Shown in pieces: positions 1 to 64,000 of a DNA stretch of 64,000 nucleotides (its first letter is position 1; each line of letters starts with the position of its first letter). The notes beneath the pieces are model-generated. The model did not search any database and had not been told where the DNA came from. It saw only the letters and a list, made by a program, of their open reading frames with translations. The DNA lies in the IMG/VR virus record IMGVR_UViG_3300037400_006004, positions 32,001 through 96,000 of that record; one strand, given 5' to 3'. The DNA is from a virus (Duplodnaviria > Caudoviricetes). Made by a program: the position numbers and the translations under genes.

Positions 1-7
1 TAAAATT

Positions 8-42
8 TAATTCCTATAGAGATAATTTCTCTATAGGAATTA
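8..42. terminator. Hairpin terminator (CCTATAG family)
   Basis: Inverted repeat taattcctatagaga/tctctataggaatta just downstream of 46..438(-). Confidence 0.75.
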
Positions 43-45
43 TAA

Positions 46-438
46 TTAATGATTTTTCATTTTTTCTCTAGCTAGATAAGTTCTTCCCATTCTACCTAAT
101 TTTCTAAAATCTTTATCTGAGTTTATATCATATTCATGTGTTGTTTCATTATTTCCATTTTTAATTCTCAATTTCTTTTCTTTACGATTATATTCTATTT
201 TAGATTTTGGATCTAATTTATTAATATCTATGTTTCCTTTTCTAACTTCATTAGCTATTCCTATTGTTGAAGCCATATCTCTATCACGTTGTCTATCTTT
301 ATGTATTCCATAAAGTACACTTCCAGCTACACCTGCTGCTGATAATCCAGCTGCAATTTTAGCTCCTTTATTTTCATTAAGAATATCATATAAAGCATCA
401 TAGTAACCTTCCATAAAAATTTCATCATAAGTAGCCAT
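46..438 (-). CDS. Small late protein with FMEGY...LNE leader and Gly/Ala hydrophobic helix (putative head cargo)
   Basis: MATYDEIFMEGYYDALYDILNE then IAAGLSAAGVAGSVLYGI and a basic tail; SD GAAGGT; late promoter upstream. Confidence 0.6.
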   Translation of the reverse strand: MATYDEIFMEGYYDALYDILNENKGAKIAAGLSAAGVAGSVLYGIHKDRQRDRDMASTIGIANEVRKGNIDINKLDPKSKIEYNRKEKKLRIKNGNNETTHEYDINSDKDFRKLGRMGRTYLAREKMKNH

Positions 439-468
439 ATCAAATACCTTCTTTCATAAATAATTTAA

Positions 469-480
469 TAATTATTAGTT
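469..480 (-). promoter_or_regulatory. Late-type promoter AACT-N6-TA
   Basis: Reverse complement AACTaataatTA upstream of 46..438. Confidence 0.55.
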
Positions 481-492
481 TTTTTTTAAATA

Positions 493-504
493 AACTAATC
501 TTTA
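493..504 (+). promoter_or_regulatory. Late-type promoter AACT-N6-TA
   Basis: AACTaatcttTA upstream of 531. Confidence 0.55.
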
Positions 505-530
505 TAAATCTTAAAAAAGAAGGTGTTATT

Positions 531-1268
531 ATGCTTAAATTTTTAGAGCAAGATGGAGAATCTATTAGATTTACAGGCGATATTCTTAACGTATATTTAC
601 CTAAGAATTATTTTGAATCTGGTGTTGCTTCATATAATGGTAATGAAGTAAATACTATTGCATATTTCTTTTTTGAAGTAAAAACTTTTGCAATGGAAGA
701 AAAAGATGAAATGGGTCATATATATACTTTTAAACTTCCTGCTAGAATAGTATTTGAATTTGATGATAAGAATTCAAAAACTATGAATATTAAAGATACT
801 GGTGATATTCAGTATGATATTCTTACTATGAATAGAGGAAGTATTTTTGTAAAAAATATTAACGTAGAAAAATCAGCTGCAAACGCTAAAGACTTTTTAT
901 ATATGTTACATAAAGGACGTTTTCCTTCTTTAATTCCATATGATGAAATTATTAAAATTTATATGCAAAATATTGATCTTAATGGAATGGATTTAGGTTG
1001 TCAAAATACTATTTATGAGATGATGATTGGTGAATTAATGAGAAATAAGAAAAATGTTAAAGAACCTTTTAGAAAAACTGCAAATAAAGCTAATGTATCT
1101 CCTCTTGACTATAAAAATATTAATATGAAGAATATTGCATTCTTTAGTAGTTCTTACTCAGCAATTGGCTTTGAAGATATGAATAAGGCATTAATTAGTT
1201 CTACGGCTAAAGCGCTTAATAATGAAAAAGAAATTACTTCTCCTGTTGAGAAAGTTCTTAAATATTAA
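531..1268 (+). CDS. RNA polymerase beta'-like C-terminal fragment (probably virion RNAP)
   Basis: IYEMMIGELMR and SSSYSAIGFEDMNKAL resemble the beta' C-terminal motifs HIEVIVRQM and SFLSAASFQETTRVL; late promoter. Confidence 0.6.
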   Translation: MLKFLEQDGESIRFTGDILNVYLPKNYFESGVASYNGNEVNTIAYFFFEVKTFAMEEKDEMGHIYTFKLPARIVFEFDDKNSKTMNIKDTGDIQYDILTMNRGSIFVKNINVEKSAANAKDFLYMLHKGRFPSLIPYDEIIKIYMQNIDLNGMDLGCQNTIYEMMIGELMRNKKNVKEPFRKTANKANVSPLDYKNINMKNIAFFSSSYSAIGFEDMNKALISSTAKALNNEKEITSPVEKVLKY

Positions 1269-1276
1269 AAAAAAAT

Positions 1277-1305
1277 AACCCTTATGGATTTTTTCCATAA
1301 GGGTT
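1277..1305. terminator. Intrinsic terminator
   Basis: aacccttatgga/tccataagggtt plus T tract. Confidence 0.8.
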
Positions 1306-1307
1306 TT

Positions 1308-1321
1308 TATATTTATATTAT
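1308..1321 (+). promoter_or_regulatory. Early-type promoter motif
   Basis: TATATTTATATTAT, close to the recurrent TAAATATATATTAT motif. Confidence 0.4.
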
Positions 1322-1370
1322 TTATTTGAAATAATAAATTTTAATATTTTAAAAAGTGAGGTATGTAAAT

Positions 1371-2747
1371 ATGATTAAAATTAGTTGTCATGAAGATATC
1401 ATTAATTATTGTCAAGAAAATAATATAGGTGTTGAAACATTTAATGAACCAGTAGAAATCGTTATAAAAAATACTACTAATTTATCAGAATTATTTTCTA
1501 ATTGTAAACTTTTTAATCAGCCTGTAATCATTCCTGAAGGTACAACAAATACATCATTTATGTTTGTAGGATGTATATCGTTCAATCAGCCTGTAACTAT
1601 TCCTGATACCGTACAATATACTAACAATATGTTTGATACGTGTATTAAATTTAATCAACCAATAATATTACCAGCAGAATTAAAAGAAGCTATCGAAATG
1701 TTTCTAGACTGTTATACATTTAATAGTCCTGTTTCTTTTGAAAAAATTAAAAGTTATCAACATAGAAAAATGTTAACTTTAGATTCTATGTTCGAAAACT
1801 GTCATAAATTTAATCAACCAGTTAATATTCCATATGCTAATTCTTGTGAAGGAATGTTTCAAAATTGTTACAACTTTAATAGTAAAATAAATTTTGTAGA
1901 ATATGATAAATGGTATGATATTTACACAAAAGAAGAAGATCCTCTTACTTTAACAAGATTTCTTTTTAATTGTTATTCTTTTAATCAAAAGATTGAATTT
2001 CCCAATCAATTTACTAGATATGTAACAAAAGCATTTGAAAATTGTTATTCATTTAACCAAGAAGTAGTTTTTGATGGATGGACTAAACATTTAGAACATG
2101 CTTTCCGTAATTGTACCGAATTTAATTCTAATATTACACTACCAAAAAACAAACGAGATATCTGCGTTAATGGATTACTAGAAGGATGTATTAGTTTTAA
2201 TTCTTCTATTATAACAGATATAATTCCTTACAGTATTGAAGGAATGTTTAAAAATTGTAAAAATTTAACACATTTAAGCTTAGATATAAAAGGAATTTTA
2301 GATAATTACAATATTAAAGAAATTTTTAAAAATTGTGATAAACTCAGATTCGATGAACCTTTAAATATATTTGACAATATAAAAGATATTAAACATAGAT
2401 ATGAATATTATGAAGATGCTTTTGCAGGAACAAATATTGATTTAAAAAGTAAAATAGAAAATTTTAAAAATGTTACTACATTAATGAAGTTTTTTGCTTT
2501 TGTAAGTAAATATGATTTTGATCGATTTAAAGAAAGAGTAAAAGTTAAAATAAATGATACAAATATTACGGTTAGTTTAAAATCATTCTTATCAACTAGA
2601 TTTACACATAAAAATGATTATACTTATATGTATAATGATTATACAGAAACAATTACAGTATTATATGATAATGAATATACTCGTAGAAATCCTATATCAG
2701 ATCATGCTATTGCTAAGATGCTTTTAGATAGCACACTTGAAAAATAA
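1371..2747 (+). CDS. BspA/DUF285-like leucine-rich repeat protein (degenerate repeats)
   Basis: Repeated MFxxCxxFNQPVxIP units; ATG at 1371 after GAGGT preferred over GTG at 1356. Confidence 0.8.
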   Translation: MIKISCHEDIINYCQENNIGVETFNEPVEIVIKNTTNLSELFSNCKLFNQPVIIPEGTTNTSFMFVGCISFNQPVTIPDTVQYTNNMFDTCIKFNQPIILPAELKEAIEMFLDCYTFNSPVSFEKIKSYQHRKMLTLDSMFENCHKFNQPVNIPYANSCEGMFQNCYNFNSKINFVEYDKWYDIYTKEEDPLTLTRFLFNCYSFNQKIEFPNQFTRYVTKAFENCYSFNQEVVFDGWTKHLEHAFRNCTEFNSNITLPKNKRDICVNGLLEGCISFNSSIITDIIPYSIEGMFKNCKNLTHLSLDIKGILDNYNIKEIFKNCDKLRFDEPLNIFDNIKDIKHRYEYYEDAFAGTNIDLKSKIENFKNVTTLMKFFAFVSKYDFDRFKERVKVKINDTNITVSLKSFLSTRFTHKNDYTYMYNDYTETITVLYDNEYTRRNPISDHAIAKMLLDSTLEK

Positions 2748-2749
2748 AA

Positions 2750-2782
2750 ATATTTCTTAAGGAAATTTTCCTTAAGAAATAT
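2750..2782. terminator. Hairpin (CTTAAG family)
   Basis: atatttcttaaggaaa/tttccttaagaaatat between the two LRR genes. Confidence 0.6.
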
Positions 2783-2830
2783 ATATACAAATATAAAATA
2801 TAATATTTTAAGTCTAAAGGAGAAAATATT

Positions 2831-4072
2831 ATGAATAAATATATCATTATTAATGGAGAAAAATACAATAATATAGGTGATTATTGTGCAAAACAAGGTA
2901 TATCACTGGAATGTTTTAATCAACCAGTTATTATTCCTGAAGGAGTAAAAGATTGTTCGAGTATGTTTCAATGGTGTGAATCATTTAATCAGCCAGTTAT
3001 TATTCCAAAAGGTGTTAAAGATTGTTCGAGTATGTTTAGTGATTGTACATCTTTTAATCAGCCAATAATTATTCCAGAAAGTGTTGAAGATTGTTCGAGT
3101 ATGTTTGCTGGTTGCAAATCTTTTAATCAACCAATAATTATTCCTGAAGGAATGGATAATTGTAACTTTATATTCTATAATTGTACATCTTTTAATCAAC
3201 CAGTTACTATTCCAGAAGGTGTTGAAAGTTGTTTATATATGTTTGCTGGTTGCAAATCTTTTAATCAACCAGTTACTATTCCAGAAGGTGTTGAAAGTTG
3301 TTTATATATGTTTGCTGGTTGCAAATCTTTTAATCAACCAGTTACTATTCCAGAAGGTGTTGAAGATTGTTCGTATATGTTCTATAATTGCAAATCTTTT
3401 AATCAACCAGTTACTATTCCAGAAGGTGTTGAAGATTGTTCGTATATGTTCTATAATTGTACATCTTTTAATCAACCAGTTACTATTCCAGAAGGTGTTG
3501 AAAGTTGTTTGTATATGTTCTATAATTGCAAATCTTTTAATCAACCAGTTACTATTCCAGAAGGTGTTGAAGATTGTTCGTATATGTTCTATAATTGCAA
3601 ATCTTTTAATCAGCCAATAATTATTCCAAAAAGTGTTAATGGATATCTTAGAATGTTTACAGAATGTTGTAATTTTACAGAAAGTGTAGTTTTAATTATA
3701 GGAAAAAAGAAAGATATATACATATTTGATAATCAAAGATACCTGATAAATGGAAAAGAATATAGTAATGAAGACCTTCCATATATTAAATTTAAATCTA
3801 CTGATAAAATAAAAATTGATGTTAAATGTAATAAAATTATAGTTGAAAATGAAATTGATGCATTTAGATTTAAAACTGCAACTTTTACAAATAGTGATAT
3901 TATTACTTTCAAAATAAATGGAAATATTTATCGTAAAACACAATTAAAGAATTTTAGAATAAATAAAAATGATAAATTTGAATATGATAAAAAGACTAAA
4001 ACATTAACCTTTTTTAATGAAATAGATGAAGCTAGAATAGCTAAAAGTATGATTAATAGAGCATTATCTTAA
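2831..4072 (+). CDS. BspA/DUF285-like leucine-rich repeat protein
   Basis: 11 x 23-aa FNQPVTIPEGVEDCSYMFYNCKS-type repeats; C-terminal region resembles that of 1371..2747. Confidence 0.85.
   Translation: MNKYIIINGEKYNNIGDYCAKQGISLECFNQPVIIPEGVKDCSSMFQWCESFNQPVIIPKGVKDCSSMFSDCTSFNQPIIIPESVEDCSSMFAGCKSFNQPIIIPEGMDNCNFIFYNCTSFNQPVTIPEGVESCLYMFAGCKSFNQPVTIPEGVESCLYMFAGCKSFNQPVTIPEGVEDCSYMFYNCKSFNQPVTIPEGVEDCSYMFYNCTSFNQPVTIPEGVESCLYMFYNCKSFNQPVTIPEGVEDCSYMFYNCKSFNQPIIIPKSVNGYLRMFTECCNFTESVVLIIGKKKDIYIFDNQRYLINGKEYSNEDLPYIKFKSTDKIKIDVKCNKIIVENEIDAFRFKTATFTNSDIITFKINGNIYRKTQLKNFRINKNDKFEYDKKTKTLTFFNEIDEARIAKSMINRALS
2915..3673 (+). repeat. 69-bp coding tandem repeat, 11 units
   Basis: Near-identical tttaatcaaccagttactattccagaaggtgttgaa... 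units with 69-nt period. Confidence 0.95.
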
Positions 4073-4084
4073 GCTATAACGAAT

Positions 4085-4124
4085 AAAAATAACTCATAGA
4101 ATACATATTCTATGAGTTATTTTT
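4085..4124. terminator. Bidirectional terminator
   Basis: aaaaataactcatagaat/attctatgagttattttt between convergent genes. Confidence 0.8.
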
Positions 4125-4126
4125 TT

Positions 4127-4516
4127 TTATAGCATATTTTCTTTTTTCATTCTAGCAGCTCTAACAGCATTTATATTAGCTATAGATTTTTCATGTTCAG
4201 CTTGAGCTTTTCTACGTTTATTCTTAGATTCTTTTTCTTCAACTTCTGCTTTCTGTTTTCTTTCTTCCATTTTAAGTCTCTTCCAAGTTTTAAAGTTTGG
4301 ATACATTTTAGGATTTCTTCTATGATCCAGCTCGTATTTTCTCATTTCTTTATCTTCAAAGTTATCAATACTAAGTTGTCCACCTGCTTGCTGATATGCA
4401 AGATATCTCATTTTCTTTTTTCTATCTTCTTTCTCTCTTTCTTTATCAGCTGCTTTAAATTCTTTTTTAGCTTTAATACTTTGAATTATACTTTCAACTA
4501 AATATGTGTTTTTCAT
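4127..4516 (-). CDS. Basic hypothetical protein with short YLVE leader
   Basis: ORF with SD GAGGTGG, ATGA overlap with the upstream gene. Confidence 0.65.
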   Translation of the reverse strand: MKNTYLVESIIQSIKAKKEFKAADKEREKEDRKKKMRYLAYQQAGGQLSIDNFEDKEMRKYELDHRRNPKMYPNFKTWKRLKMEERKQKAEVEEKESKNKRRKAQAEHEKSIANINAVRAARMKKENML

Positions 4517-5199
4517 ATTTCCACCACCTCATATCTATTATTATCTTCATCATAAGCAAATTCTTCTTCTTCAACAGTATCAAATCTTACAATTTTAATA
4601 ACAGATGTATCAAAACCACTATCTTCAATAATATTATAGTCTTCATCTATTACATAAAGTTCTTTATCTTTTGTACATACAATAGTATATTCATCTGGTA
4701 AGACTTGTTTCTTTTTAGTTTCTTGCTTTTTGGTTTCTTCACCTTCAGATAATCTAGCTTCAAGAATTTTATCAATTTCAGCATCAGATGGTTGTTCTAC
4801 TGGAATATTCTCTTCATCTTCAATAGCACTCTGTTTAAGAATACTTTTATCATTTTTATTAAGTAACTTATAAATTTCAAGAACTTCTTGGCTAACACCA
4901 GATGCTTGTTCTTCAAGTTTATTATTAGCAGTAAACATTTTAGTTTCAATTTCCATCTTAGCTTTTTTAATATTAGTTAATTCTTTAATAATATTTAATT
5001 TTTTCTCTTTAATTGAAATTAAATTAGCTGTTTGTGAAGCCATAAAAACAGGGTTAGCTCTAGTTGGTGTCTTACTTACAGCATCTAATCTAGTCTTAGC
5101 TTCTCCAAAAAGAACATCTAAAGAAGATAATTCATCTTTAAGCATTTGATATTCTTCATCAAGTTCTTCTGGTGTAAGAACTAACTTATTTCCAGCCAT
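4513..5199 (-). CDS. Hypothetical coiled-coil/acidic protein
   Basis: ORF, SD AGGAG, late promoter at 5227..5238. Confidence 0.7.
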   Translation of the reverse strand: MAGNKLVLTPEELDEEYQMLKDELSSLDVLFGEAKTRLDAVSKTPTRANPVFMASQTANLISIKEKKLNIIKELTNIKKAKMEIETKMFTANNKLEEQASGVSQEVLEIYKLLNKNDKSILKQSAIEDEENIPVEQPSDAEIDKILEARLSEGEETKKQETKKKQVLPDEYTIVCTKDKELYVIDEDYNIIEDSGFDTSVIKIVRFDTVEEEEFAYDEDNNRYEVVEI

Positions 5200-5257
5200 T
5201 TGTATCACTCCTTTATTAAATAATAATAATCTATAGTTTTTATAATAATGAAAAAAA

Positions 5258-5288
5258 AAAGACTACCTCAAGTTATGAGGTAGTCTTT
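5258..5288 (-). terminator. Intrinsic terminator
   Basis: aaagactacctca/tgaggtagtcttt with A10 tract on + (U tract on -). Confidence 0.8.
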
Positions 5289-5291
5289 AAT

Positions 5292-5846
5292 TTATTCTTC
5301 GTCTTCTTCTTTTAAGTCATCATGAAAAATTGAATATATAAAGTATTTACCAAAATAAAGCTTCATATATTCTTTTAATACTGGGTCATTCGATTCATTG
5401 ATGATATTTTTAAGTTTTCCTTCATCTAAAACAACCTTTTCTTCATCTTCGAATCTATAAACTAAAATAAACGAAGTAAATACTTCGCTATCCCAGCTTC
5501 CAGTAATAGGATATTGGTATATAATTGGCTCACCATCAGAAGCTTTCTTAAGATCTCCAACAGCTAAATTTAGTTCAAGACCTTTTATCATAATAGATGC
5601 TTTTCGATTACTATCAAATTTAATAATATGAGAATTATAATCATCATTAAGTTTCATCCAAGCCTCCGTCTTTACAGTATTTCCAAAGTCTTTCTGAAAT
5701 CCATTTGAAATTCCTTCATACTTTTCTTGAAATACTGAAGGATGTCTATATTCATCGATTCTATATGAAACTGTTCCATTTTCATTAATAACACGACAAA
5801 TATATATTCCTTCTTCTGTAGGTTTTTCGCTTATATGAGTAAACAT
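5292..5846 (-). CDS. Hypothetical protein
   Basis: 184-aa ORF, SD GGAGGT. Confidence 0.7.
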   Translation of the reverse strand: MFTHISEKPTEEGIYICRVINENGTVSYRIDEYRHPSVFQEKYEGISNGFQKDFGNTVKTEAWMKLNDDYNSHIIKFDSNRKASIMIKGLELNLAVGDLKKASDGEPIIYQYPITGSWDSEVFTSFILVYRFEDEEKVVLDEGKLKNIINESNDPVLKEYMKLYFGKYFIYSIFHDDLKEEDEE

Positions 5847-5848
5847 AA

Positions 5849-6007
5849 TTAATAACCTCCTCTACATGCAAGTTTTTCCTTTTGTTTCTTTTTATTTGGA
5901 ATAACTTTAGCAGCAGGGTTCATTGCACCCCAAGTGTTTCTTTTAGAATTATTAATTTTCTTCTGCTCTTTTTTAGATAATTTTTCAAATGAAATAAACT
6001 TTTCCAT
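5849..6007 (-). CDS. Small basic protein, 52 aa (absent from ORF track)
   Basis: MEKFISFEKLSKKEQKKINNSKRNTWGAMNPAAKVIPNKKKQKEKLACRGGY; SD GGAGGG. Confidence 0.75.
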   Translation of the reverse strand: MEKFISFEKLSKKEQKKINNSKRNTWGAMNPAAKVIPNKKKQKEKLACRGGY

Positions 6008-6035
6008 ATTATATCCCTCCATAAATAGAATGTTA

Positions 6036-6269
6036 TTATTTACCTTTCTTTTTTATACTTTTTATGTGATCATAAGGTTTTTTACCGAACCTCCTACAAT
6101 AATTTATAAATATAACTCCATTTATATTATTATGTGATGGTAACGCAAAACTTTCCTTTTGTGAATTTATATAAATTATATGCTCACCGTCATTTCGGAC
6201 AAAAGTAAAGCCATCATTTTTCAAAATCTTTTGAAAATCCTTCTTTTTGATATTAGACAATACGCTCAT
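6036..6269 (-). CDS. HicA-family mRNA interferase-like protein
   Basis: 77 aa, basic; LKNDGFTFVRNDGEHIIY...ALPSH fits the HicA pattern LxxxGFxxxRxxGSHxxY...VPxH. Confidence 0.65.
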   Translation of the reverse strand: MSVLSNIKKKDFQKILKNDGFTFVRNDGEHIIYINSQKESFALPSHNNINGVIFINYCRRFGKKPYDHIKSIKKKGK

Positions 6270-6315
6270 TGTAATCTCTCCCTAAAAATATAATTTTGGT
6301 AAATCTACCACGATA

Positions 6316-6329
6316 ATAATATAAATTTA
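6316..6329 (-). promoter_or_regulatory. Early-type promoter motif
   Basis: Reverse complement TAAATTTATATTAT. Confidence 0.5.
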
Positions 6330-6332
6330 AAA

Positions 6333-6362
6333 AACCCCTTAAGGATTTTTCCTTAAGGGGTT
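6333..6362. terminator. Terminator (CCTTAAGG family)
   Basis: aaccccttaagga/tccttaaggggtt after the chaperonin gene. Confidence 0.8.
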
Positions 6363-6366
6363 ATTA

Positions 6367-8028
6367 TTAAAATGTTCCTTTACAAATAAACTGATTTGAA
6401 GTTACAAGAATACCAATAATACTAATTACTGCCTTAAGAATTTCTGTTTCTGTCTTAAGAGAATTAATAATATCAGTATTTTTATCATTCTCAAAATTCT
6501 TTGTTTTTAAGTTATATATACATCTTTCATCTACACATTTATTAATTATTTCATTTGCTTGTTCTTCTGTTTTTCCTGCATTTAAAAGTACATACTTATA
6601 ACAATCTTTAAAAGAATTACTTACAAGATTAGTAAGAGTATTTAAAAGTTCATAATTAGAAGAAGCTCTATCATAAACAGTATGCTTAATGGTCTTTGGA
6701 ATTGTAAGATTACCACCAGATACATATCCAGTTTCTAATGCTGCCTTACAAGCAAAAATACTGTCTTCAATAAGATACTTACGATTATTCTTTTCAAGTT
6801 CAGTATCTCCACCAACATAATACTTTACAATAGAAGAATTAAGATTACCTCGTCTAGTTTCAAGTTTAAAAATTCTATCTTCAAATGTATCATCATGAAG
6901 TTCTTTAAACTTATTAATCTCTTCAGTAATATGATCTACTCTATCTTTAAGTTCCTGATCGGAACATCTTCTACCAATAACTTTAGTTGTCTTATTAGTG
7001 ATTGCAATTTCATCACAAGAACCTAGCATTTTATAAAAATTCTTTTTAAAGTCTTCTTCTTTATCAAAAGTCTTATCATAAATAGTACTCTTAGTAAATA
7101 ATGCAATATCCTTAAAAATTTCTTCCTGATTCTTATTAGCGAAATTAAAATCTACTAAACAAATCTGAAGATTAGGATTCTGCTTCTTATTAATAATCCA
7201 ACAAGAAACAAACTCTACAGAAAAACTTCTAGCAATAATAACTACAGGCTTAGTCTGCTGAGATACAAGATTACCAATTACATCTACAATATAATTAAGA
7301 TCAGTAGAATCAAGTCTATCATTACACATAAAAATAAAAGGTTCTTTAACTTTAAACTCAGGCTTATTTCTATTATTGGAAAAATCTTCTGCAATCATAC
7401 CAGTTGCAAATTCAAGACCATTAAGATACTCATATGTATCATTATTATCTTTAGAATTCTCTAAATAAATAAAGCCTTCTCTACCAATCTTTTTATAAAT
7501 ATCATAAATATTCTTACCAACAATTGGATCATTATTATTAGAAACTTCTGCAATCTTTCTAATTACATCAAAATTCTCTTCAGTAATAGGAGTTGCAAAT
7601 TCTTTAATATCTTGATTAATATATTCTTCAATCTGTTTTAAACCATCAAAAATTTCCTTTGGAGCATAGTCTTTTAATTCAGTAGCAAGAGCATTGTTAA
7701 TATTATTAAATAAACTTTCTGCAATAACTACTGAAGAAGTACTACCATCACCAACTGTTTGTACTAAATTAAAGGAAATTTTCTTAATAATTTCATAAAT
7801 AGTTCTAGCTACAGGACTTTCAAATCTAAGTGATGACAAAATAGTATAACCGTCCTTTGTAGCAACATGTCCATTAATCTTATCTTCAATAATAGTCGAA
7901 GATCCATAATATCCTAAAGACTTTCTTAAACTATCTGCAATAATTTTTAAAGTCTTTTCAGATAATTTCTTATAATCTTCTTCACAAACTATATTTGAAG
8001 CTTCGCTATTAATAAGTGTGTTATCCAT
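6367..8028 (-). CDS. groEL: Phage GroEL-like chaperonin
   Basis: SLGYYGS, TKDGYTI, VGDGSTSS, IEDSIFACKAA, GYVSGG motifs; 553 aa; no GGM tail. Confidence 0.92.
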   Translation of the reverse strand: MDNTLINSEASNIVCEEDYKKLSEKTLKIIADSLRKSLGYYGSSTIIEDKINGHVATKDGYTILSSLRFESPVARTIYEIIKKISFNLVQTVGDGSTSSVVIAESLFNNINNALATELKDYAPKEIFDGLKQIEEYINQDIKEFATPITEENFDVIRKIAEVSNNNDPIVGKNIYDIYKKIGREGFIYLENSKDNNDTYEYLNGLEFATGMIAEDFSNNRNKPEFKVKEPFIFMCNDRLDSTDLNYIVDVIGNLVSQQTKPVVIIARSFSVEFVSCWIINKKQNPNLQICLVDFNFANKNQEEIFKDIALFTKSTIYDKTFDKEEDFKKNFYKMLGSCDEIAITNKTTKVIGRRCSDQELKDRVDHITEEINKFKELHDDTFEDRIFKLETRRGNLNSSIVKYYVGGDTELEKNNRKYLIEDSIFACKAALETGYVSGGNLTIPKTIKHTVYDRASSNYELLNTLTNLVSNSFKDCYKYVLLNAGKTEEQANEIINKCVDERCIYNLKTKNFENDKNTDIINSLKTETEILKAVISIIGILVTSNQFICKGTF

Positions 8029-8033
8029 ATAAG

Positions 8034-8423
8034 TTACTCCTCTATTAAATCAACTTTTACTTTTAAAGTTTGATCTTTAGAAATAAAAGTATATATTTTT
8101 TTATCTTTTGTGATATCAAAAACACCATCTAAACCATATTTCTTTATTATAGAATCGATATCCTTTGGTTTACTAAAAACAAAGGATATCTTTCTAAAAT
8201 TACGTATATTACTATCTTTTGAATTACAGTCAAAACCTTCTTTAACTTTATATTTAACATTTTCTAAATTCAAAATATTAACTAAAGCATTAAATTGATA
8301 TCCATGTTTTTTATCTAACGATTCTTTAAAATTTTCATATGCTATATCAGCTAATTGGTCAATTTCACTTTTTACTAAATGGTCAGATGGTTGCATAAGA
8401 TCATTATAATAAAAATAAATCAT
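8034..8423 (-). CDS. Hypothetical protein
   Basis: 129-aa ORF inside the operon. Confidence 0.65.
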   Translation of the reverse strand: MIYFYYNDLMQPSDHLVKSEIDQLADIAYENFKESLDKKHGYQFNALVNILNLENVKYKVKEGFDCNSKDSNIRNFRKISFVFSKPKDIDSIIKKYGLDGVFDITKDKKIYTFISKDQTLKVKVDLIEE

Positions 8424-8462
8424 TTAAATCAACCAACTTTCTATATAATATATGCTCAGCCA

Positions 8463-8705
8463 TTAGCTTCCTTTTTGTAGTTTCTTTCTTTCATTCTCTA
8501 GTTTTTCTTCTCTTACTTCTTTCATAGCTAAAAGTAAAGAATATTCCATATCCATCATTTCTTGAATGGATATTTTACCTTCGAATAAATCAACTAAATA
8601 TAATAAGAAGCTAGCACTATTTTTATATTTTTCTTTTATTCTTTCATTACCAATAATATCTTTACTTATTGGCTGAGCATTAGACGAAAAAGTACATTTT
8701 CCATA
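8463..8705 (-). CDS. Start-less -1 frame extension of the 8666..9928 chaperone (G/GT-like frameshift product)
   Basis: 80 open codons ...SFLLYLVDLFEGKISIQEMMDMEYSLLLAMKEVREEKLENE...; no ATG/GTG/TTG before the MMDM; overlaps the 3' end of 8666..9928 in the -1 frame. Confidence 0.65.
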   Translation of the reverse strand, partial: YGKCTFSSNAQPISKDIIGNERIKEKYKNSASFLLYLVDLFEGKISIQEMMDMEYSLLLAMKEVREEKLENERKKLQKGS

Positions 8706-9928
8706 TCAACTGGCATAGCACCTAAGTCTTTCTTACAAGAAGGACATTTAAAATTAGGAATTCTATATTCTGTCTTATATTTTTCAGTCCATTCATCAAT
8801 AGCTTTTGCAAGCTGCTTTGTATCATTAATAGATAACTCTTTAAGAACTCTAATTATCTGATCCTGAGAAGTTACAGGATAATAAATAGGAGATCTCTTT
8901 TCAAGAGTTTCTGGTACGTTAAGAAGAAATATATCTTTAATAAATAATAATGTAGCAAGATCATCAGACATACTTTCAAGCTGATCTGCTGGAGTAGACT
9001 TTAGAAGATCAAGCTGATCTTTAAGAGAAGGAATTCTAATATCAATAACTGTCTTAGATTGATCTAGACAAATTCTCTGATGTTCAGCAACAAGAGAAGC
9101 CTTCTTAACTTTTTCAGGTGTATCAGCAGTTCTAGCTACTTCATCAAGTCTCTTAAAGATTTCATCATCTTTACTAAATACTAAACTATCATTTGGAATA
9201 TCTTGTGAAAATTCATGTTGACAGTGAATACATTTAAAATCAAACTTAGTAGATCCTGGGAATGTCTGCATATGTAATCCATAGAATAAGCTCTGTAAAT
9301 CAAAGAATGAAGTACATTCACAGAATGTATCAAAACTAATAGCTCCAATACTTGTAGCCTGAAGTCTACTATGAATAATCTGATACATCTTAAGAGTTGT
9401 ATGATATTCATCCATTGTAGAATTAGTAATAGCATCAATATCATTATATTTAAGAGCTTCCATATAAGCAACATAACAGCTCTGTGGAAGAGTAACCTGA
9501 AAAGTAGGTTTACTATTAAATACGAGATCAAGATTGTTATGTTTTTCAAGACTGTTAAGACTGTCTGAAATAACAAGATTATTTAAATCAATATTCATAG
9601 TAGGAAGAAGATCATTAATCTGTACCTTCATATCATTAACAATCTCATGCTTTGCACTCATAAATAAAGGATTAGGATTAGCCTTTTCTTTCTGAGTGAG
9701 AACTTCTTTTGCAGAAAGACTAGTAGAATTCTTTCTCTTAGTAGGAGTATTTCCTCCAGATTTCTTAGTGGTCTTCTTTTCACCATTATCATCTACATTA
9801 GCATTAAAACTAAGACCACCATTAACTTCATTTCTAGCACGTTCCATAGCTGCAAGCATTTCTGGATTAGCTCCAGTAGGATCGGGTGCTATATTGTCAT
9901 TAGGTTCAAAAGTAACTTTTTTAGCCAT
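8666..9928 (-). CDS. Baseplate hub/tail assembly chaperone (T4 gp26-like)
   Basis: Two CxxC pairs (FKCIHC, FKCPSC), RIPSLKD; next to the gp25-like gene. Confidence 0.65.
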   Translation of the reverse strand: MAKKVTFEPNDNIAPDPTGANPEMLAAMERARNEVNGGLSFNANVDDNGEKKTTKKSGGNTPTKRKNSTSLSAKEVLTQKEKANPNPLFMSAKHEIVNDMKVQINDLLPTMNIDLNNLVISDSLNSLEKHNNLDLVFNSKPTFQVTLPQSCYVAYMEALKYNDIDAITNSTMDEYHTTLKMYQIIHSRLQATSIGAISFDTFCECTSFFDLQSLFYGLHMQTFPGSTKFDFKCIHCQHEFSQDIPNDSLVFSKDDEIFKRLDEVARTADTPEKVKKASLVAEHQRICLDQSKTVIDIRIPSLKDQLDLLKSTPADQLESMSDDLATLLFIKDIFLLNVPETLEKRSPIYYPVTSQDQIIRVLKELSINDTKQLAKAIDEWTEKYKTEYRIPNFKCPSCKKDLGAMPVDMENVLFRLMLSQ

Positions 9929-9954
9929 AATAGTTTATTCCTTTCTAAATAAAT

Positions 9955-10590
9955 TTAAAGATCCATCTGAGATATAACTTTTCTATTAGATGTATCTCCA
10001 GTAAAAAACAGATTAATCTTATATTCTTGTGAATTTCCTTTTTCATTAGTATCAAAAATTGTAAAGAAAATAGCAAGAGTATTATAAGCACCATTGGCAC
10101 TTCTTAAAAACTCTACTTGATGCTTTGTATTTATATTAGATTGAATGATTGATTTATTTAGCCATTTTTCCATTTGAGTATTTATACTTTCTTCTAACTC
10201 ATATTTAGTAGTATTATTTGCAAATTCAAATAAATAATCTTCAATACCTACGCCAAAATCAGGATTATTAGGATAAGTGCCTTTTTTAGTAATTAAAATA
10301 TGTTGAATAACTCTAGCTACTGCTTCTTTACCAGTAGGCTGCTTTATTTTTTTAAATTCTGTTATATTTAAAGAAACATCACGAAATTCAGTAGGTGTAT
10401 TATTTTTAAGAGCTGCTTCTTTACCAGCCTTAACTAATTGCTCTATAATTCGATTAGCTTCATCAATAGGGTTATTCTTATAAATCTCATACAAATCACT
10501 TACATTTAATTCTCCGCCTTTTCTAGCTCTATTTATAGCATCAATATAACTCTGATCATAAGTTCCACTTTCTCTTTTATCATTAGGCAT
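9955..10590 (-). CDS. Baseplate wedge/sheath initiator (T4 gp25-like) with N-terminal extension
   Basis: ILITKKGTYPNNPDFGVGIEDYLFE is the gp25 signature. Confidence 0.8.
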   Translation of the reverse strand: MPNDKRESGTYDQSYIDAINRARKGGELNVSDLYEIYKNNPIDEANRIIEQLVKAGKEAALKNNTPTEFRDVSLNITEFKKIKQPTGKEAVARVIQHILITKKGTYPNNPDFGVGIEDYLFEFANNTTKYELEESINTQMEKWLNKSIIQSNINTKHQVEFLRSANGAYNTLAIFFTIFDTNEKGNSQEYKINLFFTGDTSNRKVISQMDL

Positions 10591-10632
10591 TTTATCACCT
10601 CAATTCTTTTAACTTATTAATATATTAAATTA

Positions 10633-10644
10633 TACTTTTTTGTT
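10633..10644 (-). promoter_or_regulatory. Late-type promoter AACA-N6-TA
   Basis: Reverse complement AACAaaaaagTA. Confidence 0.65.
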
Positions 10645-10713
10645 AATTATAGTTTTTATTATAAAATAGAAAAAATAATAAACAATTATTATACGATAAA
10701 AAGGAGTGATATT

Positions 10714-12078
10714 ATGGGCCAATTAACTGAAGTAACTTTACAAAAATATGAAGATAATAAAACAGTTAGTGAAATGGAAAAAAATATTCAAGAAGCTATG
10801 GGTTATAAACCTGCTAGTGAAGAGTTACATGATATTAATGAATTATCTAATATTGCCAATGATGATTCTAGTATCCCTAGAAAATATGGATACGTGCCTA
10901 AACTAACTGTTACTTTTAGTGACGGTTCTGTATATGATTTACTTGAGTTTACAACTATAGTTCAAGTAGAATTAAATTTAGATTTTTATGTATTTCCATT
11001 AATCTCTGTAAGATTAGATCCTCCAGTTACTTTAATACCTAAAATACAATTTGATGATGATTTAGAAATTAAATTTGAGTTATTATATAATGCTATAACT
11101 GATATTGAAAGTGCTCCAATGTATGATACTTTATGGAATATAACATTACGAAAAATAAAGCAAGAGAGTTCACCTATTATAATTAATGAAATATTTTATC
11201 AAGAAACTAATGAAGGATTAAGAACTGAACCTATTGAATTAAAACTTATTCCAACAGAATGTCTAAAAGCTAATAAAAATTTATTTTCTGGAGTATATGG
11301 TGATTGTACTATGATGCAATTACTTACATTAATTACTGAAAAATTAAATTATAAATCTTATATTGTAAATCCAGATAATGTAAGAAAATATAACCAAGTA
11401 ATTTTTCCACCATGTAATACTTTTTATGCAATTGAATACTTAGACCAATATTATGGATTATATGATAGAGGTTTAAAAATGTTTTATGGTTTTGGACAAA
11501 ATATTATAATGCCTAAGAATCATTATATAGAAACAGGACAAAATAAAGTAAAAGTAAGCTTTTCTCAACAAACCAATGGTAATGATATTTTTACTTTTAC
11601 ACAAGGTGGTATAGAACGTTTAGGAAGTGATAATTATATTTCAATTACTCCTAATAATGTAAAAATTCTTGATAGAAGACACTATATAAAAGAAACACTT
11701 GGTACTAAAGTAACTACCTATTCAAGAGATGATCATGCATATTTTGAACAAGCTAGAGAATATGATTATACAGATGGTAATGAAAATATTGAAAAAGTAA
11801 AATCATATATAAATCAATATAATAATACTAATAAAGAAAAAGAATTTTTATTACAATCTGCTTATTCAAGACAATTAGAATTATTATTAAATGATGCAAT
11901 AATTCCTCCAGATTCTTGGTTTAAATCATTTAATATTAATTTTGATTCTGAAAATTATAATAGACTAAATGGTTTGTATAGTATGAATGGATATTACTTT
12001 AGATTTAGTAAAATTTCTAATGGTAATGGTACTTCTGAATTTAACGTTCAATCTGCTATAGAATTAATAGAAGTTTAA
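10714..12078 (+). CDS. Probable baseplate hub/virion structural protein
   Basis: 454 aa, beta-rich; IFPPCNTFYAIEYLDQYYGLY; located in the tail module. Confidence 0.5.
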   Translation: MGQLTEVTLQKYEDNKTVSEMEKNIQEAMGYKPASEELHDINELSNIANDDSSIPRKYGYVPKLTVTFSDGSVYDLLEFTTIVQVELNLDFYVFPLISVRLDPPVTLIPKIQFDDDLEIKFELLYNAITDIESAPMYDTLWNITLRKIKQESSPIIINEIFYQETNEGLRTEPIELKLIPTECLKANKNLFSGVYGDCTMMQLLTLITEKLNYKSYIVNPDNVRKYNQVIFPPCNTFYAIEYLDQYYGLYDRGLKMFYGFGQNIIMPKNHYIETGQNKVKVSFSQQTNGNDIFTFTQGGIERLGSDNYISITPNNVKILDRRHYIKETLGTKVTTYSRDDHAYFEQAREYDYTDGNENIEKVKSYINQYNNTNKEKEFLLQSAYSRQLELLLNDAIIPPDSWFKSFNINFDSENYNRLNGLYSMNGYYFRFSKISNGNGTSEFNVQSAIELIEV

Positions 12079-12082
12079 AAAA

Positions 12083-12114
12083 ATATCCCTAATGGAAAAT
12101 TCCATTAGGGATAT
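12083..12114. terminator. Bidirectional terminator
   Basis: atatccctaatggaa/ttccattagggatat between convergent genes. Confidence 0.8.
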
Positions 12115-12118
12115 AATA

Positions 12119-12664
12119 TTAGTCTCTATACCATGTAGCATTTCTATGCTTATCAGTTCCAAGAGAATCTTTACCTTTATTAATAAATTCTTCTTTAACT
12201 TCTCCAGTAGTATAATCTAACATTTCACATTTTTCTTCATAATTATATTCAATGATTGCGTTTGTTTGATCTGCTGCAAAATAAACTGTATCACCTGTAG
12301 TTCTATCTACAACACTTATAACATTTTCACTAACTGCTTTAGCATTATTTAAATCATATCTTTCACAGTTAAATACTTGTACTGTAGAAGTATAAATGTC
12401 TGAAACACTATACCAATTCATTCTCCATTTTACTTCATCATAAATTTTAAGTAAATTTCTCTTCTTATATTGAGGCTTTGTACGATCATCAATATATTCA
12501 ATTAATGTATCTCTCTCTAATAATTCATTACCATCTTCAGTTAATGGCTTATGCAATTTAACTAATAATAGCTCAAATTCTTTATAATTGTCAAAAAAAT
12601 TAAAAACATTTTTGCCTATCTTTGGGCTACTGGTAATTATACTAACAACTTCAGAAGCAGTCAT
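12119..12664 (-). CDS. Hypothetical late protein
   Basis: ORF with SD and AACA-N6-TA at 12693..12704. Confidence 0.7.
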   Translation of the reverse strand: MTASEVVSIITSSPKIGKNVFNFFDNYKEFELLLVKLHKPLTEDGNELLERDTLIEYIDDRTKPQYKKRNLLKIYDEVKWRMNWYSVSDIYTSTVQVFNCERYDLNNAKAVSENVISVVDRTTGDTVYFAADQTNAIIEYNYEEKCEMLDYTTGEVKEEFINKGKDSLGTDKHRNATWYRD

Positions 12665-12761
12665 ATTATCATTCCTTTCTAAAATAAGATTATAACCATT
12701 TGTTAAAAATAAAAAATTTTGTAAATAATAAATTATTATTATAATAAAGGAGGGATAATTA

Positions 12762-13229
12762 ATGTATATTCCTATATTAAAATTTAAAATAACAGATTAT
12801 AAAGAAAAAGAAATTCCAAAAAAATTATTTAGAAAATCTAAAATTGTTACTGAAGAAGAATCATATGAAATTACTTTATCATATAATATAGATGAGGATA
12901 GGTTTTATTATGAAGATGAAAATAAACTTATACCAACTAAAAAAGATTTATCAAGATCTATTATTATGATATATGATATTTATAAACGATATGAAAAATT
13001 TGGTTTTAAAGATAATTTTAAAGTATCTGAAAATAAGTTAAATCAATTTCTTAAAAATTTTTTTAATTGTAATAATAATGAAAGTGAAATATATTTAAAA
13101 AAATTGATATTTGGAAGTCAACCAGTAAATTTATTAGCTATTAATTCAATATTAAATGAACTTGAAATTGATGGTGTAGATTTTACACAATATTATTATT
13201 TTCAATATCCACGAATTAGTTTTAGATAA
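12762..13229 (+). CDS. Hypothetical protein
   Basis: 155-aa ORF, SD AGGAGG. Confidence 0.7.
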   Translation: MYIPILKFKITDYKEKEIPKKLFRKSKIVTEEESYEITLSYNIDEDRFYYEDENKLIPTKKDLSRSIIMIYDIYKRYEKFGFKDNFKVSENKLNQFLKNFFNCNNNESEIYLKKLIFGSQPVNLLAINSILNELEIDGVDFTQYYYFQYPRISFR

Positions 13230-13288
13230 AAAAAAGAAGGCACATTGCTATCACCTGAGTGCCTTCCTTTTTTTTTGGTAAGAACGAC

Positions 13289-13495
13289 TTAGTCGTTCTT
13301 ACACTCCTTGTTGTTGATGGCCTTGACAAGGCCATCAACGACTCCAACTGCCAATGCAATGGCAGTTGTTGCAGCTACCTGTCCTACAACATTTCCTGCA
13401 GCATTACATGCTGCATCTGCAAACATCTCCTTTCTTGCAGCCTTTCTTGCAGCGATCTTCTTAGCTTCCATCTGTGCCTTAAAATTATTAAACAT
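13289..13495 (-). CDS. Small Ala-rich membrane-associated early protein
   Basis: MFNNFKAQ...VAATTAIALAVGVVDGLV; SD GAAAGGA; early motif 13619..13632; hairpin 13237..13266. Confidence 0.65.
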   Translation of the reverse strand: MFNNFKAQMEAKKIAARKAARKEMFADAACNAAGNVVGQVAATTAIALAVGVVDGLVKAINNKECKND

Positions 13496-13660
13496 GGTAT
13501 TCCTTTCCCCCACTGCCCTTAGGCCCATGAATGTGAGTAGCCGTTAGTTATTAATGTAATAAGGGAACATACAAAAAGGTGGCTTAATCCTTTTCAATTA
13601 TTTACCTTATTCACAATTATAATATGTATTCAGAAATATAGTTTAATACGGTTTAATAAA

Positions 13661-13691
13661 AATCCCTATAGGTTTTGTACCTATAGGGATT
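13661..13691. terminator. Terminator (CCTATAGG family)
   Basis: aatccctataggt/acctatagggatt. Confidence 0.8.
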
Positions 13692-13697
13692 ATAATT

Positions 13698-14849
13698 TTA
13701 AATAAATAAATCATCACCAAGATTATCAATACCATCTCTAGGAGTAACTTCCTGCCTATTATCTGGATTAATCTTAGCTTCAATTCCTTTTGAAACTTTA
13801 GAATCTTCTTTCTTTAATGTAGCAATACTATTATGCTGAGCTTGCTTATTATCATTATCAAGAGCTTCTCCAAGCTTCTTTAATTTACTAGCAAGACCAG
13901 ATTGTTTTTGACTAATAGATTTATCTCTAGGATTTCCATTTCCAACAGCTAGACTATTAGCTTCAACCATTCCACTAATATACTTTAAGTTTTCAGAAAT
14001 TTCAATCTTTTTAAAATAATAATAACAAATAAGAGTTCTAGAAAGATAAACTAATGCAAGAATACTACTACCAACAGCAAGAACACCTAAAGCAATAGCT
14101 GCAGGAGTATTAGCAGCAGCTAAACCGCCTATAGCTGATCCAATTCCACCAAGGGTAGCTCCGATTCCAACTGCTTCATGATATACCATTTCATATTCTT
14201 CACATTTAGCTTCAAAGTCTTCATTAAGCTTAAGTTTATTATTTCTACAAATATCATTGAATTTTTCAATGTTCTTAAAAAGAATATTTTTTGTAAGAGA
14301 ATTCTTTGGAGGATCTCTATATATTAATGTATTTGCTTCAGTAAATGAAGTACTATTAATTAAAATTATAGAAGCAAATTCAATAGTAGCAGCAGCAATA
14401 GTTTGATAAGCTAAAATATTAGCTGAATCATTAGTTTGATATGCTCTTTCAAAATATTTAACATTCTTTTCAAGATTACCCATAGCAGCTTCTACATTTT
14501 GAAAAGCAGTAACAGCTTCTACAGTGTTTTTACCTTTAGCTTTTTCAACAATTGGTTTAAGCATAGAAATACACTGTTTTGTAGTTTTATAAGATTTAGA
14601 TTTCTTAATATCTCCCTTAGTTTTAGGAAGATCTAAGAAAGTTCCTTTTTTAGTAAGATGTGCTAATTTCTTTTCAGAATTTTTCATAGCACTTCCACCC
14701 ATCATGTCTGCTAAAGACATTTTTTGCTCTTCAGTAAGACTATTTAAAAAAGTGGAAGAAATTAATGTAGTATCCTTATCTTGATGGTTTTCCTGTATAA
14801 TGTAATCCAAACTGAATCTGTCTGGAGTCATATTCATAATGTATGGCAT
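13698..14849 (-). CDS. Virion structural protein with long Gly/Ala hydrophobic segment
   Basis: Start MPYIMN after GAGGAGG; AVGIGATLGGIGSAIGGLAAA...LAVGSSILALVYL; late operon. Confidence 0.55.
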   Translation of the reverse strand: MPYIMNMTPDRFSLDYIIQENHQDKDTTLISSTFLNSLTEEQKMSLADMMGGSAMKNSEKKLAHLTKKGTFLDLPKTKGDIKKSKSYKTTKQCISMLKPIVEKAKGKNTVEAVTAFQNVEAAMGNLEKNVKYFERAYQTNDSANILAYQTIAAATIEFASIILINSTSFTEANTLIYRDPPKNSLTKNILFKNIEKFNDICRNNKLKLNEDFEAKCEEYEMVYHEAVGIGATLGGIGSAIGGLAAANTPAAIALGVLAVGSSILALVYLSRTLICYYYFKKIEISENLKYISGMVEANSLAVGNGNPRDKSISQKQSGLASKLKKLGEALDNDNKQAQHNSIATLKKEDSKVSKGIEAKINPDNRQEVTPRDGIDNLGDDLFI

Positions 14850-14868
14850 AATTGTTTCCTCCTCTCTA

Positions 14869-16242
14869 TTATCTACCAAATAATGATTTAATATCATCGA
14901 TACTTATTGGCTTTGGTTTCTTCTGAGTTTTAAAATCATTAAGTTTTTTAACAGTATAACTTGCAGATGGTTCATCATAAAGATAAACTGTTTCAGTAGA
15001 TTCATCTATATAAGCAAAATTTAATAAATAAAGAGAATCCATTAATCTTTGAGCAAATTTAGGCATAGAAAGATCAATTCTATAAGTGCTTGCAATATAA
15101 TCAACTTCATCTTTAGTAATTACTAAAGTAGCTGTTTTAATTGGAGCATTCTTTTTTCCTGCAGAAGAAGAATGGAAAATTTGTTTATTTTCATTCTTAA
15201 GCTTTCTAAGCTTATACCACCAATAGTTAGAAGTCTTAGCTGCTTGAATACCAGTATTCTTCATGTTAGTGAAGTCAAAAATTAATTCACCAAGACCTTT
15301 AAAGAATCCATATTCGCCAGTTGTCCATTTAATAAATTTAAATAAAGTAGAATTTTTAAATTCATTACCAATATTAAATATAATATCTTCGGATTTAATT
15401 GGATGAGCAATACATTTTACACCAAAAATAACTTCTTTTTCATCAAGAGAAGTTCTTGATATAGTAGAATTATGACCAACGCCTATTCCACCTACATTTC
15501 CAGCAGCTTTAGCAGCAGAACCACCAAAATGTCCACCAATTAATGCACCAGCAATTTTAGTAGCACCGTTCATATCAGTAGTAGAATTTCTTTCAGAAAC
15601 AGTAGAGTTAGCAATAGAAATTTTAACTTTAATAAATGTTGGTTGTAAATCATTAACCTTTTTAAACATATCAGGATTAAAAGGTGCTTTATCATCAAAT
15701 TCAGCAGTAATAGTTTTATCATTTACACTATGAGAACTTCTGCTTACAGAACCTAAACCAAAGTTTACAGTAGTTCCACGATTTGCATCTGTAACAGTAT
15801 TATTTTTATATTCTGCTTCATTTAGATATTTTGGAAGAGTTGCTTCATTTAAAGACCATTTACAAAACTTATCTTCTACTGGAATAGCTAATGATTTACT
15901 AGCTAAATCAATATTTTCAAGTAAAGTTGGTTTTCCTTCAATATTAGTATGAAGTAGTCTTAAAGAAGTAATTAGGTCTCCAGAACCATTTGTTAATGTA
16001 CCAAAATCATTTTGAAGTAATAATCTAAGCATTATTGCATTTTCAACTTCAAATCCACCGGCTAATGTAGCAGCAGCATCTTGAGAAATATTTTGAGATA
16101 ATAAAATTGGAAACTGTAGGATTAAATCTTTAGTCATCTTTTTAATAGAATTACCAGTATAGGCATCAGTATCAAATCTAGAGCTTCTTCTATAATTTGC
16201 ACGTCCTGCAGCTTTTTGGATGAAAGTATCAAAACTTGCCAT
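14869..16242 (-). CDS. Virion structural protein (probable head/inner protein)
   Basis: Late promoter 16270..16281; LLE/LNE sites; Gly-rich segment. Confidence 0.55.
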   Translation of the reverse strand: MASFDTFIQKAAGRANYRRSSRFDTDAYTGNSIKKMTKDLILQFPILLSQNISQDAAATLAGGFEVENAIMLRLLLQNDFGTLTNGSGDLITSLRLLHTNIEGKPTLLENIDLASKSLAIPVEDKFCKWSLNEATLPKYLNEAEYKNNTVTDANRGTTVNFGLGSVSRSSHSVNDKTITAEFDDKAPFNPDMFKKVNDLQPTFIKVKISIANSTVSERNSTTDMNGATKIAGALIGGHFGGSAAKAAGNVGGIGVGHNSTISRTSLDEKEVIFGVKCIAHPIKSEDIIFNIGNEFKNSTLFKFIKWTTGEYGFFKGLGELIFDFTNMKNTGIQAAKTSNYWWYKLRKLKNENKQIFHSSSAGKKNAPIKTATLVITKDEVDYIASTYRIDLSMPKFAQRLMDSLYLLNFAYIDESTETVYLYDEPSASYTVKKLNDFKTQKKPKPISIDDIKSLFGR

Positions 16243-16288
16243 ATATATCATTCCTTTCTATAAAAATTATAAAAAGTTGTTAAAAAAA

Positions 16289-16320
16289 ATGGGTAATATT
16301 CAAAAGTAAATATTACCCAT
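16289..16320 (-). terminator. Intrinsic terminator
   Basis: atgggtaatatt/aatattacccat with A tract on +. Confidence 0.75.
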
Positions 16321-16360
16321 CTTATATCACTCTATTGATAGAGAATTACTTATGACATTG

Positions 16361-16549
16361 TTAAAATAAATATAAGATACTATTAATTAAACATATAAAA
16401 CCTTCTCCCACTGTTTCACATTTGTAATTACTATTTTTAGCTCCTGGAAATAGGTTAGTCCATGTTGGACCATAAATTTCTTTTTTATCTTTTTTTCTTT
16501 CTTTTTTACTGTTATCTTTAAGATTTTTAGATATTGTATCAAAAATCAT
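16361..16549 (-). CDS. Small early protein behind a structured leader
   Basis: 62 aa, SD AGGAGGAG, early motif at 16671..16684. Confidence 0.55.
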   Translation of the reverse strand: MIFDTISKNLKDNSKKERKKDKKEIYGPTWTNLFPGAKNSNYKCETVGEGFICLINSILYLF

Positions 16550-16555
16550 AAGAAT

Positions 16556-16664
16556 CTCCTCCTAATTAAAATTAGGAAGAGGAGCATGCAGACAGGACTG
16601 TATACAAGGCCTACAATATTTTAGGGTTTAAAGAGTGATATAAGCGACAGTCTAACTCCTTTCC
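16556..16664 (-). promoter_or_regulatory. Candidate translational RNA switch in 5' leader
   Basis: SD sequestered in hairpin 16556..16581; competing pairing of 16655..16664 with 16575..16585. Confidence 0.5.
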
Positions 16665-16670
16665 ATCTTT

Positions 16671-16684
16671 ATAATATATATTTA
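16671..16684 (-). promoter_or_regulatory. Early-type promoter motif
   Basis: Reverse complement TAAATATATATTAT (consensus). Confidence 0.65.
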
Positions 16685-16702
16685 ATAATTTTCTATATAA
16701 AC

Positions 16703-16714
16703 AACAAACCAATA
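16703..16714 (+). promoter_or_regulatory. Late-type promoter AACA-N6-TA
   Basis: AACAaaccaaTA upstream of 16742. Confidence 0.65.
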
Positions 16715-16741
16715 TTATGTTTATATAAAGAAGGTGAGATT

Positions 16742-18352
16742 ATGCAAAAAGCAATAGATATTATTAAAGAAAGATATCAGGATCAAATTAATATATATGA
16801 ATATTTCAATCCTTATAGACTTAAAGAAAACGTAGAACCTTTTATGGGAGGATTTCCAATTATTTTTATGACAACTCCTTCTATGACTGTTTATGAAAAT
16901 GGTGAAGTTCCAGAAACACTATTAAATGCAAATCCATTATTTGCATTACTTGCAGAAAATGACCCTTACATTTTAAAACAGTTACAATATTCTTTTGGAG
17001 GTTCAACTTCTGCATTTATTAAATTAGTAACAAATAGATTTAAAGGTATTACATTAAAAGATTTTAATATGAGAACTGTTGATGAACATGAAAACTATTA
17101 TGGTTGGAAACAAATATTACCAGCTTCTACTGTTGATAACTTTACAGCAGAATCTTCATTAACTATAAATTTTTCAGAGTCTAAAAATTTAGATATGACT
17201 AAACTATTTTATGCTTGGATGAATTATATTGAAGTTGTAAGATATGGTTTACATGAACCTAGAAAAGTAACTAGAGATAGCAGAATATTAGATTTTACTT
17301 CATCAATATATTTCTTTTTATTAGATTTTGATATGCGTACTATTTTATATTTTTGTAAATATACTGGTGTATATCCTACTAATGTACCATTAAGTAGTTT
17401 AATTATGAGTGATATTACTTCTAGAGGACCAGTAGAAACTTCAATGACTTTTACATATCAATATAAAGAAGAAATGAATCCACAAATAATTTATGATTTT
17501 AATGCAGTAGCAGGTTATCCTGCTTCTATTTATGCTGATACAGCAAAAGGTGATACATCACCTTCATCTTATTATGGAGATTTCAAAAATTTTAATCCAG
17601 AAAAAGATAAGATTGAAGTATCAAGTAGTGATAATGATCCAACTAATAGAATTCTAGATGATGGTAGAGATTTTCTATATAATAAAAAATTTAGTACTAT
17701 ACAAATAAGAACTATGACTGAAGGTAAATATGATACTCAAAGTCAAACTGCTTTTAATTCAGCAGAAAATAATACTAAAAGAACACTTGTTATGGAATTC
17801 TTAGATAATAATGAAATGCCTAGTGCTTCTGATAGTGATTTAAGTTCTTTAGTTGAAAATATGAAGAGCCAAAAATATTTAGATCTTAAACGAAGAATAA
17901 AAGCAGATGCAGTTAATATTATGGGTGAACTATCTACTGGTCTTGTCGGAACTGCCACTAAAAAACAGTATAATGATTACATTGAAGACACTAAGAAAAA
18001 ATTAGGAATAGATAATGAATCATTAGACAAAATTAAAGGTGAATATAAAGCTAAAGTTGAAGCAGGTGAAATAACTCAAGAGGAATATGATGCTAAGTTA
18101 GAAGAACTACAAACTTGGGCTGATAAAAAAGTTAAAGATAATGTATTAGACTATTTAACTTATAAAGGTAGTGCTGAATTTAAAAATACAGTTAGACAAG
18201 CTAACTATATGAAGATGATTGAAAATTATACTAAAATGGGTATGGCTATTCCTAGTATGGCTGAGTTTTATGCAAATAAACGTTCAGAAAATTCAGAAAA
18301 AGCTGATAAAGCATCTGATGATTTTTTGAAATATTTTTATGGAATGATTTAA
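16742..18352 (+). CDS. Tail-tube-fold baseplate protein (tube initiator-like) with C-terminal extension
   Basis: LTINFSE...FYAWMNYI...YTGVYPTNVP parallels the tube protein 44997..45914 (YQFWITGI...YTAVMPT). Confidence 0.6.
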   Translation: MQKAIDIIKERYQDQINIYEYFNPYRLKENVEPFMGGFPIIFMTTPSMTVYENGEVPETLLNANPLFALLAENDPYILKQLQYSFGGSTSAFIKLVTNRFKGITLKDFNMRTVDEHENYYGWKQILPASTVDNFTAESSLTINFSESKNLDMTKLFYAWMNYIEVVRYGLHEPRKVTRDSRILDFTSSIYFFLLDFDMRTILYFCKYTGVYPTNVPLSSLIMSDITSRGPVETSMTFTYQYKEEMNPQIIYDFNAVAGYPASIYADTAKGDTSPSSYYGDFKNFNPEKDKIEVSSSDNDPTNRILDDGRDFLYNKKFSTIQIRTMTEGKYDTQSQTAFNSAENNTKRTLVMEFLDNNEMPSASDSDLSSLVENMKSQKYLDLKRRIKADAVNIMGELSTGLVGTATKKQYNDYIEDTKKKLGIDNESLDKIKGEYKAKVEAGEITQEEYDAKLEELQTWADKKVKDNVLDYLTYKGSAEFKNTVRQANYMKMIENYTKMGMAIPSMAEFYANKRSENSEKADKASDDFLKYFYGMI

Positions 18353-18368
18353 AAGGAGGGATTAAATT

Positions 18369-21300
18369 ATGGCTGTTGATGTTACTAATAAAATACCAAC
18401 TGTTGAATACAGTGATCCTTCTGTAGATACTAATGCTAAATCAATTATTAAAATTAATTCAACTAACTATAACGTGTATGATAATTGGTTTGATTTTATT
18501 AAAAAATATTTTGGTGTAGATCAAGTAGGAAATCCTTATATTAATACATTAAAGTCTTCATTCTTTGGTTACTTTAATGAACTTGCTTCAAGTGAAATTA
18601 AAAATGCAGTATATCATAGAAATTTCTTATATGATGAACATTTTTTAAATACTGCTATACTTCCTGAAAGCATTTATAATTTTGCTAAGCAGTTTAACGT
18701 TCCTATTGATACTGCAACACCAGCTACTATGTTTTTAAAAATCGGTGTTACAGAAGAAAGTTTAACTTCAAGTTCTCTTTTAAGAGAAATATCAATAGAT
18801 AATGAAAATACAAATAAAAATGCAAATACTTTAAAACTTTATACACTTACATTTACCAGAGATAATACTTTATTTACTGTAGGTAATTATAATTTTTCAT
18901 TAGCTTATCCTATTATATTAACTATACAACAAATAAGCGATGAAGATGATAACTATTCTTATAGCTATGCAGTTAATTATGATACTACAGCAGAGCATTA
19001 TCCTTTTGTTGAAGCAACAGGTTCTTTACCATTCTTAAAAGTTTGGAAAGAAAATGTAAATGGTGTTGATTTTGTATATATTGGATTCCAAGTATATCAA
19101 TTTGAAAAGAGAACTCATGAAGTTCTTATTACTACTTCAGAAGGAAACCCAGATACATTATATCATACTTTTAATTTTGATGATCAGTTAGCATTCTTTG
19201 ATGCTAAATATGAATTTAATGGAAAAATTGCTGATTTACATCTATATTTTAATAATATCTATGTACCAACAGAACAAGAATATTTTGCATATTATACTTA
19301 TTTAAACGATAATTGTATTCAGATGTCTTTTTCATCAGATCAAATAACTGGTTTTAAACCTTCACCTGGTTCTACTATTTATTTTAGAACTTATACTACA
19401 TTAGGTGAAGAAGGAAACTTTGACTATACTGGTGGAGTATCTATGAAATTTACTAATAATACGTCATATAGTTATCTTGATTTCTCTTGTGAAACATTAG
19501 TTAATGGTTCATCTGGCGGTAAAAATAGATTAGATACTTTTGGACAGAAAACTAAAATTCTTGAAAGAATTACTACCAGAAATAATATTATTACCGATAA
19601 TGATTTACTTAAATTCTTTGATTCAGTTAATGAATCTTTAAATATTAATGGAAGTACCATTCAATTTTTAAAGAAACAAGATGATGTTATTAAAAGAATT
19701 TATTGTAATTTCTTACTTTTAAGAGATGAAAATAAACGTGTAATTCCTACTAATACAGCACCACATCTTAAAATTAAAGCATCAGATTTATTGCCTGTTG
19801 GAGATAGTGTTGCTAGTAATAAAGGTTCTAAAACAAAAAATAAATTTGTTCTTAAAGAGCATTCAATTATTAAATGTAATTACGTAAGAGATATTCCAAA
19901 TTATAATCCTTTAACTACTGATCCAGATTTAGTTGTAGATAATTTTGAAGATTATTTCGATAAAGATGATAATATAAGATATTCTCAAGATTATATTAAA
20001 TATATACTTGATAATAATTATTTCCAATCTATTATAGATACTAAAAAAGATTCTTATGAAATTGCTTTAGATAATCTTGAAAGTATATATGATATTATGA
20101 AATTTTTTGAAGTAGAAAATGATGAATTAGTATATACTTTACCATTTATGATTTCTATTGAAAAAGAACCTTTCCTTAAAGCTACTTATTATAATATGGA
20201 TATCAATACTAATGTACAACTTAACTATAAATATTTAAATAGTAAAGTAGGTGCATCATTTAATATTAGCACTCTTTCTATAGAAAAAGATATAAATCCA
20301 ACAGCTACTAATAAATATTCTTTAGATTCTAATGTATATAAATTATCATTTAATTTAAATACTAATTTAAGTTATAGTGATTTAAAGAATAGAGTTGTTG
20401 TTAAATGTATTTTAACAGATGCTAAAGAAACTAAAACATTTGGACATTTCTTCTTCAAATTAAAAGATGTTGAAACTAATAAAGATGGTGTAGTAAGTTA
20501 TTCTTATAAGTATGAAGCTGAACTTGCCACAGACTATACATTTGATAGTGGTATGCTTAATATGTATAATTGTCTTTACAAGAATTCTTCAACTTCAGAT
20601 AATTTTAGAAGTCAGCTTTATAGAACAGTTCCTATTGAAGAAGACATCTGTTTCCAGATTGGTATTCTTTATTATGATAAAAATCAAGCACAAACACAGA
20701 CTAAAGAAGAAAAGGATGACTGGTATTATCCTTTCCCAATAGGATTTATTCAAACTATTGAAGATCCAGTTGATATAATTAATGCTGGTACTGGCGGAAT
20801 ACCTTTTGAAACTTGTGAAAATTTAACAGATCAATCTAACTATTATGATGAAGGAACTGATAAAACTAAATGGGTTGGTTATAAAAATGTAGATTCTGTT
20901 TTATTCCTTCCAGTAGATGAAGATGCTTCAAATGGTAGCGGTACTTTAAATAATAATTATGAATTTTATGAAGATGGTCCATTTGATTGGAATGTTATTA
21001 TAGATGATAAACAACCTTATAAAAATTCTATTGGTAAAGTAGAATATTTCTTAAACGAACATAATTTACTTGATGGAAAGATTATCATTAAAATTAAAGA
21101 TACCTATCCAGTAGATAATCCAGACGCTGATACTAATCATTTAAAGTTAGAAGGTTATGCTAAAATAGCAATTCCTAATTTTGTTTTAGATGTTCATAAT
21201 TATACTATTGAAATTGGACATAAATTATTTTATGATGAAGCATTAACTAATTTTGGAAATACTAATGATAATATTAATATTAATAAAACATTTGATAGAG

Positions 21301-22541
21301 ATGGTAATAAATATATAACATTTACTATTAAAAGTATAATTCGTTTAGAAGATGATCAAGATGTAAGTTATGTAAAACTTATTGCTGAAGAACAACCAGA
21401 TGAAAATGCAACGTCTAATGACACATCAACATATAGAAGAGTTATAGATATTGTAAATATGAAAGGACAATTAGGTTATAGTATTTTACAGCATGTTAAA
21501 TATATGGATAGATTAGCAGTAATGTTTTATAATGCACGTAGATCTGAAACTCTTCCTAATGATAATAGCACAGAAAATCCAGTAGATATATCTCAATTAT
21601 CAATTCAATCAGCTATTTTAACTAGAACTGATAGTGATATTGATAATAATGCTGATTCTAGAGATAATATTGATAACTATGTATTAGCTACTGTTCTTAA
21701 TAACTCTAATACAGTAAAAATGTATCAAAATATGTCTAGTATTATGAGCTCAATAGTTCTTTATGATGAAGAAAATGATGAATTTGATATTGAGTTAGTT
21801 CCTATGATTTCATTAAGATACTATATGGCTAGACCTAAAATGATTTATGATTTACTTACTAAGTTTATAGATATTGTTGATAGTTTACTACCTAGACTTG
21901 AAAATAATACTAATTGTGATATGAAATTCTATAATACTTACGGTCCTTCAAGATATTTCTATTTTAGTAAAGAAGCTATTACTGAAACAAAATATGTTGA
22001 TGCTGAAACAGATGAAGAAGTTGATGTTAATGGTGATGATTTCAATCCTTATAGAAGTACAGTAGTATCTACTAATAATTATACTAAATATAATTATCTA
22101 GGTAGAACCGATATTATTCTTGATTTTACAATTTTTGTAAATGAAAGTGTTACTAATCAAAAGGACGAAGAAATTAAAAAATATATTTCTGACTTTGTAG
22201 AAGCTTCTAATGATGAACTAATACTTCCAATTTCTAATTTAATTACTTCACTTCAAAATAATTTCCCAATTATCAAGTATATTAAATATAATGGTGTATT
22301 TAGTGATATTGTAGATAGTAATAATTCATCAAAAAATAATGATTATCAATTAATCGATAATGATTTTGATTTTAATGCAATGACTAAAGATGAAATTAGA
22401 GTATATGTTCCAGAATATCTTAATGTAAAGAAATCTGTTGTTAAGGAAAATGAAGATACTATTAAATATACTAATGATATATTTGATCTTCTTAGATATT
22501 CTACTTATGATTATGTAATTAATATCACATATAAATTATAA
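18369..22541 (+). CDS. Baseplate wedge protein (T4 gp6/baseplate J-like), enlarged
   Basis: FLNTAILPESIYNFAK, YTTLGEEGNF, SSGGKN, TRNNIITDNDL motifs typical of gp6/J proteins. Confidence 0.75.
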   Translation: MAVDVTNKIPTVEYSDPSVDTNAKSIIKINSTNYNVYDNWFDFIKKYFGVDQVGNPYINTLKSSFFGYFNELASSEIKNAVYHRNFLYDEHFLNTAILPESIYNFAKQFNVPIDTATPATMFLKIGVTEESLTSSSLLREISIDNENTNKNANTLKLYTLTFTRDNTLFTVGNYNFSLAYPIILTIQQISDEDDNYSYSYAVNYDTTAEHYPFVEATGSLPFLKVWKENVNGVDFVYIGFQVYQFEKRTHEVLITTSEGNPDTLYHTFNFDDQLAFFDAKYEFNGKIADLHLYFNNIYVPTEQEYFAYYTYLNDNCIQMSFSSDQITGFKPSPGSTIYFRTYTTLGEEGNFDYTGGVSMKFTNNTSYSYLDFSCETLVNGSSGGKNRLDTFGQKTKILERITTRNNIITDNDLLKFFDSVNESLNINGSTIQFLKKQDDVIKRIYCNFLLLRDENKRVIPTNTAPHLKIKASDLLPVGDSVASNKGSKTKNKFVLKEHSIIKCNYVRDIPNYNPLTTDPDLVVDNFEDYFDKDDNIRYSQDYIKYILDNNYFQSIIDTKKDSYEIALDNLESIYDIMKFFEVENDELVYTLPFMISIEKEPFLKATYYNMDINTNVQLNYKYLNSKVGASFNISTLSIEKDINPTATNKYSLDSNVYKLSFNLNTNLSYSDLKNRVVVKCILTDAKETKTFGHFFFKLKDVETNKDGVVSYSYKYEAELATDYTFDSGMLNMYNCLYKNSSTSDNFRSQLYRTVPIEEDICFQIGILYYDKNQAQTQTKEEKDDWYYPFPIGFIQTIEDPVDIINAGTGGIPFETCENLTDQSNYYDEGTDKTKWVGYKNVDSVLFLPVDEDASNGSGTLNNNYEFYEDGPFDWNVIIDDKQPYKNSIGKVEYFLNEHNLLDGKIIIKIKDTYPVDNPDADTNHLKLEGYAKIAIPNFVLDVHNYTIEIGHKLFYDEALTNFGNTNDNININKTFDRDGNKYITFTIKSIIRLEDDQDVSYVKLIAEEQPDENATSNDTSTYRRVIDIVNMKGQLGYSILQHVKYMDRLAVMFYNARRSETLPNDNSTENPVDISQLSIQSAILTRTDSDIDNNADSRDNIDNYVLATVLNNSNTVKMYQNMSSIMSSIVLYDEENDEFDIELVPMISLRYYMARPKMIYDLLTKFIDIVDSLLPRLENNTNCDMKFYNTYGPSRYFYFSKEAITETKYVDAETDEEVDVNGDDFNPYRSTVVSTNNYTKYNYLGRTDIILDFTIFVNESVTNQKDEEIKKYISDFVEASNDELILPISNLITSLQNNFPIIKYIKYNGVFSDIVDSNNSSKNNDYQLIDNDFDFNAMTKDEIRVYVPEYLNVKKSVVKENEDTIKYTNDIFDLLRYSTYDYVINITYKL

Positions 22542-22581
22542 AAAAAAAGAGATAGGATGTACAGTCCTATCTCTTTTTTTT
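22541..22581. terminator. Bidirectional terminator
   Basis: A8-gagatagga/tcctatctc-T8. Confidence 0.85.
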
Positions 22582-22589
22582 AAACCCTA

Positions 22590-22904
22590 TTATCCCATAT
22601 ATTCTTCGGGATAGAAAGCCTTCAGGATATTCTCCTGAAACCAGCTTTCAGGGTAAACACCTAAAGTTTTTAAAAGCTTTGGTGTTTCTTCATCTTTGAT
22701 TTCGTCGGGCCATTCCTGGAACTGATAGCCATAGAAGCCGAAACCTCTACGAATATCTTCTGAGGAAGGATACACCCCTCCAAAATGGTCTCTAGACTGC
22801 ATTGGCATTCCAGAGACAACTAACCGTGCAATATATACACGGTTAGATTCATCTACCTGCAGATGAAGACTGCAGGTTTCTGACATCGTTATAGTTTTAT
22901 CCAT
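22590..22904 (-). CDS. Hypothetical early protein
   Basis: SD AAGGAGGT; early motif 22984..22997; higher GC than its neighbours. Confidence 0.7.
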   Translation of the reverse strand: MDKTITMSETCSLHLQVDESNRVYIARLVVSGMPMQSRDHFGGVYPSSEDIRRGFGFYGYQFQEWPDEIKDEETPKLLKTLGVYPESWFQENILKAFYPEEYMG

Positions 22905-23054
22905 AATATACCTCCTTATGGATTCTCACTGGGTTAAGTTTACTATGATGTGAGAAATCAATAGTAACTTTTTTTACATAATAATAATACATATTTAGAA
23001 ATATACTTTAAAACAAAAAGTTATAATTTTTATAGAAAAGTGAGGTGTATTGAA

Positions 23055-23903
23055 ATGCAACATTTTCATGAGGAAAAAATTTTAAGTACTTATAATACTA
23101 AAGCTGCTCAAAAAAGAAGAGAGCGTGCTGCTAAAACACAGGAATTGTTAGAGTCATTTGATGCTTTAAGAGAGACAGATGATATAATTGAAGCTAGAAA
23201 AGAAAAAGCTTTAAAGGAAAGTATGTATCAAACATTTGCTACTAGAAGACAAATGGAAAGAAATAATACATATGAATTAAATCAAAAGAATAATTATATT
23301 AATGAACAGATTGATAATCTCGCTAGAGATTTATTCTTCTATACTGTTTATGAATCTCTCTTAGTTGATGAACCAATTAAAAATGCTAATTATCAATATA
23401 TTCGTGAACACACTAATGAATTCTATGATCTTTGTAATAAAAATCAAATGATTTCAGTTAAAGAAGATAGTGGATTTGATGATATTCTTCAAACTGGTAT
23501 TTATATGCTTAAGGAAGAATTAATTGATAATAACAGTTGTGATTTAGGTAGAGTACTTCAAGAAACAGTTGAGAAAGAGAATTTCTTAACTTTCTATGCA
23601 ATAGAATCTATTAAATTTAAGACTGCTGAGAGTCTTAAGAATGAGAAGCAAGCTTCTATTTTAAAGGAACAGTTAATTAGCGAAGACAAGTATGTTGATC
23701 CTTCTAAGTCTTTATTTAGATATCTTTTTGAAAATAATATTAGAGATACTATTGATAAAACAAATGTAACTGAACCTGAAAGCCTACAAGATATGGCTAT
23801 GCTAGAAACTATTCTAGATTACACTATTATGGAAGCTGCAAATACTCTACAGCTAGTTGAATTTACTAATCTTAAGTCTATTTGCAATAGTAAATCTAAT
23901 TAA
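23055..23903 (+). CDS. Virion structural protein (probable processed head protein)
   Basis: Late promoter 23012..23023; helical, with many LxE/IxE sites. Confidence 0.55.
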   Translation: MQHFHEEKILSTYNTKAAQKRRERAAKTQELLESFDALRETDDIIEARKEKALKESMYQTFATRRQMERNNTYELNQKNNYINEQIDNLARDLFFYTVYESLLVDEPIKNANYQYIREHTNEFYDLCNKNQMISVKEDSGFDDILQTGIYMLKEELIDNNSCDLGRVLQETVEKENFLTFYAIESIKFKTAESLKNEKQASILKEQLISEDKYVDPSKSLFRYLFENNIRDTIDKTNVTEPESLQDMAMLETILDYTIMEAANTLQLVEFTNLKSICNSKSN

Positions 23904-23909
23904 TTATAA

Positions 23910-23938
23910 ATCCCTAATACCTTTTAGGTATTAGGGAT
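23910..23938. terminator. Bidirectional terminator
   Basis: atccctaatacct/aggtattagggat. Confidence 0.8.
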
Positions 23939-23944
23939 ATTTTA

Positions 23945-24775
23945 TTAAATATAAATATGGTATCTAATATTAAAGGATGATAATAACTTCTTAGAAAGAG
24001 AAATTTCGTCAAATGTTAATCTACTTGCAAGAGTAATACTATTAGTGTCAATATCAGTAATTAAACCAGATTGACCGATTTCACAATATGCTAACACTAA
24101 ACCAATTTCACTAAAAGATTTACCAATTAAATCATAAGAACCAATGCTAAATTTAATAATATACTCAACTTCAAAATTTTCAGTATTAATCTTTAATTCA
24201 GAATTAGTTGTATTAATAGCTTTACAATAATAATTATCTTGATCCTGAAAGCTTGCTGGAGAGAAATACTTAATAGTACTATTAGCATCTCTAATAATAT
24301 AATCTTGATTAAAAGATTCTGAATTAATATTAATAAATTCATCAATATTTTGATAACTTCCTGCTGTATTTAATAAAGTTCCTCCTGCATCTGCAACAGA
24401 AATCATAGGAACTGGAATAAAGCTAGTAGTATTATTATCTAAATCAGGTGTTTCAATAAAATTATCAGTAGGTGAAGGAACTCTTAAAATACTGGGATTA
24501 CTAATATTAGCTCCATTGTTACCAAACATAAAACCGCATATAGTTGGTACATAATTTTCTTTACCTTCTGTTTTTTCAGGAAGATAAGTACCTGCAACTG
24601 TTTGAAGAATTTTTTCATCTTTGAAAAGATTATATAAAATAGCAAGTCTTGTTGATAAAAGAATTAAATTATTTATTTTTTTAATTAAATTTCCTTTATC
24701 ATCAAAAATTTCTACCATACCTCTTATTGGTTTATGTTCTAAATCATATTCTCTAAAATTAAGTGGTGATGACAT
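23945..24775 (-). CDS. Probable baseplate/tail-fibre attachment protein
   Basis: GMVEIFD...NLIL...GFMFGNNGA...SEIGL...LASRLTF pattern; late promoter 24806..24817. Confidence 0.5.
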   Translation of the reverse strand: MSSPLNFREYDLEHKPIRGMVEIFDDKGNLIKKINNLILLSTRLAILYNLFKDEKILQTVAGTYLPEKTEGKENYVPTICGFMFGNNGANISNPSILRVPSPTDNFIETPDLDNNTTSFIPVPMISVADAGGTLLNTAGSYQNIDEFININSESFNQDYIIRDANSTIKYFSPASFQDQDNYYCKAINTTNSELKINTENFEVEYIIKFSIGSYDLIGKSFSEIGLVLAYCEIGQSGLITDIDTNSITLASRLTFDEISLSKKLLSSFNIRYHIYI

Positions 24776-24880
24776 AATAAAACCTTCTTTCAATATAGTT
24801 TTTTATAATATTAAGTTAGTTTTATATTTAAATGTAAAACTAACATATTTGTATAATAAACTATTTAAGGAGAAAAATTA

Positions 24881-25507
24881 ATGGGTATTGCTGAAAAAAC
24901 GGTAAGAAAGAAAAATGAAAAAATAAAAAAAGCGAATGTAACTATTATTGATTATAATGATGATGCACTTTATTATGATCGAGAATCAAAAGAGCATTTA
25001 AAAGCTGTATCTATTGGTATTGGTATAGATCAATGTATTGAACCTCAAATGAGACCTAGAAAAGGTGGATTTGGTAATTTGTATGATCCATTGGAGAAAT
25101 ACAAGAATATATTAAGAGAAAAAGTAAAAGAACAATTGGAAATAAATAATATAAAAATTGATATAAGTGAAGATAAATATATTAAAAGTACAATTGTAGT
25201 AATTAAAGAACCTCCATCAACTCTTACTAAAAAAGAAAAGTTATACGCTTTACTAGGAAAATTTAAATTTAATAAAAAACCAGATATTGATAACTGTGTA
25301 AAAACTATTTATGATAGCTTCGAAAAAATATTCTTTTTTAATGATAGCCAAGTAACTACAGAAACTTTTACAAAAAGATATGGTACACATGATTTTACTA
25401 AAATATATTTAGATATATTTGATCAACCAAAAATTACTGGAAGACTTACTAAAAAAGAATTAGAGAAATATCCAGAAGAAATCATAAATTATATAAATAA
25501 TACTTAA
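24881..25507 (+). CDS. rusA: RusA-like Holliday junction resolvase
   Basis: KPDIDNCVKTIYD...FFNDSQV catalytic motif; late promoter 24842..24853. Confidence 0.85.
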   Translation: MGIAEKTVRKKNEKIKKANVTIIDYNDDALYYDRESKEHLKAVSIGIGIDQCIEPQMRPRKGGFGNLYDPLEKYKNILREKVKEQLEINNIKIDISEDKYIKSTIVVIKEPPSTLTKKEKLYALLGKFKFNKKPDIDNCVKTIYDSFEKIFFFNDSQVTTETFTKRYGTHDFTKIYLDIFDQPKITGRLTKKELEKYPEEIINYINNT

Positions 25508-25531
25508 AAATATGGAAGGAATGACTTAATT

Positions 25532-26008
25532 ATGGCAAATAATTTAGATGAACTTTTTACTGATGAAGATAGAAATGAGTTAGAACAAATTCAAAAAATG
25601 AGAAAAAATATTCTTAAGAATATTGGAATTGCTAATTTTATTGATCTTATTAGAAATCTTATTGATGATTCAGAGCATTATGAATTTACTTCAGCTGCTA
25701 AACGAAAATTTATTAGTATTAATACACCAATTTTTACTATTAGAAAAAAAGATTTTGTCTATAATGAAAAAGATTATAGAACTCAAGGAAATAAAGATGA
25801 TAAGATTAATGAAATTACTAAAGAAATCACTAAAGAAATTTTAGATAAAACTACTACAGCTATTCTTAATATCATTAATAGTGATGAAGAACTTAAAAAA
25901 ATTTATGGAGATATTAATGAAACTTTAAGAGGACTTATGTGGACTACTGTATTTGAAATTAGAGTTTCATTACAAGATAATATCATTTATATGAGATATT
26001 GTATTTAA
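25532..26008 (+). CDS. Hypothetical protein
   Basis: 158-aa ORF following rusA. Confidence 0.7.
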   Translation: MANNLDELFTDEDRNELEQIQKMRKNILKNIGIANFIDLIRNLIDDSEHYEFTSAAKRKFISINTPIFTIRKKDFVYNEKDYRTQGNKDDKINEITKEITKEILDKTTTAILNIINSDEELKKIYGDINETLRGLMWTTVFEIRVSLQDNIIYMRYCI

Positions 26009-26224
26009 AATTCTTAGAAAAGATAATCTAAATGCAATTAATAGATTTATAGATTCTTATAATCTAGATATTTCTTGTAATAAGTAAGGCTATTAAGTGG
26101 TATTGCACTTGAAAATTACCAGAATGTGATTATATATATTTTATTAAAGGACGGTCTAAATCAAGAAGTTATATTGTTGAAATGTAGTAGCTAAAACTAC
26201 ATATACCAAGTCTTTAAAAAATAA

Positions 26225-26265
26225 AAATTATTCCCTATAGGTTTAAAACCTATAGGGAATAATTT
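26225..26265. terminator. Bidirectional terminator (CCTATAGG family)
   Basis: aaattattccctataggtt/aacctatagggaataattt. Confidence 0.85.
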
Positions 26266-26271
26266 AGAAAT

Positions 26272-26423
26272 ATTAACCCAACCAGTAACATACTTATCAA
26301 AAGGAATTTTACCCACATACTCAATAGTATTAGTTATTCTATTTCTCTTTGTACTTCATTATAATCATATCCAGCTTCAGTAAGAAGTCTTCTTCTTTTT
26401 TCGCCATTACTCCATTTACCTTC
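26272..26423 (-). pseudogene. Cell-wall-binding remnants downstream of the lysin amber stop (CW_7, then SH3-like fragment)
   Basis: In frame after TAG: EGKWSNGEKRRRLLTEAGYDYNEVQREIE*; in the -1 frame: RITNTIEYVGKIPFDKYVTGWVN. Confidence 0.6.
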
Positions 26424-27143
26424 CTATATTTCGTTAGCAATTTCTTCAACAAGTTTTTCAGATTTAATTGATTGATGATTTGGATCAGCAAAAGAAACAC
26501 CAATAATTTTTGGATAATCTTTAAAAGAGTAATCCGTATATACTGCTCCACATTTGTCACATCCTGGAATTTTTCCAGATCTAGTGCATTCGGAAGTATT
26601 ACCAATAATAGCATACTGCCAACAACTCCATTCATTAGGAGAACAATTACCCATAGAAGTTGACCATTTTGCTAACCATTTTTCATATGGAATTTCAGCC
26701 ATATTAAATCTATTAATAGCTGAATAGGAAGTATATATACCTGCTTTATAGCCAGCAGCTTCTACTGTTTTACACCAATTATTAACCATATTAGTTAATG
26801 TAGCTTTACTAACACCATTTACTAAAGATGTCTTAGGATCTTCAACATCATAATAGCATGGGAATGAGAATTTCTTTTCTTTAATTACAGAAAGAAATGC
26901 ATTAGCTTCTACAATACCATCTTCAGGAGTATTTGCATAACTAAACCAATAACAACCTACTTCTAATCCTGCTTCAGTTGCTTTCTTATAATATTCTTCA
27001 AATCTATTATCTTTTTGGCTAGCAACTCTACCATAACCTGTTCTAAGAATGACAAAATTGTATCCTCCTGCTTTTAATTTTTTAAAATTTACAGTTCCAT
27101 TCCACTGTGAGAGGTCTACACCATTATATAAGATATCTGACAT
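26424..27143 (-). CDS. GH25 muramidase endolysin (ends at TAG inside a CW_7 domain)
   Basis: GVDLSQWNG, ILRTGYG, GCYWFSYA, YYDVED, CWQY; late promoter 27171..27182. Confidence 0.9.
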   Translation of the reverse strand: MSDILYNGVDLSQWNGTVNFKKLKAGGYNFVILRTGYGRVASQKDNRFEEYYKKATEAGLEVGCYWFSYANTPEDGIVEANAFLSVIKEKKFSFPCYYDVEDPKTSLVNGVSKATLTNMVNNWCKTVEAAGYKAGIYTSYSAINRFNMAEIPYEKWLAKWSTSMGNCSPNEWSCWQYAIIGNTSECTRSGKIPGCDKCGAVYTDYSFKDYPKIIGVSFADPNHQSIKSEKLVEEIANEI

Positions 27144-27268
27144 AAAAAATCACTCCTAAACAAAATAAAATAAATTATTGTTGGATGTAAGAAAATTATA
27201 TAAAACTTAAGTAAAATATGAAAAAAAAATATGAGAGAACCCTATAAAGAGTTCTCTCATACTCGCTC

Positions 27269-27574
27269 TTACATGGTAAACACTTTTGTAAGAACGATAT
27301 AAAAGTTTTCGATGAGGCTACGAAAAGTGATAGTAGCCTCAACTATGTATAAGAATGGAAGAATCATAAACAACATTGATCCGTCCAAGAAGAAAACTGC
27401 TATCTTCCTTAACAGTTTTCCGAAGCCAATCTTATTGGCTTTGTCGCCATAGATACCTATGGCGACAATTGCTATTGCAAGACCCATAAGGCCGACTGCA
27501 ATAGCAGCGTAAAATGATGCTGATGAGGCAAATGCAATTGCCTCATCAGCATCATTGAAAAATGAAATTTTCAT
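27269..27574 (-). CDS. Small early membrane protein
   Basis: Two hydrophobic segments; SD AAAGGAG; early motif 27624..27637; hairpin 27230..27261. Confidence 0.6.
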   Translation of the reverse strand: MKISFFNDADEAIAFASSASFYAAIAVGLMGLAIAIVAIGIYGDKANKIGFGKLLRKIAVFFLDGSMLFMILPFLYIVEATITFRSLIENFYIVLTKVFTM

Positions 27575-27688
27575 GCTATCGTCTCCTTTCTTGTCCTTGT
27601 CCGTATTAGTTGATAGCACAATTATAATACATTTTTAAGCTATTAATTTGTTACGGTTTTCTCTTTTTCTAAAATAATCTGAAGAATC

Positions 27689-27904
27689 TCAAGGATTGCA
27701 TCTTTCATGTCGTTCATTGTCATCCACCTCCACTACATTAATATCAAGATCTTCGTTAATATGTGTCTCTAGTTTGTCTGGAATAAATTGATCGTGTACT
27801 ACTTGTTCCCAATCAACCTCTTCATTTTCATCTTCTACTTCTGTCTCAAGGTCAACATAATACGTAAGAGTTTCGATTACCATTACCTGCTTTTTTACTT
27901 TCAT
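27689..27904 (-). CDS. Small acidic hypothetical protein
   Basis: MKVKKQ start after AGGAGG. Confidence 0.65.
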   Translation of the reverse strand: MKVKKQVMVIETLTYYVDLETEVEDENEEVDWEQVVHDQFIPDKLETHINEDLDINVVEVDDNERHERCNP

Positions 27905-27947
27905 TAATATTCCTCCTTTGAATAAAAATTGGGTTAAGGATTTCTCC

Positions 27948-28307
27948 TTAACCCAATAAATTATCGAGATCATTAAAGTTTCTTAATTGAGGATTTGGAT
28001 CTTCCTGAACTGGAAGTTCCGCATCTAGCTTCTTTTCAGCTAAGCGAGTTCTCTCTTCTTGCTTTGTCTCGAAATAAGCTTTACATAAATAACCTAAAAT
28101 AGCTGCAATAAGACATCTAATTATTTCCGTACTGACATCTGTTACTGTATTTGAATCACCATACTTAATTAATGCAATTGTAGCTAATACATAAGACCAA
28201 GTGACCCAAATGACCGATAGCCATAAAACGAGAATTATTAGTCTTTTTGTAAAGGTTAAATATGTATCTTTTTTCTTACTTGAAGTTGATTTCTTAACTT
28301 GTTTCAT
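27948..28307 (-). CDS. Probable holin
   Basis: Basic N-terminus, two TM helices, charged C-terminus; late promoter 28333..28344; near the lysin. Confidence 0.55.
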   Translation of the reverse strand: MKQVKKSTSSKKKDTYLTFTKRLIILVLWLSVIWVTWSYVLATIALIKYGDSNTVTDVSTEIIRCLIAAILGYLCKAYFETKQEERTRLAEKKLDAELPVQEDPNPQLRNFNDLDNLLG

Positions 28308-28400
28308 ATTATCACATCCTTTACAATATTTATAAAAGGATGTTCAAATAATGAAAAAATATAGGTGATAACAAAAGTTATCACCTATATTATAATTTAT

Positions 28401-28772
28401 TTAATCTTCAAATCTATCTCCGTTTATGTTGATAGTATCAGAGATTTCTCCTGTTACTTCTCTAACGTATTTTGTAAACTTTTCAGCCCACTTAGCATAT
28501 TTCTTATATGCCTTTTCTCTTGCTACTCGTCTTCCTATGGAGCGATTGAATGTATCGCCTTCTGCACATTTAGAATATGCAGTAAAACTTTCTGGAACAT
28601 ATAAAATTTTTGGAAGTGGCTTAGACATATACTTAGGATTTGATTCTCTAAGAATACTTCTTACACTTTCACAGATTGCTTCAGCTTTCCAGCAGTCTAG
28701 CATCTGAAGCTCGCACTTAGTTGTACCAGTCTTTTCAGACACACCGTAAACCTCTCTGAACTTGAACTTCAT
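28401..28772 (-). CDS. Hypothetical early protein
   Basis: CAEGDTFNRSIGRRVAREKA pattern; early motif 28826..28839; terminator 28358..28391. Confidence 0.65.
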   Translation of the reverse strand: MKFKFREVYGVSEKTGTTKCELQMLDCWKAEAICESVRSILRESNPKYMSKPLPKILYVPESFTAYSKCAEGDTFNRSIGRRVAREKAYKKYAKWAEKFTKYVREVTGEISDTININGDRFED

Positions 28773-28897
28773 AAATATTTCTCCTTTAATTAAAATTTTT
28801 AGTGTATGAAAATTCATACACTAAAATAATATATATTTATTTTATTCATTGGAAAACAAAGCCTTATTAATATAATAAAATAAAAGGAGTGAGAATA

Positions 28898-29605
28898 ATG
28901 CTTACTGCAACAAGAATAATTCAAAGATTAGAAAAAAAGCTTGGATACAAATTCATGGATTTAGAAATATCACATGAAGAAATTATTGAAAATATCAAAG
29001 ATGAAACATTAAGAACTTTTTCTAAATATTTTCCTTATCAAGAAACATGTGTTATAGATCCAGAAAACAGGGTAGAACCTTATGAAAATAGATTCTATAT
29101 TAAAACTCAAAATGAATGTGTTGGAATAAATAGGCTTATTGGTGGAAGCTTATTAGGTGCTAATTATATTACTGGTTTACTTCATCCTGTAGCGGCAGAT
29201 ATGTTGTTAGGTGATCCAATTTCAAGACAATTAAATATTGATTTGATGTCTTTTACTTCAAATCCTATTACCTTTAAATATGTAGAACCAGGTATGATTG
29301 AAATCTATCCAGTTTATAATAATGTAAGAAGTTATCTTATTGTGGCAAATACTGTTCATCCAGATCATTTTGGAACTATTCCAGTTAATCTTGAAGATGA
29401 ATTTATGAAATATGCTTTAGCAGATACACAATCTACATTATATATGATGAGAAATAGATTTCAAAATATTCAAACACCTTATGGTAACATTGAAATGTTC
29501 ATAGACCAATTACAAGGTGCTGAAGATAAAAAGGAACAGATTGAAGAAAGATGGAGAAATAATTCTCATAAGAATTCTACTAGAAAAAAAATTTTTGTAG
29601 GATAA
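28898..29605 (+). CDS. Probable neck/head-tail adaptor (T4 gp13-like)
   Basis: RLEKKLGYKFMDLEIS...FMKYALAD...IQTPYGNIEM; late promoter 28855..28866. Confidence 0.55.
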   Translation: MLTATRIIQRLEKKLGYKFMDLEISHEEIIENIKDETLRTFSKYFPYQETCVIDPENRVEPYENRFYIKTQNECVGINRLIGGSLLGANYITGLLHPVAADMLLGDPISRQLNIDLMSFTSNPITFKYVEPGMIEIYPVYNNVRSYLIVANTVHPDHFGTIPVNLEDEFMKYALADTQSTLYMMRNRFQNIQTPYGNIEMFIDQLQGAEDKKEQIEERWRNNSHKNSTRKKIFVG

Positions 29606-29616
29606 GGAGGGTTATT

Positions 29617-29832
29617 ATGATTAGTAAGGAAGAATATTTAAGAAAAATTAAAAATTCCAAATATTATAAATATGCTGATGATAAAGAAGAAATACTAGCT
29701 GATGCTGAAAGAATATGGGAAAGACGTTATGAAAAAAATAAACAACATAATAAATTTGAAAGAAAATTAAAATCACCGATAACATATGTAAAATTACATA
29801 AAGCTAAAAATTTAGATGATTTAGATATTTAA
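29617..29832 (+). CDS. Small basic protein, paralog of the N-terminus of 30531..31211
   Basis: MISKEEYLRKIKNS...ILADA versus MISREEYLKRVKES...ILADA. Confidence 0.7.
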   Translation: MISKEEYLRKIKNSKYYKYADDKEEILADAERIWERRYEKNKQHNKFERKLKSPITYVKLHKAKNLDDLDI

Positions 29833-29856
29833 TAATTTTAGAAAGGAATGATTTTT

Positions 29857-30516
29857 ATGAATTATAGAGATTTTTTAGTAGATAATTTAGAAAATGAAGG
29901 ATTTTTAAATGAAGGAAAAGGTGACAGTAGAAGAAATAGACGAAAAGGACATAAGAACAAAAATAATAAACCTAATCCCACTCCTAAACCTACTCCTAAA
30001 CCTACTCCTACTCCAAAACCTACTCCTAAACCAAATCCTAAACCTACTCCTACTCCTACTCCAAAACCTACTCCTAAACCAAATCCTAATCCTAATCCTA
30101 AACCTAATCCCACTCCAAAACCTAATCCAAAACCAAATCCTAATCCAAATAAAACCAAAATAGAAAATGTAACTAAATCTAGTAAAGATGAAGATAAAAA
30201 GGGATTTAAAAAATGGAGTGAATTTTCAGATGAAGATAAACAAAAATTAAAGAAAGATGCAAAAGTAGCAGGAGCTATTCTTGGAGGAACTGCTTTAGCT
30301 AGTGTTGGAATTAATCATATTATAAAGAGACAGAATAAAGAATATGATGATGATGAAGCATTAACTAAAGAAGAAAAGAAAGAATTAAAAGAAGCATATG
30401 AATATTTATTTGAAAATTTCTCTGAAGTAGATGTTTCTATTTTAGAAATGTTAGATGAATATGATTTTATGGTATTAGATGAAATTTCAGAAGGTTATAA
30501 CAGATTTGAAGATTAA
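29857..30516 (+). CDS. Pro-rich (PK/PT/PN) protein with FLNE leader and hydrophobic helix
   Basis: About 60-aa (Pro-X)n tract, [16 protein letters not shown], acidic C-terminus. Confidence 0.7.
29968..30150 (+). repeat. Low-complexity Pro-X coding repeat
   Basis: cctact/cctaaa/cctaat hexamer reiterations. Confidence 0.9.
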
Positions 30517-30530
30517 GAAAGGAGATTATT

Positions 30531-31211
30531 ATGATTAGTAGAGAAGAATATTTAAAACGAGTTAAAGAATCTCCTAGATATCAAAGAACACTTAATAAAC
30601 TTGAAAGAAAAAAAATATTAGCAGATGCTAATAAAAAATATGATAGACGAATTGCTAGGATACAAAGAGAAGCTGAATTTGAAAAAGAATTAGAAAAAAT
30701 GAATGAAGCTTTTATGGAAGGTTATTTAGATGGTTTAAGTAAATCCCAAGAACTCGATGAAGATCTTTTAGCTAGTATTGGTAGAAGATATGGAAAAGCT
30801 GGAGCTGTTGCAGATAAAGCTGTAGACTCGGTAAAATCTAAATTACCAAAAATCAAAAAATTGGAGATACTCAAACAACGCCAAAAGAAAAAGCCAAAAA
30901 TTATAGATAGAGTTGTTGATAAAGCGGCTAAACCATTAACTAATTATCATACTAAAAAAGCAGTTAATTCATATACTAAACGTCATGGTCATGCTCCAGA
31001 TGATAAAGTTGTTGAAAGATTCAAAAAAGGACAAGTTGCTCCTGCTACTAGAGCTGGTTTAAAAGGATTTGCAAAAGTAGATGCTGCTGCTTCATTAATT
31101 CCTGGTCCAACTTCCGCTTTAGGTCATGCTCCCATAATTGGTTTAGGAGTTGCTGATGAAATTAAAAAGAATAGACAAATGAAAAAAGCTAGACAAAATT
31201 TAAAAAAATAA
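30531..31211 (+). CDS. Basic late protein with internal FMEGYLDG...LDE motif
   Basis: EAFMEGYLDGLSKSQELDE; C-terminal Gly/Ala segment. Confidence 0.65.
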   Translation: MISREEYLKRVKESPRYQRTLNKLERKKILADANKKYDRRIARIQREAEFEKELEKMNEAFMEGYLDGLSKSQELDEDLLASIGRRYGKAGAVADKAVDSVKSKLPKIKKLEILKQRQKKKPKIIDRVVDKAAKPLTNYHTKKAVNSYTKRHGHAPDDKVVERFKKGQVAPATRAGLKGFAKVDAAASLIPGPTSALGHAPIIGLGVADEIKKNRQMKKARQNLKK

Positions 31212-31252
31212 ATAAAATCCCTATAGAGTTGAACTCTATAGGGATTTTATTT
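31210..31252. terminator. Bidirectional terminator (CCTATAG family)
   Basis: aaataaaatccctatagag/ctctatagggattttattt. Confidence 0.85.
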
Positions 31253-31261
31253 TATTAATTA

Positions 31262-31915
31262 TCAATAATCATCAATCATTTGAGCACTATGTCTAAAATC
31301 ATCAGAACGTTGTCCAGCTGTAGCAGAAATAGCACCTGCAATACTAGATAAACCACCTGTAATGGGAGCAGCTAAAATACCAACTGTAGCTTTAGTTCCC
31401 ATATTCCTCTTACGTAGTCTATAGAATTTTGTAGCTTCTTTAACAAATGTATCTTTTTTAACTGGTTTTAAAGCACTTGATTTACAATATTTTACATATT
31501 TATTATATAGCTTTTCAATTTTTGATTTATCTTTTAATTTGGAAGAAGCAACACCATAAGAAATTAATCCGGCAGATAACCAGTCTCCAGCAGTTGTATG
31601 ATGCGCTAAATAATCTTGAGTTGAAGATCCTTCATTTAATTCTTGAATGGCATCATCATAACCTTCTAAAAAAGCTTCTTCTTTCATACCTAAAACTTTT
31701 TTACCAAATTCATAAGGATTTTCTTTTCCTCGTTCAATCTTCTTTTGATTTGCTTTAGACATTTTATCAATTTTTCTTTTATCTCTAATTTCACGAAATT
31801 TTTCTTTTTCAAGCATCATATCTGTGTCAAAATCAAACGTAGGTTTGTATTTCATTTTTTTTATTTCTAATAATGCATTCATATAACCTTCCATAAAAAT
31901 TTCTTCATAAGTCAT
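31262..31915 (-). CDS. Late protein with two F(M/L)EGY leaders and Gly/Ala hydrophobic helices
   Basis: MTYEEIFMEGYMNALLE and EAFLEGYDDAIQELNE; late promoter 31945..31956. Confidence 0.65.
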   Translation of the reverse strand: MTYEEIFMEGYMNALLEIKKMKYKPTFDFDTDMMLEKEKFREIRDKRKIDKMSKANQKKIERGKENPYEFGKKVLGMKEEAFLEGYDDAIQELNEGSSTQDYLAHHTTAGDWLSAGLISYGVASSKLKDKSKIEKLYNKYVKYCKSSALKPVKKDTFVKEATKFYRLRKRNMGTKATVGILAAPITGGLSSIAGAISATAGQRSDDFRHSAQMIDDY

Positions 31916-31962
31916 TTTACTAACCTTCTTTCTATATAAATTTATAATAATAAGTTATTTAA

Positions 31963-33129
31963 TTATCTTTCATTATAAGCTTTATTAATTAATAATACAA
32001 AATAAATATAGCATGCTTTTCTATAAATAACTTTAGTAGCATCTCTTTCAGTATTAGCATATCTATTACAGTATTTAGTTAAAAATTTATCTAAAGTATT
32101 TTTGATATTAAGACTAATATCATTTTTACTATTAGATTTACTATAAGCACTTATCATATAAGTAACGAATTTTTGAGAGCCAAACTCATTTGAATTATTA
32201 TTATCATTATAAATATATAATTGAACCATTGATAATAATAAAATTCTAATAGATTCTAATTCATTATCTTTAATATTTTCAAGAGCTAATTTCATTACAC
32301 TTTGTTCAGCTTTACAAATACCACAAGCAGTTCTAAGAATAACTGGATCAATTCTAGTAGTATTAAATTTATTATAAGCTTTATTAACGATATTAACTAA
32401 ATCAGCTGACATATTAGAAGTTTCGTAATAATTTTCTTCATCATTAGAATCTTGCTGAAGTTTAAGATATTTTTTATTATTAAAATCAGTCATATATTCA
32501 TTAACAAATGATTTCATTTGGTTATTAAGTCTTGTACGAATAGCAAGAAGATAACTTAAAATATCCATATCATTTTTAGAATCTAAAGATTTCTTTTGTG
32601 TTTCATGAGCATTAATAACAGTTGCAAATAACGCTTTAAAAACAGATTGATACTTTCTAAAGTAATATTTGTCTGAAACTCTATTAAAAGTAAATTGCAT
32701 ACAATCTTCATTTGGTAAAAATTTTTGGAAATATTTAGCATGAAGTGCAGCATACTGATATAGAGTAAGATACATTAAAGCTGCTTGTAAACCTACTTTA
32801 TTATTAGTTAAATGATAATAACGAACAAGATTAACCATTAAGAAGTTTAAAGGAAAGTTAACTTGATTGATAACACCATAACATTCTTTAGTCTTTTTAA
32901 TTTTACCTACAACAGTATCAATTTCATCTACAGAAATTTTAAATAAATCAAATGGATATTTTATATCATTTGGTGTAAAAAATAATCTTTTACTTGGTAT
33001 ATTATGAAAAAGTACTTCAGAATTTTTATCCATATACTTTTGTACATAACTTTCAAATTGCTTTGTAATAGCAGGACTTTCATTTGTCTTTAACATTGGA
33101 AAAATTTCATCATGAAAAAATGTAGACAT
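31963..33129 (-). CDS. Helical late protein (candidate virion-RNAP-associated factor)
   Basis: YAALHAKYF...NEDCMQFTFNRVSDKYYFRKY...RTRLNNQMKSF; own late promoter 33155..33166; function uncertain. Confidence 0.4.
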   Translation of the reverse strand: MSTFFHDEIFPMLKTNESPAITKQFESYVQKYMDKNSEVLFHNIPSKRLFFTPNDIKYPFDLFKISVDEIDTVVGKIKKTKECYGVINQVNFPLNFLMVNLVRYYHLTNNKVGLQAALMYLTLYQYAALHAKYFQKFLPNEDCMQFTFNRVSDKYYFRKYQSVFKALFATVINAHETQKKSLDSKNDMDILSYLLAIRTRLNNQMKSFVNEYMTDFNNKKYLKLQQDSNDEENYYETSNMSADLVNIVNKAYNKFNTTRIDPVILRTACGICKAEQSVMKLALENIKDNELESIRILLLSMVQLYIYNDNNNSNEFGSQKFVTYMISAYSKSNSKNDISLNIKNTLDKFLTKYCNRYANTERDATKVIYRKACYIYFVLLINKAYNER

Positions 33130-33208
33130 AATCTCACCTCTTTAATAAATAATATAAAGAATAGTTCTACTAAAAAAAAATGGGAAGGAATTACCCTTCC
33201 CATTTAGT

Positions 33209-33535
33209 TTACTCAAAACCCCAGAACTTTCTCATCTGAGACTGAGTTTCGCATATTTCCAGTTCTACATCATTTTGACATAAGAACCTTACAATACTTC
33301 CCAAGAAGAATAAATCATAATCTTCATAGGAAAACTCAGTATAACGAAATTCTTCGTTATACTGAGTTTTATATGTATTACTTGGACCGCCCCATCCACA
33401 AGCACTTTTCAAGAATGCTTTTACAATAGCATTATCACCATTGTAAAAGACTGAATATCCATGACTTGAGCAGTCAAAGCATTTTCCTTCAGGCTGCCGT
33501 CCAGCGGTCAGATCTACTATGAGTCTTTCTTTCAT
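33209..33535 (-). CDS. Hypothetical early protein
   Basis: SD AAGGAGG, ATGA coupling; terminator 33178..33205. Confidence 0.7.
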   Translation of the reverse strand: MKERLIVDLTAGRQPEGKCFDCSSHGYSVFYNGDNAIVKAFLKSACGWGGPSNTYKTQYNEEFRYTEFSYEDYDLFFLGSIVRFLCQNDVELEICETQSQMRKFWGFE

Positions 33536-33966
33536 ATAATTTCCTCCTTAATAATTTTATCATGAACTTCAATCTGCTCAATCATTAGACAGAAATAATG
33601 ATGTATATAACTATAGGTATTTCCATTTATAGATGTTCTAGGGCATATATCGACAATAGCTTTTTTATATTTATCATTTTCTCTTAAAGGATAAAATTTA
33701 GCTTTTGATAAATCTGTAACATCTCTAGTAGTTCCATCTTTATGACATTTAGTTTTAATTTTAGTTAATTTTTTAATTTGTTTTAATAATATATCTTCAG
33801 ATGAAAAATATAATTCAAAATGATTTTTTGTTTCATCAAAAATATCAATTGGTGAACAAGGTAAGCTCATCAATGTTTCAAGATTATCACATGAAGGCTT
33901 TATTTTATTATTATAAAGTTCTTCATAATAATACTCCGTTACTTTAAGTTTAAATATAGTAGACAT
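33532..33966 (-). CDS. Hypothetical early protein
   Basis: SD GGAGGG. Confidence 0.7.
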   Translation of the reverse strand: MSTIFKLKVTEYYYEELYNNKIKPSCDNLETLMSLPCSPIDIFDETKNHFELYFSSEDILLKQIKKLTKIKTKCHKDGTTRDVTDLSKAKFYPLRENDKYKKAIVDICPRTSINGNTYSYIHHYFCLMIEQIEVHDKIIKEEII

Positions 33967-33979
33967 TATTAACCCTCCA

Positions 33980-34450
33980 TTAATCTCTACTTTCTATTAC
34001 AAAGTATTTAGCTTTATAACTTTTTGCAAGCTTTCTTACTTCTGAAGTTTCTTCTTTAGTTTTACAAAAGATACTATAAAGATACACATTATCTTTAGAG
34101 GTAGGAACTTTAAGATAAGGAAGCTCTTTATCATTCATAATCTTATCAAATTCTTTATCATCAAAATTAGATGTAAGTTCAATCTTCCAAAGTTTATCTT
34201 TCCTTGACTTAACTTCAATAACTTTAACTACATATACACCGATAAGATTACAAATAGCAACGATAGCTGCTTTCTTCCAAATAGGAAGATCACATGTCAT
34301 ATAAATAAGGACTACTGTATACAACCCATAAGCCACTGCATTGACTAATGCAGCAGTAATAGGACTACCTTTTAATGTAATAATAGACTTACCAGTCTGA
34401 ATAATTACATTAAATACATTAAGTACTATAAAGATTGTTAATACACTCAT
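33980..34450 (-). CDS. DUF5698/UPF0316-like membrane protein
   Basis: Three TM helices (IQTGKSIITLKG...AALVNAVAYGLY...CNLIGVYV) plus small C-terminal domain. Confidence 0.6.
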   Translation of the reverse strand: MSVLTIFIVLNVFNVIIQTGKSIITLKGSPITAALVNAVAYGLYTVVLIYMTCDLPIWKKAAIVAICNLIGVYVVKVIEVKSRKDKLWKIELTSNFDDKEFDKIMNDKELPYLKVPTSKDNVYLYSIFCKTKEETSEVRKLAKSYKAKYFVIESRD

Positions 34451-34498
34451 TTATCTTACCTCCTCAATATTTTTATTATTTTTTTCTACATCACTCAT
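34451..34498 (-). CDS. 15-aa leader ORF
   Basis: MSDVEKNNKNIEEVR with SD GGAGGT; stop abuts the next ATG; early motif 34541..34554. Confidence 0.4.
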   Translation of the reverse strand: MSDVEKNNKNIEEVR

Positions 34499-34597
34499 AA
34501 ATATACCTCCATAATAAAAATATAGATTTTTACCATTAAAATAATATATACTTAAAAACCTATTATTATATATAATAAAAAGAAAGGAGTAACTTTT

Positions 34598-36586
34598 ATG
34601 ATTTATGATTATAATACAAAGAATATAAGTTTCATAAAAATGGCTAAGCAATTAAAAGATAAAGGTGTTAAGAATTGGAATTTTATGTTAACTTTATATG
34701 ATCCAAAGTTACAAGGAGTAGATCCTTATGACCCAGATCTTTCTATAGAAATGCAAGCAAGAATACAAAAAGAAGTAATGATTAATTATTGGTACTATAT
34801 TCGAGAAGTTATTCGTATTAATTCTACTGGTGGAGCTGTTTCATATGAACTTCATCTTGGAAATATGGCAATGCATTATATGCAATTAAAAAATATAGAT
34901 GTTATTTTATGTTTACCCCGTCAGCACTTTAAAACTTGGAGTTCTGTTGTATGGTATTCATGGATTTATTTATATCAAGCAAAGAATTATACTATTATAT
35001 TTAGTAATAAACAGTTACAAGACTCACAAGAAAACTTAAAGCGTATTATGGATGTTATTGAAGTTTTACCATCATATTTAAAGAGTCATATGAATCCTAA
35101 ATATGATACCGATAATATTAACATGCTTAGAATAGCTGAGAATAATAATACAATTAAAGCATTATCTTCTCCTAAAGATGAAAAGTCTGCCGATAAATTA
35201 GGACGTGGTCTTAACATTCCTATCTTATGGTGTGATGAGTTTGCATTCTTAAACATGAATCAAGTTATGTATATGTCTGCAAGACCTGCATTAACTAAAG
35301 CATCTGAAGCAGCTAAAAATGCTCATCAGCCTTACGGTATCACTATAACTACTACTCCAAATAACCTTGATGTTCCAGAAGGAAAATTCTGTTATGATAT
35401 GATTCAAAAAGCAGCTAAATTTACTTTTGCTTTTTATGATTGGACTGATGATCAATTATGTGATTATCTAGATAAAAATTCTGGTAATAACTATGTATTC
35501 ATTGAATATCATCATACTGATCTTGGTAAAGATGATAAATGGTTAAAAGCTCAAATTAGAGCACTTGAAGGAGATATGGCTAAAGTTAAAAGAGAAATTC
35601 TTATTGAATGGACTTATGCTTCTAATATGTCTATCTTTACAGAAGAGCAGTTAGATGACATGTCTAAATATGTAAAACATGAAAATCTTCAAACTATTTA
35701 TATAGACAATTATAAAATTGATGTATTAGAACCATTTAACAATCTTATGTATAAAAACTGGTGTCTTTCTATAGATATCGGTGGAGGACTTGGTAGAGAC
35801 TATTCAGCTTTTTCTCTTATAGACCCAGTGTCTCTTAAACAAGTTATGAAATTTAAGAATAATAATATCTCAGTATTAGACTTTGCTAATTTAGTAATTA
35901 AATTTGTAAAGACTTATGTACCTAATGCAGTTATTATTCCAGAGCGTAACTTTAACTCTGCTTTTATAGAATACATTCAAAAATCAGATTTTGCTAAAAA
36001 TCTTTACTATACTTCAACTGAAGATAAAGATTATACACAAAAGAAAATTAAAAAGACTTCTATATTTAAAGCAGGAAAAACAACTAGTGTTGAAACTCGT
36101 AGATATGGTTTCCAAACAGATAAAGATACAAGAAAGTATATGACTGAAGAAATATTATTTATGATTGCTAATCAAAGACCAGAATTAATAAATAATGATG
36201 AACTTTTTGATGAAATAAGAAAGCTTATTAGAGAAAAATCGGGTAAGATTAATCATATGAATGGAGAACATGATGACTTAACTATGAGTTACTTAATTGG
36301 TTTATATGTATTAACAAATACTACTAATAGAAATAAATTCTTTAAGAATATTTCAGATACTCCAATTACTGCAGATAAGCCAAAAGAAATTAATAAGCAA
36401 GAACAACAATTTAAGAGAATTGCTAAATATAACGATCAAGAGGTTATGAATAATATTATAAATAGTAATTTAGATAGAGAACTACTTGAAATGCAAAGAC
36501 TTATAGATGAAAAAAATAGTAAAATTGAAACTGATAGTAAAAAGAGGCATATGAAAAATATATTTAGTATGAATGGAAGTTTATAA
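34598..36586 (+). CDS. terL: Terminase large subunit
   Basis: PRQHFKT (Walker A), WCDEFAF (Walker B), TTTP coupling motif, SIDIGGG..DYS and HDDL nuclease motifs. Confidence 0.92.
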   Translation: MIYDYNTKNISFIKMAKQLKDKGVKNWNFMLTLYDPKLQGVDPYDPDLSIEMQARIQKEVMINYWYYIREVIRINSTGGAVSYELHLGNMAMHYMQLKNIDVILCLPRQHFKTWSSVVWYSWIYLYQAKNYTIIFSNKQLQDSQENLKRIMDVIEVLPSYLKSHMNPKYDTDNINMLRIAENNNTIKALSSPKDEKSADKLGRGLNIPILWCDEFAFLNMNQVMYMSARPALTKASEAAKNAHQPYGITITTTPNNLDVPEGKFCYDMIQKAAKFTFAFYDWTDDQLCDYLDKNSGNNYVFIEYHHTDLGKDDKWLKAQIRALEGDMAKVKREILIEWTYASNMSIFTEEQLDDMSKYVKHENLQTIYIDNYKIDVLEPFNNLMYKNWCLSIDIGGGLGRDYSAFSLIDPVSLKQVMKFKNNNISVLDFANLVIKFVKTYVPNAVIIPERNFNSAFIEYIQKSDFAKNLYYTSTEDKDYTQKKIKKTSIFKAGKTTSVETRRYGFQTDKDTRKYMTEEILFMIANQRPELINNDELFDEIRKLIREKSGKINHMNGEHDDLTMSYLIGLYVLTNTTNRNKFFKNISDTPITADKPKEINKQEQQFKRIAKYNDQEVMNNIINSNLDRELLEMQRLIDEKNSKIETDSKKRHMKNIFSMNGSL

Positions 36587-36625
36587 AATAACAATTATTA
36601 AATTATATGGAAAGGTGGTTTTATA

Positions 36626-37519
36626 ATGTCATATTTAAAAAATTTTTTAGAAGGTTATATGGATGGTATTAGTGAATTAGATGAATCAGTTCATACAAAA
36701 GTTGCAAAAAAGACTAAAAAATATATAATTCAACAAGTTGAAGATGATGATAGCCATTTATCAAAAGGCGGAGATATACAAACATATGATATTGGAGATA
36801 AAATAAAAGATAGTGACCATACTTGGAGAGGAACTACTCATCCGATTAGTGTTGAACATGATGCTAAAGATAAAAAAAGATATACTACTACGTATCAAGT
36901 TCCAGATAAATTAAAAGAATCACACATAAATATAGGAAAACGAGATTTAAAAAGTAAAGGTATAGCTCAAGCAACAGTAGGACACGAAGTAGGACATGGT
37001 AGATTTGCTTCTAAGTTTGCAAAATCAGTATCTTCTGGAAGTGCAGATCCCATATTAGCAAGTGTAGCAGCCAAAAGAGAATATGAACGACAAAAAAATG
37101 GAAAAGTTCATAATCATGCAAATACTATTGAAGTACAGAGATCTTCTAACTTCAGTGAATATTATGCAGATCAAAATGCAAGAGAAGCTTTAAGACGAGC
37201 TGATCCAAAACATTCAGATATTAAAATGAGAAGATATTTTAAACATGTTAGCAAATTAGATAAATCTGAAAGAAAATTACCAAATGCAAAAGCAATAAAA
37301 GCAAGTAGAGCTTTAGATTCAGTAGATAGAAAACAAGCTATGAGAGAAGTTGCTAAATTACGTGCAGAAGCAGTAATGAAAAAGAAAGATCCTAGACAAA
37401 TGATCAAATACAAACAAGGAATGGCTGGCGGTAAAAAAGCTTATGAAAAAGAAGTTAAAAAACGTAAATTACAAAAGAAATTAAGAGAAGAGTTATTAAA
37501 TTATTATTTAGAAAATTAA
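36626..37519 (+). CDS. FLEGY-leader protein with zincin-like HExxH motif
   Basis: MSYLKNFLEGYMDGISELDE; GHEVGH...EYYAD. Confidence 0.6.
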   Translation: MSYLKNFLEGYMDGISELDESVHTKVAKKTKKYIIQQVEDDDSHLSKGGDIQTYDIGDKIKDSDHTWRGTTHPISVEHDAKDKKRYTTTYQVPDKLKESHINIGKRDLKSKGIAQATVGHEVGHGRFASKFAKSVSSGSADPILASVAAKREYERQKNGKVHNHANTIEVQRSSNFSEYYADQNAREALRRADPKHSDIKMRRYFKHVSKLDKSERKLPNAKAIKASRALDSVDRKQAMREVAKLRAEAVMKKKDPRQMIKYKQGMAGGKKAYEKEVKKRKLQKKLREELLNYYLEN

Positions 37520-37528
37520 TTTTATTAA

Positions 37529-37564
37529 AAAAAGACTATAGGGAATATTCCCTATAGTCTTTTT
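37529..37564. terminator. Bidirectional terminator
   Basis: aaaaagactatagggaa/ttccctatagtcttttt. Confidence 0.85.
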
Positions 37565-37778
37565 AAAAATCAGCAAAATATTTTAAATAAGGGTAATAAA
37601 AACTTTCCTTATTTATTGTTTTTAATATTTCTTTTTGTTTATTTATTCTTATTTCAGTTACTCCACATCTTTCATTAATAGTATAAAATAATTTTCCATT
37701 AATTATTTCATCAGCTTCTTTTAAAAGTTTTTCATCTTTTTTATTATTTTTATAGCATTTTAATAATTCATAAAACAT
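37563..37778 (-). CDS. Small early protein
   Basis: SD AAGGAGGT; early motif 37815..37828. Confidence 0.65.
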   Translation of the reverse strand: MFYELLKCYKNNKKDEKLLKEADEIINGKLFYTINERCGVTEIRINKQKEILKTINKESFYYPYLKYFADF

Positions 37779-37827
37779 AAACTTACACCTCCTTATTATT
37801 TATATTTCATATAAATAATATATATTT

Positions 37828-37856
37828 AACCCTTAAGGATTAAATCCTTAAGGGTT
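37828..37856. terminator. Terminator (CCTTAAGG family)
   Basis: aacccttaaggat/atccttaagggtt. Confidence 0.8.
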
Positions 37857-37862
37857 TTTTTA

Positions 37863-38372
37863 TTAATATTTAGAAGTTCTTTTTACATTTATACTATTTC
37901 CAACTTTAACTTCATGACTTATTTCTTTTGGTCCATTTTCTAAGTTATTTTTCTTTCTAACTTTTTTATCAGCTGCATCTATTACAGTAGTACCAGCTTT
38001 AACTGCTGTAATACCAGCGAGTGTAATACCAGCTTTACCTAAAGTCTTTTTTAAATCATGTGCAGTTTCTTGTCTTTCACACCATCTTTTAAAAGGTAAA
38101 AAATCTTTTCCTTGTTTTTTACGTTTTTTTACATATTCATCATATTTGAGTTTAAGTGCATCACTATCTAATCTTTTATCCTTTTTAAAAAGACCTTCGC
38201 ATAATTCAGTATAATATTGATCTAAATTATCAAAATCTTCATTTAATTCATTATAAACAGCTATTTCATCTAATTCATAAGCTTTTTCCATTAATGTATC
38301 AAACCATTCATTAAATACAGCTGTTCCACCGTTCATTCTATAATCGACAAAACCTTTTTTAATTTTATTCAT
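37863..38372 (-). CDS. Protein with acidic LxE-rich leader and basic/Gly-Ala payload
   Basis: ELDE, ELNE, ELCE then KAGITLAGITAVKAG. Confidence 0.6.
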   Translation of the reverse strand: MNKIKKGFVDYRMNGGTAVFNEWFDTLMEKAYELDEIAVYNELNEDFDNLDQYYTELCEGLFKKDKRLDSDALKLKYDEYVKKRKKQGKDFLPFKRWCERQETAHDLKKTLGKAGITLAGITAVKAGTTVIDAADKKVRKKNNLENGPKEISHEVKVGNSINVKRTSKY

Positions 38373-38386
38373 ATTAATTCACCTCT

Positions 38387-39301
38387 TTATTTTAAATAGT
38401 AATATAATTGATTAATATATTTATCAATAGTATTCCATTCTACTAAAAAACTAGTATTACATAATACATTATATTTAGCATTAATTGGAACATCACTAAA
38501 TATAAATAATCTATCTTCAATATATAAAAGAGCATCAAAATATTGAAGTATCTTTTTATAATTGTCTTTAATATTTGGCATAGGTTTAATATAAATATCA
38601 AAACCTTCTTTACTTCTATAATCAAAATTTTCAACAATACTAAATTTCTTTAAAGCATAATTAGCTGAAGCAGGACTATCACTTTGAATTATAATTTTAC
38701 CAACATAACCTTTTCTAGGATAACCTTTTTCTTGTGATGTATAATTTAGATTAATAATATTTATAAGATTTCTGTTAAATTTATCAAGATGATATTTTTG
38801 TAAATATTCTATGATATCATCTCCATCAAATTTAGACTCATTAGCTTTTAAAGAAAATACTACCATTGTATCATGAGGAATGAGATTAGTATTAAGCATA
38901 TATATTAATATACTATTTAATATAGCTGGATTCATAAATCCTTTAATACAAAGAGATTCATTTTCTCCACCAGTATTTCCTGTTGTTAAATAAGTTTTTC
39001 TTTCTTTAGTAGGAAATTCATAAGTAATACTTTCACATTCTTCTTTTTGTATAGAGTATTTATTATCAATAGGACAAATAATAATACTTCTTAAAGATTG
39101 CATTGAAATATTTTTTGCTCTTACTGTAATTAACCTATTTTGAATATATTCAAGTGTATATTTATTCAAATCAATATAATCTAAAATATTCTTAAATTTT
39201 GGCACATCCATAAAGTATTTATCTCGTACACTTGTATACATACAATTTTTATTAAAATCGTTCAAAATAGTGAAGAACTTATCTTTATTAATAGTAAACA
39301 T
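38387..39301 (-). CDS. Hypothetical protein
   Basis: Likely start MFTINK after GAGGTGA; the upstream part of the track ORF overlaps another gene. Confidence 0.65.
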   Translation of the reverse strand: MFTINKDKFFTILNDFNKNCMYTSVRDKYFMDVPKFKNILDYIDLNKYTLEYIQNRLITVRAKNISMQSLRSIIICPIDNKYSIQKEECESITYEFPTKERKTYLTTGNTGGENESLCIKGFMNPAILNSILIYMLNTNLIPHDTMVVFSLKANESKFDGDDIIEYLQKYHLDKFNRNLINIINLNYTSQEKGYPRKGYVGKIIIQSDSPASANYALKKFSIVENFDYRSKEGFDIYIKPMPNIKDNYKKILQYFDALLYIEDRLFIFSDVPINAKYNVLCNTSFLVEWNTIDKYINQLYYYLK

Positions 39302-39365
39302 ATTCTCACCTCTTATCAAAAAAAAATTATAAATGATTGTTGAGGGATAAAAAAAAATGACGGCC

Positions 39366-39659
39366 TTATTCAAGGCCGTCATAAGTATCAGCCAATTCAA
39401 TGGCCTTTTCAAATTCTCCTTCTGCCATATATCTCTGAAAAATAGATCTAACGGCAGGAGTTGCTTGAGGTCTAGTCTGCATTGAAGACAACTGTTCATT
39501 AAACATTTCAGCAGCTGTCTTATGCTGTTCAGCGATTGCCTCAGCAATGTCTTTTTGCTGAGCCTCTAACAGTTCAGCAAAAATTTTTCCAGAACTTTCA
39601 GCATAAATTCTTTCCTTGCTAATATTTACATTAGCAAGATTTTTTGAAATATTAGACAT
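39366..39659 (-). CDS. Small early helical protein
   Basis: SD AAGGAGGT; early motif 39699..39712; terminator 39357..39382. Confidence 0.7.
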   Translation of the reverse strand: MSNISKNLANVNISKERIYAESSGKIFAELLEAQQKDIAEAIAEQHKTAAEMFNEQLSSMQTRPQATPAVRSIFQRYMAEGEFEKAIELADTYDGLE

Positions 39660-39741
39660 ATTTATACCTCCTTTTATTTAATGTCTTATTTCAAAATTAT
39701 AATATATATTTAATCATAATATTTAATACTCTTTTTGTACA

Positions 39742-39753
39742 AACATTTTTTTA
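39742..39753 (+). promoter_or_regulatory. Late-type promoter AACA-N6-TA (sheath)
   Basis: AACAttttttTA, about 165 nt before the sheath ATG. Confidence 0.6.
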
Positions 39754-39918
39754 TAAAATTATAAAGATATTTATTAAAAATGATTACTAGATGAATTTAA
39801 GCTAAATTTTGAAGAAAGGAAAGATTGTCTAGTTTAGTAATCAAAGATGTCTTGGCTTAGGCATTATATAGTTTATAATCTATATATTTTTATTCAAATG
39901 ACAATCAAAGTGATTAAT

Positions 39919-42900
39919 ATGGCTAGTGAAATTACTTTAAAATATCTTCACCCTTCTATAAAGACATATATCACTACTGAGAACTATAAATATGACACTT
40001 CTGTTAGGAGAGAAGTTCTCTTTGTGGCAGACGTCTTTGATCATGGTAAAGATAATGTATTACAGGAAGTAAATACTCTTAGTGAATATTTATTTAAGTA
40101 TGGTACTCCTAATCTTAAAAAGTTCGGTCAAGCTGGTTATAACGTTGAAAGATGGTTAACTAATGGTGGTTCTGCTGTTATTATGAGACTTCTTCCTGAA
40201 GATGCTTCTTATGCACATGCAGTACTTAATATTCAATATAAGAATGCAACTAATGGTAAAACTGTTATAGATGCAAATGGTAATGATACTAAAATTAATG
40301 ATGTTTATCTCAGACCTTTAGTAGCATATATTGGTGTTAATAATACTTCCGAAAAACTCTTAGAAAGTGAATTAGCTGAAGATCGTACAGGCTATCCTAC
40401 TACAGATGGTTATATTGATAACTTTATTTTTGCAGTATATCCAGAAGGAAGAGGTGAATATTACAACGATCTTGGTTTTAGAATTCGTTTAAATCCTTCT
40501 TATGATGGAGTTCTTACTTCCAGAGTTTATACCTTTGAAGTTATTAGATATACTTCTGACTCAACTTTCGATATCATTGATGGACCATATTTTGTAACAT
40601 TTGATCCTGATGCAATTGATCCTAATAGTCAAAAGTCTATGTTTATTGAAAATGTTGTTAATAGTTATTCTGATTATATTAAAGTTAAGTTTAACACAGA
40701 TAATTATATTAAGCTTGCTTCTGTTATCAATGATGAAGTTGATCCTTATATTATTGATGTTATTAGTGGTCAGTCTAGAATTCTTCCTAGCGGTGAAAGA
40801 GAAACTTATTTTAGTACTGTTACTAATAAAGATGAAGATGTCCATGTTTCCTTAAGAAAATATTCTTCTAATGGAATTGCTCTTCAGGAAAATGGAGATT
40901 ATATTTTAAATATTTCAAATAATGATGAAACTACTTCTGATATTGTTGATATTGCTGATAATTCTCGTAGAGTTATTTATAATAATCAAAAATATGTAAC
41001 TGATTATATGAGAGGTTACTATAACTGGTTAATTCAAGACAGAATTCCACAAAATCTTAATAAAATTATCGCTGGTAATATTGAAAGCGGCTATTTAAAT
41101 ATGGGTGGTCTTCTTTTAGATAAAGTTGAAAACCTTATTTATGCTAATGAAAAGAACTCTGATCTTTATACTTATTCTTATGATAATGCGGAATTTTCTT
41201 CTAAATATGTAGGTAGAAAAACTTCTGAAACCGTAGCTCAAAATGCAAATAATGCTTGGTATCTTAGAACACAAGAGATTATTAACCCAGGCTTAAAAAA
41301 TAAAGAAGGTAAATATGTTGGTAGTAAAATAGGTGGAGTTGTAACTACTGGTTATGAAAATGGAGACCAAGTATTTACATCTACTTCAGAAATGGCTGCA
41401 ACAATTACACCTGATGGATATATTGAAAAGACTAATCAGCATTTAATTAGTTATTATCATAATTTCATGAAGTATATTGAATTTGTAACTAATTATGACG
41501 TTTACAATAATTGTGGTTTTGTAATTTCAGAAGATTATCTTAATGCAGATAAATATTTTGAATCAGTTGACGATGAAGCTCCATTATATGCAATTTATTC
41601 TAGTAATGGTAGTACTGATCTTTATAAGAATATTTATCATTTAGATAATGGTAATTTAGAAACTATTAAGAAAGAAAATTTCTTAAATGAAGGATATACT
41701 TCTATTTTTGACATGGTTCTTAAAAATCTCTACGGTGATAAAATTGTTGAAAATGGAGGAACTAGAACTGCTGAAGCATTTTGGAGTCCAGTTGGTACTG
41801 CTGGTATTGGTGAAGCACCAGAAAATGCATTTAGTTATGCTAAAGAAGATGAGAATAAAATAGTTCTTTATCCAATGTTTATAGATGATACCTATACAGA
41901 TAATGATTTATATATTCCAATTATTAATCTTAATACTTATAATGAAGATGGAATTATCAATGTATTAGGAGATTATATTAAAGTCGTTGATATAGTTGGT
42001 AATACTAGAATTCAACCAATCAAAGGAACTACTTTAAGTGCTGGTAGTGTTGCATCTTCAAAATATTTAAGACCATATATTTTAGATTATCTTTATAATA
42101 TTTCAACAGAACGTTACAATGATAACGGAGTTCCTGCTGGATATACTGATAATTATTGCGTTATTAATACAGCTAAACCAGATACCTCTAAGATAAATAT
42201 TGAAATTAATACAGATATAACTCAAAATATGACAGATTTAGGTAATTTCTATTCTGTTGATGGTTATTATAAATTCTTATATAATATTGTAAACCATTTT
42301 GATGGTGATATTAATTATAATGACTATTTAATTTTAGTTGATGGTAATAATGGAGTAATAGCTGATGTAGAAAATTATAATGATTATAAAGCTAAAAAAG
42401 ATAACTTAAATTATATTGAAATTAAATTAACTGACGTTATTAAGTTTGTAAATGCAATAATTGCAGACACAATTAACGTTGAAGCAAGCACTGGTAGGGT
42501 TTATTATCCAAATTCTACAAATAAATTTAATATGGTAAATATTTCTCTTACCGCATTTGATATGTGTTATGATAAAATAATTGGACCACCTGAAAAGATT
42601 CTTAAAACTAATGTTGGAAGAATTATTACTGATTTTTATTTTAAGAAAGATAATATTGGTAGTGGTATAAATGTATTTAACTCTGTTTTTGATGAAAGAC
42701 TTAAAAATGGAAAATTAACTAATTCATTTAATAAAGTAAACTCTTATGCTTCTTTAATTAGTAAAGAATTAGACGGAAAGGGTAAAGATACTATTATAGA
42801 CGATATTACTACTAAGAAAATTGAAAATCTTGATTATAGTGATTATTCATTAACTACTATGCTTAATGTTTTCGTTGGTGGTTTTGAATCTATTGTTAAT

Positions 42901-44922
42901 AATATGGGTTCTGTTACAGATTACTCTAATTATTCTTCACTTAAATATTTAATGAAGACTGTTAATAATAATCTTGATCTTAGATCAACTTATTTAACTC
43001 TTCTAAATGTACACAAGAATAATATTCTTGATTTAAGTACTGATTTAGCTAAGGCTAATGCATCTGTTATTCTTGGCGAAGAAACTCTTGAAACACTTTA
43101 CTCTGCAATGGATACTGTTGTAGCTGAAACTAACTATTTAATAACAAATATCATCTTTACAATTCTTAATAAGACATATACTATTTATGATCTTGAAACA
43201 ATGTATAAAGCTACAGATGGTACAACTCCATATACTTATTATTTTTCTGATAATATTCGTCCTGATGGAGAACTTAAATATAATGAAATTGAACAAATAG
43301 TCGATCCATTAGGTATTAATAACAATCTTAATAATTATGGCAAGAAAGATGACAATACTCGTTATGTTGGTATTCTTCCACTTCTTGAAAAGATTCTTAT
43401 TAATATTACAGGTCAAAATCATTATGGAGAGAATAGAGACCCAATTTATGGTGGTCAAGCTCTTATCTCTATATATGATGATATTAAGAATGGTTATGTT
43501 CTTGGTGGTCTAACACAAGAAAGATATGAAACTATTTATAAAATTCTTTCTGAAAGTTTAGCTCAACTTATTGATATTCATAGTATTATTAACGTTTTAG
43601 TTAATGAAAAATATATAACTGATATTATTAATACTTTAATTGGTACTATTGATATTAAAAATACTATTATTAAATATAATGGCTCAACTTATTCCGTTAA
43701 TACTCTTTGGGATTTCTATAATTCTGATGCGAATAATGGACAGCTTACTCAAACAGATGTAGTTAATCTTATTAACAATTCTCTTAAGATAAGCTTAAAT
43801 ACTCAGCCATTACCACTTAATAATGAAGAAGCAGATAGCGATCCAGTAATCAACTATCCTTATTCATGTAAAACTGATATCGAAGATACTATCAACATAG
43901 CTAAAGATAATAAAGATATCGTACAAAATAATATTAATAAACAAGATAGAGTACTCGCTTCTCTTAATACTCTCTGTTATGATAACCTTGTTACTAATGT
44001 TACTGCTCCATTAAGTTTAATGGAAGGTTCTGATGGATCATTCGCTTATGATGATTCTACAACTGCAGCTCTTAAGGCTCGTCAGCATCGTATTAATGAT
44101 ATTCGTATCAAGGCTTATAAGGGTACTTGGAATGAAGATGTTCTTAATAAGGATCTCTTCGAGTTTGATCATATCCTTGATGCTAACTATGAAGATCCAG
44201 TTAAGAATGCTATCGTTACTCTTGCAAGAGATGAAAGACAAGACTTCTTCTACTGGGCTGACACTAAGATTCAAAATACAGTTCAAGATGCAATTGATTG
44301 GAAAACTGGCTTTACTAATCAGACTTACTTTATGTCTATAATTTCTCAGTCTCAGGTTTGGTACGATGAATATACTTCTAGAAATATTAATCTTACTTCT
44401 ACATATCTAATTGCAGACATGCTTTGCAGACATATCGACAGTTATGGTATTCATTATCCTATGGCTGGTTCTAGACGTGGTGTAGTTGGCGGATTTATTT
44501 CTAATGACTGGTATCCAAACGAAGAGCAGAAAGAAAAGCTCTATAAGAATAAGATTAACTATCTTGAAAAGGATATTACAACTATTCGTATAGGTTCTCA
44601 AAATACTAATTATCCTACTGGTCCTCTTGGACAGATTAACAATATGCTCGTTCTTCTTAGAATTAAGAGAACTGTTGAAAAGATTGCTAAGACATATCAG
44701 TTCGAATTCAATACTGCTGATACTAGAAGTGCAATGGCTGCTGAAATCAATGTTTACCTCGGTAACTGGATTAATAACGGTGCATGTACTGTTGCTACTG
44801 CTACAGTTTATGCTTCTGATTATGATATCATCCAGAAGATTGTTCGTGTAGACGTAACACTTCAGTTCACTGGAGTTATTGAAAGAATCGTAATTAATAT
44901 AGACTGTCCTGCATCTATCTAA
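39919..44922 (+). CDS. Tail sheath protein with about 1000-aa internal insertion
   Basis: N-terminal YLHPSI...YGTPN...GQAGYN...IMRLLPEDA; C-terminal LMEGSDG, DANY, AGSRRG, YQFEFN, VRVDVTLQFTGVIERIVINI. Confidence 0.9.
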   Translation: MASEITLKYLHPSIKTYITTENYKYDTSVRREVLFVADVFDHGKDNVLQEVNTLSEYLFKYGTPNLKKFGQAGYNVERWLTNGGSAVIMRLLPEDASYAHAVLNIQYKNATNGKTVIDANGNDTKINDVYLRPLVAYIGVNNTSEKLLESELAEDRTGYPTTDGYIDNFIFAVYPEGRGEYYNDLGFRIRLNPSYDGVLTSRVYTFEVIRYTSDSTFDIIDGPYFVTFDPDAIDPNSQKSMFIENVVNSYSDYIKVKFNTDNYIKLASVINDEVDPYIIDVISGQSRILPSGERETYFSTVTNKDEDVHVSLRKYSSNGIALQENGDYILNISNNDETTSDIVDIADNSRRVIYNNQKYVTDYMRGYYNWLIQDRIPQNLNKIIAGNIESGYLNMGGLLLDKVENLIYANEKNSDLYTYSYDNAEFSSKYVGRKTSETVAQNANNAWYLRTQEIINPGLKNKEGKYVGSKIGGVVTTGYENGDQVFTSTSEMAATITPDGYIEKTNQHLISYYHNFMKYIEFVTNYDVYNNCGFVISEDYLNADKYFESVDDEAPLYAIYSSNGSTDLYKNIYHLDNGNLETIKKENFLNEGYTSIFDMVLKNLYGDKIVENGGTRTAEAFWSPVGTAGIGEAPENAFSYAKEDENKIVLYPMFIDDTYTDNDLYIPIINLNTYNEDGIINVLGDYIKVVDIVGNTRIQPIKGTTLSAGSVASSKYLRPYILDYLYNISTERYNDNGVPAGYTDNYCVINTAKPDTSKINIEINTDITQNMTDLGNFYSVDGYYKFLYNIVNHFDGDINYNDYLILVDGNNGVIADVENYNDYKAKKDNLNYIEIKLTDVIKFVNAIIADTINVEASTGRVYYPNSTNKFNMVNISLTAFDMCYDKIIGPPEKILKTNVGRIITDFYFKKDNIGSGINVFNSVFDERLKNGKLTNSFNKVNSYASLISKELDGKGKDTIIDDITTKKIENLDYSDYSLTTMLNVFVGGFESIVNNMGSVTDYSNYSSLKYLMKTVNNNLDLRSTYLTLLNVHKNNILDLSTDLAKANASVILGEETLETLYSAMDTVVAETNYLITNIIFTILNKTYTIYDLETMYKATDGTTPYTYYFSDNIRPDGELKYNEIEQIVDPLGINNNLNNYGKKDDNTRYVGILPLLEKILINITGQNHYGENRDPIYGGQALISIYDDIKNGYVLGGLTQERYETIYKILSESLAQLIDIHSIINVLVNEKYITDIINTLIGTIDIKNTIIKYNGSTYSVNTLWDFYNSDANNGQLTQTDVVNLINNSLKISLNTQPLPLNNEEADSDPVINYPYSCKTDIEDTINIAKDNKDIVQNNINKQDRVLASLNTLCYDNLVTNVTAPLSLMEGSDGSFAYDDSTTAALKARQHRINDIRIKAYKGTWNEDVLNKDLFEFDHILDANYEDPVKNAIVTLARDERQDFFYWADTKIQNTVQDAIDWKTGFTNQTYFMSIISQSQVWYDEYTSRNINLTSTYLIADMLCRHIDSYGIHYPMAGSRRGVVGGFISNDWYPNEEQKEKLYKNKINYLEKDITTIRIGSQNTNYPTGPLGQINNMLVLLRIKRTVEKIAKTYQFEFNTADTRSAMAAEINVYLGNWINNGACTVATATVYASDYDIIQKIVRVDVTLQFTGVIERIVINIDCPASI

Positions 44923-44934
44923 CATATAAATAAT

Positions 44935-44965
44935 TAAGGAGTCAAGATTGACTCTTGACTCCTTA
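44935..44965 (+). terminator. Hairpin between sheath and tube genes
   Basis: taaggagtcaaga/tcttgactcctta; AACA-N6-TA at 44921..44932 just upstream. Confidence 0.55.
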
Positions 44966-44996
44966 TTTTACTTTACTATGAAAGGAGATAACTATT

Positions 44997-45914
44997 ATGT
45001 TAATACCTGGTAAACAAATTAACATTTTCGATATGGATGAGAGCAGAGTTCAGGGCAGCTGGTTTACTGGTAAAATGAATACTCAGAAGCTTGACTTCGA
45101 TCCACTTGTTACTGGTTATGCATTTATCATTTGGACAAAGTTACCTTTCTGGGTTCAGAAGACTTATACCAACTTTGCGGATATGACACAGAAGAATTTT
45201 AAGTCTTTTGACGGTCTTGCAAATATGGAATTACAGACTGCTCAGTACACTCATACATTTAATGCTAATAGCTATGAATACGCTACTTCTATTCAGAAAC
45301 AAAATACTAACTTTACTATCAAGCATCAGGAATTCTCTGGTAACCCAATTAAGAATATGTATCAGTTCTGGATTACTGGTATTCGTGACCCTGAAACTGA
45401 TATTGCAGTTTATCCAAGAGCATTTGGTTGTACTTATGGTGCTAAGAATCACACTGGTGAACTTTTATATATCGTTACACGTCCTGACGCAAATAACGTT
45501 GAAAGAAATAATATTGAGTTTGCTGCTTATTATACTGCAGTAATGCCTACAACCTTACCAATTCAGCATTTTGCTTATAACCAAGGTGACCATAATTCAC
45601 CTGAAATTGATATTAACTTCGTTGGTGACCTTCACTTAGGTCCAGAGGTTGATAACTATGCTGCTGAAGTTCTTCAAGATCAGCATGTTACTATTGCTAG
45701 ACCTTATCCTATTCTTACTACTGCCGATTTTGATCCTAGCAACAGAGATTATAAAGATAGCATGGCTACACCTGATACTACTCTTAATAGTCTTCCTACT
45801 GGTGGCTGGAACAAGCTTAACGATGGTCTTCAGATTGAAATTGGTGATGAAAAGATGCGTGCTCCTGCATGGGATGCTACATCAGGAACTAATTCAAATA
45901 ATAACGGTTTATAA
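44997..45914 (+). CDS. Tail tube protein
   Basis: Follows the sheath gene; DPLVTGYAFI, FTIKHQEFSG, YQFWITGIRDP, YTAVMPT. Confidence 0.8.
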   Translation: MLIPGKQINIFDMDESRVQGSWFTGKMNTQKLDFDPLVTGYAFIIWTKLPFWVQKTYTNFADMTQKNFKSFDGLANMELQTAQYTHTFNANSYEYATSIQKQNTNFTIKHQEFSGNPIKNMYQFWITGIRDPETDIAVYPRAFGCTYGAKNHTGELLYIVTRPDANNVERNNIEFAAYYTAVMPTTLPIQHFAYNQGDHNSPEIDINFVGDLHLGPEVDNYAAEVLQDQHVTIARPYPILTTADFDPSNRDYKDSMATPDTTLNSLPTGGWNKLNDGLQIEIGDEKMRAPAWDATSGTNSNNNGL

Positions 45915-45922
45915 AAATATAT

Positions 45923-45947
45923 CCCTAAGACTTTTATAGTCTTAGGG
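45923..45947. terminator. Bidirectional terminator
   Basis: ccctaagact/agtcttaggg. Confidence 0.8.
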
Positions 45948-45956
45948 GTTTTTATT

Positions 45957-46817
45957 TTAATAATCATCTTCTTCTAACATATCTAGTTCATTTTTTTGTT
46001 TTGCTTCAGGATTAAAGTTAATATTCTTTTCAATTCCATCACTCATTGCTTCTTGATCTACTTCTTTAAAGATTTCATCATAAGAATCCCATTCAAGTGA
46101 AGGTAAGAAATGTTTCTTATAGATTTTCTTCTTAAAGCTAGCTTTTTTAAGTTCATAATCATATCCTAAACCAGCTTGTCCTGTTGGATCTTCTGGATAA
46201 TAAGTAGTAGTAATAAATTCTGCCATTTGCTGTGCATTTTGAACTTGTTCATTCATGTTACCTAATACTAAGTAAATAGGTGTTGGGAATCTAAGTTCAA
46301 GTTCTTCTATATTAATACTAAGATAAGAATTCTTTTTAGTTTTAGTAGCTTTAGTTCTCTTCTTTTTCTTTTCAGCCTTATCTTGAATAAATTCATTCTT
46401 ATAAAGCTCTCTAATAATTTTACTATAAAACTGACCGAATTCTTCTTGGTCGTTAATAATAGCTCTTACAAATGGGTTATTAGTCATTGTAAGTGATCTA
46501 GCAAAATCAATTTCTGCTGTAGAATCAATATAATTATAAGGTACGTTCATACCTGTAATAATTGATTTTAAAAGCATTTGAGTAAACTCATTTTCCATTT
46601 CTACATCCATACCTGGAACTGTATCAATTTCAACACTTCTTTGTCCATCTACAGTAGGAATATAGTAATCTTCAAATGCTCCAACACTATTTAAAATAGT
46701 CGTGATATTTTTAAGATAACCAGAAGTCAATTCCTTAGATTTAATATCACGAATAAATCCTTGGATTGCTCCTTCCATATCATCATCAAGACCTGTTTCG
46801 ACATAAAATGCACGTTT
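45957..46817 (-). CDS. Portal protein, exon 2
   Basis: Begins KRAFYVETG (T4 gp20-like RRIFYIDVG); EDYYIP..DGQRSVEIDTVPG; GMNVP. Confidence 0.85.
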   Translation of the reverse strand, partial: KRAFYVETGLDDDMEGAIQGFIRDIKSKELTSGYLKNITTILNSVGAFEDYYIPTVDGQRSVEIDTVPGMDVEMENEFTQMLLKSIITGMNVPYNYIDSTAEIDFARSLTMTNNPFVRAIINDQEEFGQFYSKIIRELYKNEFIQDKAEKKKKRTKATKTKKNSYLSINIEELELRFPTPIYLVLGNMNEQVQNAQQMAEFITTTYYPEDPTGQAGLGYDYELKKASFKKKIYKKHFLPSLEWDSYDEIFKEVDQEAMSDGIEKNINFNPEAKQKNELDMLEEDDY

Positions 46818-46995
46818 CAAATATCTTCATATAGATTCGCTACATCTATATCGTTCACTTAAGAACTGCTCTATGTCACCATAGACGACTGTTGAATTTC
46901 ACAACAGAAGGAATCATTTCAGATTCGTTGAGACTATATCTTCACCAATATCTAAAAGACTTAGGTGTTTCGCATAGGACTACGCTTGTAGCCAC

Positions 46996-47919
46996 TTAGT
47001 CGTTGAACTTAATTAAAATCTCTTCAGTTAAAATTTTGTCTATATTTTTAAAAGAAGTATAAGGTATTCTTAAAAGATAAATGTTATTATTTTTACAAAA
47101 ATCATTTTTTATTTTATCTCTTTTATGCTGCTCTAATAATTCTTTTTCATTGTTGTAAAATTTAGTTTCAAAATGTTGTGAACCATCAAATTCAATACAA
47201 GTATTAATAGATGGAATATAAAAATCAAAACGTAAAGGTTTTTTATATTTACAATTTTCAAAAATATATTCATCTTTATAATCTATTTTATTTTTCTTTA
47301 AAAACTTTTCAATTTTTAATTCTCCTTCAGATTTATTTTTAGTTTTATTACAAATAGGACATCTAGAACCTTGTAAAAAATGATCAATTGTCATACTAAA
47401 ATTATTATTACATTTATTATGTTTAAAATTTACTTTATTTTTACAATTTATATAGTCATTTTCTAATAAAGTATATTCATTTCCAACTATTTCAAAAATT
47501 TCATTTTTAATTATTGTTATATCTTTTTTAGGATGTCTACAACAATAAGGACAACGGTTACCTTGTAAAAAATGAGTTGGAGTAACAGAATATTCTTTCT
47601 TGCATTTATTATGTTTTATAATAACTTTAGTTTTATTGTTTTTATATTCACTTTTTAATTCATATTCATTATTTGTAATAGATTTTATTTTTAAATTAAA
47701 AGAGTCAGTATTATATTTAACTTTATTAGAACAGAATGGACATTTTCCTTTTTTTGCTAAAAGATTTGAAGGAGAAATATCCCAAATATAGTTACATATA
47801 TTATGCTTAATTGAAATTTTTGTAGAATTATTTTTATATTTACCTAATACAGTATATTCATTATTTAATTTATCATATACGTCTTTTTCAAATTGTTCTT
47901 GTGTTTTCTTTGGAATCAT
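46996..47919 (-). mobile_element. Intron-encoded homing endonuclease (Zn-ribbon repeats plus Vsr-like/EDxHD domain)
   Basis: Three KHNxC...CPxC repeats; RFDFYIP...CIEFDGSQHF...RD; stop overlaps the intron R element. Confidence 0.85.
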
Positions 47920-47947
47920 TATTATACAACCTTTCATGAGTATTTTA

Positions 47948-47959
47948 TATAATAATGTT
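47948..47959 (-). promoter_or_regulatory. Late-type promoter inside the intron, upstream of the endonuclease
   Basis: Reverse complement AACAttattaTA. Confidence 0.55.
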
Positions 47960-48198
47960 CCTTAACTTAATAAAATTTTAATTAAGATGCTGGTTGTCTA
48001 TTATAAATAGCACTTAGGACTCTGTTTTACAGAGCTTTTATTTCACCTTATGCTATCTTGAAGATTTTTTATGTCTTTCGACTGCCATTCACGCTTAGAA
48101 TCACTTCTTACGTTGTAGCTCTTCAAGCTTTAAGAGTTTCCAGCAATTAACGAAATATTTTTTCGCTCAGAATTTCTTCTAAACGGAGACTAACGTTA

Positions 48199-49818
48199 AT
48201 CTCTACCTCTAATAACCTTCTGCATTAAATTAGTTAATAGATGACTTAAATAAATCTTACAGAAGAATACACTCTTACTAATTTTACTAACACCATATAA
48301 ATCAGTGCTGCTAAGTTTAAGATGATGAATATACTGAGGTTCAATAAATGTCATCTTAACCTCTTTTTTAGTAATATATTCTTCATGTACTAATGTATAG
48401 ATAAGATCTTTAAACTCTTGATTTCTCATTAAGAAATCTTTATTAACTTTCTTTGAAATACCCTTAACAAAGATTTGAGAAATTAAAGCATACTTAGATT
48501 TAATTTGTGTCTGATCTCTATTTAAATAGTCATATCTTGAGTTAAATACATCATTAGATCCATAACCAAGACTATCAGATGTATTAATAGATGAACCAGT
48601 ATTACCACTTCTTAATGAGTTAGGATTAGAATTTCTCTGACCCTGTCTATCATGTTGAAGGTTAATATTATTCTTTTCAATATAAATATATCCAAGAATT
48701 TGTCCATCTAATTCAAGAACTACAATATTTTCAGGTGGTAATTTTTTAAAGATACTACCATTAAGTTGTAAATTTTTTAAATCTTTAGATTTTTCAGATT
48801 CTTTCTTTTTCTCAGAAAGAATATCAGTAGGATCTTTATAGAATTTAATATTATTATTAATAGAATCAATAATATCTTTCTTAGCTTGTTCTATAGTTTG
48901 TTTCTTTTCTTTAGCTCTATTTGATTCTTCATTTAAATAAAAATCTCCTTCAAATAGTGCTTTAAACTCAGCATCATCATCAAAATCCATAGATTCTTCA
49001 GTAATAGCTGTTCCATATTTATCTTCTTCAAAATCAAAAGATTCAGTAACACCGTCTTCTTTAAATATTTTAGTAAAACCAACATTATATGGCATTAATA
49101 AATAAAATAAATCACCTAACTGACAGCCTTCACGAATATCAGTTCTTATAATCTTTTTAAGATCATAAAGTTTTTCTAACTCTTGTAAATTATTAAAAAT
49201 ATATTTAGTCTCAGAATCTTCTTCTGAAGATATATTAGTATCATCATAAAAATAATTTAAAGATCTCTTAGTTAAATCATCAGGAGAAAGAATACAGTCT
49301 CTAAATAAATCAAGACATTTAGAAACTTCAGGAATATATGCGTCAATAAGTCTAAAGTCTTCATATTTAAAGAATCTATCTTTTTCTTCTAAAAAAAATT
49401 CACCATTAGAATTTTTTAATAATGACTCTAACTTTTTAATTCTTCCATTCTTACCATTAAACTTAGCTTTTTCAGCTGGATCATTAGATTTATTATCCAT
49501 TTCAACTCTATTTAAGAATTCCATTGGATTTGCACCGATTGTCGGCTTATATTTATTATTTATAGCTTCTAATCTTTTTTCTAATGCTAAAGTTGGATCA
49601 TTTTCAGTATTATTAATTTGATTTATAGTATTTTCATATCCACCAAATAAAGCAGAATTAATATTTTGATCTTGTGTAATTAAATTATCTTTTATTTTCT
49701 GCTGTTGTTTAGGTACTTTTGTAAATTTATTATTTCCTCCTAGTCTATTAAGAAAACCTCTTCTAGTTTTAATATCTTTTTCTAGCTGTTCAGATTGCTT
49801 TTTATCTTCATTAGCCAT
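48199..49818 (-). CDS. Portal protein, exon 1 (spliced product about 826 aa)
   Basis: IPEVSKCLDLFRDCILSPD, GDLFY, YGVSKI...KVIRGRD. Confidence 0.85.
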
Positions 49819-49875
49819 TATAATTCACCGTCCTTTATAAAAAAAAAAGAAGGCCAGATATTGGCCTTCTTAATT

Positions 49876-50643
49876 TTAAAAATCACATATCATAAAATGA
49901 TGTTCTATAGTATCATTGTTTTTAAGAAAAACTACAAGGTCTATATCAAAATAATTACCGCCCATAGCTTCATTAAGATAGATTTTAATAGGTGTATATT
50001 CTTTTACTGGACCTTTCTTTAATTCTTTAATTTTATAAGAGATACCATTAATAAACTTTTTGGTAATAAAGAACTCTAAATATGATTCAATTTCATCAAG
50101 GTTAACTTTATCTTTAATATAAATATTTTCATTATCAACATCTAAAATAAGATGTACTAGCTTTTTAGTATCAACATTTGCAATATTATTTATAATTTCT
50201 TCTGGGAAATTAAACTCACACATATAGTCATCACCGTCATAATGTCTTACATTTCCCATATACTCTTGCTCTTTATCAAGAATCTTAGAAAATAATTTTT
50301 CATTCTTTTTTAGCGAGAAAATACTACAATTGTTAGCATAAAAAACAATTGAGTTTTCATTAATATCAATCTTAGTAATACTATTTTTAACAGAAGACTC
50401 TTTAAAAACTTTAAAGAAATCACCAGAATCAACAGTTACATAAAATTCTCCTTTAAAAGGTTCTTTAAAATTATACTGAATAATTTCTGGAATACAATCT
50501 TCATCTGCATATAAAGCCATACCATGATTTAAGATATATACTGGAAAGAAGTTTGGTTCATCTTTATATATAGATTTCATTAATTGATTCACATCATATA
50601 ATTTTTTAATGAAATCTTTAACATCTTTTCCTGTTATCGTCAT
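49876..50643 (-). CDS. Hypothetical protein downstream of DNA polymerase
   Basis: SD GGAGGT; terminator 49847..49871. Confidence 0.65.
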   Translation of the reverse strand: MTITGKDVKDFIKKLYDVNQLMKSIYKDEPNFFPVYILNHGMALYADEDCIPEIIQYNFKEPFKGEFYVTVDSGDFFKVFKESSVKNSITKIDINENSIVFYANNCSIFSLKKNEKLFSKILDKEQEYMGNVRHYDGDDYMCEFNFPEEIINNIANVDTKKLVHLILDVDNENIYIKDKVNLDEIESYLEFFITKKFINGISYKIKELKKGPVKEYTPIKIYLNEAMGGNYFDIDLVVFLKNNDTIEHHFMICDF

Positions 50644-50722
50644 AAACATACCTCCAAAACAATTCATTAGGTTAATTATTTTAGCCTAGTTTACTCCTTT
50701 ATTTATTATATCATTTGTTTTA

Positions 50723-50748
50723 ACCCCTAAGACAGAAGTCTTAGGGGT
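50723..50748. terminator. Terminator
   Basis: acccctaagac/gtcttaggggt. Confidence 0.75.
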
Positions 50749-50757
50749 CTTTTTATT

Positions 50758-52566
50758 TTAAGCTTCTGCAAATAATTTATACATTTCTTCATAATCTGGA
50801 AGATTATGGAATTCATGACAGAAGCTAACAACATCTTCAGAAAGATACTTTTCCATAAAATCCTTAGTTATATCATCAATAATTTCTTCCTGAACTTGTT
50901 TACCATTTTTCATTACTGTAGTATATTCTCCAGTATGATTTTTAACGATAATTCTAAATTCAGCAGTAGAAGAAGAAATATTAAATGTAATAAGAATATT
51001 AGGATACATTGAACTTAAGTCTTCATCAATAACTAAATCGAAACACTTATTAGATGGTAAACCATTAATTGAACCTACTAAGTCAATTAACTCAGGAGGA
51101 GCAACATAAGCACCACTAATACCATTCTTATCAAAGAAGTGCATACTAGATCTATTATTTGAAATTGTATAACCCATTTCTCTATAGAATACATTTACAT
51201 AATTTCTAAGACAAACAGTTTTAGTTAAAGCTTTATTAGCTCTAGTATGAGTAAGTGTTACAATAGTATGAAGAAGATCTACGAAACCAGTATTTTTAAT
51301 AATTAATGCAAGAAGCATTGTATCAATACATCCATACTTAAAGAATAATGAATAATCATCTAAATGAGCAGTCTTAATACTTGTATCTTCTGCACTTAAA
51401 TCTTCTTTAGACATACCAGTCTCTTCTAGACCAATAGCATTAAGACTATAAGAGTCCTTCTTACCAAGAGGTCTAGTTATATTACCATATAAAGGTAACA
51501 TATCAAGCCAAACTGTATAACCATAAATATTGAAAATATCAGTTCTAGCAGTAAAATCGTTTTTAGCTCCTATTGAATCATCTTTAGCAATATATACTTG
51601 CTTAACTGGAAATTCTTTAGGACACATAATTTCAGAAACTTCATCATTAACATTTAAAGAATATACTTTTCCATTTTTAGGATTTCTGTCACTTATTGGA
51701 TTACCAGTTAAAATACAAATTCTATGATGTAATGTAATAATATCGAATTGAGCATTCCATGCTAAATTATAATCTGGTTTATCCTTATTAACTAAATCAA
51801 AGAAACCTGCAATAAGATTTAATTCATCATTATAAATTTTAGCTTTAATTTTAAAATCTTTAAAATATTGATTATATTTTTCTTTTACTTCTGCAACTTT
51901 CTGTTTAGCATATCTTTTAGTAAATTCTTCAAAAGTTTCAGTATCATATTTAAGCATAAATACTGTTAACGTATTAGTTTTATTATTATAATAAGTAATA
52001 AGGTTTACTGGGCATGGAGCTATATCTTCATCAGGAAATCCTGGATAATCTGCACCATCAACCTCAATATCAAATGAACCTATTGAAATACCATAGTTAT
52101 ATTTTTCCTGATTATTTTCTTGACAAAATAAATCTATATAATAATCGGTAATATTTGCATCAGTTCCATGAAATTCATTAAATAAATGCATTTCTCTTAA
52201 TTTTGATTTATTTTTCTTATTTTCTTCATAGAACTTTTTAGTATTGATTCTGTCAGTATGCTTATTCATTGAACTATATAAATCATTATACTTACAAGTT
52301 ACTTTTGTTACATCATCTAAAGAGATATAACGATATTCATAACCGGCTGGGTTATTTTTAGTTTTTGCATACTGAGCTTCAATATCCTTTGTTACATAGT
52401 ATGAAAAACTTGGGTCTTTAATATAAGTGAAATCTTTCTTTTGATTTTTATCTTTCCACACTAAAATAACTGAATCATTGTCTGCTACTTTTACTCCATT
52501 ATAATAATGATATGTGTATAAACAATTTACAAACATACATTCTTCTGGAAAAAGTCTTTTAGCCAT
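50758..52566 (-). CDS. Family B DNA polymerase, N-terminal part (exonuclease plus motif A) of a split enzyme
   Basis: ExoI FDIEVD, ExoII AWNAQFD, ExoIII YGCID, motif A DLSSMYPNI; motifs B and C absent; promoter 52591..52602. Confidence 0.85.
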   Translation of the reverse strand: MAKRLFPEECMFVNCLYTYHYYNGVKVADNDSVILVWKDKNQKKDFTYIKDPSFSYYVTKDIEAQYAKTKNNPAGYEYRYISLDDVTKVTCKYNDLYSSMNKHTDRINTKKFYEENKKNKSKLREMHLFNEFHGTDANITDYYIDLFCQENNQEKYNYGISIGSFDIEVDGADYPGFPDEDIAPCPVNLITYYNNKTNTLTVFMLKYDTETFEEFTKRYAKQKVAEVKEKYNQYFKDFKIKAKIYNDELNLIAGFFDLVNKDKPDYNLAWNAQFDIITLHHRICILTGNPISDRNPKNGKVYSLNVNDEVSEIMCPKEFPVKQVYIAKDDSIGAKNDFTARTDIFNIYGYTVWLDMLPLYGNITRPLGKKDSYSLNAIGLEETGMSKEDLSAEDTSIKTAHLDDYSLFFKYGCIDTMLLALIIKNTGFVDLLHTIVTLTHTRANKALTKTVCLRNYVNVFYREMGYTISNNRSSMHFFDKNGISGAYVAPPELIDLVGSINGLPSNKCFDLVIDEDLSSMYPNILITFNISSSTAEFRIIVKNHTGEYTTVMKNGKQVQEEIIDDITKDFMEKYLSEDVVSFCHEFHNLPDYEEMYKLFAEA

Positions 52567-52623
52567 AATTATTCCTCCTAAAATCGATTATACAAAAATG
52601 TTAGCTGGACTTTTAAAAAATGA

Positions 52624-52652
52624 ATGGAGAACAGATTCAATCTGTTCTCCAT
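52624..52652. terminator. Terminator after the RNAP operon
   Basis: atggagaacagat/atctgttctccat. Confidence 0.75.
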
Positions 52653-52659
52653 ATTTTTA

Positions 52660-54741
52660 TCATTCTTCAAAACCTTCTTCATCTTCCTCTGTATCAAGCT
52701 GCATACAATTAAGGAATGCTTTCAGGATCTTAGAATTCTCAGACCTTGTTTCAGAAGGTTCAATATTAAATCGATAAGGATTATCAAAGAGCTGAGTTTC
52801 AAGAAGTTTCATTCTCATCTCTTCATTATTGGCAAAAGCATCAAGATACTGTTTGTTTGTAAACATTGCTTTCTTATTTGCTGGATTTGCTAAAGCTAGA
52901 CCGATATTCTCCATTTCACCAATTTTAATAGCATTTGTAGAATAATCGGCTTTATACTGTTTATACTGGATAGACTTTACAGGGATATTCTTAATTGATA
53001 ACTGATCAACACTTCTTGCACTAAATTTAGATGCAGGAATATGCTTTAAAGTCATCATAAACTTTTCACCGAATATAACTGTATTTTGAATATCAGCAAG
53101 TTTAGTACGATCTACACCAGTATACTTATAAACTCTAGCAAGATCTTTAATATTTTTAGCTCCATTAAGAGGAGGCTGATGAATAGGAATACCATTTCTG
53201 ATAAATCCTTCTAGAAGAGCTTCTGTCTCTTCTTCATTAAGCGTTTTAAAGAATTTTCTGATATTATCAGATTCTTCTTTATCAATCTGATCAAGATAAT
53301 CAGTTAAATACTTGATTTGCTTTTTATTACTCCATTCTCCCCAATGGGATTCCATAATATAACGTATATATTTGGAATTATAATTTAATTCCATTTCAAT
53401 ACACTGTGCAGGATTAAGTCTATTTCCAACACCAAGAGGATTAAGAATCATATCAATTTGGAAGTTAACTACTGAATCTTCATCAACTTCACCTAAACCT
53501 GCAAAGTCAATTACCTTTGGCATTTCATCGTCTGGAAGAATCTTAGATACAACACCTTTATCTCCATAACGACCTGCAAGCTTACTTCCAATTACAAGAG
53601 GATGCTCTTCAAGAATATAGAACTTAAGCTTTAAGTGATCAAATAAGTTATCAGATACTAAGAATTTATTATTTGGATCTGTTAACTTACAATAATAGTT
53701 GTAAAGATCTACAAGATCAATACTTACTTTATTTTTCTTATCTGTAATAATCGGTTCTACATATTTAATAAACTTCTTATAGTATTTCTGCTGTTCAGTA
53801 TAATACTTTTTAATTTGTTTATTATATGTAGATTCAAGAACTTCGTCGGGATCATTTATATTTGAGATTACCTGAATGTCAACTACTTTACCATTTCCTC
53901 TATACTTAGCATCTTCAGAAATTAGATTGATGGTATCAGCAAGAGTAATAGGTGCAGTTTTATAATCTATACGTCTTGTGGCACAAAGTAATCCATCTTT
54001 ACACGTTTCCCCAATCTCTGGAAATCCTTTATAAAAATATTTAGTACCATACATATTGGTAAATATATCGTTTGTATTTAAGCTTACTTCAACAATCTTT
54101 ACTTCATAGTGACCCATTTTCTTGGCGGTACTTTCACTAATTACGATTGCATCTTCATTAGTTAAACCACCATAGGTTAAATAAACCACATTAAGATTTC
54201 TTCCATGAGTGAGATTCATTTCTTCATCTCTATTATTGTCTTTGAATAGTACAGTATCTTCTTCAAGGATGTCGCCTTTTTCAAGGCTATCGATAACAGC
54301 ATTATCATGCTTATAACCATACTTTTCAGTGAGATGAGTACATTCTACTCTCTGTACTACATGATATTCTCCTGGAAGAAACTTTGGCTTAATACCTTTC
54401 TTGAAGTCAGCATTCTCTTCAGGACTATTTTTAATCTTTCTAAGAATAAGATCATAATTATATTTATTCTTAACAATTTTAGAAAGAACTTTCCAAGTTC
54501 CTTTAAGTTCACAATAACCTGAAGAATACTTACCCCACTCATTCTCATAACCAGTAAATACTAAAGGTGCTTGTGGTTCAAGCACCTGTAGTCTCTGTTC
54601 AAGATGAGCAGTATCCATTTGGGCTCTATTTGCATCTGTTGAAGCAAGACCAGGAATCATACAAGTTGGTCCTAAGAAAGAATGACCGGTGGTATAATTC
54701 TTAGCTATATTTTCTACTAATTCGATTGGGTGCTTATTCAT
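52660..54741 (-). CDS. RNA polymerase beta-like subunit, C-terminal half (probably non-virion RNAP)
   Basis: DANRAQM, GRNLNV...NEDAIVISE, GSKLAGRYGDKGVVS, DMILNPLGV.NR, KIGEME. Confidence 0.92.
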   Translation of the reverse strand: MNKHPIELVENIAKNYTTGHSFLGPTCMIPGLASTDANRAQMDTAHLEQRLQVLEPQAPLVFTGYENEWGKYSSGYCELKGTWKVLSKIVKNKYNYDLILRKIKNSPEENADFKKGIKPKFLPGEYHVVQRVECTHLTEKYGYKHDNAVIDSLEKGDILEEDTVLFKDNNRDEEMNLTHGRNLNVVYLTYGGLTNEDAIVISESTAKKMGHYEVKIVEVSLNTNDIFTNMYGTKYFYKGFPEIGETCKDGLLCATRRIDYKTAPITLADTINLISEDAKYRGNGKVVDIQVISNINDPDEVLESTYNKQIKKYYTEQQKYYKKFIKYVEPIITDKKNKVSIDLVDLYNYYCKLTDPNNKFLVSDNLFDHLKLKFYILEEHPLVIGSKLAGRYGDKGVVSKILPDDEMPKVIDFAGLGEVDEDSVVNFQIDMILNPLGVGNRLNPAQCIEMELNYNSKYIRYIMESHWGEWSNKKQIKYLTDYLDQIDKEESDNIRKFFKTLNEEETEALLEGFIRNGIPIHQPPLNGAKNIKDLARVYKYTGVDRTKLADIQNTVIFGEKFMMTLKHIPASKFSARSVDQLSIKNIPVKSIQYKQYKADYSTNAIKIGEMENIGLALANPANKKAMFTNKQYLDAFANNEEMRMKLLETQLFDNPYRFNIEPSETRSENSKILKAFLNCMQLDTEEDEEGFEE

Positions 54742-54787
54742 AAATAAAATTCCTCCTATTGATATTCAAATAAATAATATTTATTTA

Positions 54788-56380
54788 TTAGAAAATGTCA
54801 GTGTATTCTTCTTCATCTTCTTCAAATTCCATTTCATCATAATCGACATTAGCCGTAACATCTTCATTGAGATCAAGGTCATAACCTTCACCATCAAAAC
54901 CAGATGAAATAATATTAGGCTCGTCAGTGAAATGCCAAGTATCGTTTACTGTTGCTCCAATTGTAAGAGCTCTTGTAGTACCTGGATCATTATTTGAAGT
55001 ATAAATGAGATCTACCTGACCAATCATAGAAGGATCAAGAGTCTTTCCTTTAATCTCTCCCCTAGCATTAGAAATGCTCTGATTTCCTGCAATTGTAATT
55101 TTCATTTTATTAAGAATGTCAAGACTATCTACATTATTCATATAACGTAAATTATCTGCATTCTTACCTTTTGTACTTTTCATTTTCTTAATAAGAAAAT
55201 CTGGCTGAATATTACTAAATAAACTTTCTAGGGTTTTAAGAGTAATATTTTTACCATTTAGAACTCTTAATACTCCTTCTGTCCACGTCTCAAGAAGTGG
55301 GAAAATAAAACACTCATTAAGACGCAGTCTCTTATTTGCTAAATCATCATTATTCTGAAGTAGCAGATTATTATAATTAATTAGAAACCATCTTAATAAT
55401 GTATAAATATTTTCTTTATCTGTGTCTGGAATACGAATGACTCTCTTAGTTGTATTATCTAAGAGTCTCTCGAATGATGCTTTTACTGAACGACCCTTAT
55501 TATCATAATTGGTCTGATTCTTAGTAAAATAACTACCAAGTTTTCTTACCCAATAATTAAGGTCGTCAACCTTATCCATAGATACTTTATCCTTCTTCTG
55601 AAATGCATTTACAAAAGTAAATGTCATCATTCTAGTTTGTGGACTGTCATCTACATATTCCTTTGGAACTTGTAGATAAATCATAGTACCTAATTTAAAT
55701 AGATAATCTTCTCCATGATAGTTCTCTGCTCTTTTCTTATCAATAATTTTAAAAATATCCTGAAGAGCAAAGAATTTTAATGTTTCTGTAATACCAAAAT
55801 TTGCAAAGAAATAAATAAAGATTGGAATTTTAGTATTAAAGATTTTACTATAAGTATAATAACCATCAATATTTTCTACTAAATTATCAGGCTTCATAGT
55901 AATATTCTTATGATTAACAACAATTGGCTGAAGGCTTGTTCTCATAGTTATACTCTGATTTGTCTTATAAGTCTCAGCATCAATAATCTGAAAGATTGGA
56001 TAGAATCTTACATTATCAATAAGATAATAACAACCATCAATAAGCTTTGGGAAATAAAGCTTCTTTTTAATAATCTTTTTATCACCATTCTTAGGATCTG
56101 TTAATTCAAATTCAATATCAATTTCAATTAATCTAGATCTTTCAAATGAGATATCAGTAATATCTGTTGATGGTTTATATAGAGATCTTTCATCTTTCTT
56201 AACAGCCTTAATGAATTTGATTCCTGGAATAGTCTCTAAGGATTGACATGCATCAATAATATGCTGAAGAATATCATCGTTATCTTTTAAATAAAAGATA
56301 TCTTTGTTAAACTTCTCTGGATTTGAATCATGTAACCCCTTAAGCATCTTGTTCCACATCTTATTATATAATTCTGGCAT
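54788..56380 (-). CDS. RNA polymerase beta-like subunit, N-terminal half
   Basis: PKLIDGCYYLIDNVRFYPIFQ, DLANKRLR, LDPSMIGQVDLIYTSNNDPG; early motif 56443..56456. Confidence 0.8.
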   Translation of the reverse strand: MPELYNKMWNKMLKGLHDSNPEKFNKDIFYLKDNDDILQHIIDACQSLETIPGIKFIKAVKKDERSLYKPSTDITDISFERSRLIEIDIEFELTDPKNGDKKIIKKKLYFPKLIDGCYYLIDNVRFYPIFQIIDAETYKTNQSITMRTSLQPIVVNHKNITMKPDNLVENIDGYYTYSKIFNTKIPIFIYFFANFGITETLKFFALQDIFKIIDKKRAENYHGEDYLFKLGTMIYLQVPKEYVDDSPQTRMMTFTFVNAFQKKDKVSMDKVDDLNYWVRKLGSYFTKNQTNYDNKGRSVKASFERLLDNTTKRVIRIPDTDKENIYTLLRWFLINYNNLLLQNNDDLANKRLRLNECFIFPLLETWTEGVLRVLNGKNITLKTLESLFSNIQPDFLIKKMKSTKGKNADNLRYMNNVDSLDILNKMKITIAGNQSISNARGEIKGKTLDPSMIGQVDLIYTSNNDPGTTRALTIGATVNDTWHFTDEPNIISSGFDGEGYDLDLNEDVTANVDYDEMEFEEDEEEYTDIF

Positions 56381-56486
56381 TATTACATTACTCCCTTTAT
56401 CCTAGATTTGTAAAACCAAAAATTTCATGGTTATACCTATTAATAATATATATTTTATTTTAAAAATTTAAATTTTAATAAATAAA

Positions 56487-56578
56487 TAATAATATATTAT
56501 ACCGTGTGAATGAAATTCTTTGGATGAACCTGTCAAATTTAAATTTAAATTCAAATTTTAAGTTCTAACATAAAGGTA
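56487..56578 (+). promoter_or_regulatory. Tandem early (56487..56500) and late (56567..56578) promoters of HU
   Basis: TAATAATATATTAT and AACAtaaaggTA. Confidence 0.5.
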
Positions 56579-56653
56579 TAAAAAAATTTTTGACTGAAAA
56601 GTCTGAAATTTAATTTTATTATTTAAAATTTATTTATAAAGGAGTAAACTATC

Positions 56654-57055
56654 ATGGCTACTAAGAAGATTATTAAGAAGGCTGCAACTGCAGCACCAAA
56701 GGCAGCAACTAAGACTACTGTTAAGGCAGTTGACAAGGCAAATATCACTAACGTTGAGGATTTCTATGGTCTTGTTAGAGATCAGTACAATGCAACTAAC
56801 GAGAAGAAGATTACTAAGGATGAAGTTAATAAGGTTATGACTGCATTCTCAGAGGCTTTCGGTAAGTTTGCAACTAATTCTGATGCTGATAAGGCTACTT
56901 GCATCCTTCCTGGAATTGGACGTTTCTCTGTTTTCGTTCAGAAGGAGAGAGATGGTGTAAATCCTAAGACTGGTGATAAGATTAAGATTGCTGCTAAGAA
57001 GAGAGTTTCTTTCAAGACTTTCCCAAGATTTTCTGATATTATCAATGGTAAGTAA
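56654..57055 (+). CDS. hup: HU-like DNA-binding protein
   Basis: LPGIGRFSV...RDGVNPKTGDKIKIAAKKRVSFK; Ala/Lys-rich N-terminal tail. Confidence 0.9.
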   Translation: MATKKIIKKAATAAPKAATKTTVKAVDKANITNVEDFYGLVRDQYNATNEKKITKDEVNKVMTAFSEAFGKFATNSDADKATCILPGIGRFSVFVQKERDGVNPKTGDKIKIAAKKRVSFKTFPRFSDIINGK

Positions 57056-57064
57056 TTGATAATT

Positions 57065-57096
57065 AAAACCCTTAAGGAAAAATCCTTAAGGGTTTT
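57065..57096. terminator. Terminator (CCTTAAGG family)
   Basis: aaaacccttaagga/tccttaagggtttt. Confidence 0.85.
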
Positions 57097-57148
57097 TTTT
57101 TTCATTAGCTAACAATCATTTATAAATATATAGAAAGGACTGATGAAG

Positions 57149-57550
57149 ATGACAAATGATTCTAAAAAAGATATATCCTTAAATAGATCTATAAAAATGT
57201 GGAATAATATTCCAATTGACAGTAGATTAGTTACTCCTTCATTAAATAAATTAGATGAAAATATAAATTTTCCTTATATTGGAATGATTTTTTATTCAGA
57301 ATTTGAAGACAGCTATTATAAAGTATTAACTCTTGAAGATGGTTATCGTGTTGGTAGAACTGGTGAAGTAGTTAGAATATCACAAGTTATAGATCCAGAT
57401 CCAAAATTAAAGATTACAGGATATTTTATTGGAAGTTACGAACATTGTTCTTTAAAAGAAAATACAAATTTAAATAATTATTATACTAAATCTGAAGTAG
57501 ATTCTAAAATTAATGAAATTAAAGAATTAATAAATTCATTATTACCATAA
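57149..57550 (+). CDS. Late protein, possible head/tail fibre-related
   Basis: PIDSRLV...YIGMIFY and NYYTKSEVD motifs; late promoter 57111..57122; terminator 57549..57589. Confidence 0.45.
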   Translation: MTNDSKKDISLNRSIKMWNNIPIDSRLVTPSLNKLDENINFPYIGMIFYSEFEDSYYKVLTLEDGYRVGRTGEVVRISQVIDPDPKLKITGYFIGSYEHCSLKENTNLNNYYTKSEVDSKINEIKELINSLLP

Positions 57551-57692
57551 TTATAAGACTAATGAGCTTATCTCATTAGTCTTATAATTTATTAAATTAA
57601 GAAAGCAAGTAAAATAATAAATTATAAATTCATCTTAAAAAAGTAAAAAAAAAATAAGGCTAAGAGATTAATCTCTTAGCCTTATCATACTA

Positions 57693-58790
57693 TTACTTTT
57701 TAGTAATAGTATGATTATAGAACTGTCCATGTTTCTTGATTGCAGAAACAATCATTCTACCTAACTTAATTCTGTCTTTTGGAACTTTTCTAAAGTTCTT
57801 CAGAACATAATCGATAAGAGCATCATCACCTGAAATTTCTACTGTATCTTTAGTAATATTATTGGTAACAACATATAAATCATTATTGTCTTTTCTGAGT
57901 TCGATGTTTGTCATATCTTCAAAAGAAATAGTTTTTGTTTTTTTAGCTCTATTTTCAAGAGCAATTTTAATTATATTTGGTAGAGTATATTTTCTTTTAC
58001 CAGCCATTCTAAGATTTCCTGTATGACCTCTGTTAATTACATTTTCATTTTTAAAAGCTAAAATATTGCCGTTGTTTATTATATGAGTTCTACTATCATT
58101 TAAAATATCTTCTAAACTATTAAACGTTAGATCAGTTTCATAACCATTAATAACTAATGCAAAATGTGTATCTCTATCGATTATACCATAAGAATTAACT
58201 TCTCTTCTACCAACTTTATAGGTAGTTAATAATTCAGAAGTTGTCAGCTTCTTTATGGTTTTTAAATTTATAAATTGTGTTAGTACTTTATGTTTAGATG
58301 TTTGCCTATTTGCTCGTTTAATATTTTTATGCTTATTTTTTGGGTCAGCTGGTTTATAACTATCGAGTTCCGTTTCAACAGTCACTTTATTTTCTTCTTT
58401 TTTATTATCATTAGTAGCTAATATTGGAACAGATACTTTTGAAAACCACCAATCAACGAACTGTCCATTAGTGCCTTCATCTGAAATGAAATGAGCATTA
58501 AAGATATATACACAAGAATCGTCTGACTCGTCGATAGAATCAATTACATCCTTATAAATATTGAGGTATGTAATTATTGGATTGTACGAATCTCTACATA
58601 CTCTCAGGATGTATTCCTCATTAAAATACTGAGGAAGCTCAGAAGCCTTAAATGCTTCTGAGCTATAGTATCTATCGAAAGCTTTTGGATCATCTTCTTT
58701 TCTTGGATACCTCTGTTTGAGAACCATTATCTTTCCAAGCTGAACGTCTCTGTCTGTCTTATTAATGAAGTTGTCCTTATTAAATTTCAT
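57693..58790 (-). CDS. Hypothetical early protein
   Basis: Start MKFNK after AAGGAGGT; terminator 57654..57685. Confidence 0.7.
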   Translation of the reverse strand: MKFNKDNFINKTDRDVQLGKIMVLKQRYPRKEDDPKAFDRYYSSEAFKASELPQYFNEEYILRVCRDSYNPIITYLNIYKDVIDSIDESDDSCVYIFNAHFISDEGTNGQFVDWWFSKVSVPILATNDNKKEENKVTVETELDSYKPADPKNKHKNIKRANRQTSKHKVLTQFINLKTIKKLTTSELLTTYKVGRREVNSYGIIDRDTHFALVINGYETDLTFNSLEDILNDSRTHIINNGNILAFKNENVINRGHTGNLRMAGKRKYTLPNIIKIALENRAKKTKTISFEDMTNIELRKDNNDLYVVTNNITKDTVEISGDDALIDYVLKNFRKVPKDRIKLGRMIVSAIKKHGQFYNHTITKK

Positions 58791-58807
58791 TTTATATACC
58801 TCCTTAT

Positions 58808-58900
58808 TTAATTCCACGTTGCAGTTAGAAGTGCATATAACAACACCGATAACGATAAAAATACGTAAAGAAATGCTTTAATTGTTTTAAGCTTTCTCAT
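58808..58900 (-). CDS. 30-aa membrane peptide (absent from ORF track)
   Basis: MRKLKTIKAFLYVFLSLSVLLYALLTATWN; SD AGGAGGTG. Confidence 0.6.
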   Translation of the reverse strand: MRKLKTIKAFLYVFLSLSVLLYALLTATWN

Positions 58901-58918
58901 ATAATCACCTCCTAATGT

Positions 58919-59080
58919 TTAAAGCTCATGACTGATGTCAATAATCTTATTATAAACAGAGCTAGTCATCGCATCAGAATTTTTGAGATGTCTTGCTCTA
59001 CGCTTATAATACTTTTTATAGATCTTCTTGCAGTTGAAGTGGCGGTCATCCTTTTTTGAAGTTCTATAAGATTTACTCAT
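58919..59080 (-). CDS. 53-aa basic protein (absent from ORF track)
   Basis: MSKSYRTSKKDD...KKYYKRRARH; SD AAGGAGGT; early motif 59114..59127. Confidence 0.7.
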   Translation of the reverse strand: MSKSYRTSKKDDRHFNCKKIYKKYYKRRARHLKNSDAMTSSVYNKIIDISHEL

Positions 59081-59166
59081 AAAAATATTACCTCCTTATT
59101 TTCAATCACCATAATAATATATATTTAAAACAACCAATTAATATTTTATAGAAAGGAGCAATCAAT

Positions 59167-60066
59167 ATGTCTGTTAAAAGTTATCCTTATAATGATAAGA
59201 CACAACTAACAAAAAATTTTAACATTTCTGAATTCAAATGTAAATGTGGAAGAAACCATAACATTTTGAATTCTACCGAGGAAGTTAATATGCTACAGAA
59301 AATAACTGACTTGGTTGGAGCGGATTACGTAACAATTTCTTCAGGTTATCGTTGTGCTGCACACGATAGATCTGTAGGTGGTTCTGGTTCTGGACCTCAC
59401 ACTGGTGGTTTCGCAGCAGACTGTAGGTTTGTAAAGAATGGTAAAGCAATTAGCACAAAACTTCTTTCTTGTGTTGCACAAGATTTAGGTTTTATGGGTA
59501 TTGCTAATATCACTTCTAATTACGAATGGATCCATTTAGACATGAAAGGCAGAGTCTATAAAGGAAATGAAATTGTAAGTTATAATACAGTTACTAATGA
59601 CTTCTATAGATATTACGGAATTACTAAAGAGCAAGTGTTAGAATTAACTAAAGGTAAAGAAACTGGTAATAATAATACTTCTTCAACTTCTAATACAACT
59701 AAAATTAATAACAAAGATAAGTCTACTAAGAAAGTTGTATGGTCTAATAAGTTTGATGCTAAGATTAGAGAAGTTCAAAGAATCTTTAATCAAAAAGGTT
59801 ATCAATTAGTTGAAGATGGATATGCTGGTCCAAACACTTATGCTGTAGCAAAGAAATTTACAATTAATAAATATGATAATGGACCTTTAGTAAGATGGGT
59901 TCAAGAAAGACTTAACTCAATGGGTTATAACTGTGGTATTGCAGATGGTAGCTGTGGTGCAAACACTATGGCTGGAATTAATGCTTTCCAAAAAGCTTAT
60001 GGTTTAGGTCAAGGCTATTTAGGTGGAACTGATTGGGTTTACCTTTTTGGCGGAACTATTAACTAA
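59167..60066 (+). CDS. Peptidase M15 endolysin with peptidoglycan-binding domains
   Basis: NFNISEFKCKCG, SGYRC..H...VGG...H..G.AAD, WIHLD; DGYAGPNT and DGSCGANT...FQ PG-binding repeats; late promoter 59129..59140. Confidence 0.88.
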   Translation: MSVKSYPYNDKTQLTKNFNISEFKCKCGRNHNILNSTEEVNMLQKITDLVGADYVTISSGYRCAAHDRSVGGSGSGPHTGGFAADCRFVKNGKAISTKLLSCVAQDLGFMGIANITSNYEWIHLDMKGRVYKGNEIVSYNTVTNDFYRYYGITKEQVLELTKGKETGNNNTSSTSNTTKINNKDKSTKKVVWSNKFDAKIREVQRIFNQKGYQLVEDGYAGPNTYAVAKKFTINKYDNGPLVRWVQERLNSMGYNCGIADGSCGANTMAGINAFQKAYGLGQGYLGGTDWVYLFGGTIN

Positions 60067-60071
60067 AAAAA

Positions 60072-60104
60072 AAATCCCTTAAGACGTTATGTCTTAAGGG
60101 ATTT
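60072..60104. terminator. Bidirectional terminator
   Basis: aaatcccttaagac/gtcttaagggattt. Confidence 0.85.
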
Positions 60105-60177
60105 ATATTTAACAGTTAATCTGATATCTTGACTATCCAGATTTATTAGAGACAGTTTTATAAGAATTATTAACTCT

Positions 60178-60504
60178 TTAATATGTAAGCCATTCAGTAC
60201 GGCTTATCTGTGAAATATCAATATCTTTAAGATATGATGCATTAAGTCTTCTTCTCCTTCCAGACTTATAATAAGGATCGGAAGACTTAAAACGATAAAC
60301 TCTTTTAAGTCTATCATTAACACGATTAATAATATAACCATTTCTATAAGGAAACTCTTCATTAATCTGACGGTAATTTACCATAGCCTTCTTATTTGTT
60401 TTAAACTTCTGCTGCTTCTTTCTATGAATAAGATGCTTATTTGCATCACTTTTAAAACGGATTACATAAGAAAATCCCTTTGCATTGAAAACTACCTTAC
60501 TCAT
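60178..60504 (-). CDS. Basic hypothetical protein
   Basis: SD AGGAGGT. Confidence 0.7.
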   Translation of the reverse strand: MSKVVFNAKGFSYVIRFKSDANKHLIHRKKQQKFKTNKKAMVNYRQINEEFPYRNGYIINRVNDRLKRVYRFKSSDPYYKSGRRRRLNASYLKDIDISQISRTEWLTY

Positions 60505-60547
60505 AATAATTACCTCCTGATAAATAAAATCACTTTATAGTATATAT

Positions 60548-61894
60548 TCAAATCTGCATTACTATTTTGGCAATACTATTTGCAGTAAGTTTATACTTTT
60601 TATGAGCATCAATACCTTTTGCCATTTTTCTTCTATAGAAATATTCACAAACAGCTTGTGTAAGTAATACTAAAGCATGTTTCTTTTCAATATTTTCTTT
60701 ATAATAAATTCTAATAAATTTATTAGCAATAGAATTATAATTTGATTTAAGCATTGCTTTATAAAAATCAAAAAGTATTGGCTTTATCATCTGTTCAGTA
60801 TAAAAATTCTTTTCAAAGAAAATTTGTCTTATATTGGGATCGCTCATCATAATACTTGCTTCTAGATCATCTTTTTTAAACTGATTCAAAGTTTCATTAT
60901 TATTATAGATCATAATAATTTTAATGAATTTATTAATATAATAATCATCTATTCCAACGGAAGTGGGTCGTACATATTTTAGAAAATCTTTTAAAGTATT
61001 TAAATATTCATTAGCAATATGAATATTTTCTTTAATAGAATTATCTAGTTTAAACTGATGTTGATCTAAATAATTATATAAATGCTTACCTTTGTTAAGA
61101 TAATCTATCTGTTTTATAGTAGTTTCTATATTTAATGGAATAACTATAAATTGTTCTGATGATATATTTCTACTATAAATAGAAGTCATTGGTCTATCAA
61201 AATTAATTGAAGGGTATCCCATAACTGCTTTAATTAATTTCCATGAATAAGCATTATGATTATTAAAAATAATAAATATATTAGCCATATCTTTCATTTT
61301 ATTTTTTAATTGACTATTTTCAATCATAGAAATAACATGACCAGTTAAATTAATCTTTTTGTTTCCTTTAGTTGAATTATATTTCAATACATAATCACTA
61401 TGAACTTCATCTTCAAAATATTCTTTTATATCAAAGCTAAAAAGTTTATCTTTATATTCTGTTAGTTTTTGATCAAAAGATCTATATGTATCATTATTAA
61501 ATTTTTCAAAATTTTCTTTATCGAATGTAAATGGAATTAGTTCCATATTATTATTAACTAAATAGTGATTATGTTCATTGTCCATTATAAATAATATATA
61601 TGACATATAATATGTAGTAAATAAAACTTTTTGTTCATTATATTCTAAATTAATCATAGATAACTTACGATCATAATAGTTTGGAAGAGAATCTTTAAAT
61701 TCATCAAGAATTGACATGACTGCTGGTGGATTATTTCTTTCCCATACAAGATCATCAAGATCTTCATCTTTTTCAGATGGAAGTAAATCATTTCTATAAT
61801 AATAAGAAAAATCTACATCCGATAATTCGGCTAAGAAATTACCACTTTTAGGAATAGCATATTTACCATCTAAAATATATAAAAACTTAGACAT
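60548..61894 (-). CDS. Hypothetical protein
   Basis: 448-aa ORF, SD AAGGAGGT. Confidence 0.75.
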   Translation of the reverse strand: MSKFLYILDGKYAIPKSGNFLAELSDVDFSYYYRNDLLPSEKDEDLDDLVWERNNPPAVMSILDEFKDSLPNYYDRKLSMINLEYNEQKVLFTTYYMSYILFIMDNEHNHYLVNNNMELIPFTFDKENFEKFNNDTYRSFDQKLTEYKDKLFSFDIKEYFEDEVHSDYVLKYNSTKGNKKINLTGHVISMIENSQLKNKMKDMANIFIIFNNHNAYSWKLIKAVMGYPSINFDRPMTSIYSRNISSEQFIVIPLNIETTIKQIDYLNKGKHLYNYLDQHQFKLDNSIKENIHIANEYLNTLKDFLKYVRPTSVGIDDYYINKFIKIIMIYNNNETLNQFKKDDLEASIMMSDPNIRQIFFEKNFYTEQMIKPILFDFYKAMLKSNYNSIANKFIRIYYKENIEKKHALVLLTQAVCEYFYRRKMAKGIDAHKKYKLTANSIAKIVMQI

Positions 61895-61903
61895 AATACC
61901 TCC

Positions 61904-62812
61904 TTAAAAATTAAATACCATTTTAGTTAACTGTTTTTCAGTAATACTGAAAGTATTAATAACATTCTCTACAGTTATTTTATCTTCATTAATTAATTCA
62001 AAAACATGAGAAGTACATTCTCTCATAACCATATTTTTAAGCTTTCTACGGTTGATATCATATCTCTTACAAACATCAGGAATTGATTTACCTTCAAGTA
62101 GAATTTCATCAATCATGAGATTTCCTACAAATTGTAAAGGATATAAAAATACTGGATTTCTAAAGTCTCCTCTTATAGGATTTGCATTACTCAAATGCAT
62201 ATAATGAATTAATTCATTATAAGTATTTTTAGCATATGTATTCATATAATTAAGAAGCTTAAAATAAACCGATTTTGCAAATTCTTTATATACAATATTT
62301 ACATTTTTATTAAAGACATACTCAGTTAAAATATTAAAACATTTTTTAAGATAACCATTTTCAGAATATCTATTCCAATTATTAAAATCATAATGTCCAT
62401 TATTATAATAATAAATCTTAATACCAAATTCTTTAATTTGTTCTTTTGGTTCTCCTTTAAATAAAGTATCATAAGAAATATGATGTTGAAAGATTGGTCT
62501 TACAGCTATAAATAAATCTAAAAGATAACTAATATCTTGAATTGTAGATTTAATATTTTCTTCTTTTAAGAAAGTTCTATTATTAGTATTAAGAATTTTA
62601 AGAATATTTTTACCGTGTCTTTTATAGTATTGATAGTCTACAAAATTCATATAAGCTCTTCCAGAAGCAAAACCATAAATATCACCTTCTAAAAGTAATT
62701 TATAACTAACTACTCTATGATTGTATCTATTATCTGGATCAAAAGTGTAACCAAAACTACTGTTAGAACTTTTAATATTAGTTCTCTTTTTAAATAATGA
62801 ACTATAATCCAT
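61904..62812 (-). CDS. Hypothetical protein, possible C-terminal HTH
   Basis: GKSIPDVCKRYDINRRKLKNMV resembles a helix-turn-helix. Confidence 0.65.
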   Translation of the reverse strand: MDYSSLFKKRTNIKSSNSSFGYTFDPDNRYNHRVVSYKLLLEGDIYGFASGRAYMNFVDYQYYKRHGKNILKILNTNNRTFLKEENIKSTIQDISYLLDLFIAVRPIFQHHISYDTLFKGEPKEQIKEFGIKIYYYNNGHYDFNNWNRYSENGYLKKCFNILTEYVFNKNVNIVYKEFAKSVYFKLLNYMNTYAKNTYNELIHYMHLSNANPIRGDFRNPVFLYPLQFVGNLMIDEILLEGKSIPDVCKRYDINRRKLKNMVMRECTSHVFELINEDKITVENVINTFSITEKQLTKMVFNF

Positions 62813-62878
62813 GTGTTATCCTCCTTATTTTAAAAAAATATGGGAATGGATTAAAATCCATTCCCATAAATATAATTT

Positions 62879-63928
62879 TTATTTTTTATTTTTAGCGTCT
62901 TTCATACAAGTTATTAATGCAGGTTGTGTAATTTGTGCAAACATACCACTATCTTTGCTAAGTAATTTATTTTCAATATCTTCCTTGATTTTAGGATCTC
63001 TTAGATGTTCTGGAATTAAAATACTTAATACCATTGTTTTATTATTCTTTTTAAATGTAGATGGAAATGCTTTAGCTAATTTATTAATAGATCTAAATGT
63101 AATATCTGTTTTGAATATTTCATTTGTATAAGGTGTATATACATATACATCATAATAATTATAAAGCCAACCATTATCATCTATTTTTTTATATAATTTA
63201 AGTCCTACTCCATAATTACCTGATCTACGTCTCCAAGCAATACTAGAAATTAAATCAATATCATTTGAATTAATTTTTTCAATTAAATGGTTGCTTTTAT
63301 CTCTAGGTGTTCTTGGAATTATATTCTTTCTTTTTTTAGTTATTTTTCTCTTAGTTTTACCGTTATATCCACCTTTAGGAGTATTAGAAAAAGTAGTTTG
63401 CTCATCATCTTCTCCCATACTCTCAAAATCAATAGTTGAATTTGATGATTCAATATTTTCTTCATCAAATAAAGTTCTCTGAATTGAACCATCATCATAT
63501 ACTTCAGGAATTTCTTTTACTTTCTCATTCTTCTTTATCTTATTTGGAAATTGAGAAGGTAATTCTACTTTTTCTTTTGATTTTGTTATAGGACTAAGAC
63601 ATTTAACTACTGGGATCTTATAAATATTTACCTCTTTAAGATCATTGAAATTAATATTAATTTCTGCAATTAAAATAAAGATATCTTCATTATTAAATTC
63701 TTTAACAGAAATACCGTTTAATATAAAAGAGTATTCAAATACATTCGTTGAACCTTCAAATTGCATGTTCCAAACAGGAAAATCAAGATCTTTTCTTTCT
63801 TTCTTAATTAAATTAAGATCTTGTCCAGAAATAGGATTAGAAATTTGTATATAACTTGAATTTCCTAATTTGTTAAATTCGATTACATTATAAGTTGAAA
63901 ATCCTTTTCCAAGTCTGACATTTAGCAT
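62879..63928 (-). CDS. Hypothetical protein
   Basis: 349-aa ORF, SD GGAGGA; terminator 62839..62868. Confidence 0.7.
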   Translation of the reverse strand: MLNVRLGKGFSTYNVIEFNKLGNSSYIQISNPISGQDLNLIKKERKDLDFPVWNMQFEGSTNVFEYSFILNGISVKEFNNEDIFILIAEININFNDLKEVNIYKIPVVKCLSPITKSKEKVELPSQFPNKIKKNEKVKEIPEVYDDGSIQRTLFDEENIESSNSTIDFESMGEDDEQTTFSNTPKGGYNGKTKRKITKKRKNIIPRTPRDKSNHLIEKINSNDIDLISSIAWRRRSGNYGVGLKLYKKIDDNGWLYNYYDVYVYTPYTNEIFKTDITFRSINKLAKAFPSTFKKNNKTMVLSILIPEHLRDPKIKEDIENKLLSKDSGMFAQITQPALITCMKDAKNKK

Positions 63929-63931
63929 TTC

Positions 63932-64000
63932 TTATTCCTCCATTTTTCTTTTATACGCATTTGTGATATATCTATCAGAATCTGAAGATACTTTTAAGAA
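63932..64000 (-). CDS. 3' end of a gene truncated by the window edge
   Basis: Open frame FLKVSSDSDRYITNAYKRKMEE*. Confidence 0.5.
   Translation of the reverse strand, partial: FLKVSSDSDRYITNAYKRKMEE

Follow-up and report, generated by a model that had tools for sequence, protein, structure and literature searches.

The internal proteins and Alt of phage T4 carry a capsid-targeting sequence (CTS) that is removed by the prohead protease gp21 (Mullaney & Black 1996; reviewed in PMC9026906). Residues 4 and 7 of the CTS serve targeting, residues 8 and 10 direct processing, and Alt loses propeptides from both of its termini (PMC9026906). The prohead proteases of T4-type and giant phages all cleave after Glu, at x-X-E motifs (PMC5694885), and the head-internal and ejection proteins of phiKZ-like phages are cleaved after Glu by a gp21-type protease (PMC5694885, PMC10052503). 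The paralogous ejection proteins of SPN3US keep identical N-termini (PMC5694885). Among AR9-like phages, gp196 of BpSp is a virion protein that forms one of two prominent gel bands (PMC4870245), and AR9 g115 is a virion protein according to the AR9 annotation. In the window, i.e., the whole stretch of 64,000 nucleotides of viral DNA that was analysed, otherwise unrelated small proteins carry a common acidic tag. A sequence-only reading of the window had taken this tag for an N-terminal leader that loads interchangeable effectors into the head.

A shared motif on unrelated proteins

The pentapeptide F[LM]EGY is found five times in four proteins of the window, against 0.03 expected from composition. 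Reading all six frames there are 18 EGY tripeptides, and six of them belong to F[LM]EGY, one being a chance match that spans a start codon. A profile built from the five copies matched exactly these five sites in the 106.6-kb contig (E 1e-10 to 1e-14), the next-best match having an E of 0.05, and comparison of the four proteins outside the motif revealed no detectable similarity. The sequence-only reading was thus right in placing one motif on unrelated proteins. Comparison of the five copies at the DNA level was uninformative because of extreme codon bias.

The gene at 46..438 (minus strand) encodes 130 aa with an N-terminal tag (residues 2-22, ATYDEIFMEGYYDALYDILNE; 373..435, minus strand; profile E 1.5e-13), a Gly/Ala hydrophobic helix (approximately residues 25-44) and a basic tail. 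It has an AACT-N6-TA late-type motif upstream and sits between a g123-like gene and the gene for a homologue of the AR9 virion protein g125 (531..1268, plus strand). The 226-aa protein of 30531..31211 (plus strand) is encoded by the last gene of a tight operon, 28889 > 29617 > 29848 > 30531, with an AACA-N6-TA motif in front. This operon also encodes a homologue of the AR9 virion protein g112 (28889..29605, plus strand; phrog_18911 E 1.6e-72; 45% identity), a 71-aa protein paralogous to the N-terminal module of 30531 (29617..29832, plus strand) and an untagged family member of 222 aa (29848..30516, plus strand). The 226-aa protein itself has a 'MISREEYL' N-terminal module and a basic body, and its tag, which had been described as a leader, is internal (residues 55-77, …NEAFMEGYLDGL…ELDE; 30693..30761, plus strand; profile E 2.4e-10). 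Two copies are present in the 217-aa protein of 31262..31915 (minus strand), which consists of tag 1 (residues 1-18; 31862..31915, minus strand; profile E 2.4e-14), a 56-aa basic helix, tag 2 (residues 77-95; 31631..31687, minus strand; profile E 2.1e-13), a winged-helix-like module and a Gly/Ala helix. Directly after the gene for the terminase large subunit (34598..36586, plus strand) lies 36626..37519 (plus strand), which encodes 297 aa with an N-terminal tag (residues 1-20; 36626-36685) and a payload that contains HEVGH (36983-36997). The original description also holds for the Lys/Arg-rich sequence, the Gly/Ala helices and the HEVGH.

Looser acidic leaders had also been suggested in three further proteins, none of which is scored by the profile. 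That of 37863..38372 (minus strand; 169 aa, with a winged-helix-like module and a Gly/Ala helix) turned out to be a decayed copy of the tag (…LDQYYTELCE…; DFDNLDQYYTELCE; 38196-38237, minus strand), whereas 4127..4516 (minus strand; 129 aa) and 29848..30516 are untagged. The former is an orthologue of the C-terminally tagged G2_177793 (55% identity), and the latter has the Gly/Ala helix of the family and an MNYRDFL-type N-terminus, along with a (K/N)P(T/N)P repeat and an acidic YLFENFSE tail.

Taking the window and its relatives together, 138 copies of the tag were found in 79 otherwise unrelated small proteins, and the motif is far more widespread than the window copies from which it was first recognised. 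Its consensus is [Y/L]-[E/D]-[E/D]-[A/I]-[F/Y]-[L/M]-E-G-Y-Y-D-A-[L/I]-x-[E/D]-[I/M/L]. In the core the Gly is invariant and Tyr and Ala are near-invariant. L or I is found at +5 in 129 of the 138 copies and an acidic residue at +7 in 120 (E in 100 and D in 20 more); L/I-x-E, as had been suspected, belongs to the motif itself. An acidic stripe of i+4 spacing runs through positions -5, -1, +3, and +7, and the tag is a portable, amphipathic acidic helix of 16 residues. Such a helical stripe would be sufficient by itself to account for the conserved Glu, so that cleavage need not be invoked for it. The tag regions are extremely acidic and often lengthened by runs of D, E, and Y.

Position, payloads and distribution of the tag

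The tag prefers the ends of proteins. Extreme N-terminal copies (core Gly at residues 6-15) account for 56 of the 138 and extreme C-terminal copies (core Gly 8-13 residues from the C-terminus) for 29, the other 53 being internal or tandem. Many of the tagged proteins are bracketed, with one copy per end, and many others have adjacent tandems without cargo between. The idea of a strictly N-terminal leader fails on these C-terminal copies, both-end proteins and tandems. A φ-x-E-[A/S] site is found just upstream of only about 12 of the 29 C-terminal copies. Orthologues gain, lose or degrade the tag: those of the decayed 37863..38372 have ALGGYYDALCE in G004 and IFMEGYYDALCE at the N-terminus in G2_138698, and those of 31262..31915 (G1_238422 and P0039) have a single tag each. 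P0039 is about 89% identical to the window protein over their common part and is without the first tag and a 60-residue spacer, and its one tag is a hybrid of the two. This weakens the proposal that 31262 is a two-cargo polyprotein. P0039 resembles what a deletion from one tag of 31262 to the other would leave, and the tagged family as a whole is highly mosaic. That the tag is a portable module on swappable payloads, as first proposed, is well supported by the number of copies, by their gain and loss among orthologues and by the one found on a RibD_C enzyme.

The payloads comprise Gly/Ala hydrophobic helices, Lys-rich stretches, a small winged-helix-like module, the RibD_C domain and the HExxH protein. 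About half of the tagged proteins have Gly/Ala hydrophobic helices, and the odds ratio for co-occurrence of tag and helix is 20-30. Most payloads are very basic (pI 9-10); the tag is also found on acidic or neutral proteins (pI 4.3-5.7), some of the acidic ones without hydrophobic helices, and it lies outside the enzyme domain in the RibD_C protein (Pfam E 1.5e-17). Winged-helix-like modules of DNA-binding type adjoin the Gly/Ala helices. The module of P0014 scores 27.8 bits as a winged helix of the Pox_D5 or primase C-terminal type (PF03288; cut-off 21.4), with other members at 16-19 bits, and the 31262 payload scores 20.1 bits with RFX_DNA_binding, below the cut-off of 27, and has an E of 1.4e-4 with phrog_864. 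The HEVGH payload of 36626 had no sequence match in Pfam or PDB; its sole homologue (71% identical) has kept both tag and HEVGH, and its Atlas model (pLDDT 0.49) has weak zincin-like neighbours, i.e., TM scores of 0.4-0.48 to M48, M78, and SprT-like models. AF2 models of 31262 (alignment of seven sequences; pLDDT 48.5) and of P0016, which has a tag at both ends (pLDDT 44.1), are all-helical and too poor to judge the fold or any packing of tag on tag or of tag on payload.

Two complete relatives, reached via their terminase only, carry 15 copies in 10 proteins (G1, 306 kb) and 21 copies in 16 proteins (G2, 265 kb). Searching 1.84 billion (1.84e9) proteins for the tag gave 57 clusters, all metagenomic, of 39-371 aa. 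No tag was found on scanning the genomes of AR9 and BpSp, nor did the profile match the T4 genome or PDB sequences at E<=10. There was no match in 50,697 phage records, compared by megablast and tblastn with the region and four family proteins, or in IMG/VR scans with two tagged proteins. Neither the tag nor most of the payloads could be assigned to a family in Pfam or PHROGs (weak DUF6761 hits over the tag, at about 15 bits where the cut-off is 27, were discounted), and searching the literature for the motif strings found no match. Among the sequences searched the tag is restricted to a single clade of AR9-like giant phages, which is uncultured and has been recovered from metagenomic contigs only. 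Within this clade it persists in genomes that share only about 80% identity in the terminase. As AR9 and BpSp have the same head genes without the tag, it is not required by this type of head.

Gene neighbourhood and possible function

The tag genes of the window flank the terminase gene and homologues of the AR9 virion proteins g112 and g125. The prohead protease of the relatives is a homologue of AR9 g114 encoded in two exons (235025.. in G1, 58796.. in G2). In G1 a run of tag-family genes comes directly after its gene, and in G2 three C-tagged genes are found near it; in the incomplete 106.6-kb contig neither the prohead protease nor the major capsid protein was found. A late-type motif, for which the AR9 consensus is AACA-N6-T(A/G) (PMC7598289), precedes 15 of 30 tagged genes, compared with 29% of the remaining genes (p 0.014), and the early motif precedes two of 30, compared with 18%. 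The neighbours of the tagged genes are head genes and the prohead protease, not lysis genes, and the late, head-related context that had been suggested is upheld. The φ-x-E sites that flank the tag are of the type cut by T4-type prohead proteases. It was also considered whether the propeptide of the capsid protein bears the same tag, but segments that look alike by eye, i.e., 'NILGEGFSDVLSE' and 'KLVEGLDATEE' in AR9 and 'HLCEGFEATE' in G1 and G2, are unscored by the profile and give the idea no support. An alignment of the capsid proteins to T4 gp23 was not achieved, and for this reason the maturation site, likely ILTE↓S in G1 and G2 and ILQE↓S in AR9, is put forward provisionally.

The best reading of the tag, to which we give slightly less than an even chance, is that of a capsid-targeting propeptide, i.e., a removable head address or docking tag. 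We infer that it would dock its bearer on a common partner in the assembling prohead core, either a scaffold-like protein or other tagged proteins, and that fast-changing small basic proteins, some of them DNA-binding and some membrane-active, and a few enzymes would thereby be built into the head. A T4 gp21-type prohead protease would then probably remove the tag at a flanking or internal Glu site. The candidate cuts are, from upstream to downstream, φ-x-E↓A before the core, [F/Y]-[L/M]-E↓G within it and L-x-E↓ after it. Once freed, the payload would remain with the DNA, and the two might be ejected together. Caution is needed as a cut at the downstream L-x-E of C-terminal copies would leave the tag on the protein, and the RibD_C enzyme is an odd head cargo. 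It is conceivable, if unlikely, that the tag acts as a bi-terminal multivalent 'zipper', by which its bearers attach to each other or to a scaffold-like protein that is itself tagged, e.g., G1_236351, and so build the prohead core. If true, the core would be self-assembling and protease-dissolvable with a composition readable from sequence, and this would be a general encapsulation-peptide system for a viral capsid. Import into a nucleus was rejected as destination, as a pseudo-nucleus is not encoded by uracil-DNA phages of AR9 type (PMC7598289) and terminal signals play no part in chimallivirus import (PMC12908238).

The multivalent tandem and bracketing arrangements would also suit a docking or oligomerisation helix of a late non-virion complex in the infected cell, with helices that pack, hetero- or homotypically, by a small-xxx-small face (G0/A+4) flanked by aromatics. 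Since half of the bearers have Gly/Ala hydrophobic helices, the membrane is the most likely site of such a complex, e.g., a lysis, exclusion or DNA-to-membrane tethering assembly. In agreement with this, tag and hydrophobic helix co-occur strongly and the winged-helix-like DNA-binding modules lie beside the helices, and tags that are retained would account for the C-terminal copies. We nevertheless hold this to be somewhat improbable, as the genes group with the head genes and the prohead protease instead of with lysis genes, the tag is also found on soluble payloads (RibD_C and acidic proteins without hydrophobic helices) and the partner is still hypothetical. Anionic pro-regions mask cationic peptides, and the tag could be an intramolecular pro-piece of this kind, without any address role, which shields a cationic payload, membrane-active or DNA-binding, up to its own removal or displacement. 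The pairing of extremely acidic tag regions with payloads that mostly have a pI of 9-10 speaks for such masking, and the G-x-x-x-A face could pack against the Gly/Ala helices. It becomes quite unlikely, however, when the tag is seen on proteins of pI 4.3-5.7 and on a folded enzyme; furthermore, a near-invariant tag over unrelated payloads argues for one common external partner, and no confident intramolecular packing was seen in the low-pLDDT AF2 models.

Degrons typically prefer either terminus and the phage encodes its own GroEL (6367..8028), so the tag could be a signal for a chaperonin or an AAA+ protease, serving delivery to GroEL or timed degradation; the N-terminus of T4 gp23 is reported, in a study cited as reference 29 in PMC10052503, to direct proteins to GroEL. 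A conserved amphipathic helix of 16 residues, often in tandem, is however unlike known degrons, nothing ties the tag to GroEL, and AR9-like phages with GroEL-like genes are without it, all of which leaves little room for this idea. The resemblance of P0039 to a deletion between two tags and the mosaicism of the family could even mean that the tag is a functionless recombination joint, i.e., a repeated coding segment serving as homology patch for module shuffling. This is the least credible of the explanations, as the invariant Gly and near-invariant Tyr and Ala, together with the helical periodicity and the sharp terminus preference, indicate selection on the peptide, and conservation persists although the terminases are only about 80% identical.

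Should the tag load the head, sequence alone would be enough to list the proteins that a whole uncultured clade of AR9-like giant phages packages and possibly injects, about 10-16 per genome with DNA-binding, membrane-active, and enzyme payloads. To our knowledge no scaffold protein has been identified for the head interiors of giant phages, and head loading by the tag, if true, would bear on how these crowded interiors are assembled. It would also extend T4-style capsid targeting beyond the T4 group in a different form, i.e., longer, multivalent, and at either terminus, and might serve, as a second and orthogonal tag, to bring foreign proteins into phage heads. If docking takes place elsewhere, the tag would still be a new and sharply defined peptide-recognition module with a receptor to be named.

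Comparison with known systems

The CTS of T4 (IPI, IPII, IPIII, and Alt) and the tag are alike in that both are short conserved acidic peptides on unrelated small late proteins that are mostly basic and fast-evolving, both end in a φ-x-E motif, and both belong to genomes with gp21-, gp23-, and gp20-like head genes. In N-terminal copies the first half (M-x-Y-E-E-φ-F-x-E) even shares Y-x-x-φ-φ-x-E with the MKTYQEFIAE of T4 IPII and IPIII. As the tag profile has no match in T4 this likeness is one of pattern and not of homology. In contrast to the CTS the tag has 16 residues with an invariant G-Y-Y-D-A core not found in T4, it is also placed C-terminally, internally, in tandem or at both ends, and each genome encodes 10-16 tagged proteins. 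The lineage also differs, being AR9-like with two multisubunit RNA polymerases and probably low-GC hosts, and it is known here from sequence alone.

Short amphipathic helices at either terminus, with a variable linker and on unrelated cargo, also load BMC (encapsulation peptides) and encapsulins (cargo-loading peptides). Their resemblance to the tag is a functional analogy, as the shell is of another type and these peptides are not removed by a protease. Large paralogous or mosaic sets with conserved N-termini and diverged bodies, like the tag family, are found in phiKZ-like phages and SPN3US (gp53/gp54 and paralogue family B; the phiKZ inner body), but the propeptides there are typically longer than 100 residues, N-terminal only, and cut at A/S/G-x-E. 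No PHROG or Pfam relation connects the tagged proteins to these inner-body and ejection families, nor was there a tblastn match in the 50,697 phage records. Within the same phage group AR9 g115 and BpSp gp196 have no EGYYDAL tag and no detectable sequence similarity to the tagged proteins, but they resemble 46..438 and its relatives in having an acidic N-terminus, a hydrophobic helix and a basic helix, and, being encoded between the protease and the capsid gene, they share the protease-adjacent position of G1_236351.

Distribution and anatomy of the acidic tag

All five canonical copies of the acidic tag picked out in the sequence-only reading were confirmed, one each in 46..438 (minus strand), 30531..31211 (plus) and 36626..37519 (plus) and two in 31262..31915 (minus). 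F[LM]EGY is found 5 times in the window against 0.03 expected from composition, and the four proteins show no similarity to one another outside the motif. Homologues of the tagged proteins were not found in the cultured phages searched; one window protein has a single metagenomic homologue (71% identity), which keeps the tag. The scan was extended, as that reading had proposed, to the whole contig of origin, where a profile of the five copies matched those five only, and to relatives reached via the terminase. Among these are G1 (305,865 bp) and G2 (265,109 bp), both rated complete, with 14 and 20 matches to the window profile; iterating the profile raised this to 15 copies for G1, spread over 10 proteins, and 21 for G2, over 16 proteins. 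Profile searches did not find the tag in AR9, BpSp or T4, and among 1.84 billion representative proteins only 57 clusters matched (E<=0.001), all of 39-371 residues; the ten checked came from metagenomic assemblies only. As nothing similar was present in PDB, Pfam, PHROGs or the literature searched, the tag is a sharply delimited innovation of a single clade.

Consensus and position counts were drawn from 79 non-redundant proteins, which together hold 138 copies. These give the consensus [Y/L]-[E/D]-[E/D]-[A/I]-[F/Y]-[L/M]-E-G-Y-Y-D-A-[L/I]-x-[E/D]-[I/M/L], in which the core glycine (position 0) is invariant and Tyr+1 (136/138) and Ala+4 (130/138) are nearly so. Acidic residues form an i+4 stripe (-5, -1, +3, +7), and the opposite face is hydrophobic or aromatic (-7, -4/-3, +1, +5, +8) with the small pair G0/A+4 within it. 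Read from the sequence, such a pattern is the signature of a helix packing closely on another helix or a groove beside a basic surface; two structure predictions were too low in confidence to inform on the tag.

The placement differs from what a simple leader predicts. The core glycine lies at residues 6-15 in 56 of the 138 copies. In 29 copies only 8-13 residues separate the glycine from the C-terminus, about 24 follow 20-35 residues after an N-terminal copy with nothing but D/E/Y-rich spacer in between, and many proteins have one copy at either end. The tag of 30531..31211 is internal (residues 55-77), following a 54-residue module that also stands alone as the small gene 29617..29832.

Related proteins also differ in their tags. 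The product of 4127..4516 and its G1 orthologue have none while the G2 orthologue has one at its C-terminus, and the copy in 37863..38372 is decayed, those of its relatives being good. P0039 is about 89% identical to the body of 31262..31915, lacks its first tag and spacer and carries a hybrid of both tags, which speaks against the proposed two-cargo polyprotein. The tag is thus a mobile module, subject to repeated addition, loss and recombination.

Source contig and gene neighbourhood

The source is a 106.6-kb IMG/VR contig (27% G+C, estimated completeness 41%) from an uncultured relative of the AR9/PBS1 giant-phage group. Its large terminase shares 44-46% identity with the enzymes of Bacillus phages BpSp and AR9 and of Staphylococcus jumbo phages. 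Also encoded are homologues of g112, g125 and g127, which are virion proteins of AR9, a tail sheath, DNA polymerase, RNA-polymerase β-like subunits and a GroEL-type chaperonin (6367..8028, minus; phrog_5725, E 1e-117). Two paralogous repeat proteins (1356..4072, plus; 31% mutual identity) consist of ~22-residue C-x-S-F-N-Q-P-V-x-I-P-E-G-V units. The portal gene (45957..49818, minus) is interrupted between its phrog_3004/213 halves by a 313-aa ORF of which the contig holds further paralogues; this is probably an intron that encodes a homing endonuclease. In G1 and G2 the prohead protease gene is also split. Major capsid protein and prohead protease were not found on this 41%-complete contig.

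Tagged genes of the window adjoin those of g112-like and g125-like virion proteins, and one directly follows the terminase. Behind the protease gene of G1 comes a series of genes of the family (tagged proteins and relatives sharing their modules), the first of which, G1_236351, occupies the usual scaffold-gene position and has a tag-like segment at each end. Three C-tagged paralogues are located close to the protease in G2. Across all upstream regions of the three genomes the most enriched 9-mer is ATATATTAT (84 genes), which matches the core of two annotated AR9 early promoters; it precedes 2/30 tagged genes versus 18% of other genes. AAC[A/T]-N6-TA, which resembles the AR9 late consensus (PMC7598289), precedes 15/30 versus 29% (p 0.014), and many structural genes in all three have AAC[A/T]-N6-TA[T/A]A with …TAGAAAGG behind it in their upstream regions. 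These patterns fit an AR9-like two-polymerase programme. Because the promoter patterns are rough and AT content is very high, the counts are supporting evidence only.

Bodies of the tagged proteins

Most tagged proteins are very basic, and half contain a Gly/Ala-rich hydrophobic helix (odds ratio 20-30 versus other proteins). The 31262 subfamily shares a Y-x-x-Y-x-x-C…K-P-x-S/K-x-x-F module, in which one member exceeds the Pfam threshold for a Pox_D5 primase-type winged helix and the others, 31262..31915 included, give sub-threshold matches to Pox_D5, RFX or Cdc6_C. Other recurring bodies are the 'ITDVFQNFEDKYG' and 'NPFPIIGG' domains. In G1, one tagged protein is a RibD_C reductase-type domain (E 1.5e-17), and its tag sits outside the domain on an N-terminal segment of its own. 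Several family members (G2:146721-147260, 150876-151694, 221969-222931 and 39225-39902; G1:239033-239626) share a further shuffled module, K-x-x-[ST]-[FY]-x-[EQ]-W-K-x-x-G-K-P, placed after the Gly/Ala helix at the C-terminal end or close to it. Past the window end, an ORF of >465 aa open at the contig end (105223-106617, plus) repeats family modules (acidic segment, Lys-rich stretch, Gly/Ala helix, YLFENFTE, Y-x-x-Y-C module) without a canonical tag and resembles the small proteins joined end to end.

The product of 36626..37519 has a conserved HEVGH, and its structural neighbours are zincin-like but weak. The gene beside the capsid gene (G1:291893-295222; G2:89922-93239) encodes a 639-aa protein whose N-terminal part contains a Gly/Ala helix; the protein is homologous to an AR9 'zincin protease' and to g204 of Yersinia phage phiR1-37, annotated as structural; zincin-like proteins with such helices are therefore annotated structural in a related uracil-DNA giant phage.

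Destination of the tagged proteins and comparison with T4

A portable peptide for docking or addressing, with a single shared partner, is firmly supported by the data, and that the tag functions as a portable docking tag is, broadly, quite probable. The narrower proposal, capsid targeting with proteolytic removal of the tag, falls a little short of an even chance. The head is the most likely destination, judging by which genes adjoin the tagged ones and when these are expressed, by the T4-type head machinery that the phage group has and by the φ-x-E sites (φ, hydrophobic) around the tag, which count because all gp21-type (T4 prohead) proteases studied cut after Glu (PMC5694885). N-terminal copies also start like the T4 capsid targeting sequence (CTS), Y-x-x-φ-φ-x-E (T4 sequences were read directly, determinants taken from PMC9026906); the basic, DNA-binding-like and hydrophobic-helix payloads resemble BpSp virion protein gp196 (PMC4870245); and both-termini trimming (T4 Alt) and large paralogous head-protein families (SPN3US) have precedents. 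On the other hand, AR9 and BpSp manage without the tag, helical periodicity alone accounts for the conserved Glu residues, C-terminal copies would need an upstream cut for which a plausible site exists in only ~40%, and the tag resembles the CTS in pattern, not by homology.

A second N-terminal signature, M-N-Y-[R/K/H]-D-[F/L]-[L/I]-x-[E/D], is present on several family members without an N-terminal EGYYDAL tag (29857.., listed as 29848..30516, plus; G1:196307-197311 and 236351-237364; G2:150876-151694). Its loose pattern matches 19/642 proteins, about 15 of them family members, and it comes closer than the tag to the CTS pattern Y-x-x-F-[I/L]-x-E.

The closest known system to the tag is the T4 CTS with its hypervariable internal proteins. 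Compared with the CTS, the tag has another sequence, is longer, multivalent and usable at either terminus, and belongs to the AR9-like lineage; it would, by this analogy, be a new form of T4-style capsid targeting.

Follow-up and report, generated by a model that had tools for sequence, protein, structure and literature searches.

Near the 3' end of a gene for a putative baseplate hub assembly chaperone, the DNA analysed here, a 64,000-nucleotide stretch of a jumbo phage genome referred to below as the window, carries what is probably a programmed -1 frameshift signal. The shift would give a 488-residue fusion protein, and a long-range RNA helix that begins shortly after the slip site would stimulate it. 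Confidence in these two elements together is good, and it is higher still for the fusion product considered apart from any role of the helix. Judging from comparison of related loci, the probable frameshift is a conserved and previously unannotated feature of this gp26/gp51-like chaperone gene, and a search of the literature found no prior description of it. The coordinates are collected in Table 1.

Table 1. Features of the candidate frameshift locus and its neighbours, with positions in the window
Feature	Positions	Strand	Evidence
Upstream neighbour, gp25-like baseplate wedge / sheath initiator	9955..10590	-	PF04965 E = 4e-7, phrog_261
Zero-frame gene P0002, 420 aa, putative gp26/gp51-like baseplate hub assembly chaperone homologue	8666..9928	-	phrog_18873 E = 5e-87; fold matches
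Candidate slip site, zero-frame CUU UUU (Leu413-Phe414); core tetramer U_UUU at 8687-8690	8687..8692	-	NTT TTY in register in 34/34 distinct loci
Spacer CGUCUA, 6 nt, from the UUU codon to the helix	8681..8686	-	read from the sequence; 5-6 nt across clades
Predicted helix 5' arm AUGCUCAGCCA, in the overlap of both frames, just before the zero-frame stop	8670..8680	-	exact complement, fold, covariation
Predicted -1 frame extension, 74 codons; S/N-rich linker, then conserved helical domain with core LLYLxDLFEGK-S; stop at 8463-8465	8466..8687	-	conserved in all loci
Predicted helix 3' arm UGGCUGAGCAU, directly after the -1 stop	8452..8462	-	compensatory changes
Downstream neighbours, 129-aa ORF (8034-8423) and phage GroEL (6367-8028)	6367..8423	-	phrog_5725, PF00118

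The window has a GC content of about 26% (24-31%), and its kin are the jumbo phages AR9, PBS1, S6 and phiR1-37. On the minus strand, the gp25-like wedge gene is followed by the 420-residue gene, an ORF without a usable start, the 129-residue ORF and the phage GroEL gene. In tblastn searches, the 420-residue gene (33-37% identity) and the small ORF are found in the Bacillus phages AR9, PBS1 and BpSp and in Staphylococcus jumbo phages (S6, SA1, AH12 and others), while the large gene also matches Listeria LPJP1 and, at 28%, Yersinia phiR1-37. The gp25-like neighbour is present in the same synteny in AR9, AH12, BpSp, SA1 and S6, and an ORF of the 129-residue type (about 110-130 residues) and GroEL are kept as neighbours in all fetched loci. 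The comparative set comprises about 40 related loci with 28-93% protein identity to the window, the metagenomic relatives ranging from 93% to 30%. Querying the viral contigs with the single protein gave no close relative, but alignment-based scans did recover relatives. One locus, L037 (2100-2200; contig Ga0326513_10051848), is the same as L036/L038 until 8 codons past the slip site and then diverges, lacking the small ORF; the contig is either an assembly chimera or a deletion variant that occurs naturally.

By fold, the product of the zero-frame gene would be a distant relative of the T4 hub assembly chaperones gp26 and gp51. Its AF2 model (pLDDT 77) matches at least 12 BFVD models named as T4-like baseplate hub assembly protein, chaperone or hub subunit (E 1e-8 to 1e-4, TMt 0.5-0.7), as well as 500-690-residue proteins of phiKZ-like phages. 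Four cysteines are invariant (C233, C236, C395 and C398) and form two CxxC motifs. In T4, gp26 and gp51 are listed as hub assembly chaperones, and the virion is without gp51 (PMC3004832). Both T4 proteins belong to PF12322. A Pfam scan of P0002 gave no match, PF12322 and the tail assembly chaperone (TAC) families included; the homologue P0029 reaches PF12322 at E = 4e-4 (20.5 bits, under the gathering cut-off of 24.5) and P0039 at E = 0.27. In hhalign comparisons of P0002 with T4 gp26 and gp51, with the alignment against the gp51 alignment included, the CxxC motif alone matches. The earlier note had referred to tail assembly chaperones, which commonly make G/GT products by -1 frameshifting. 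The gene does not appear to be a classical member of this class: it does not lie between tube and tape-measure genes, and the best PDB fold matches are indeed tail assembly chaperones but weak ones (HK97 2ob9, E = 0.68, Z 3.3; YqbN 3klu, Z 4.7). A fold relative of the chaperone, 539 residues long, is also present in the phiKZ-like Erwinia phage Special G, where an 86-residue protein with a nearby accession has a weakly extension-like fold (E = 2.3; BFVD matches A0A191ZCG4 and A0A191ZCG7). The two-product arrangement may extend to the Chimalliviridae.

The small ORF was already noticed as an open -1 frame that runs from a TGA at 8706-8708 for 80 codons to 8463 without a usable start in its first half, and this description is correct; the frame lies on the minus strand, ends with a TAA at 8463-8465 and has its first ATG/GTG/TTG at codon 51. 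The 3' end of the 420-residue ORF reads GAT ATG GAA AAT GTA CTT TTT CGT CTA ATG CTC AGC CAA TAA, with the zero-frame stop at 8666-8668. Because -1 stops inside the large gene occur about every five codons (density 0.21 per codon) and the longest open -1 run there is 19 codons, the run of 80 codons is not an effect of composition. In every locus, the overlap of the -1 ORF with the end of the large gene is 34 nt or longer, and the -1 ORF extends 197-272 nt beyond the zero-frame stop.

Two slippery sequences had been proposed in this overlap, CTT TTT C at 8686-8692 (Leu 8690-8692, Phe 8687-8689) and G GAA AAT at 8696-8702. The latter is discarded as a slip candidate, being unconserved in the relatives and containing no Z_ZZN or X_XXZ_ZZN motif in register. 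At the former, the junction codons of 34 distinct loci are CTT (31), GTT (2) or ATT (1), followed by TTT, or by TTC in three of the CTT loci; U_UUY is in register also in L049-L055 (GTT TTT) and L056 (CTT TTT). At 11 other conserved Leu columns of the same genes, taken as a control, 29-53% of the codons end in T. No locus has a -1 stop between the motif and the zero-frame stop. For 18 divergent representatives, with a -1 stop density of 0.10-0.22 per codon, the joint chance of this is about 10^-14, a figure that serves as an order-of-magnitude argument, the lineages being related. The position of the shift can also be bounded. The nearest upstream -1 stop lies two codons before the motif in SA1/S6 (L017/L018), and in L012 the zero-frame stop follows six codons after it. 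U_UUY is the only invariant shifty sequence in the interval set by these loci, and the upstream open stretch of only two codons therefore pins the shift to this site.

Other modes of slipping at the same place are less suitable. A +1 shift at UUU_C was rejected, since the +1 frame of the window stops after two codons. The codon after UUU differs between clades (CGU/CGA, CAU, AAG, ACU, AUU and others), which makes a hungry-codon mechanism unlikely. The minimal motif for a bacterial -1 shift is Z_ZZN (PMC5009743). Among the 16 tetramers in E. coli, U_UUC comes second and U_UUU third; on their own, both show hardly any activity, and a 3' pseudoknot raises them to 0.26-5.6% (PMC4066793). A low-percentage shift that depends on a stimulator is therefore to be expected. 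The site is a tetramer only, not a heptamer, and the P-site tRNA-Leu cannot re-pair; the efficiency may consequently be very low.

The predicted fusion comprises 414 + 74 = 488 residues, in agreement with the product of about 490 residues that had been proposed. The extension forms a domain of about 70 residues that consists of an S/G/N-rich linker, a variable basic stretch, the core A..LLYLLDLFEGK(I/L)S..E(I/M)..M(D/E)..LL and a K/E-rich helix. AF2 models it as four helices, with a pLDDT of 82 overall; the core exceeds 90, and the eight residues at the start are at about 50. A profile search of 1.84 billion proteins found 177 relatives, while Pfam and PHROG gave no match and a BFVD fold search none below E = 0.5. 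The core precedes the first ATG/GTG/TTG in 15 of 16 members of the window's clade, and it does so in AR9, BpSp, the Staphylococcus phages and phiR1-37 as well. For the stretch that separates the zero-frame stop from the first ATG, the three -1 codon positions have column entropies of 0.85/0.53/1.00, and the same periodicity is found after the ATG. Genes of the window have a strong Shine-Dalgarno (SD) sequence 6-10 nt before an ATG; the small ORF has neither such an SD nor such a start. The invariant in-register U_UUY, the -1 frame that is always open and a conserved coding domain placed before any start together argue for the -1 shift at CUUUUU, as had been supposed.

The same features bear on how the ORF has been annotated. 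Since the first canonical start comes only after the core, this place in the relatives is either skipped by gene callers, with a gap of some 240 nt, or called as a 32-residue stub. Where small ORFs have been deposited, they start at a CTG or at an internal ATG that removes the conserved core: L001:2495 (AR9 g230, given a CTG start), L002:2657 (AH12), L016:2094 (BpSp gp285) and L017:2088 (SA1). phiR1-37 g242 and S6_1160 are annotated likewise. These deposited ORFs of AR9, AH12, BpSp, SA1, phiR1-37 and S6 are probably mis-annotated parts of a recoded gene.

A word-based search for longer proteins found no in-frame fused homologue. Three long profile matches, P0046, P0165 and P0107, were rejected as proof of a fusion, since each is a 1-nt indel variant in a single contig; these indels may be sequencing errors. 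P0165 differs at a G-run, and seven IMG/VR genomes retain two frames; P0107 is GC-rich. P0046 (NCBI PTU25751.1, partial) comes from a Bacillus subtilis draft contig of 1867 nt with a PBS1/AR9-like phage fragment, in which a 1-nt difference five codons before the slip site places the extension in frame with the chaperone body. P0101 (187 aa, 6 contigs) is a stand-alone protein with two copies of an extension-like domain and its own Met start. The virion proteome of BpSp lists neither product, which is uninformative for a non-structural chaperone.

The second element of the proposed signal is the helix. Structures 3' of a bacterial -1 motif are sought 5-9 nt downstream of it, and the helix of the window has this spacing. 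As originally described, ATGCTCAGCCA (8670-8680) starts 5 nt past CUUUUUC, and its perfect complement (8452-8462) follows the -1 stop, so that a loop of 207 nt is enclosed. The two 11-mers are the only exact pair of this kind in the 64 kb, and the pairing extends to 14 nt at 93% (one mismatch). The stem is present in both the MFE and the centroid fold of 8430-8700 (z = -2.4; 2 of 200 shuffles equally stable). An Rfam scan of 8300-8800 gave no relevant match. Across the 16 loci of the window's clade, the register of the 5' arm is constant, 5-6 nt after UUU, and the 3' arm stays within -2 to about +23 nt of the end of the -1 stop despite the variable C-terminal tail, with loops of 197-260 nt.

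Covariation of the two arms in related phages had been named as a check, and compensatory changes are found in 15-16 members of the window's clade. Position 9 of the helix is G-C in seven loci and A-U in eight, and position 10 occurs as C-G, U-A, G-C and A-U. L011, L012 and L026 carry at least three double changes each; the clade also contains G-U intermediates and three C-A mismatches. In a MAFFT alignment, 88.9% of the cells are paired, compared with 20-34% for slid partners. The covariation score of 0.218 (against 0.134) is equalled by 0 of 500 shuffles, and four pairs change on both sides, a number that 2 of 500 shuffles reach. These tool counts are conservative, because L026 and L027 have their 3' arm out of place in the alignment; a script was used to bring the arms back into register. 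On this evidence, the long-range helix is taken to be a real, conserved structure in the window's clade. A further conserved element, TATAGAAAGTTGGTTGA, occupies 8424-8451 (minus strand) just upstream of the ATG of the 129-residue gene and has the same position in L003-L028. A conserved G/U-rich element, AGTTGGTTGA, lies at the ribosome-binding site (RBS) of that gene, and the G/U-rich part of TATAGAAAGTTGGTTGA can form wobble pairs with every variant of the 5' arm. The element might thus compete as a second partner of the 5' arm and link translation of the chaperone to the RBS of the next gene.

Other clades have a helix at the same place with a different partner. In AR9-like phages, the 5' segment UUCUCCAGAU (and variants) pairs with AUCUGGAGAA inside the -1 ORF, 118-157 nt away; L015 has a compensatory change there from G-C to A-U, and the partner is shifted in L030 and L031. 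The distance is 62 nt in the Staphylococcus phages, where CGCUGCAU pairs with AUGCAGCG. The 18-nt segment that begins 3 nt past the slip codon was also compared with windows of the same length in the same gene. Its pairing with the 300 nt downstream is better than that of 95% of these windows in 27 of 32 loci, and these outliers span the AR9, Staphylococcus and other clades, with the 3' partners located elsewhere. The idea that the helix encloses the whole shifted ORF is thus borne out in the window's clade, whereas in the AR9-like and Staphylococcus clades the 3' partner is nearer and inside the -1 ORF. The spacing of the 5' arm is constant in every clade, while the 3' partner lies 60 to 260 nt away. 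A stimulator would be expected to show just this combination, a 5' arm anchored beside the slip site and a 3' partner of variable position, and we infer that the helix stimulates slipping.

A feedback of terminating ribosomes on shifting had also been suggested; it is possible but not supported. Unfolding is not specific to shifted ribosomes, because all ribosomes open the 5' arm before they reach the zero-frame stop. Only in the window's clade would the 3' arm be covered by a ribosome that terminates in the -1 frame. The abutment of the 3' arm on the -1 stop is suggestive of feedback, and a need for non-coding sequence explains this abutment equally well. As a stimulator of slipping, an 11-bp helix that closes a loop of 207 nt is a weak barrier unless it is stabilised by other contacts.

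The proposed mechanism can be outlined as follows. A minority of ribosomes would slip back by one nucleotide at Phe414 of the hub-assembly-chaperone gene, where tRNA-Phe would re-pair from UUU to the overlapping UUU within C-UUUUU. The slip would be promoted by the RNA helix that starts 6 nt after the UUU codon and whose 3' strand, in the window's clade, lies about 200 nt off. Shifted ribosomes would read 74 more codons in the -1 frame, giving a 488-residue product made up of the chaperone minus its last six residues, a flexible Ser/Asn linker and a small four-helix domain. Unshifted ribosomes would stop six codons on and release the 420-residue form. The efficiency is presumed to be low, of the order of 1%, by analogy with the published values for U_UUU and U_UUC. 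The long form may have a role in hub or tail assembly beside the short form, as its minor partner, comparable to that of lambda gpGT beside gpG. A wider proposal is tentative and rather doubtful. According to it, the whole jumbo lineage (AR9/PBS1, S6, phiR1-37 and uncultured kin) would set the ratio of short to long chaperone by a -1 shift with a movable helix; in the window's clade, terminating ribosomes would transiently unfold the helix and so self-limit shifting, and the two forms would be the one-gene equivalent of T4 gp26/gp51.

The main alternative to a fusion is that the small -1 ORF is a separate gene, translated from a near-cognate start (AUU, AUA or CUG) or by termination-reinitiation, with the helix serving coupling or mRNA stability. 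The CTG start annotated for AR9 g230 points in this direction. Many members of the window's clade have an ATT or ATA past the zero-frame stop. In L013, L014, L033, L011 and L028, and in the small ORFs P0040, P0042 and P0056, an ATG stands a few codons ahead of the core, so that independent initiation is possible in these lineages, and L028 has a possible AAGGG SD; nearly all matches to the extension profile are also called as stand-alone ORFs of 40-100 residues. However, the invariant in-register U_UUY and the open -1 frame before the zero-frame stop (the 10^-14 estimate above) would then be left unexplained. The ORF also lacks an SD in a genome whose SDs are strong, L010 and L025 have neither ATH nor a canonical start before the core, and the Met of L013/L014/L033 occupies a position that is L, F or I elsewhere, so that it looks like a hydrophobic core residue. 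A separate gene is accordingly considered unlikely. It is quite improbable, and a little more so, that the frameshift is real and the helix is not its stimulator but an RNA processing or stability element or a regulator of the 129-residue gene, with slipping left to the motif alone or to another signal. The entropic weakness of 11 bp over a 207-nt loop is consistent with such a role, and so are the intergenic position of the 3' arm, 30 nt before the start of the next gene, and the wobble pairing of the RBS element of that gene with the 5' arm. Against it stands the spacing of 5-6 nt, common to all clades although the distance to the 3' partner varies between 60 and 260 nt, together with the finding that U_UUU tetramers are barely shifty without a stimulator (PMC4066793).

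The extension could also be brought into frame at the level of transcription, if slippage on the T5 run gave mRNAs that had gained one U or lost two. Two points would count for this explanation: the run is a homopolymer, and AR9-type phages presumably combine unusual multisubunit RNA polymerases with uracil-containing DNA. Yet the run is only 4-5 nt long (4 in AH12, L036 and L038), whereas known transcriptional slippage needs about 7-9 nt or more. Slippage of this kind would, in addition, place no selection on a motif in codon register or on an RNA helix 6 nt downstream, and it is regarded as very unlikely. That the open frame and the inverted repeat are functionless products of chance or decay has a negligible probability: the AT-richness of the genome is all that speaks for it, and conservation over about 40 loci, coding periodicity, covariation of the helix and a domain modelled with confidence by AF2 speak against it. 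The programmed -1 frameshift with a stimulatory helix is thus the preferred reading.

Among known systems, the nearest parallel to this reading is lambda gpG/gpGT; a conserved -1 frameshift of tail-assembly chaperones was reportedly described by Xu, Hendrix and Duda in 2004 (cited in PMC9024508). As is proposed for the gene of the window, that of lambda is a non-structural tail-assembly gene, in which -1 slippage near the 3' end gives a major short form and a minor form extended at the C-terminus, and both systems are conserved by position rather than by sequence. The differences are considerable. The window protein has 420 residues and is gp26/gp51-like in its predicted fold, with weak TAC fold matches (Z 3.3-4.7); its gene follows a gp25-like wedge gene instead of lying between tube and tape-measure genes; and the motif is a tetramer rather than a heptamer, the extension has only 74 residues and the 3' stimulator would be long-range. 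T4 offers a second comparison, since gp26, gp26' and gp51 have a fold class in common with the window protein and T4 gene 26 adjoins gene 25. T4 gp26 ends at a point equivalent to the end of P0002 (CPxCGK..., then a short helix), and gp51 is about 45 residues longer. According to its annotation, T4 gene 26 also gives two products, by internal initiation. Unlike the window, T4 uses two paralogous genes and an internal start without a frameshift, and in sequence P0002 does not reach the threshold of PF12322. When the extension is compared with gp51 by hhalign, the best local match falls in the gp51 tail (residues 223-232) but is not significant (E = 0.079, probability 0.7%); the likeness of the two is treated as an analogy only. 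In the gp51 homologues P0192-P0283, precomputed annotation assigns the C-terminal tail to a second family, PF28602.

Long-range stimulation is known from the plant RNA viruses BYDV, RCNMV and PEMV2, in which a slip-adjacent sequence pairs with a distant downstream segment, as in the window (PMC4737148, PMC5009743). Those stimulators act on eukaryotic ribosomes, reach over kilobases to the 3' UTR and modify a local stem-loop (PMC4737148, PMC5009743), whereas the type seen here is bacterial and consists of a plain helix of 10-14 bp over 60-260 nt, with the 3' arm at the end of the transframe ORF or inside it. Bacterial -1 slippage with a 3' RNA structure, as in the window, is represented by IS3/IS911 and dnaX, and Z_ZZN tetramers work with the IS3 pseudoknot (PMC4066793). 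The signals of IS3/IS911 and dnaX differ in having heptamers of the A_AAG type and hairpins or pseudoknots of local extent, in many cases together with an SD-like element upstream; the window shows none of these.

The reading proposed here has several consequences. For annotation, AR9 g230/g231, PBS1 121/122, S6_1150/1160, BpSp gp285/286 and phiR1-37 g241/g242 are probably one recoded gene each. For the study of bacterial frameshifting, the related phages offer a natural series for the effect of stimulator distance, in which the same slip site and 5' arm are combined with 3' partners 60 to 260 nt away. If it is true, the frameshift would be a second, independent case among tailed phages in which short and long forms of an assembly chaperone are made by frameshifting, here for the baseplate hub of jumbo phages with contractile tails. 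Two such cases would suggest that tail assembly in general needs an extended chaperone as a fixed minor fraction.
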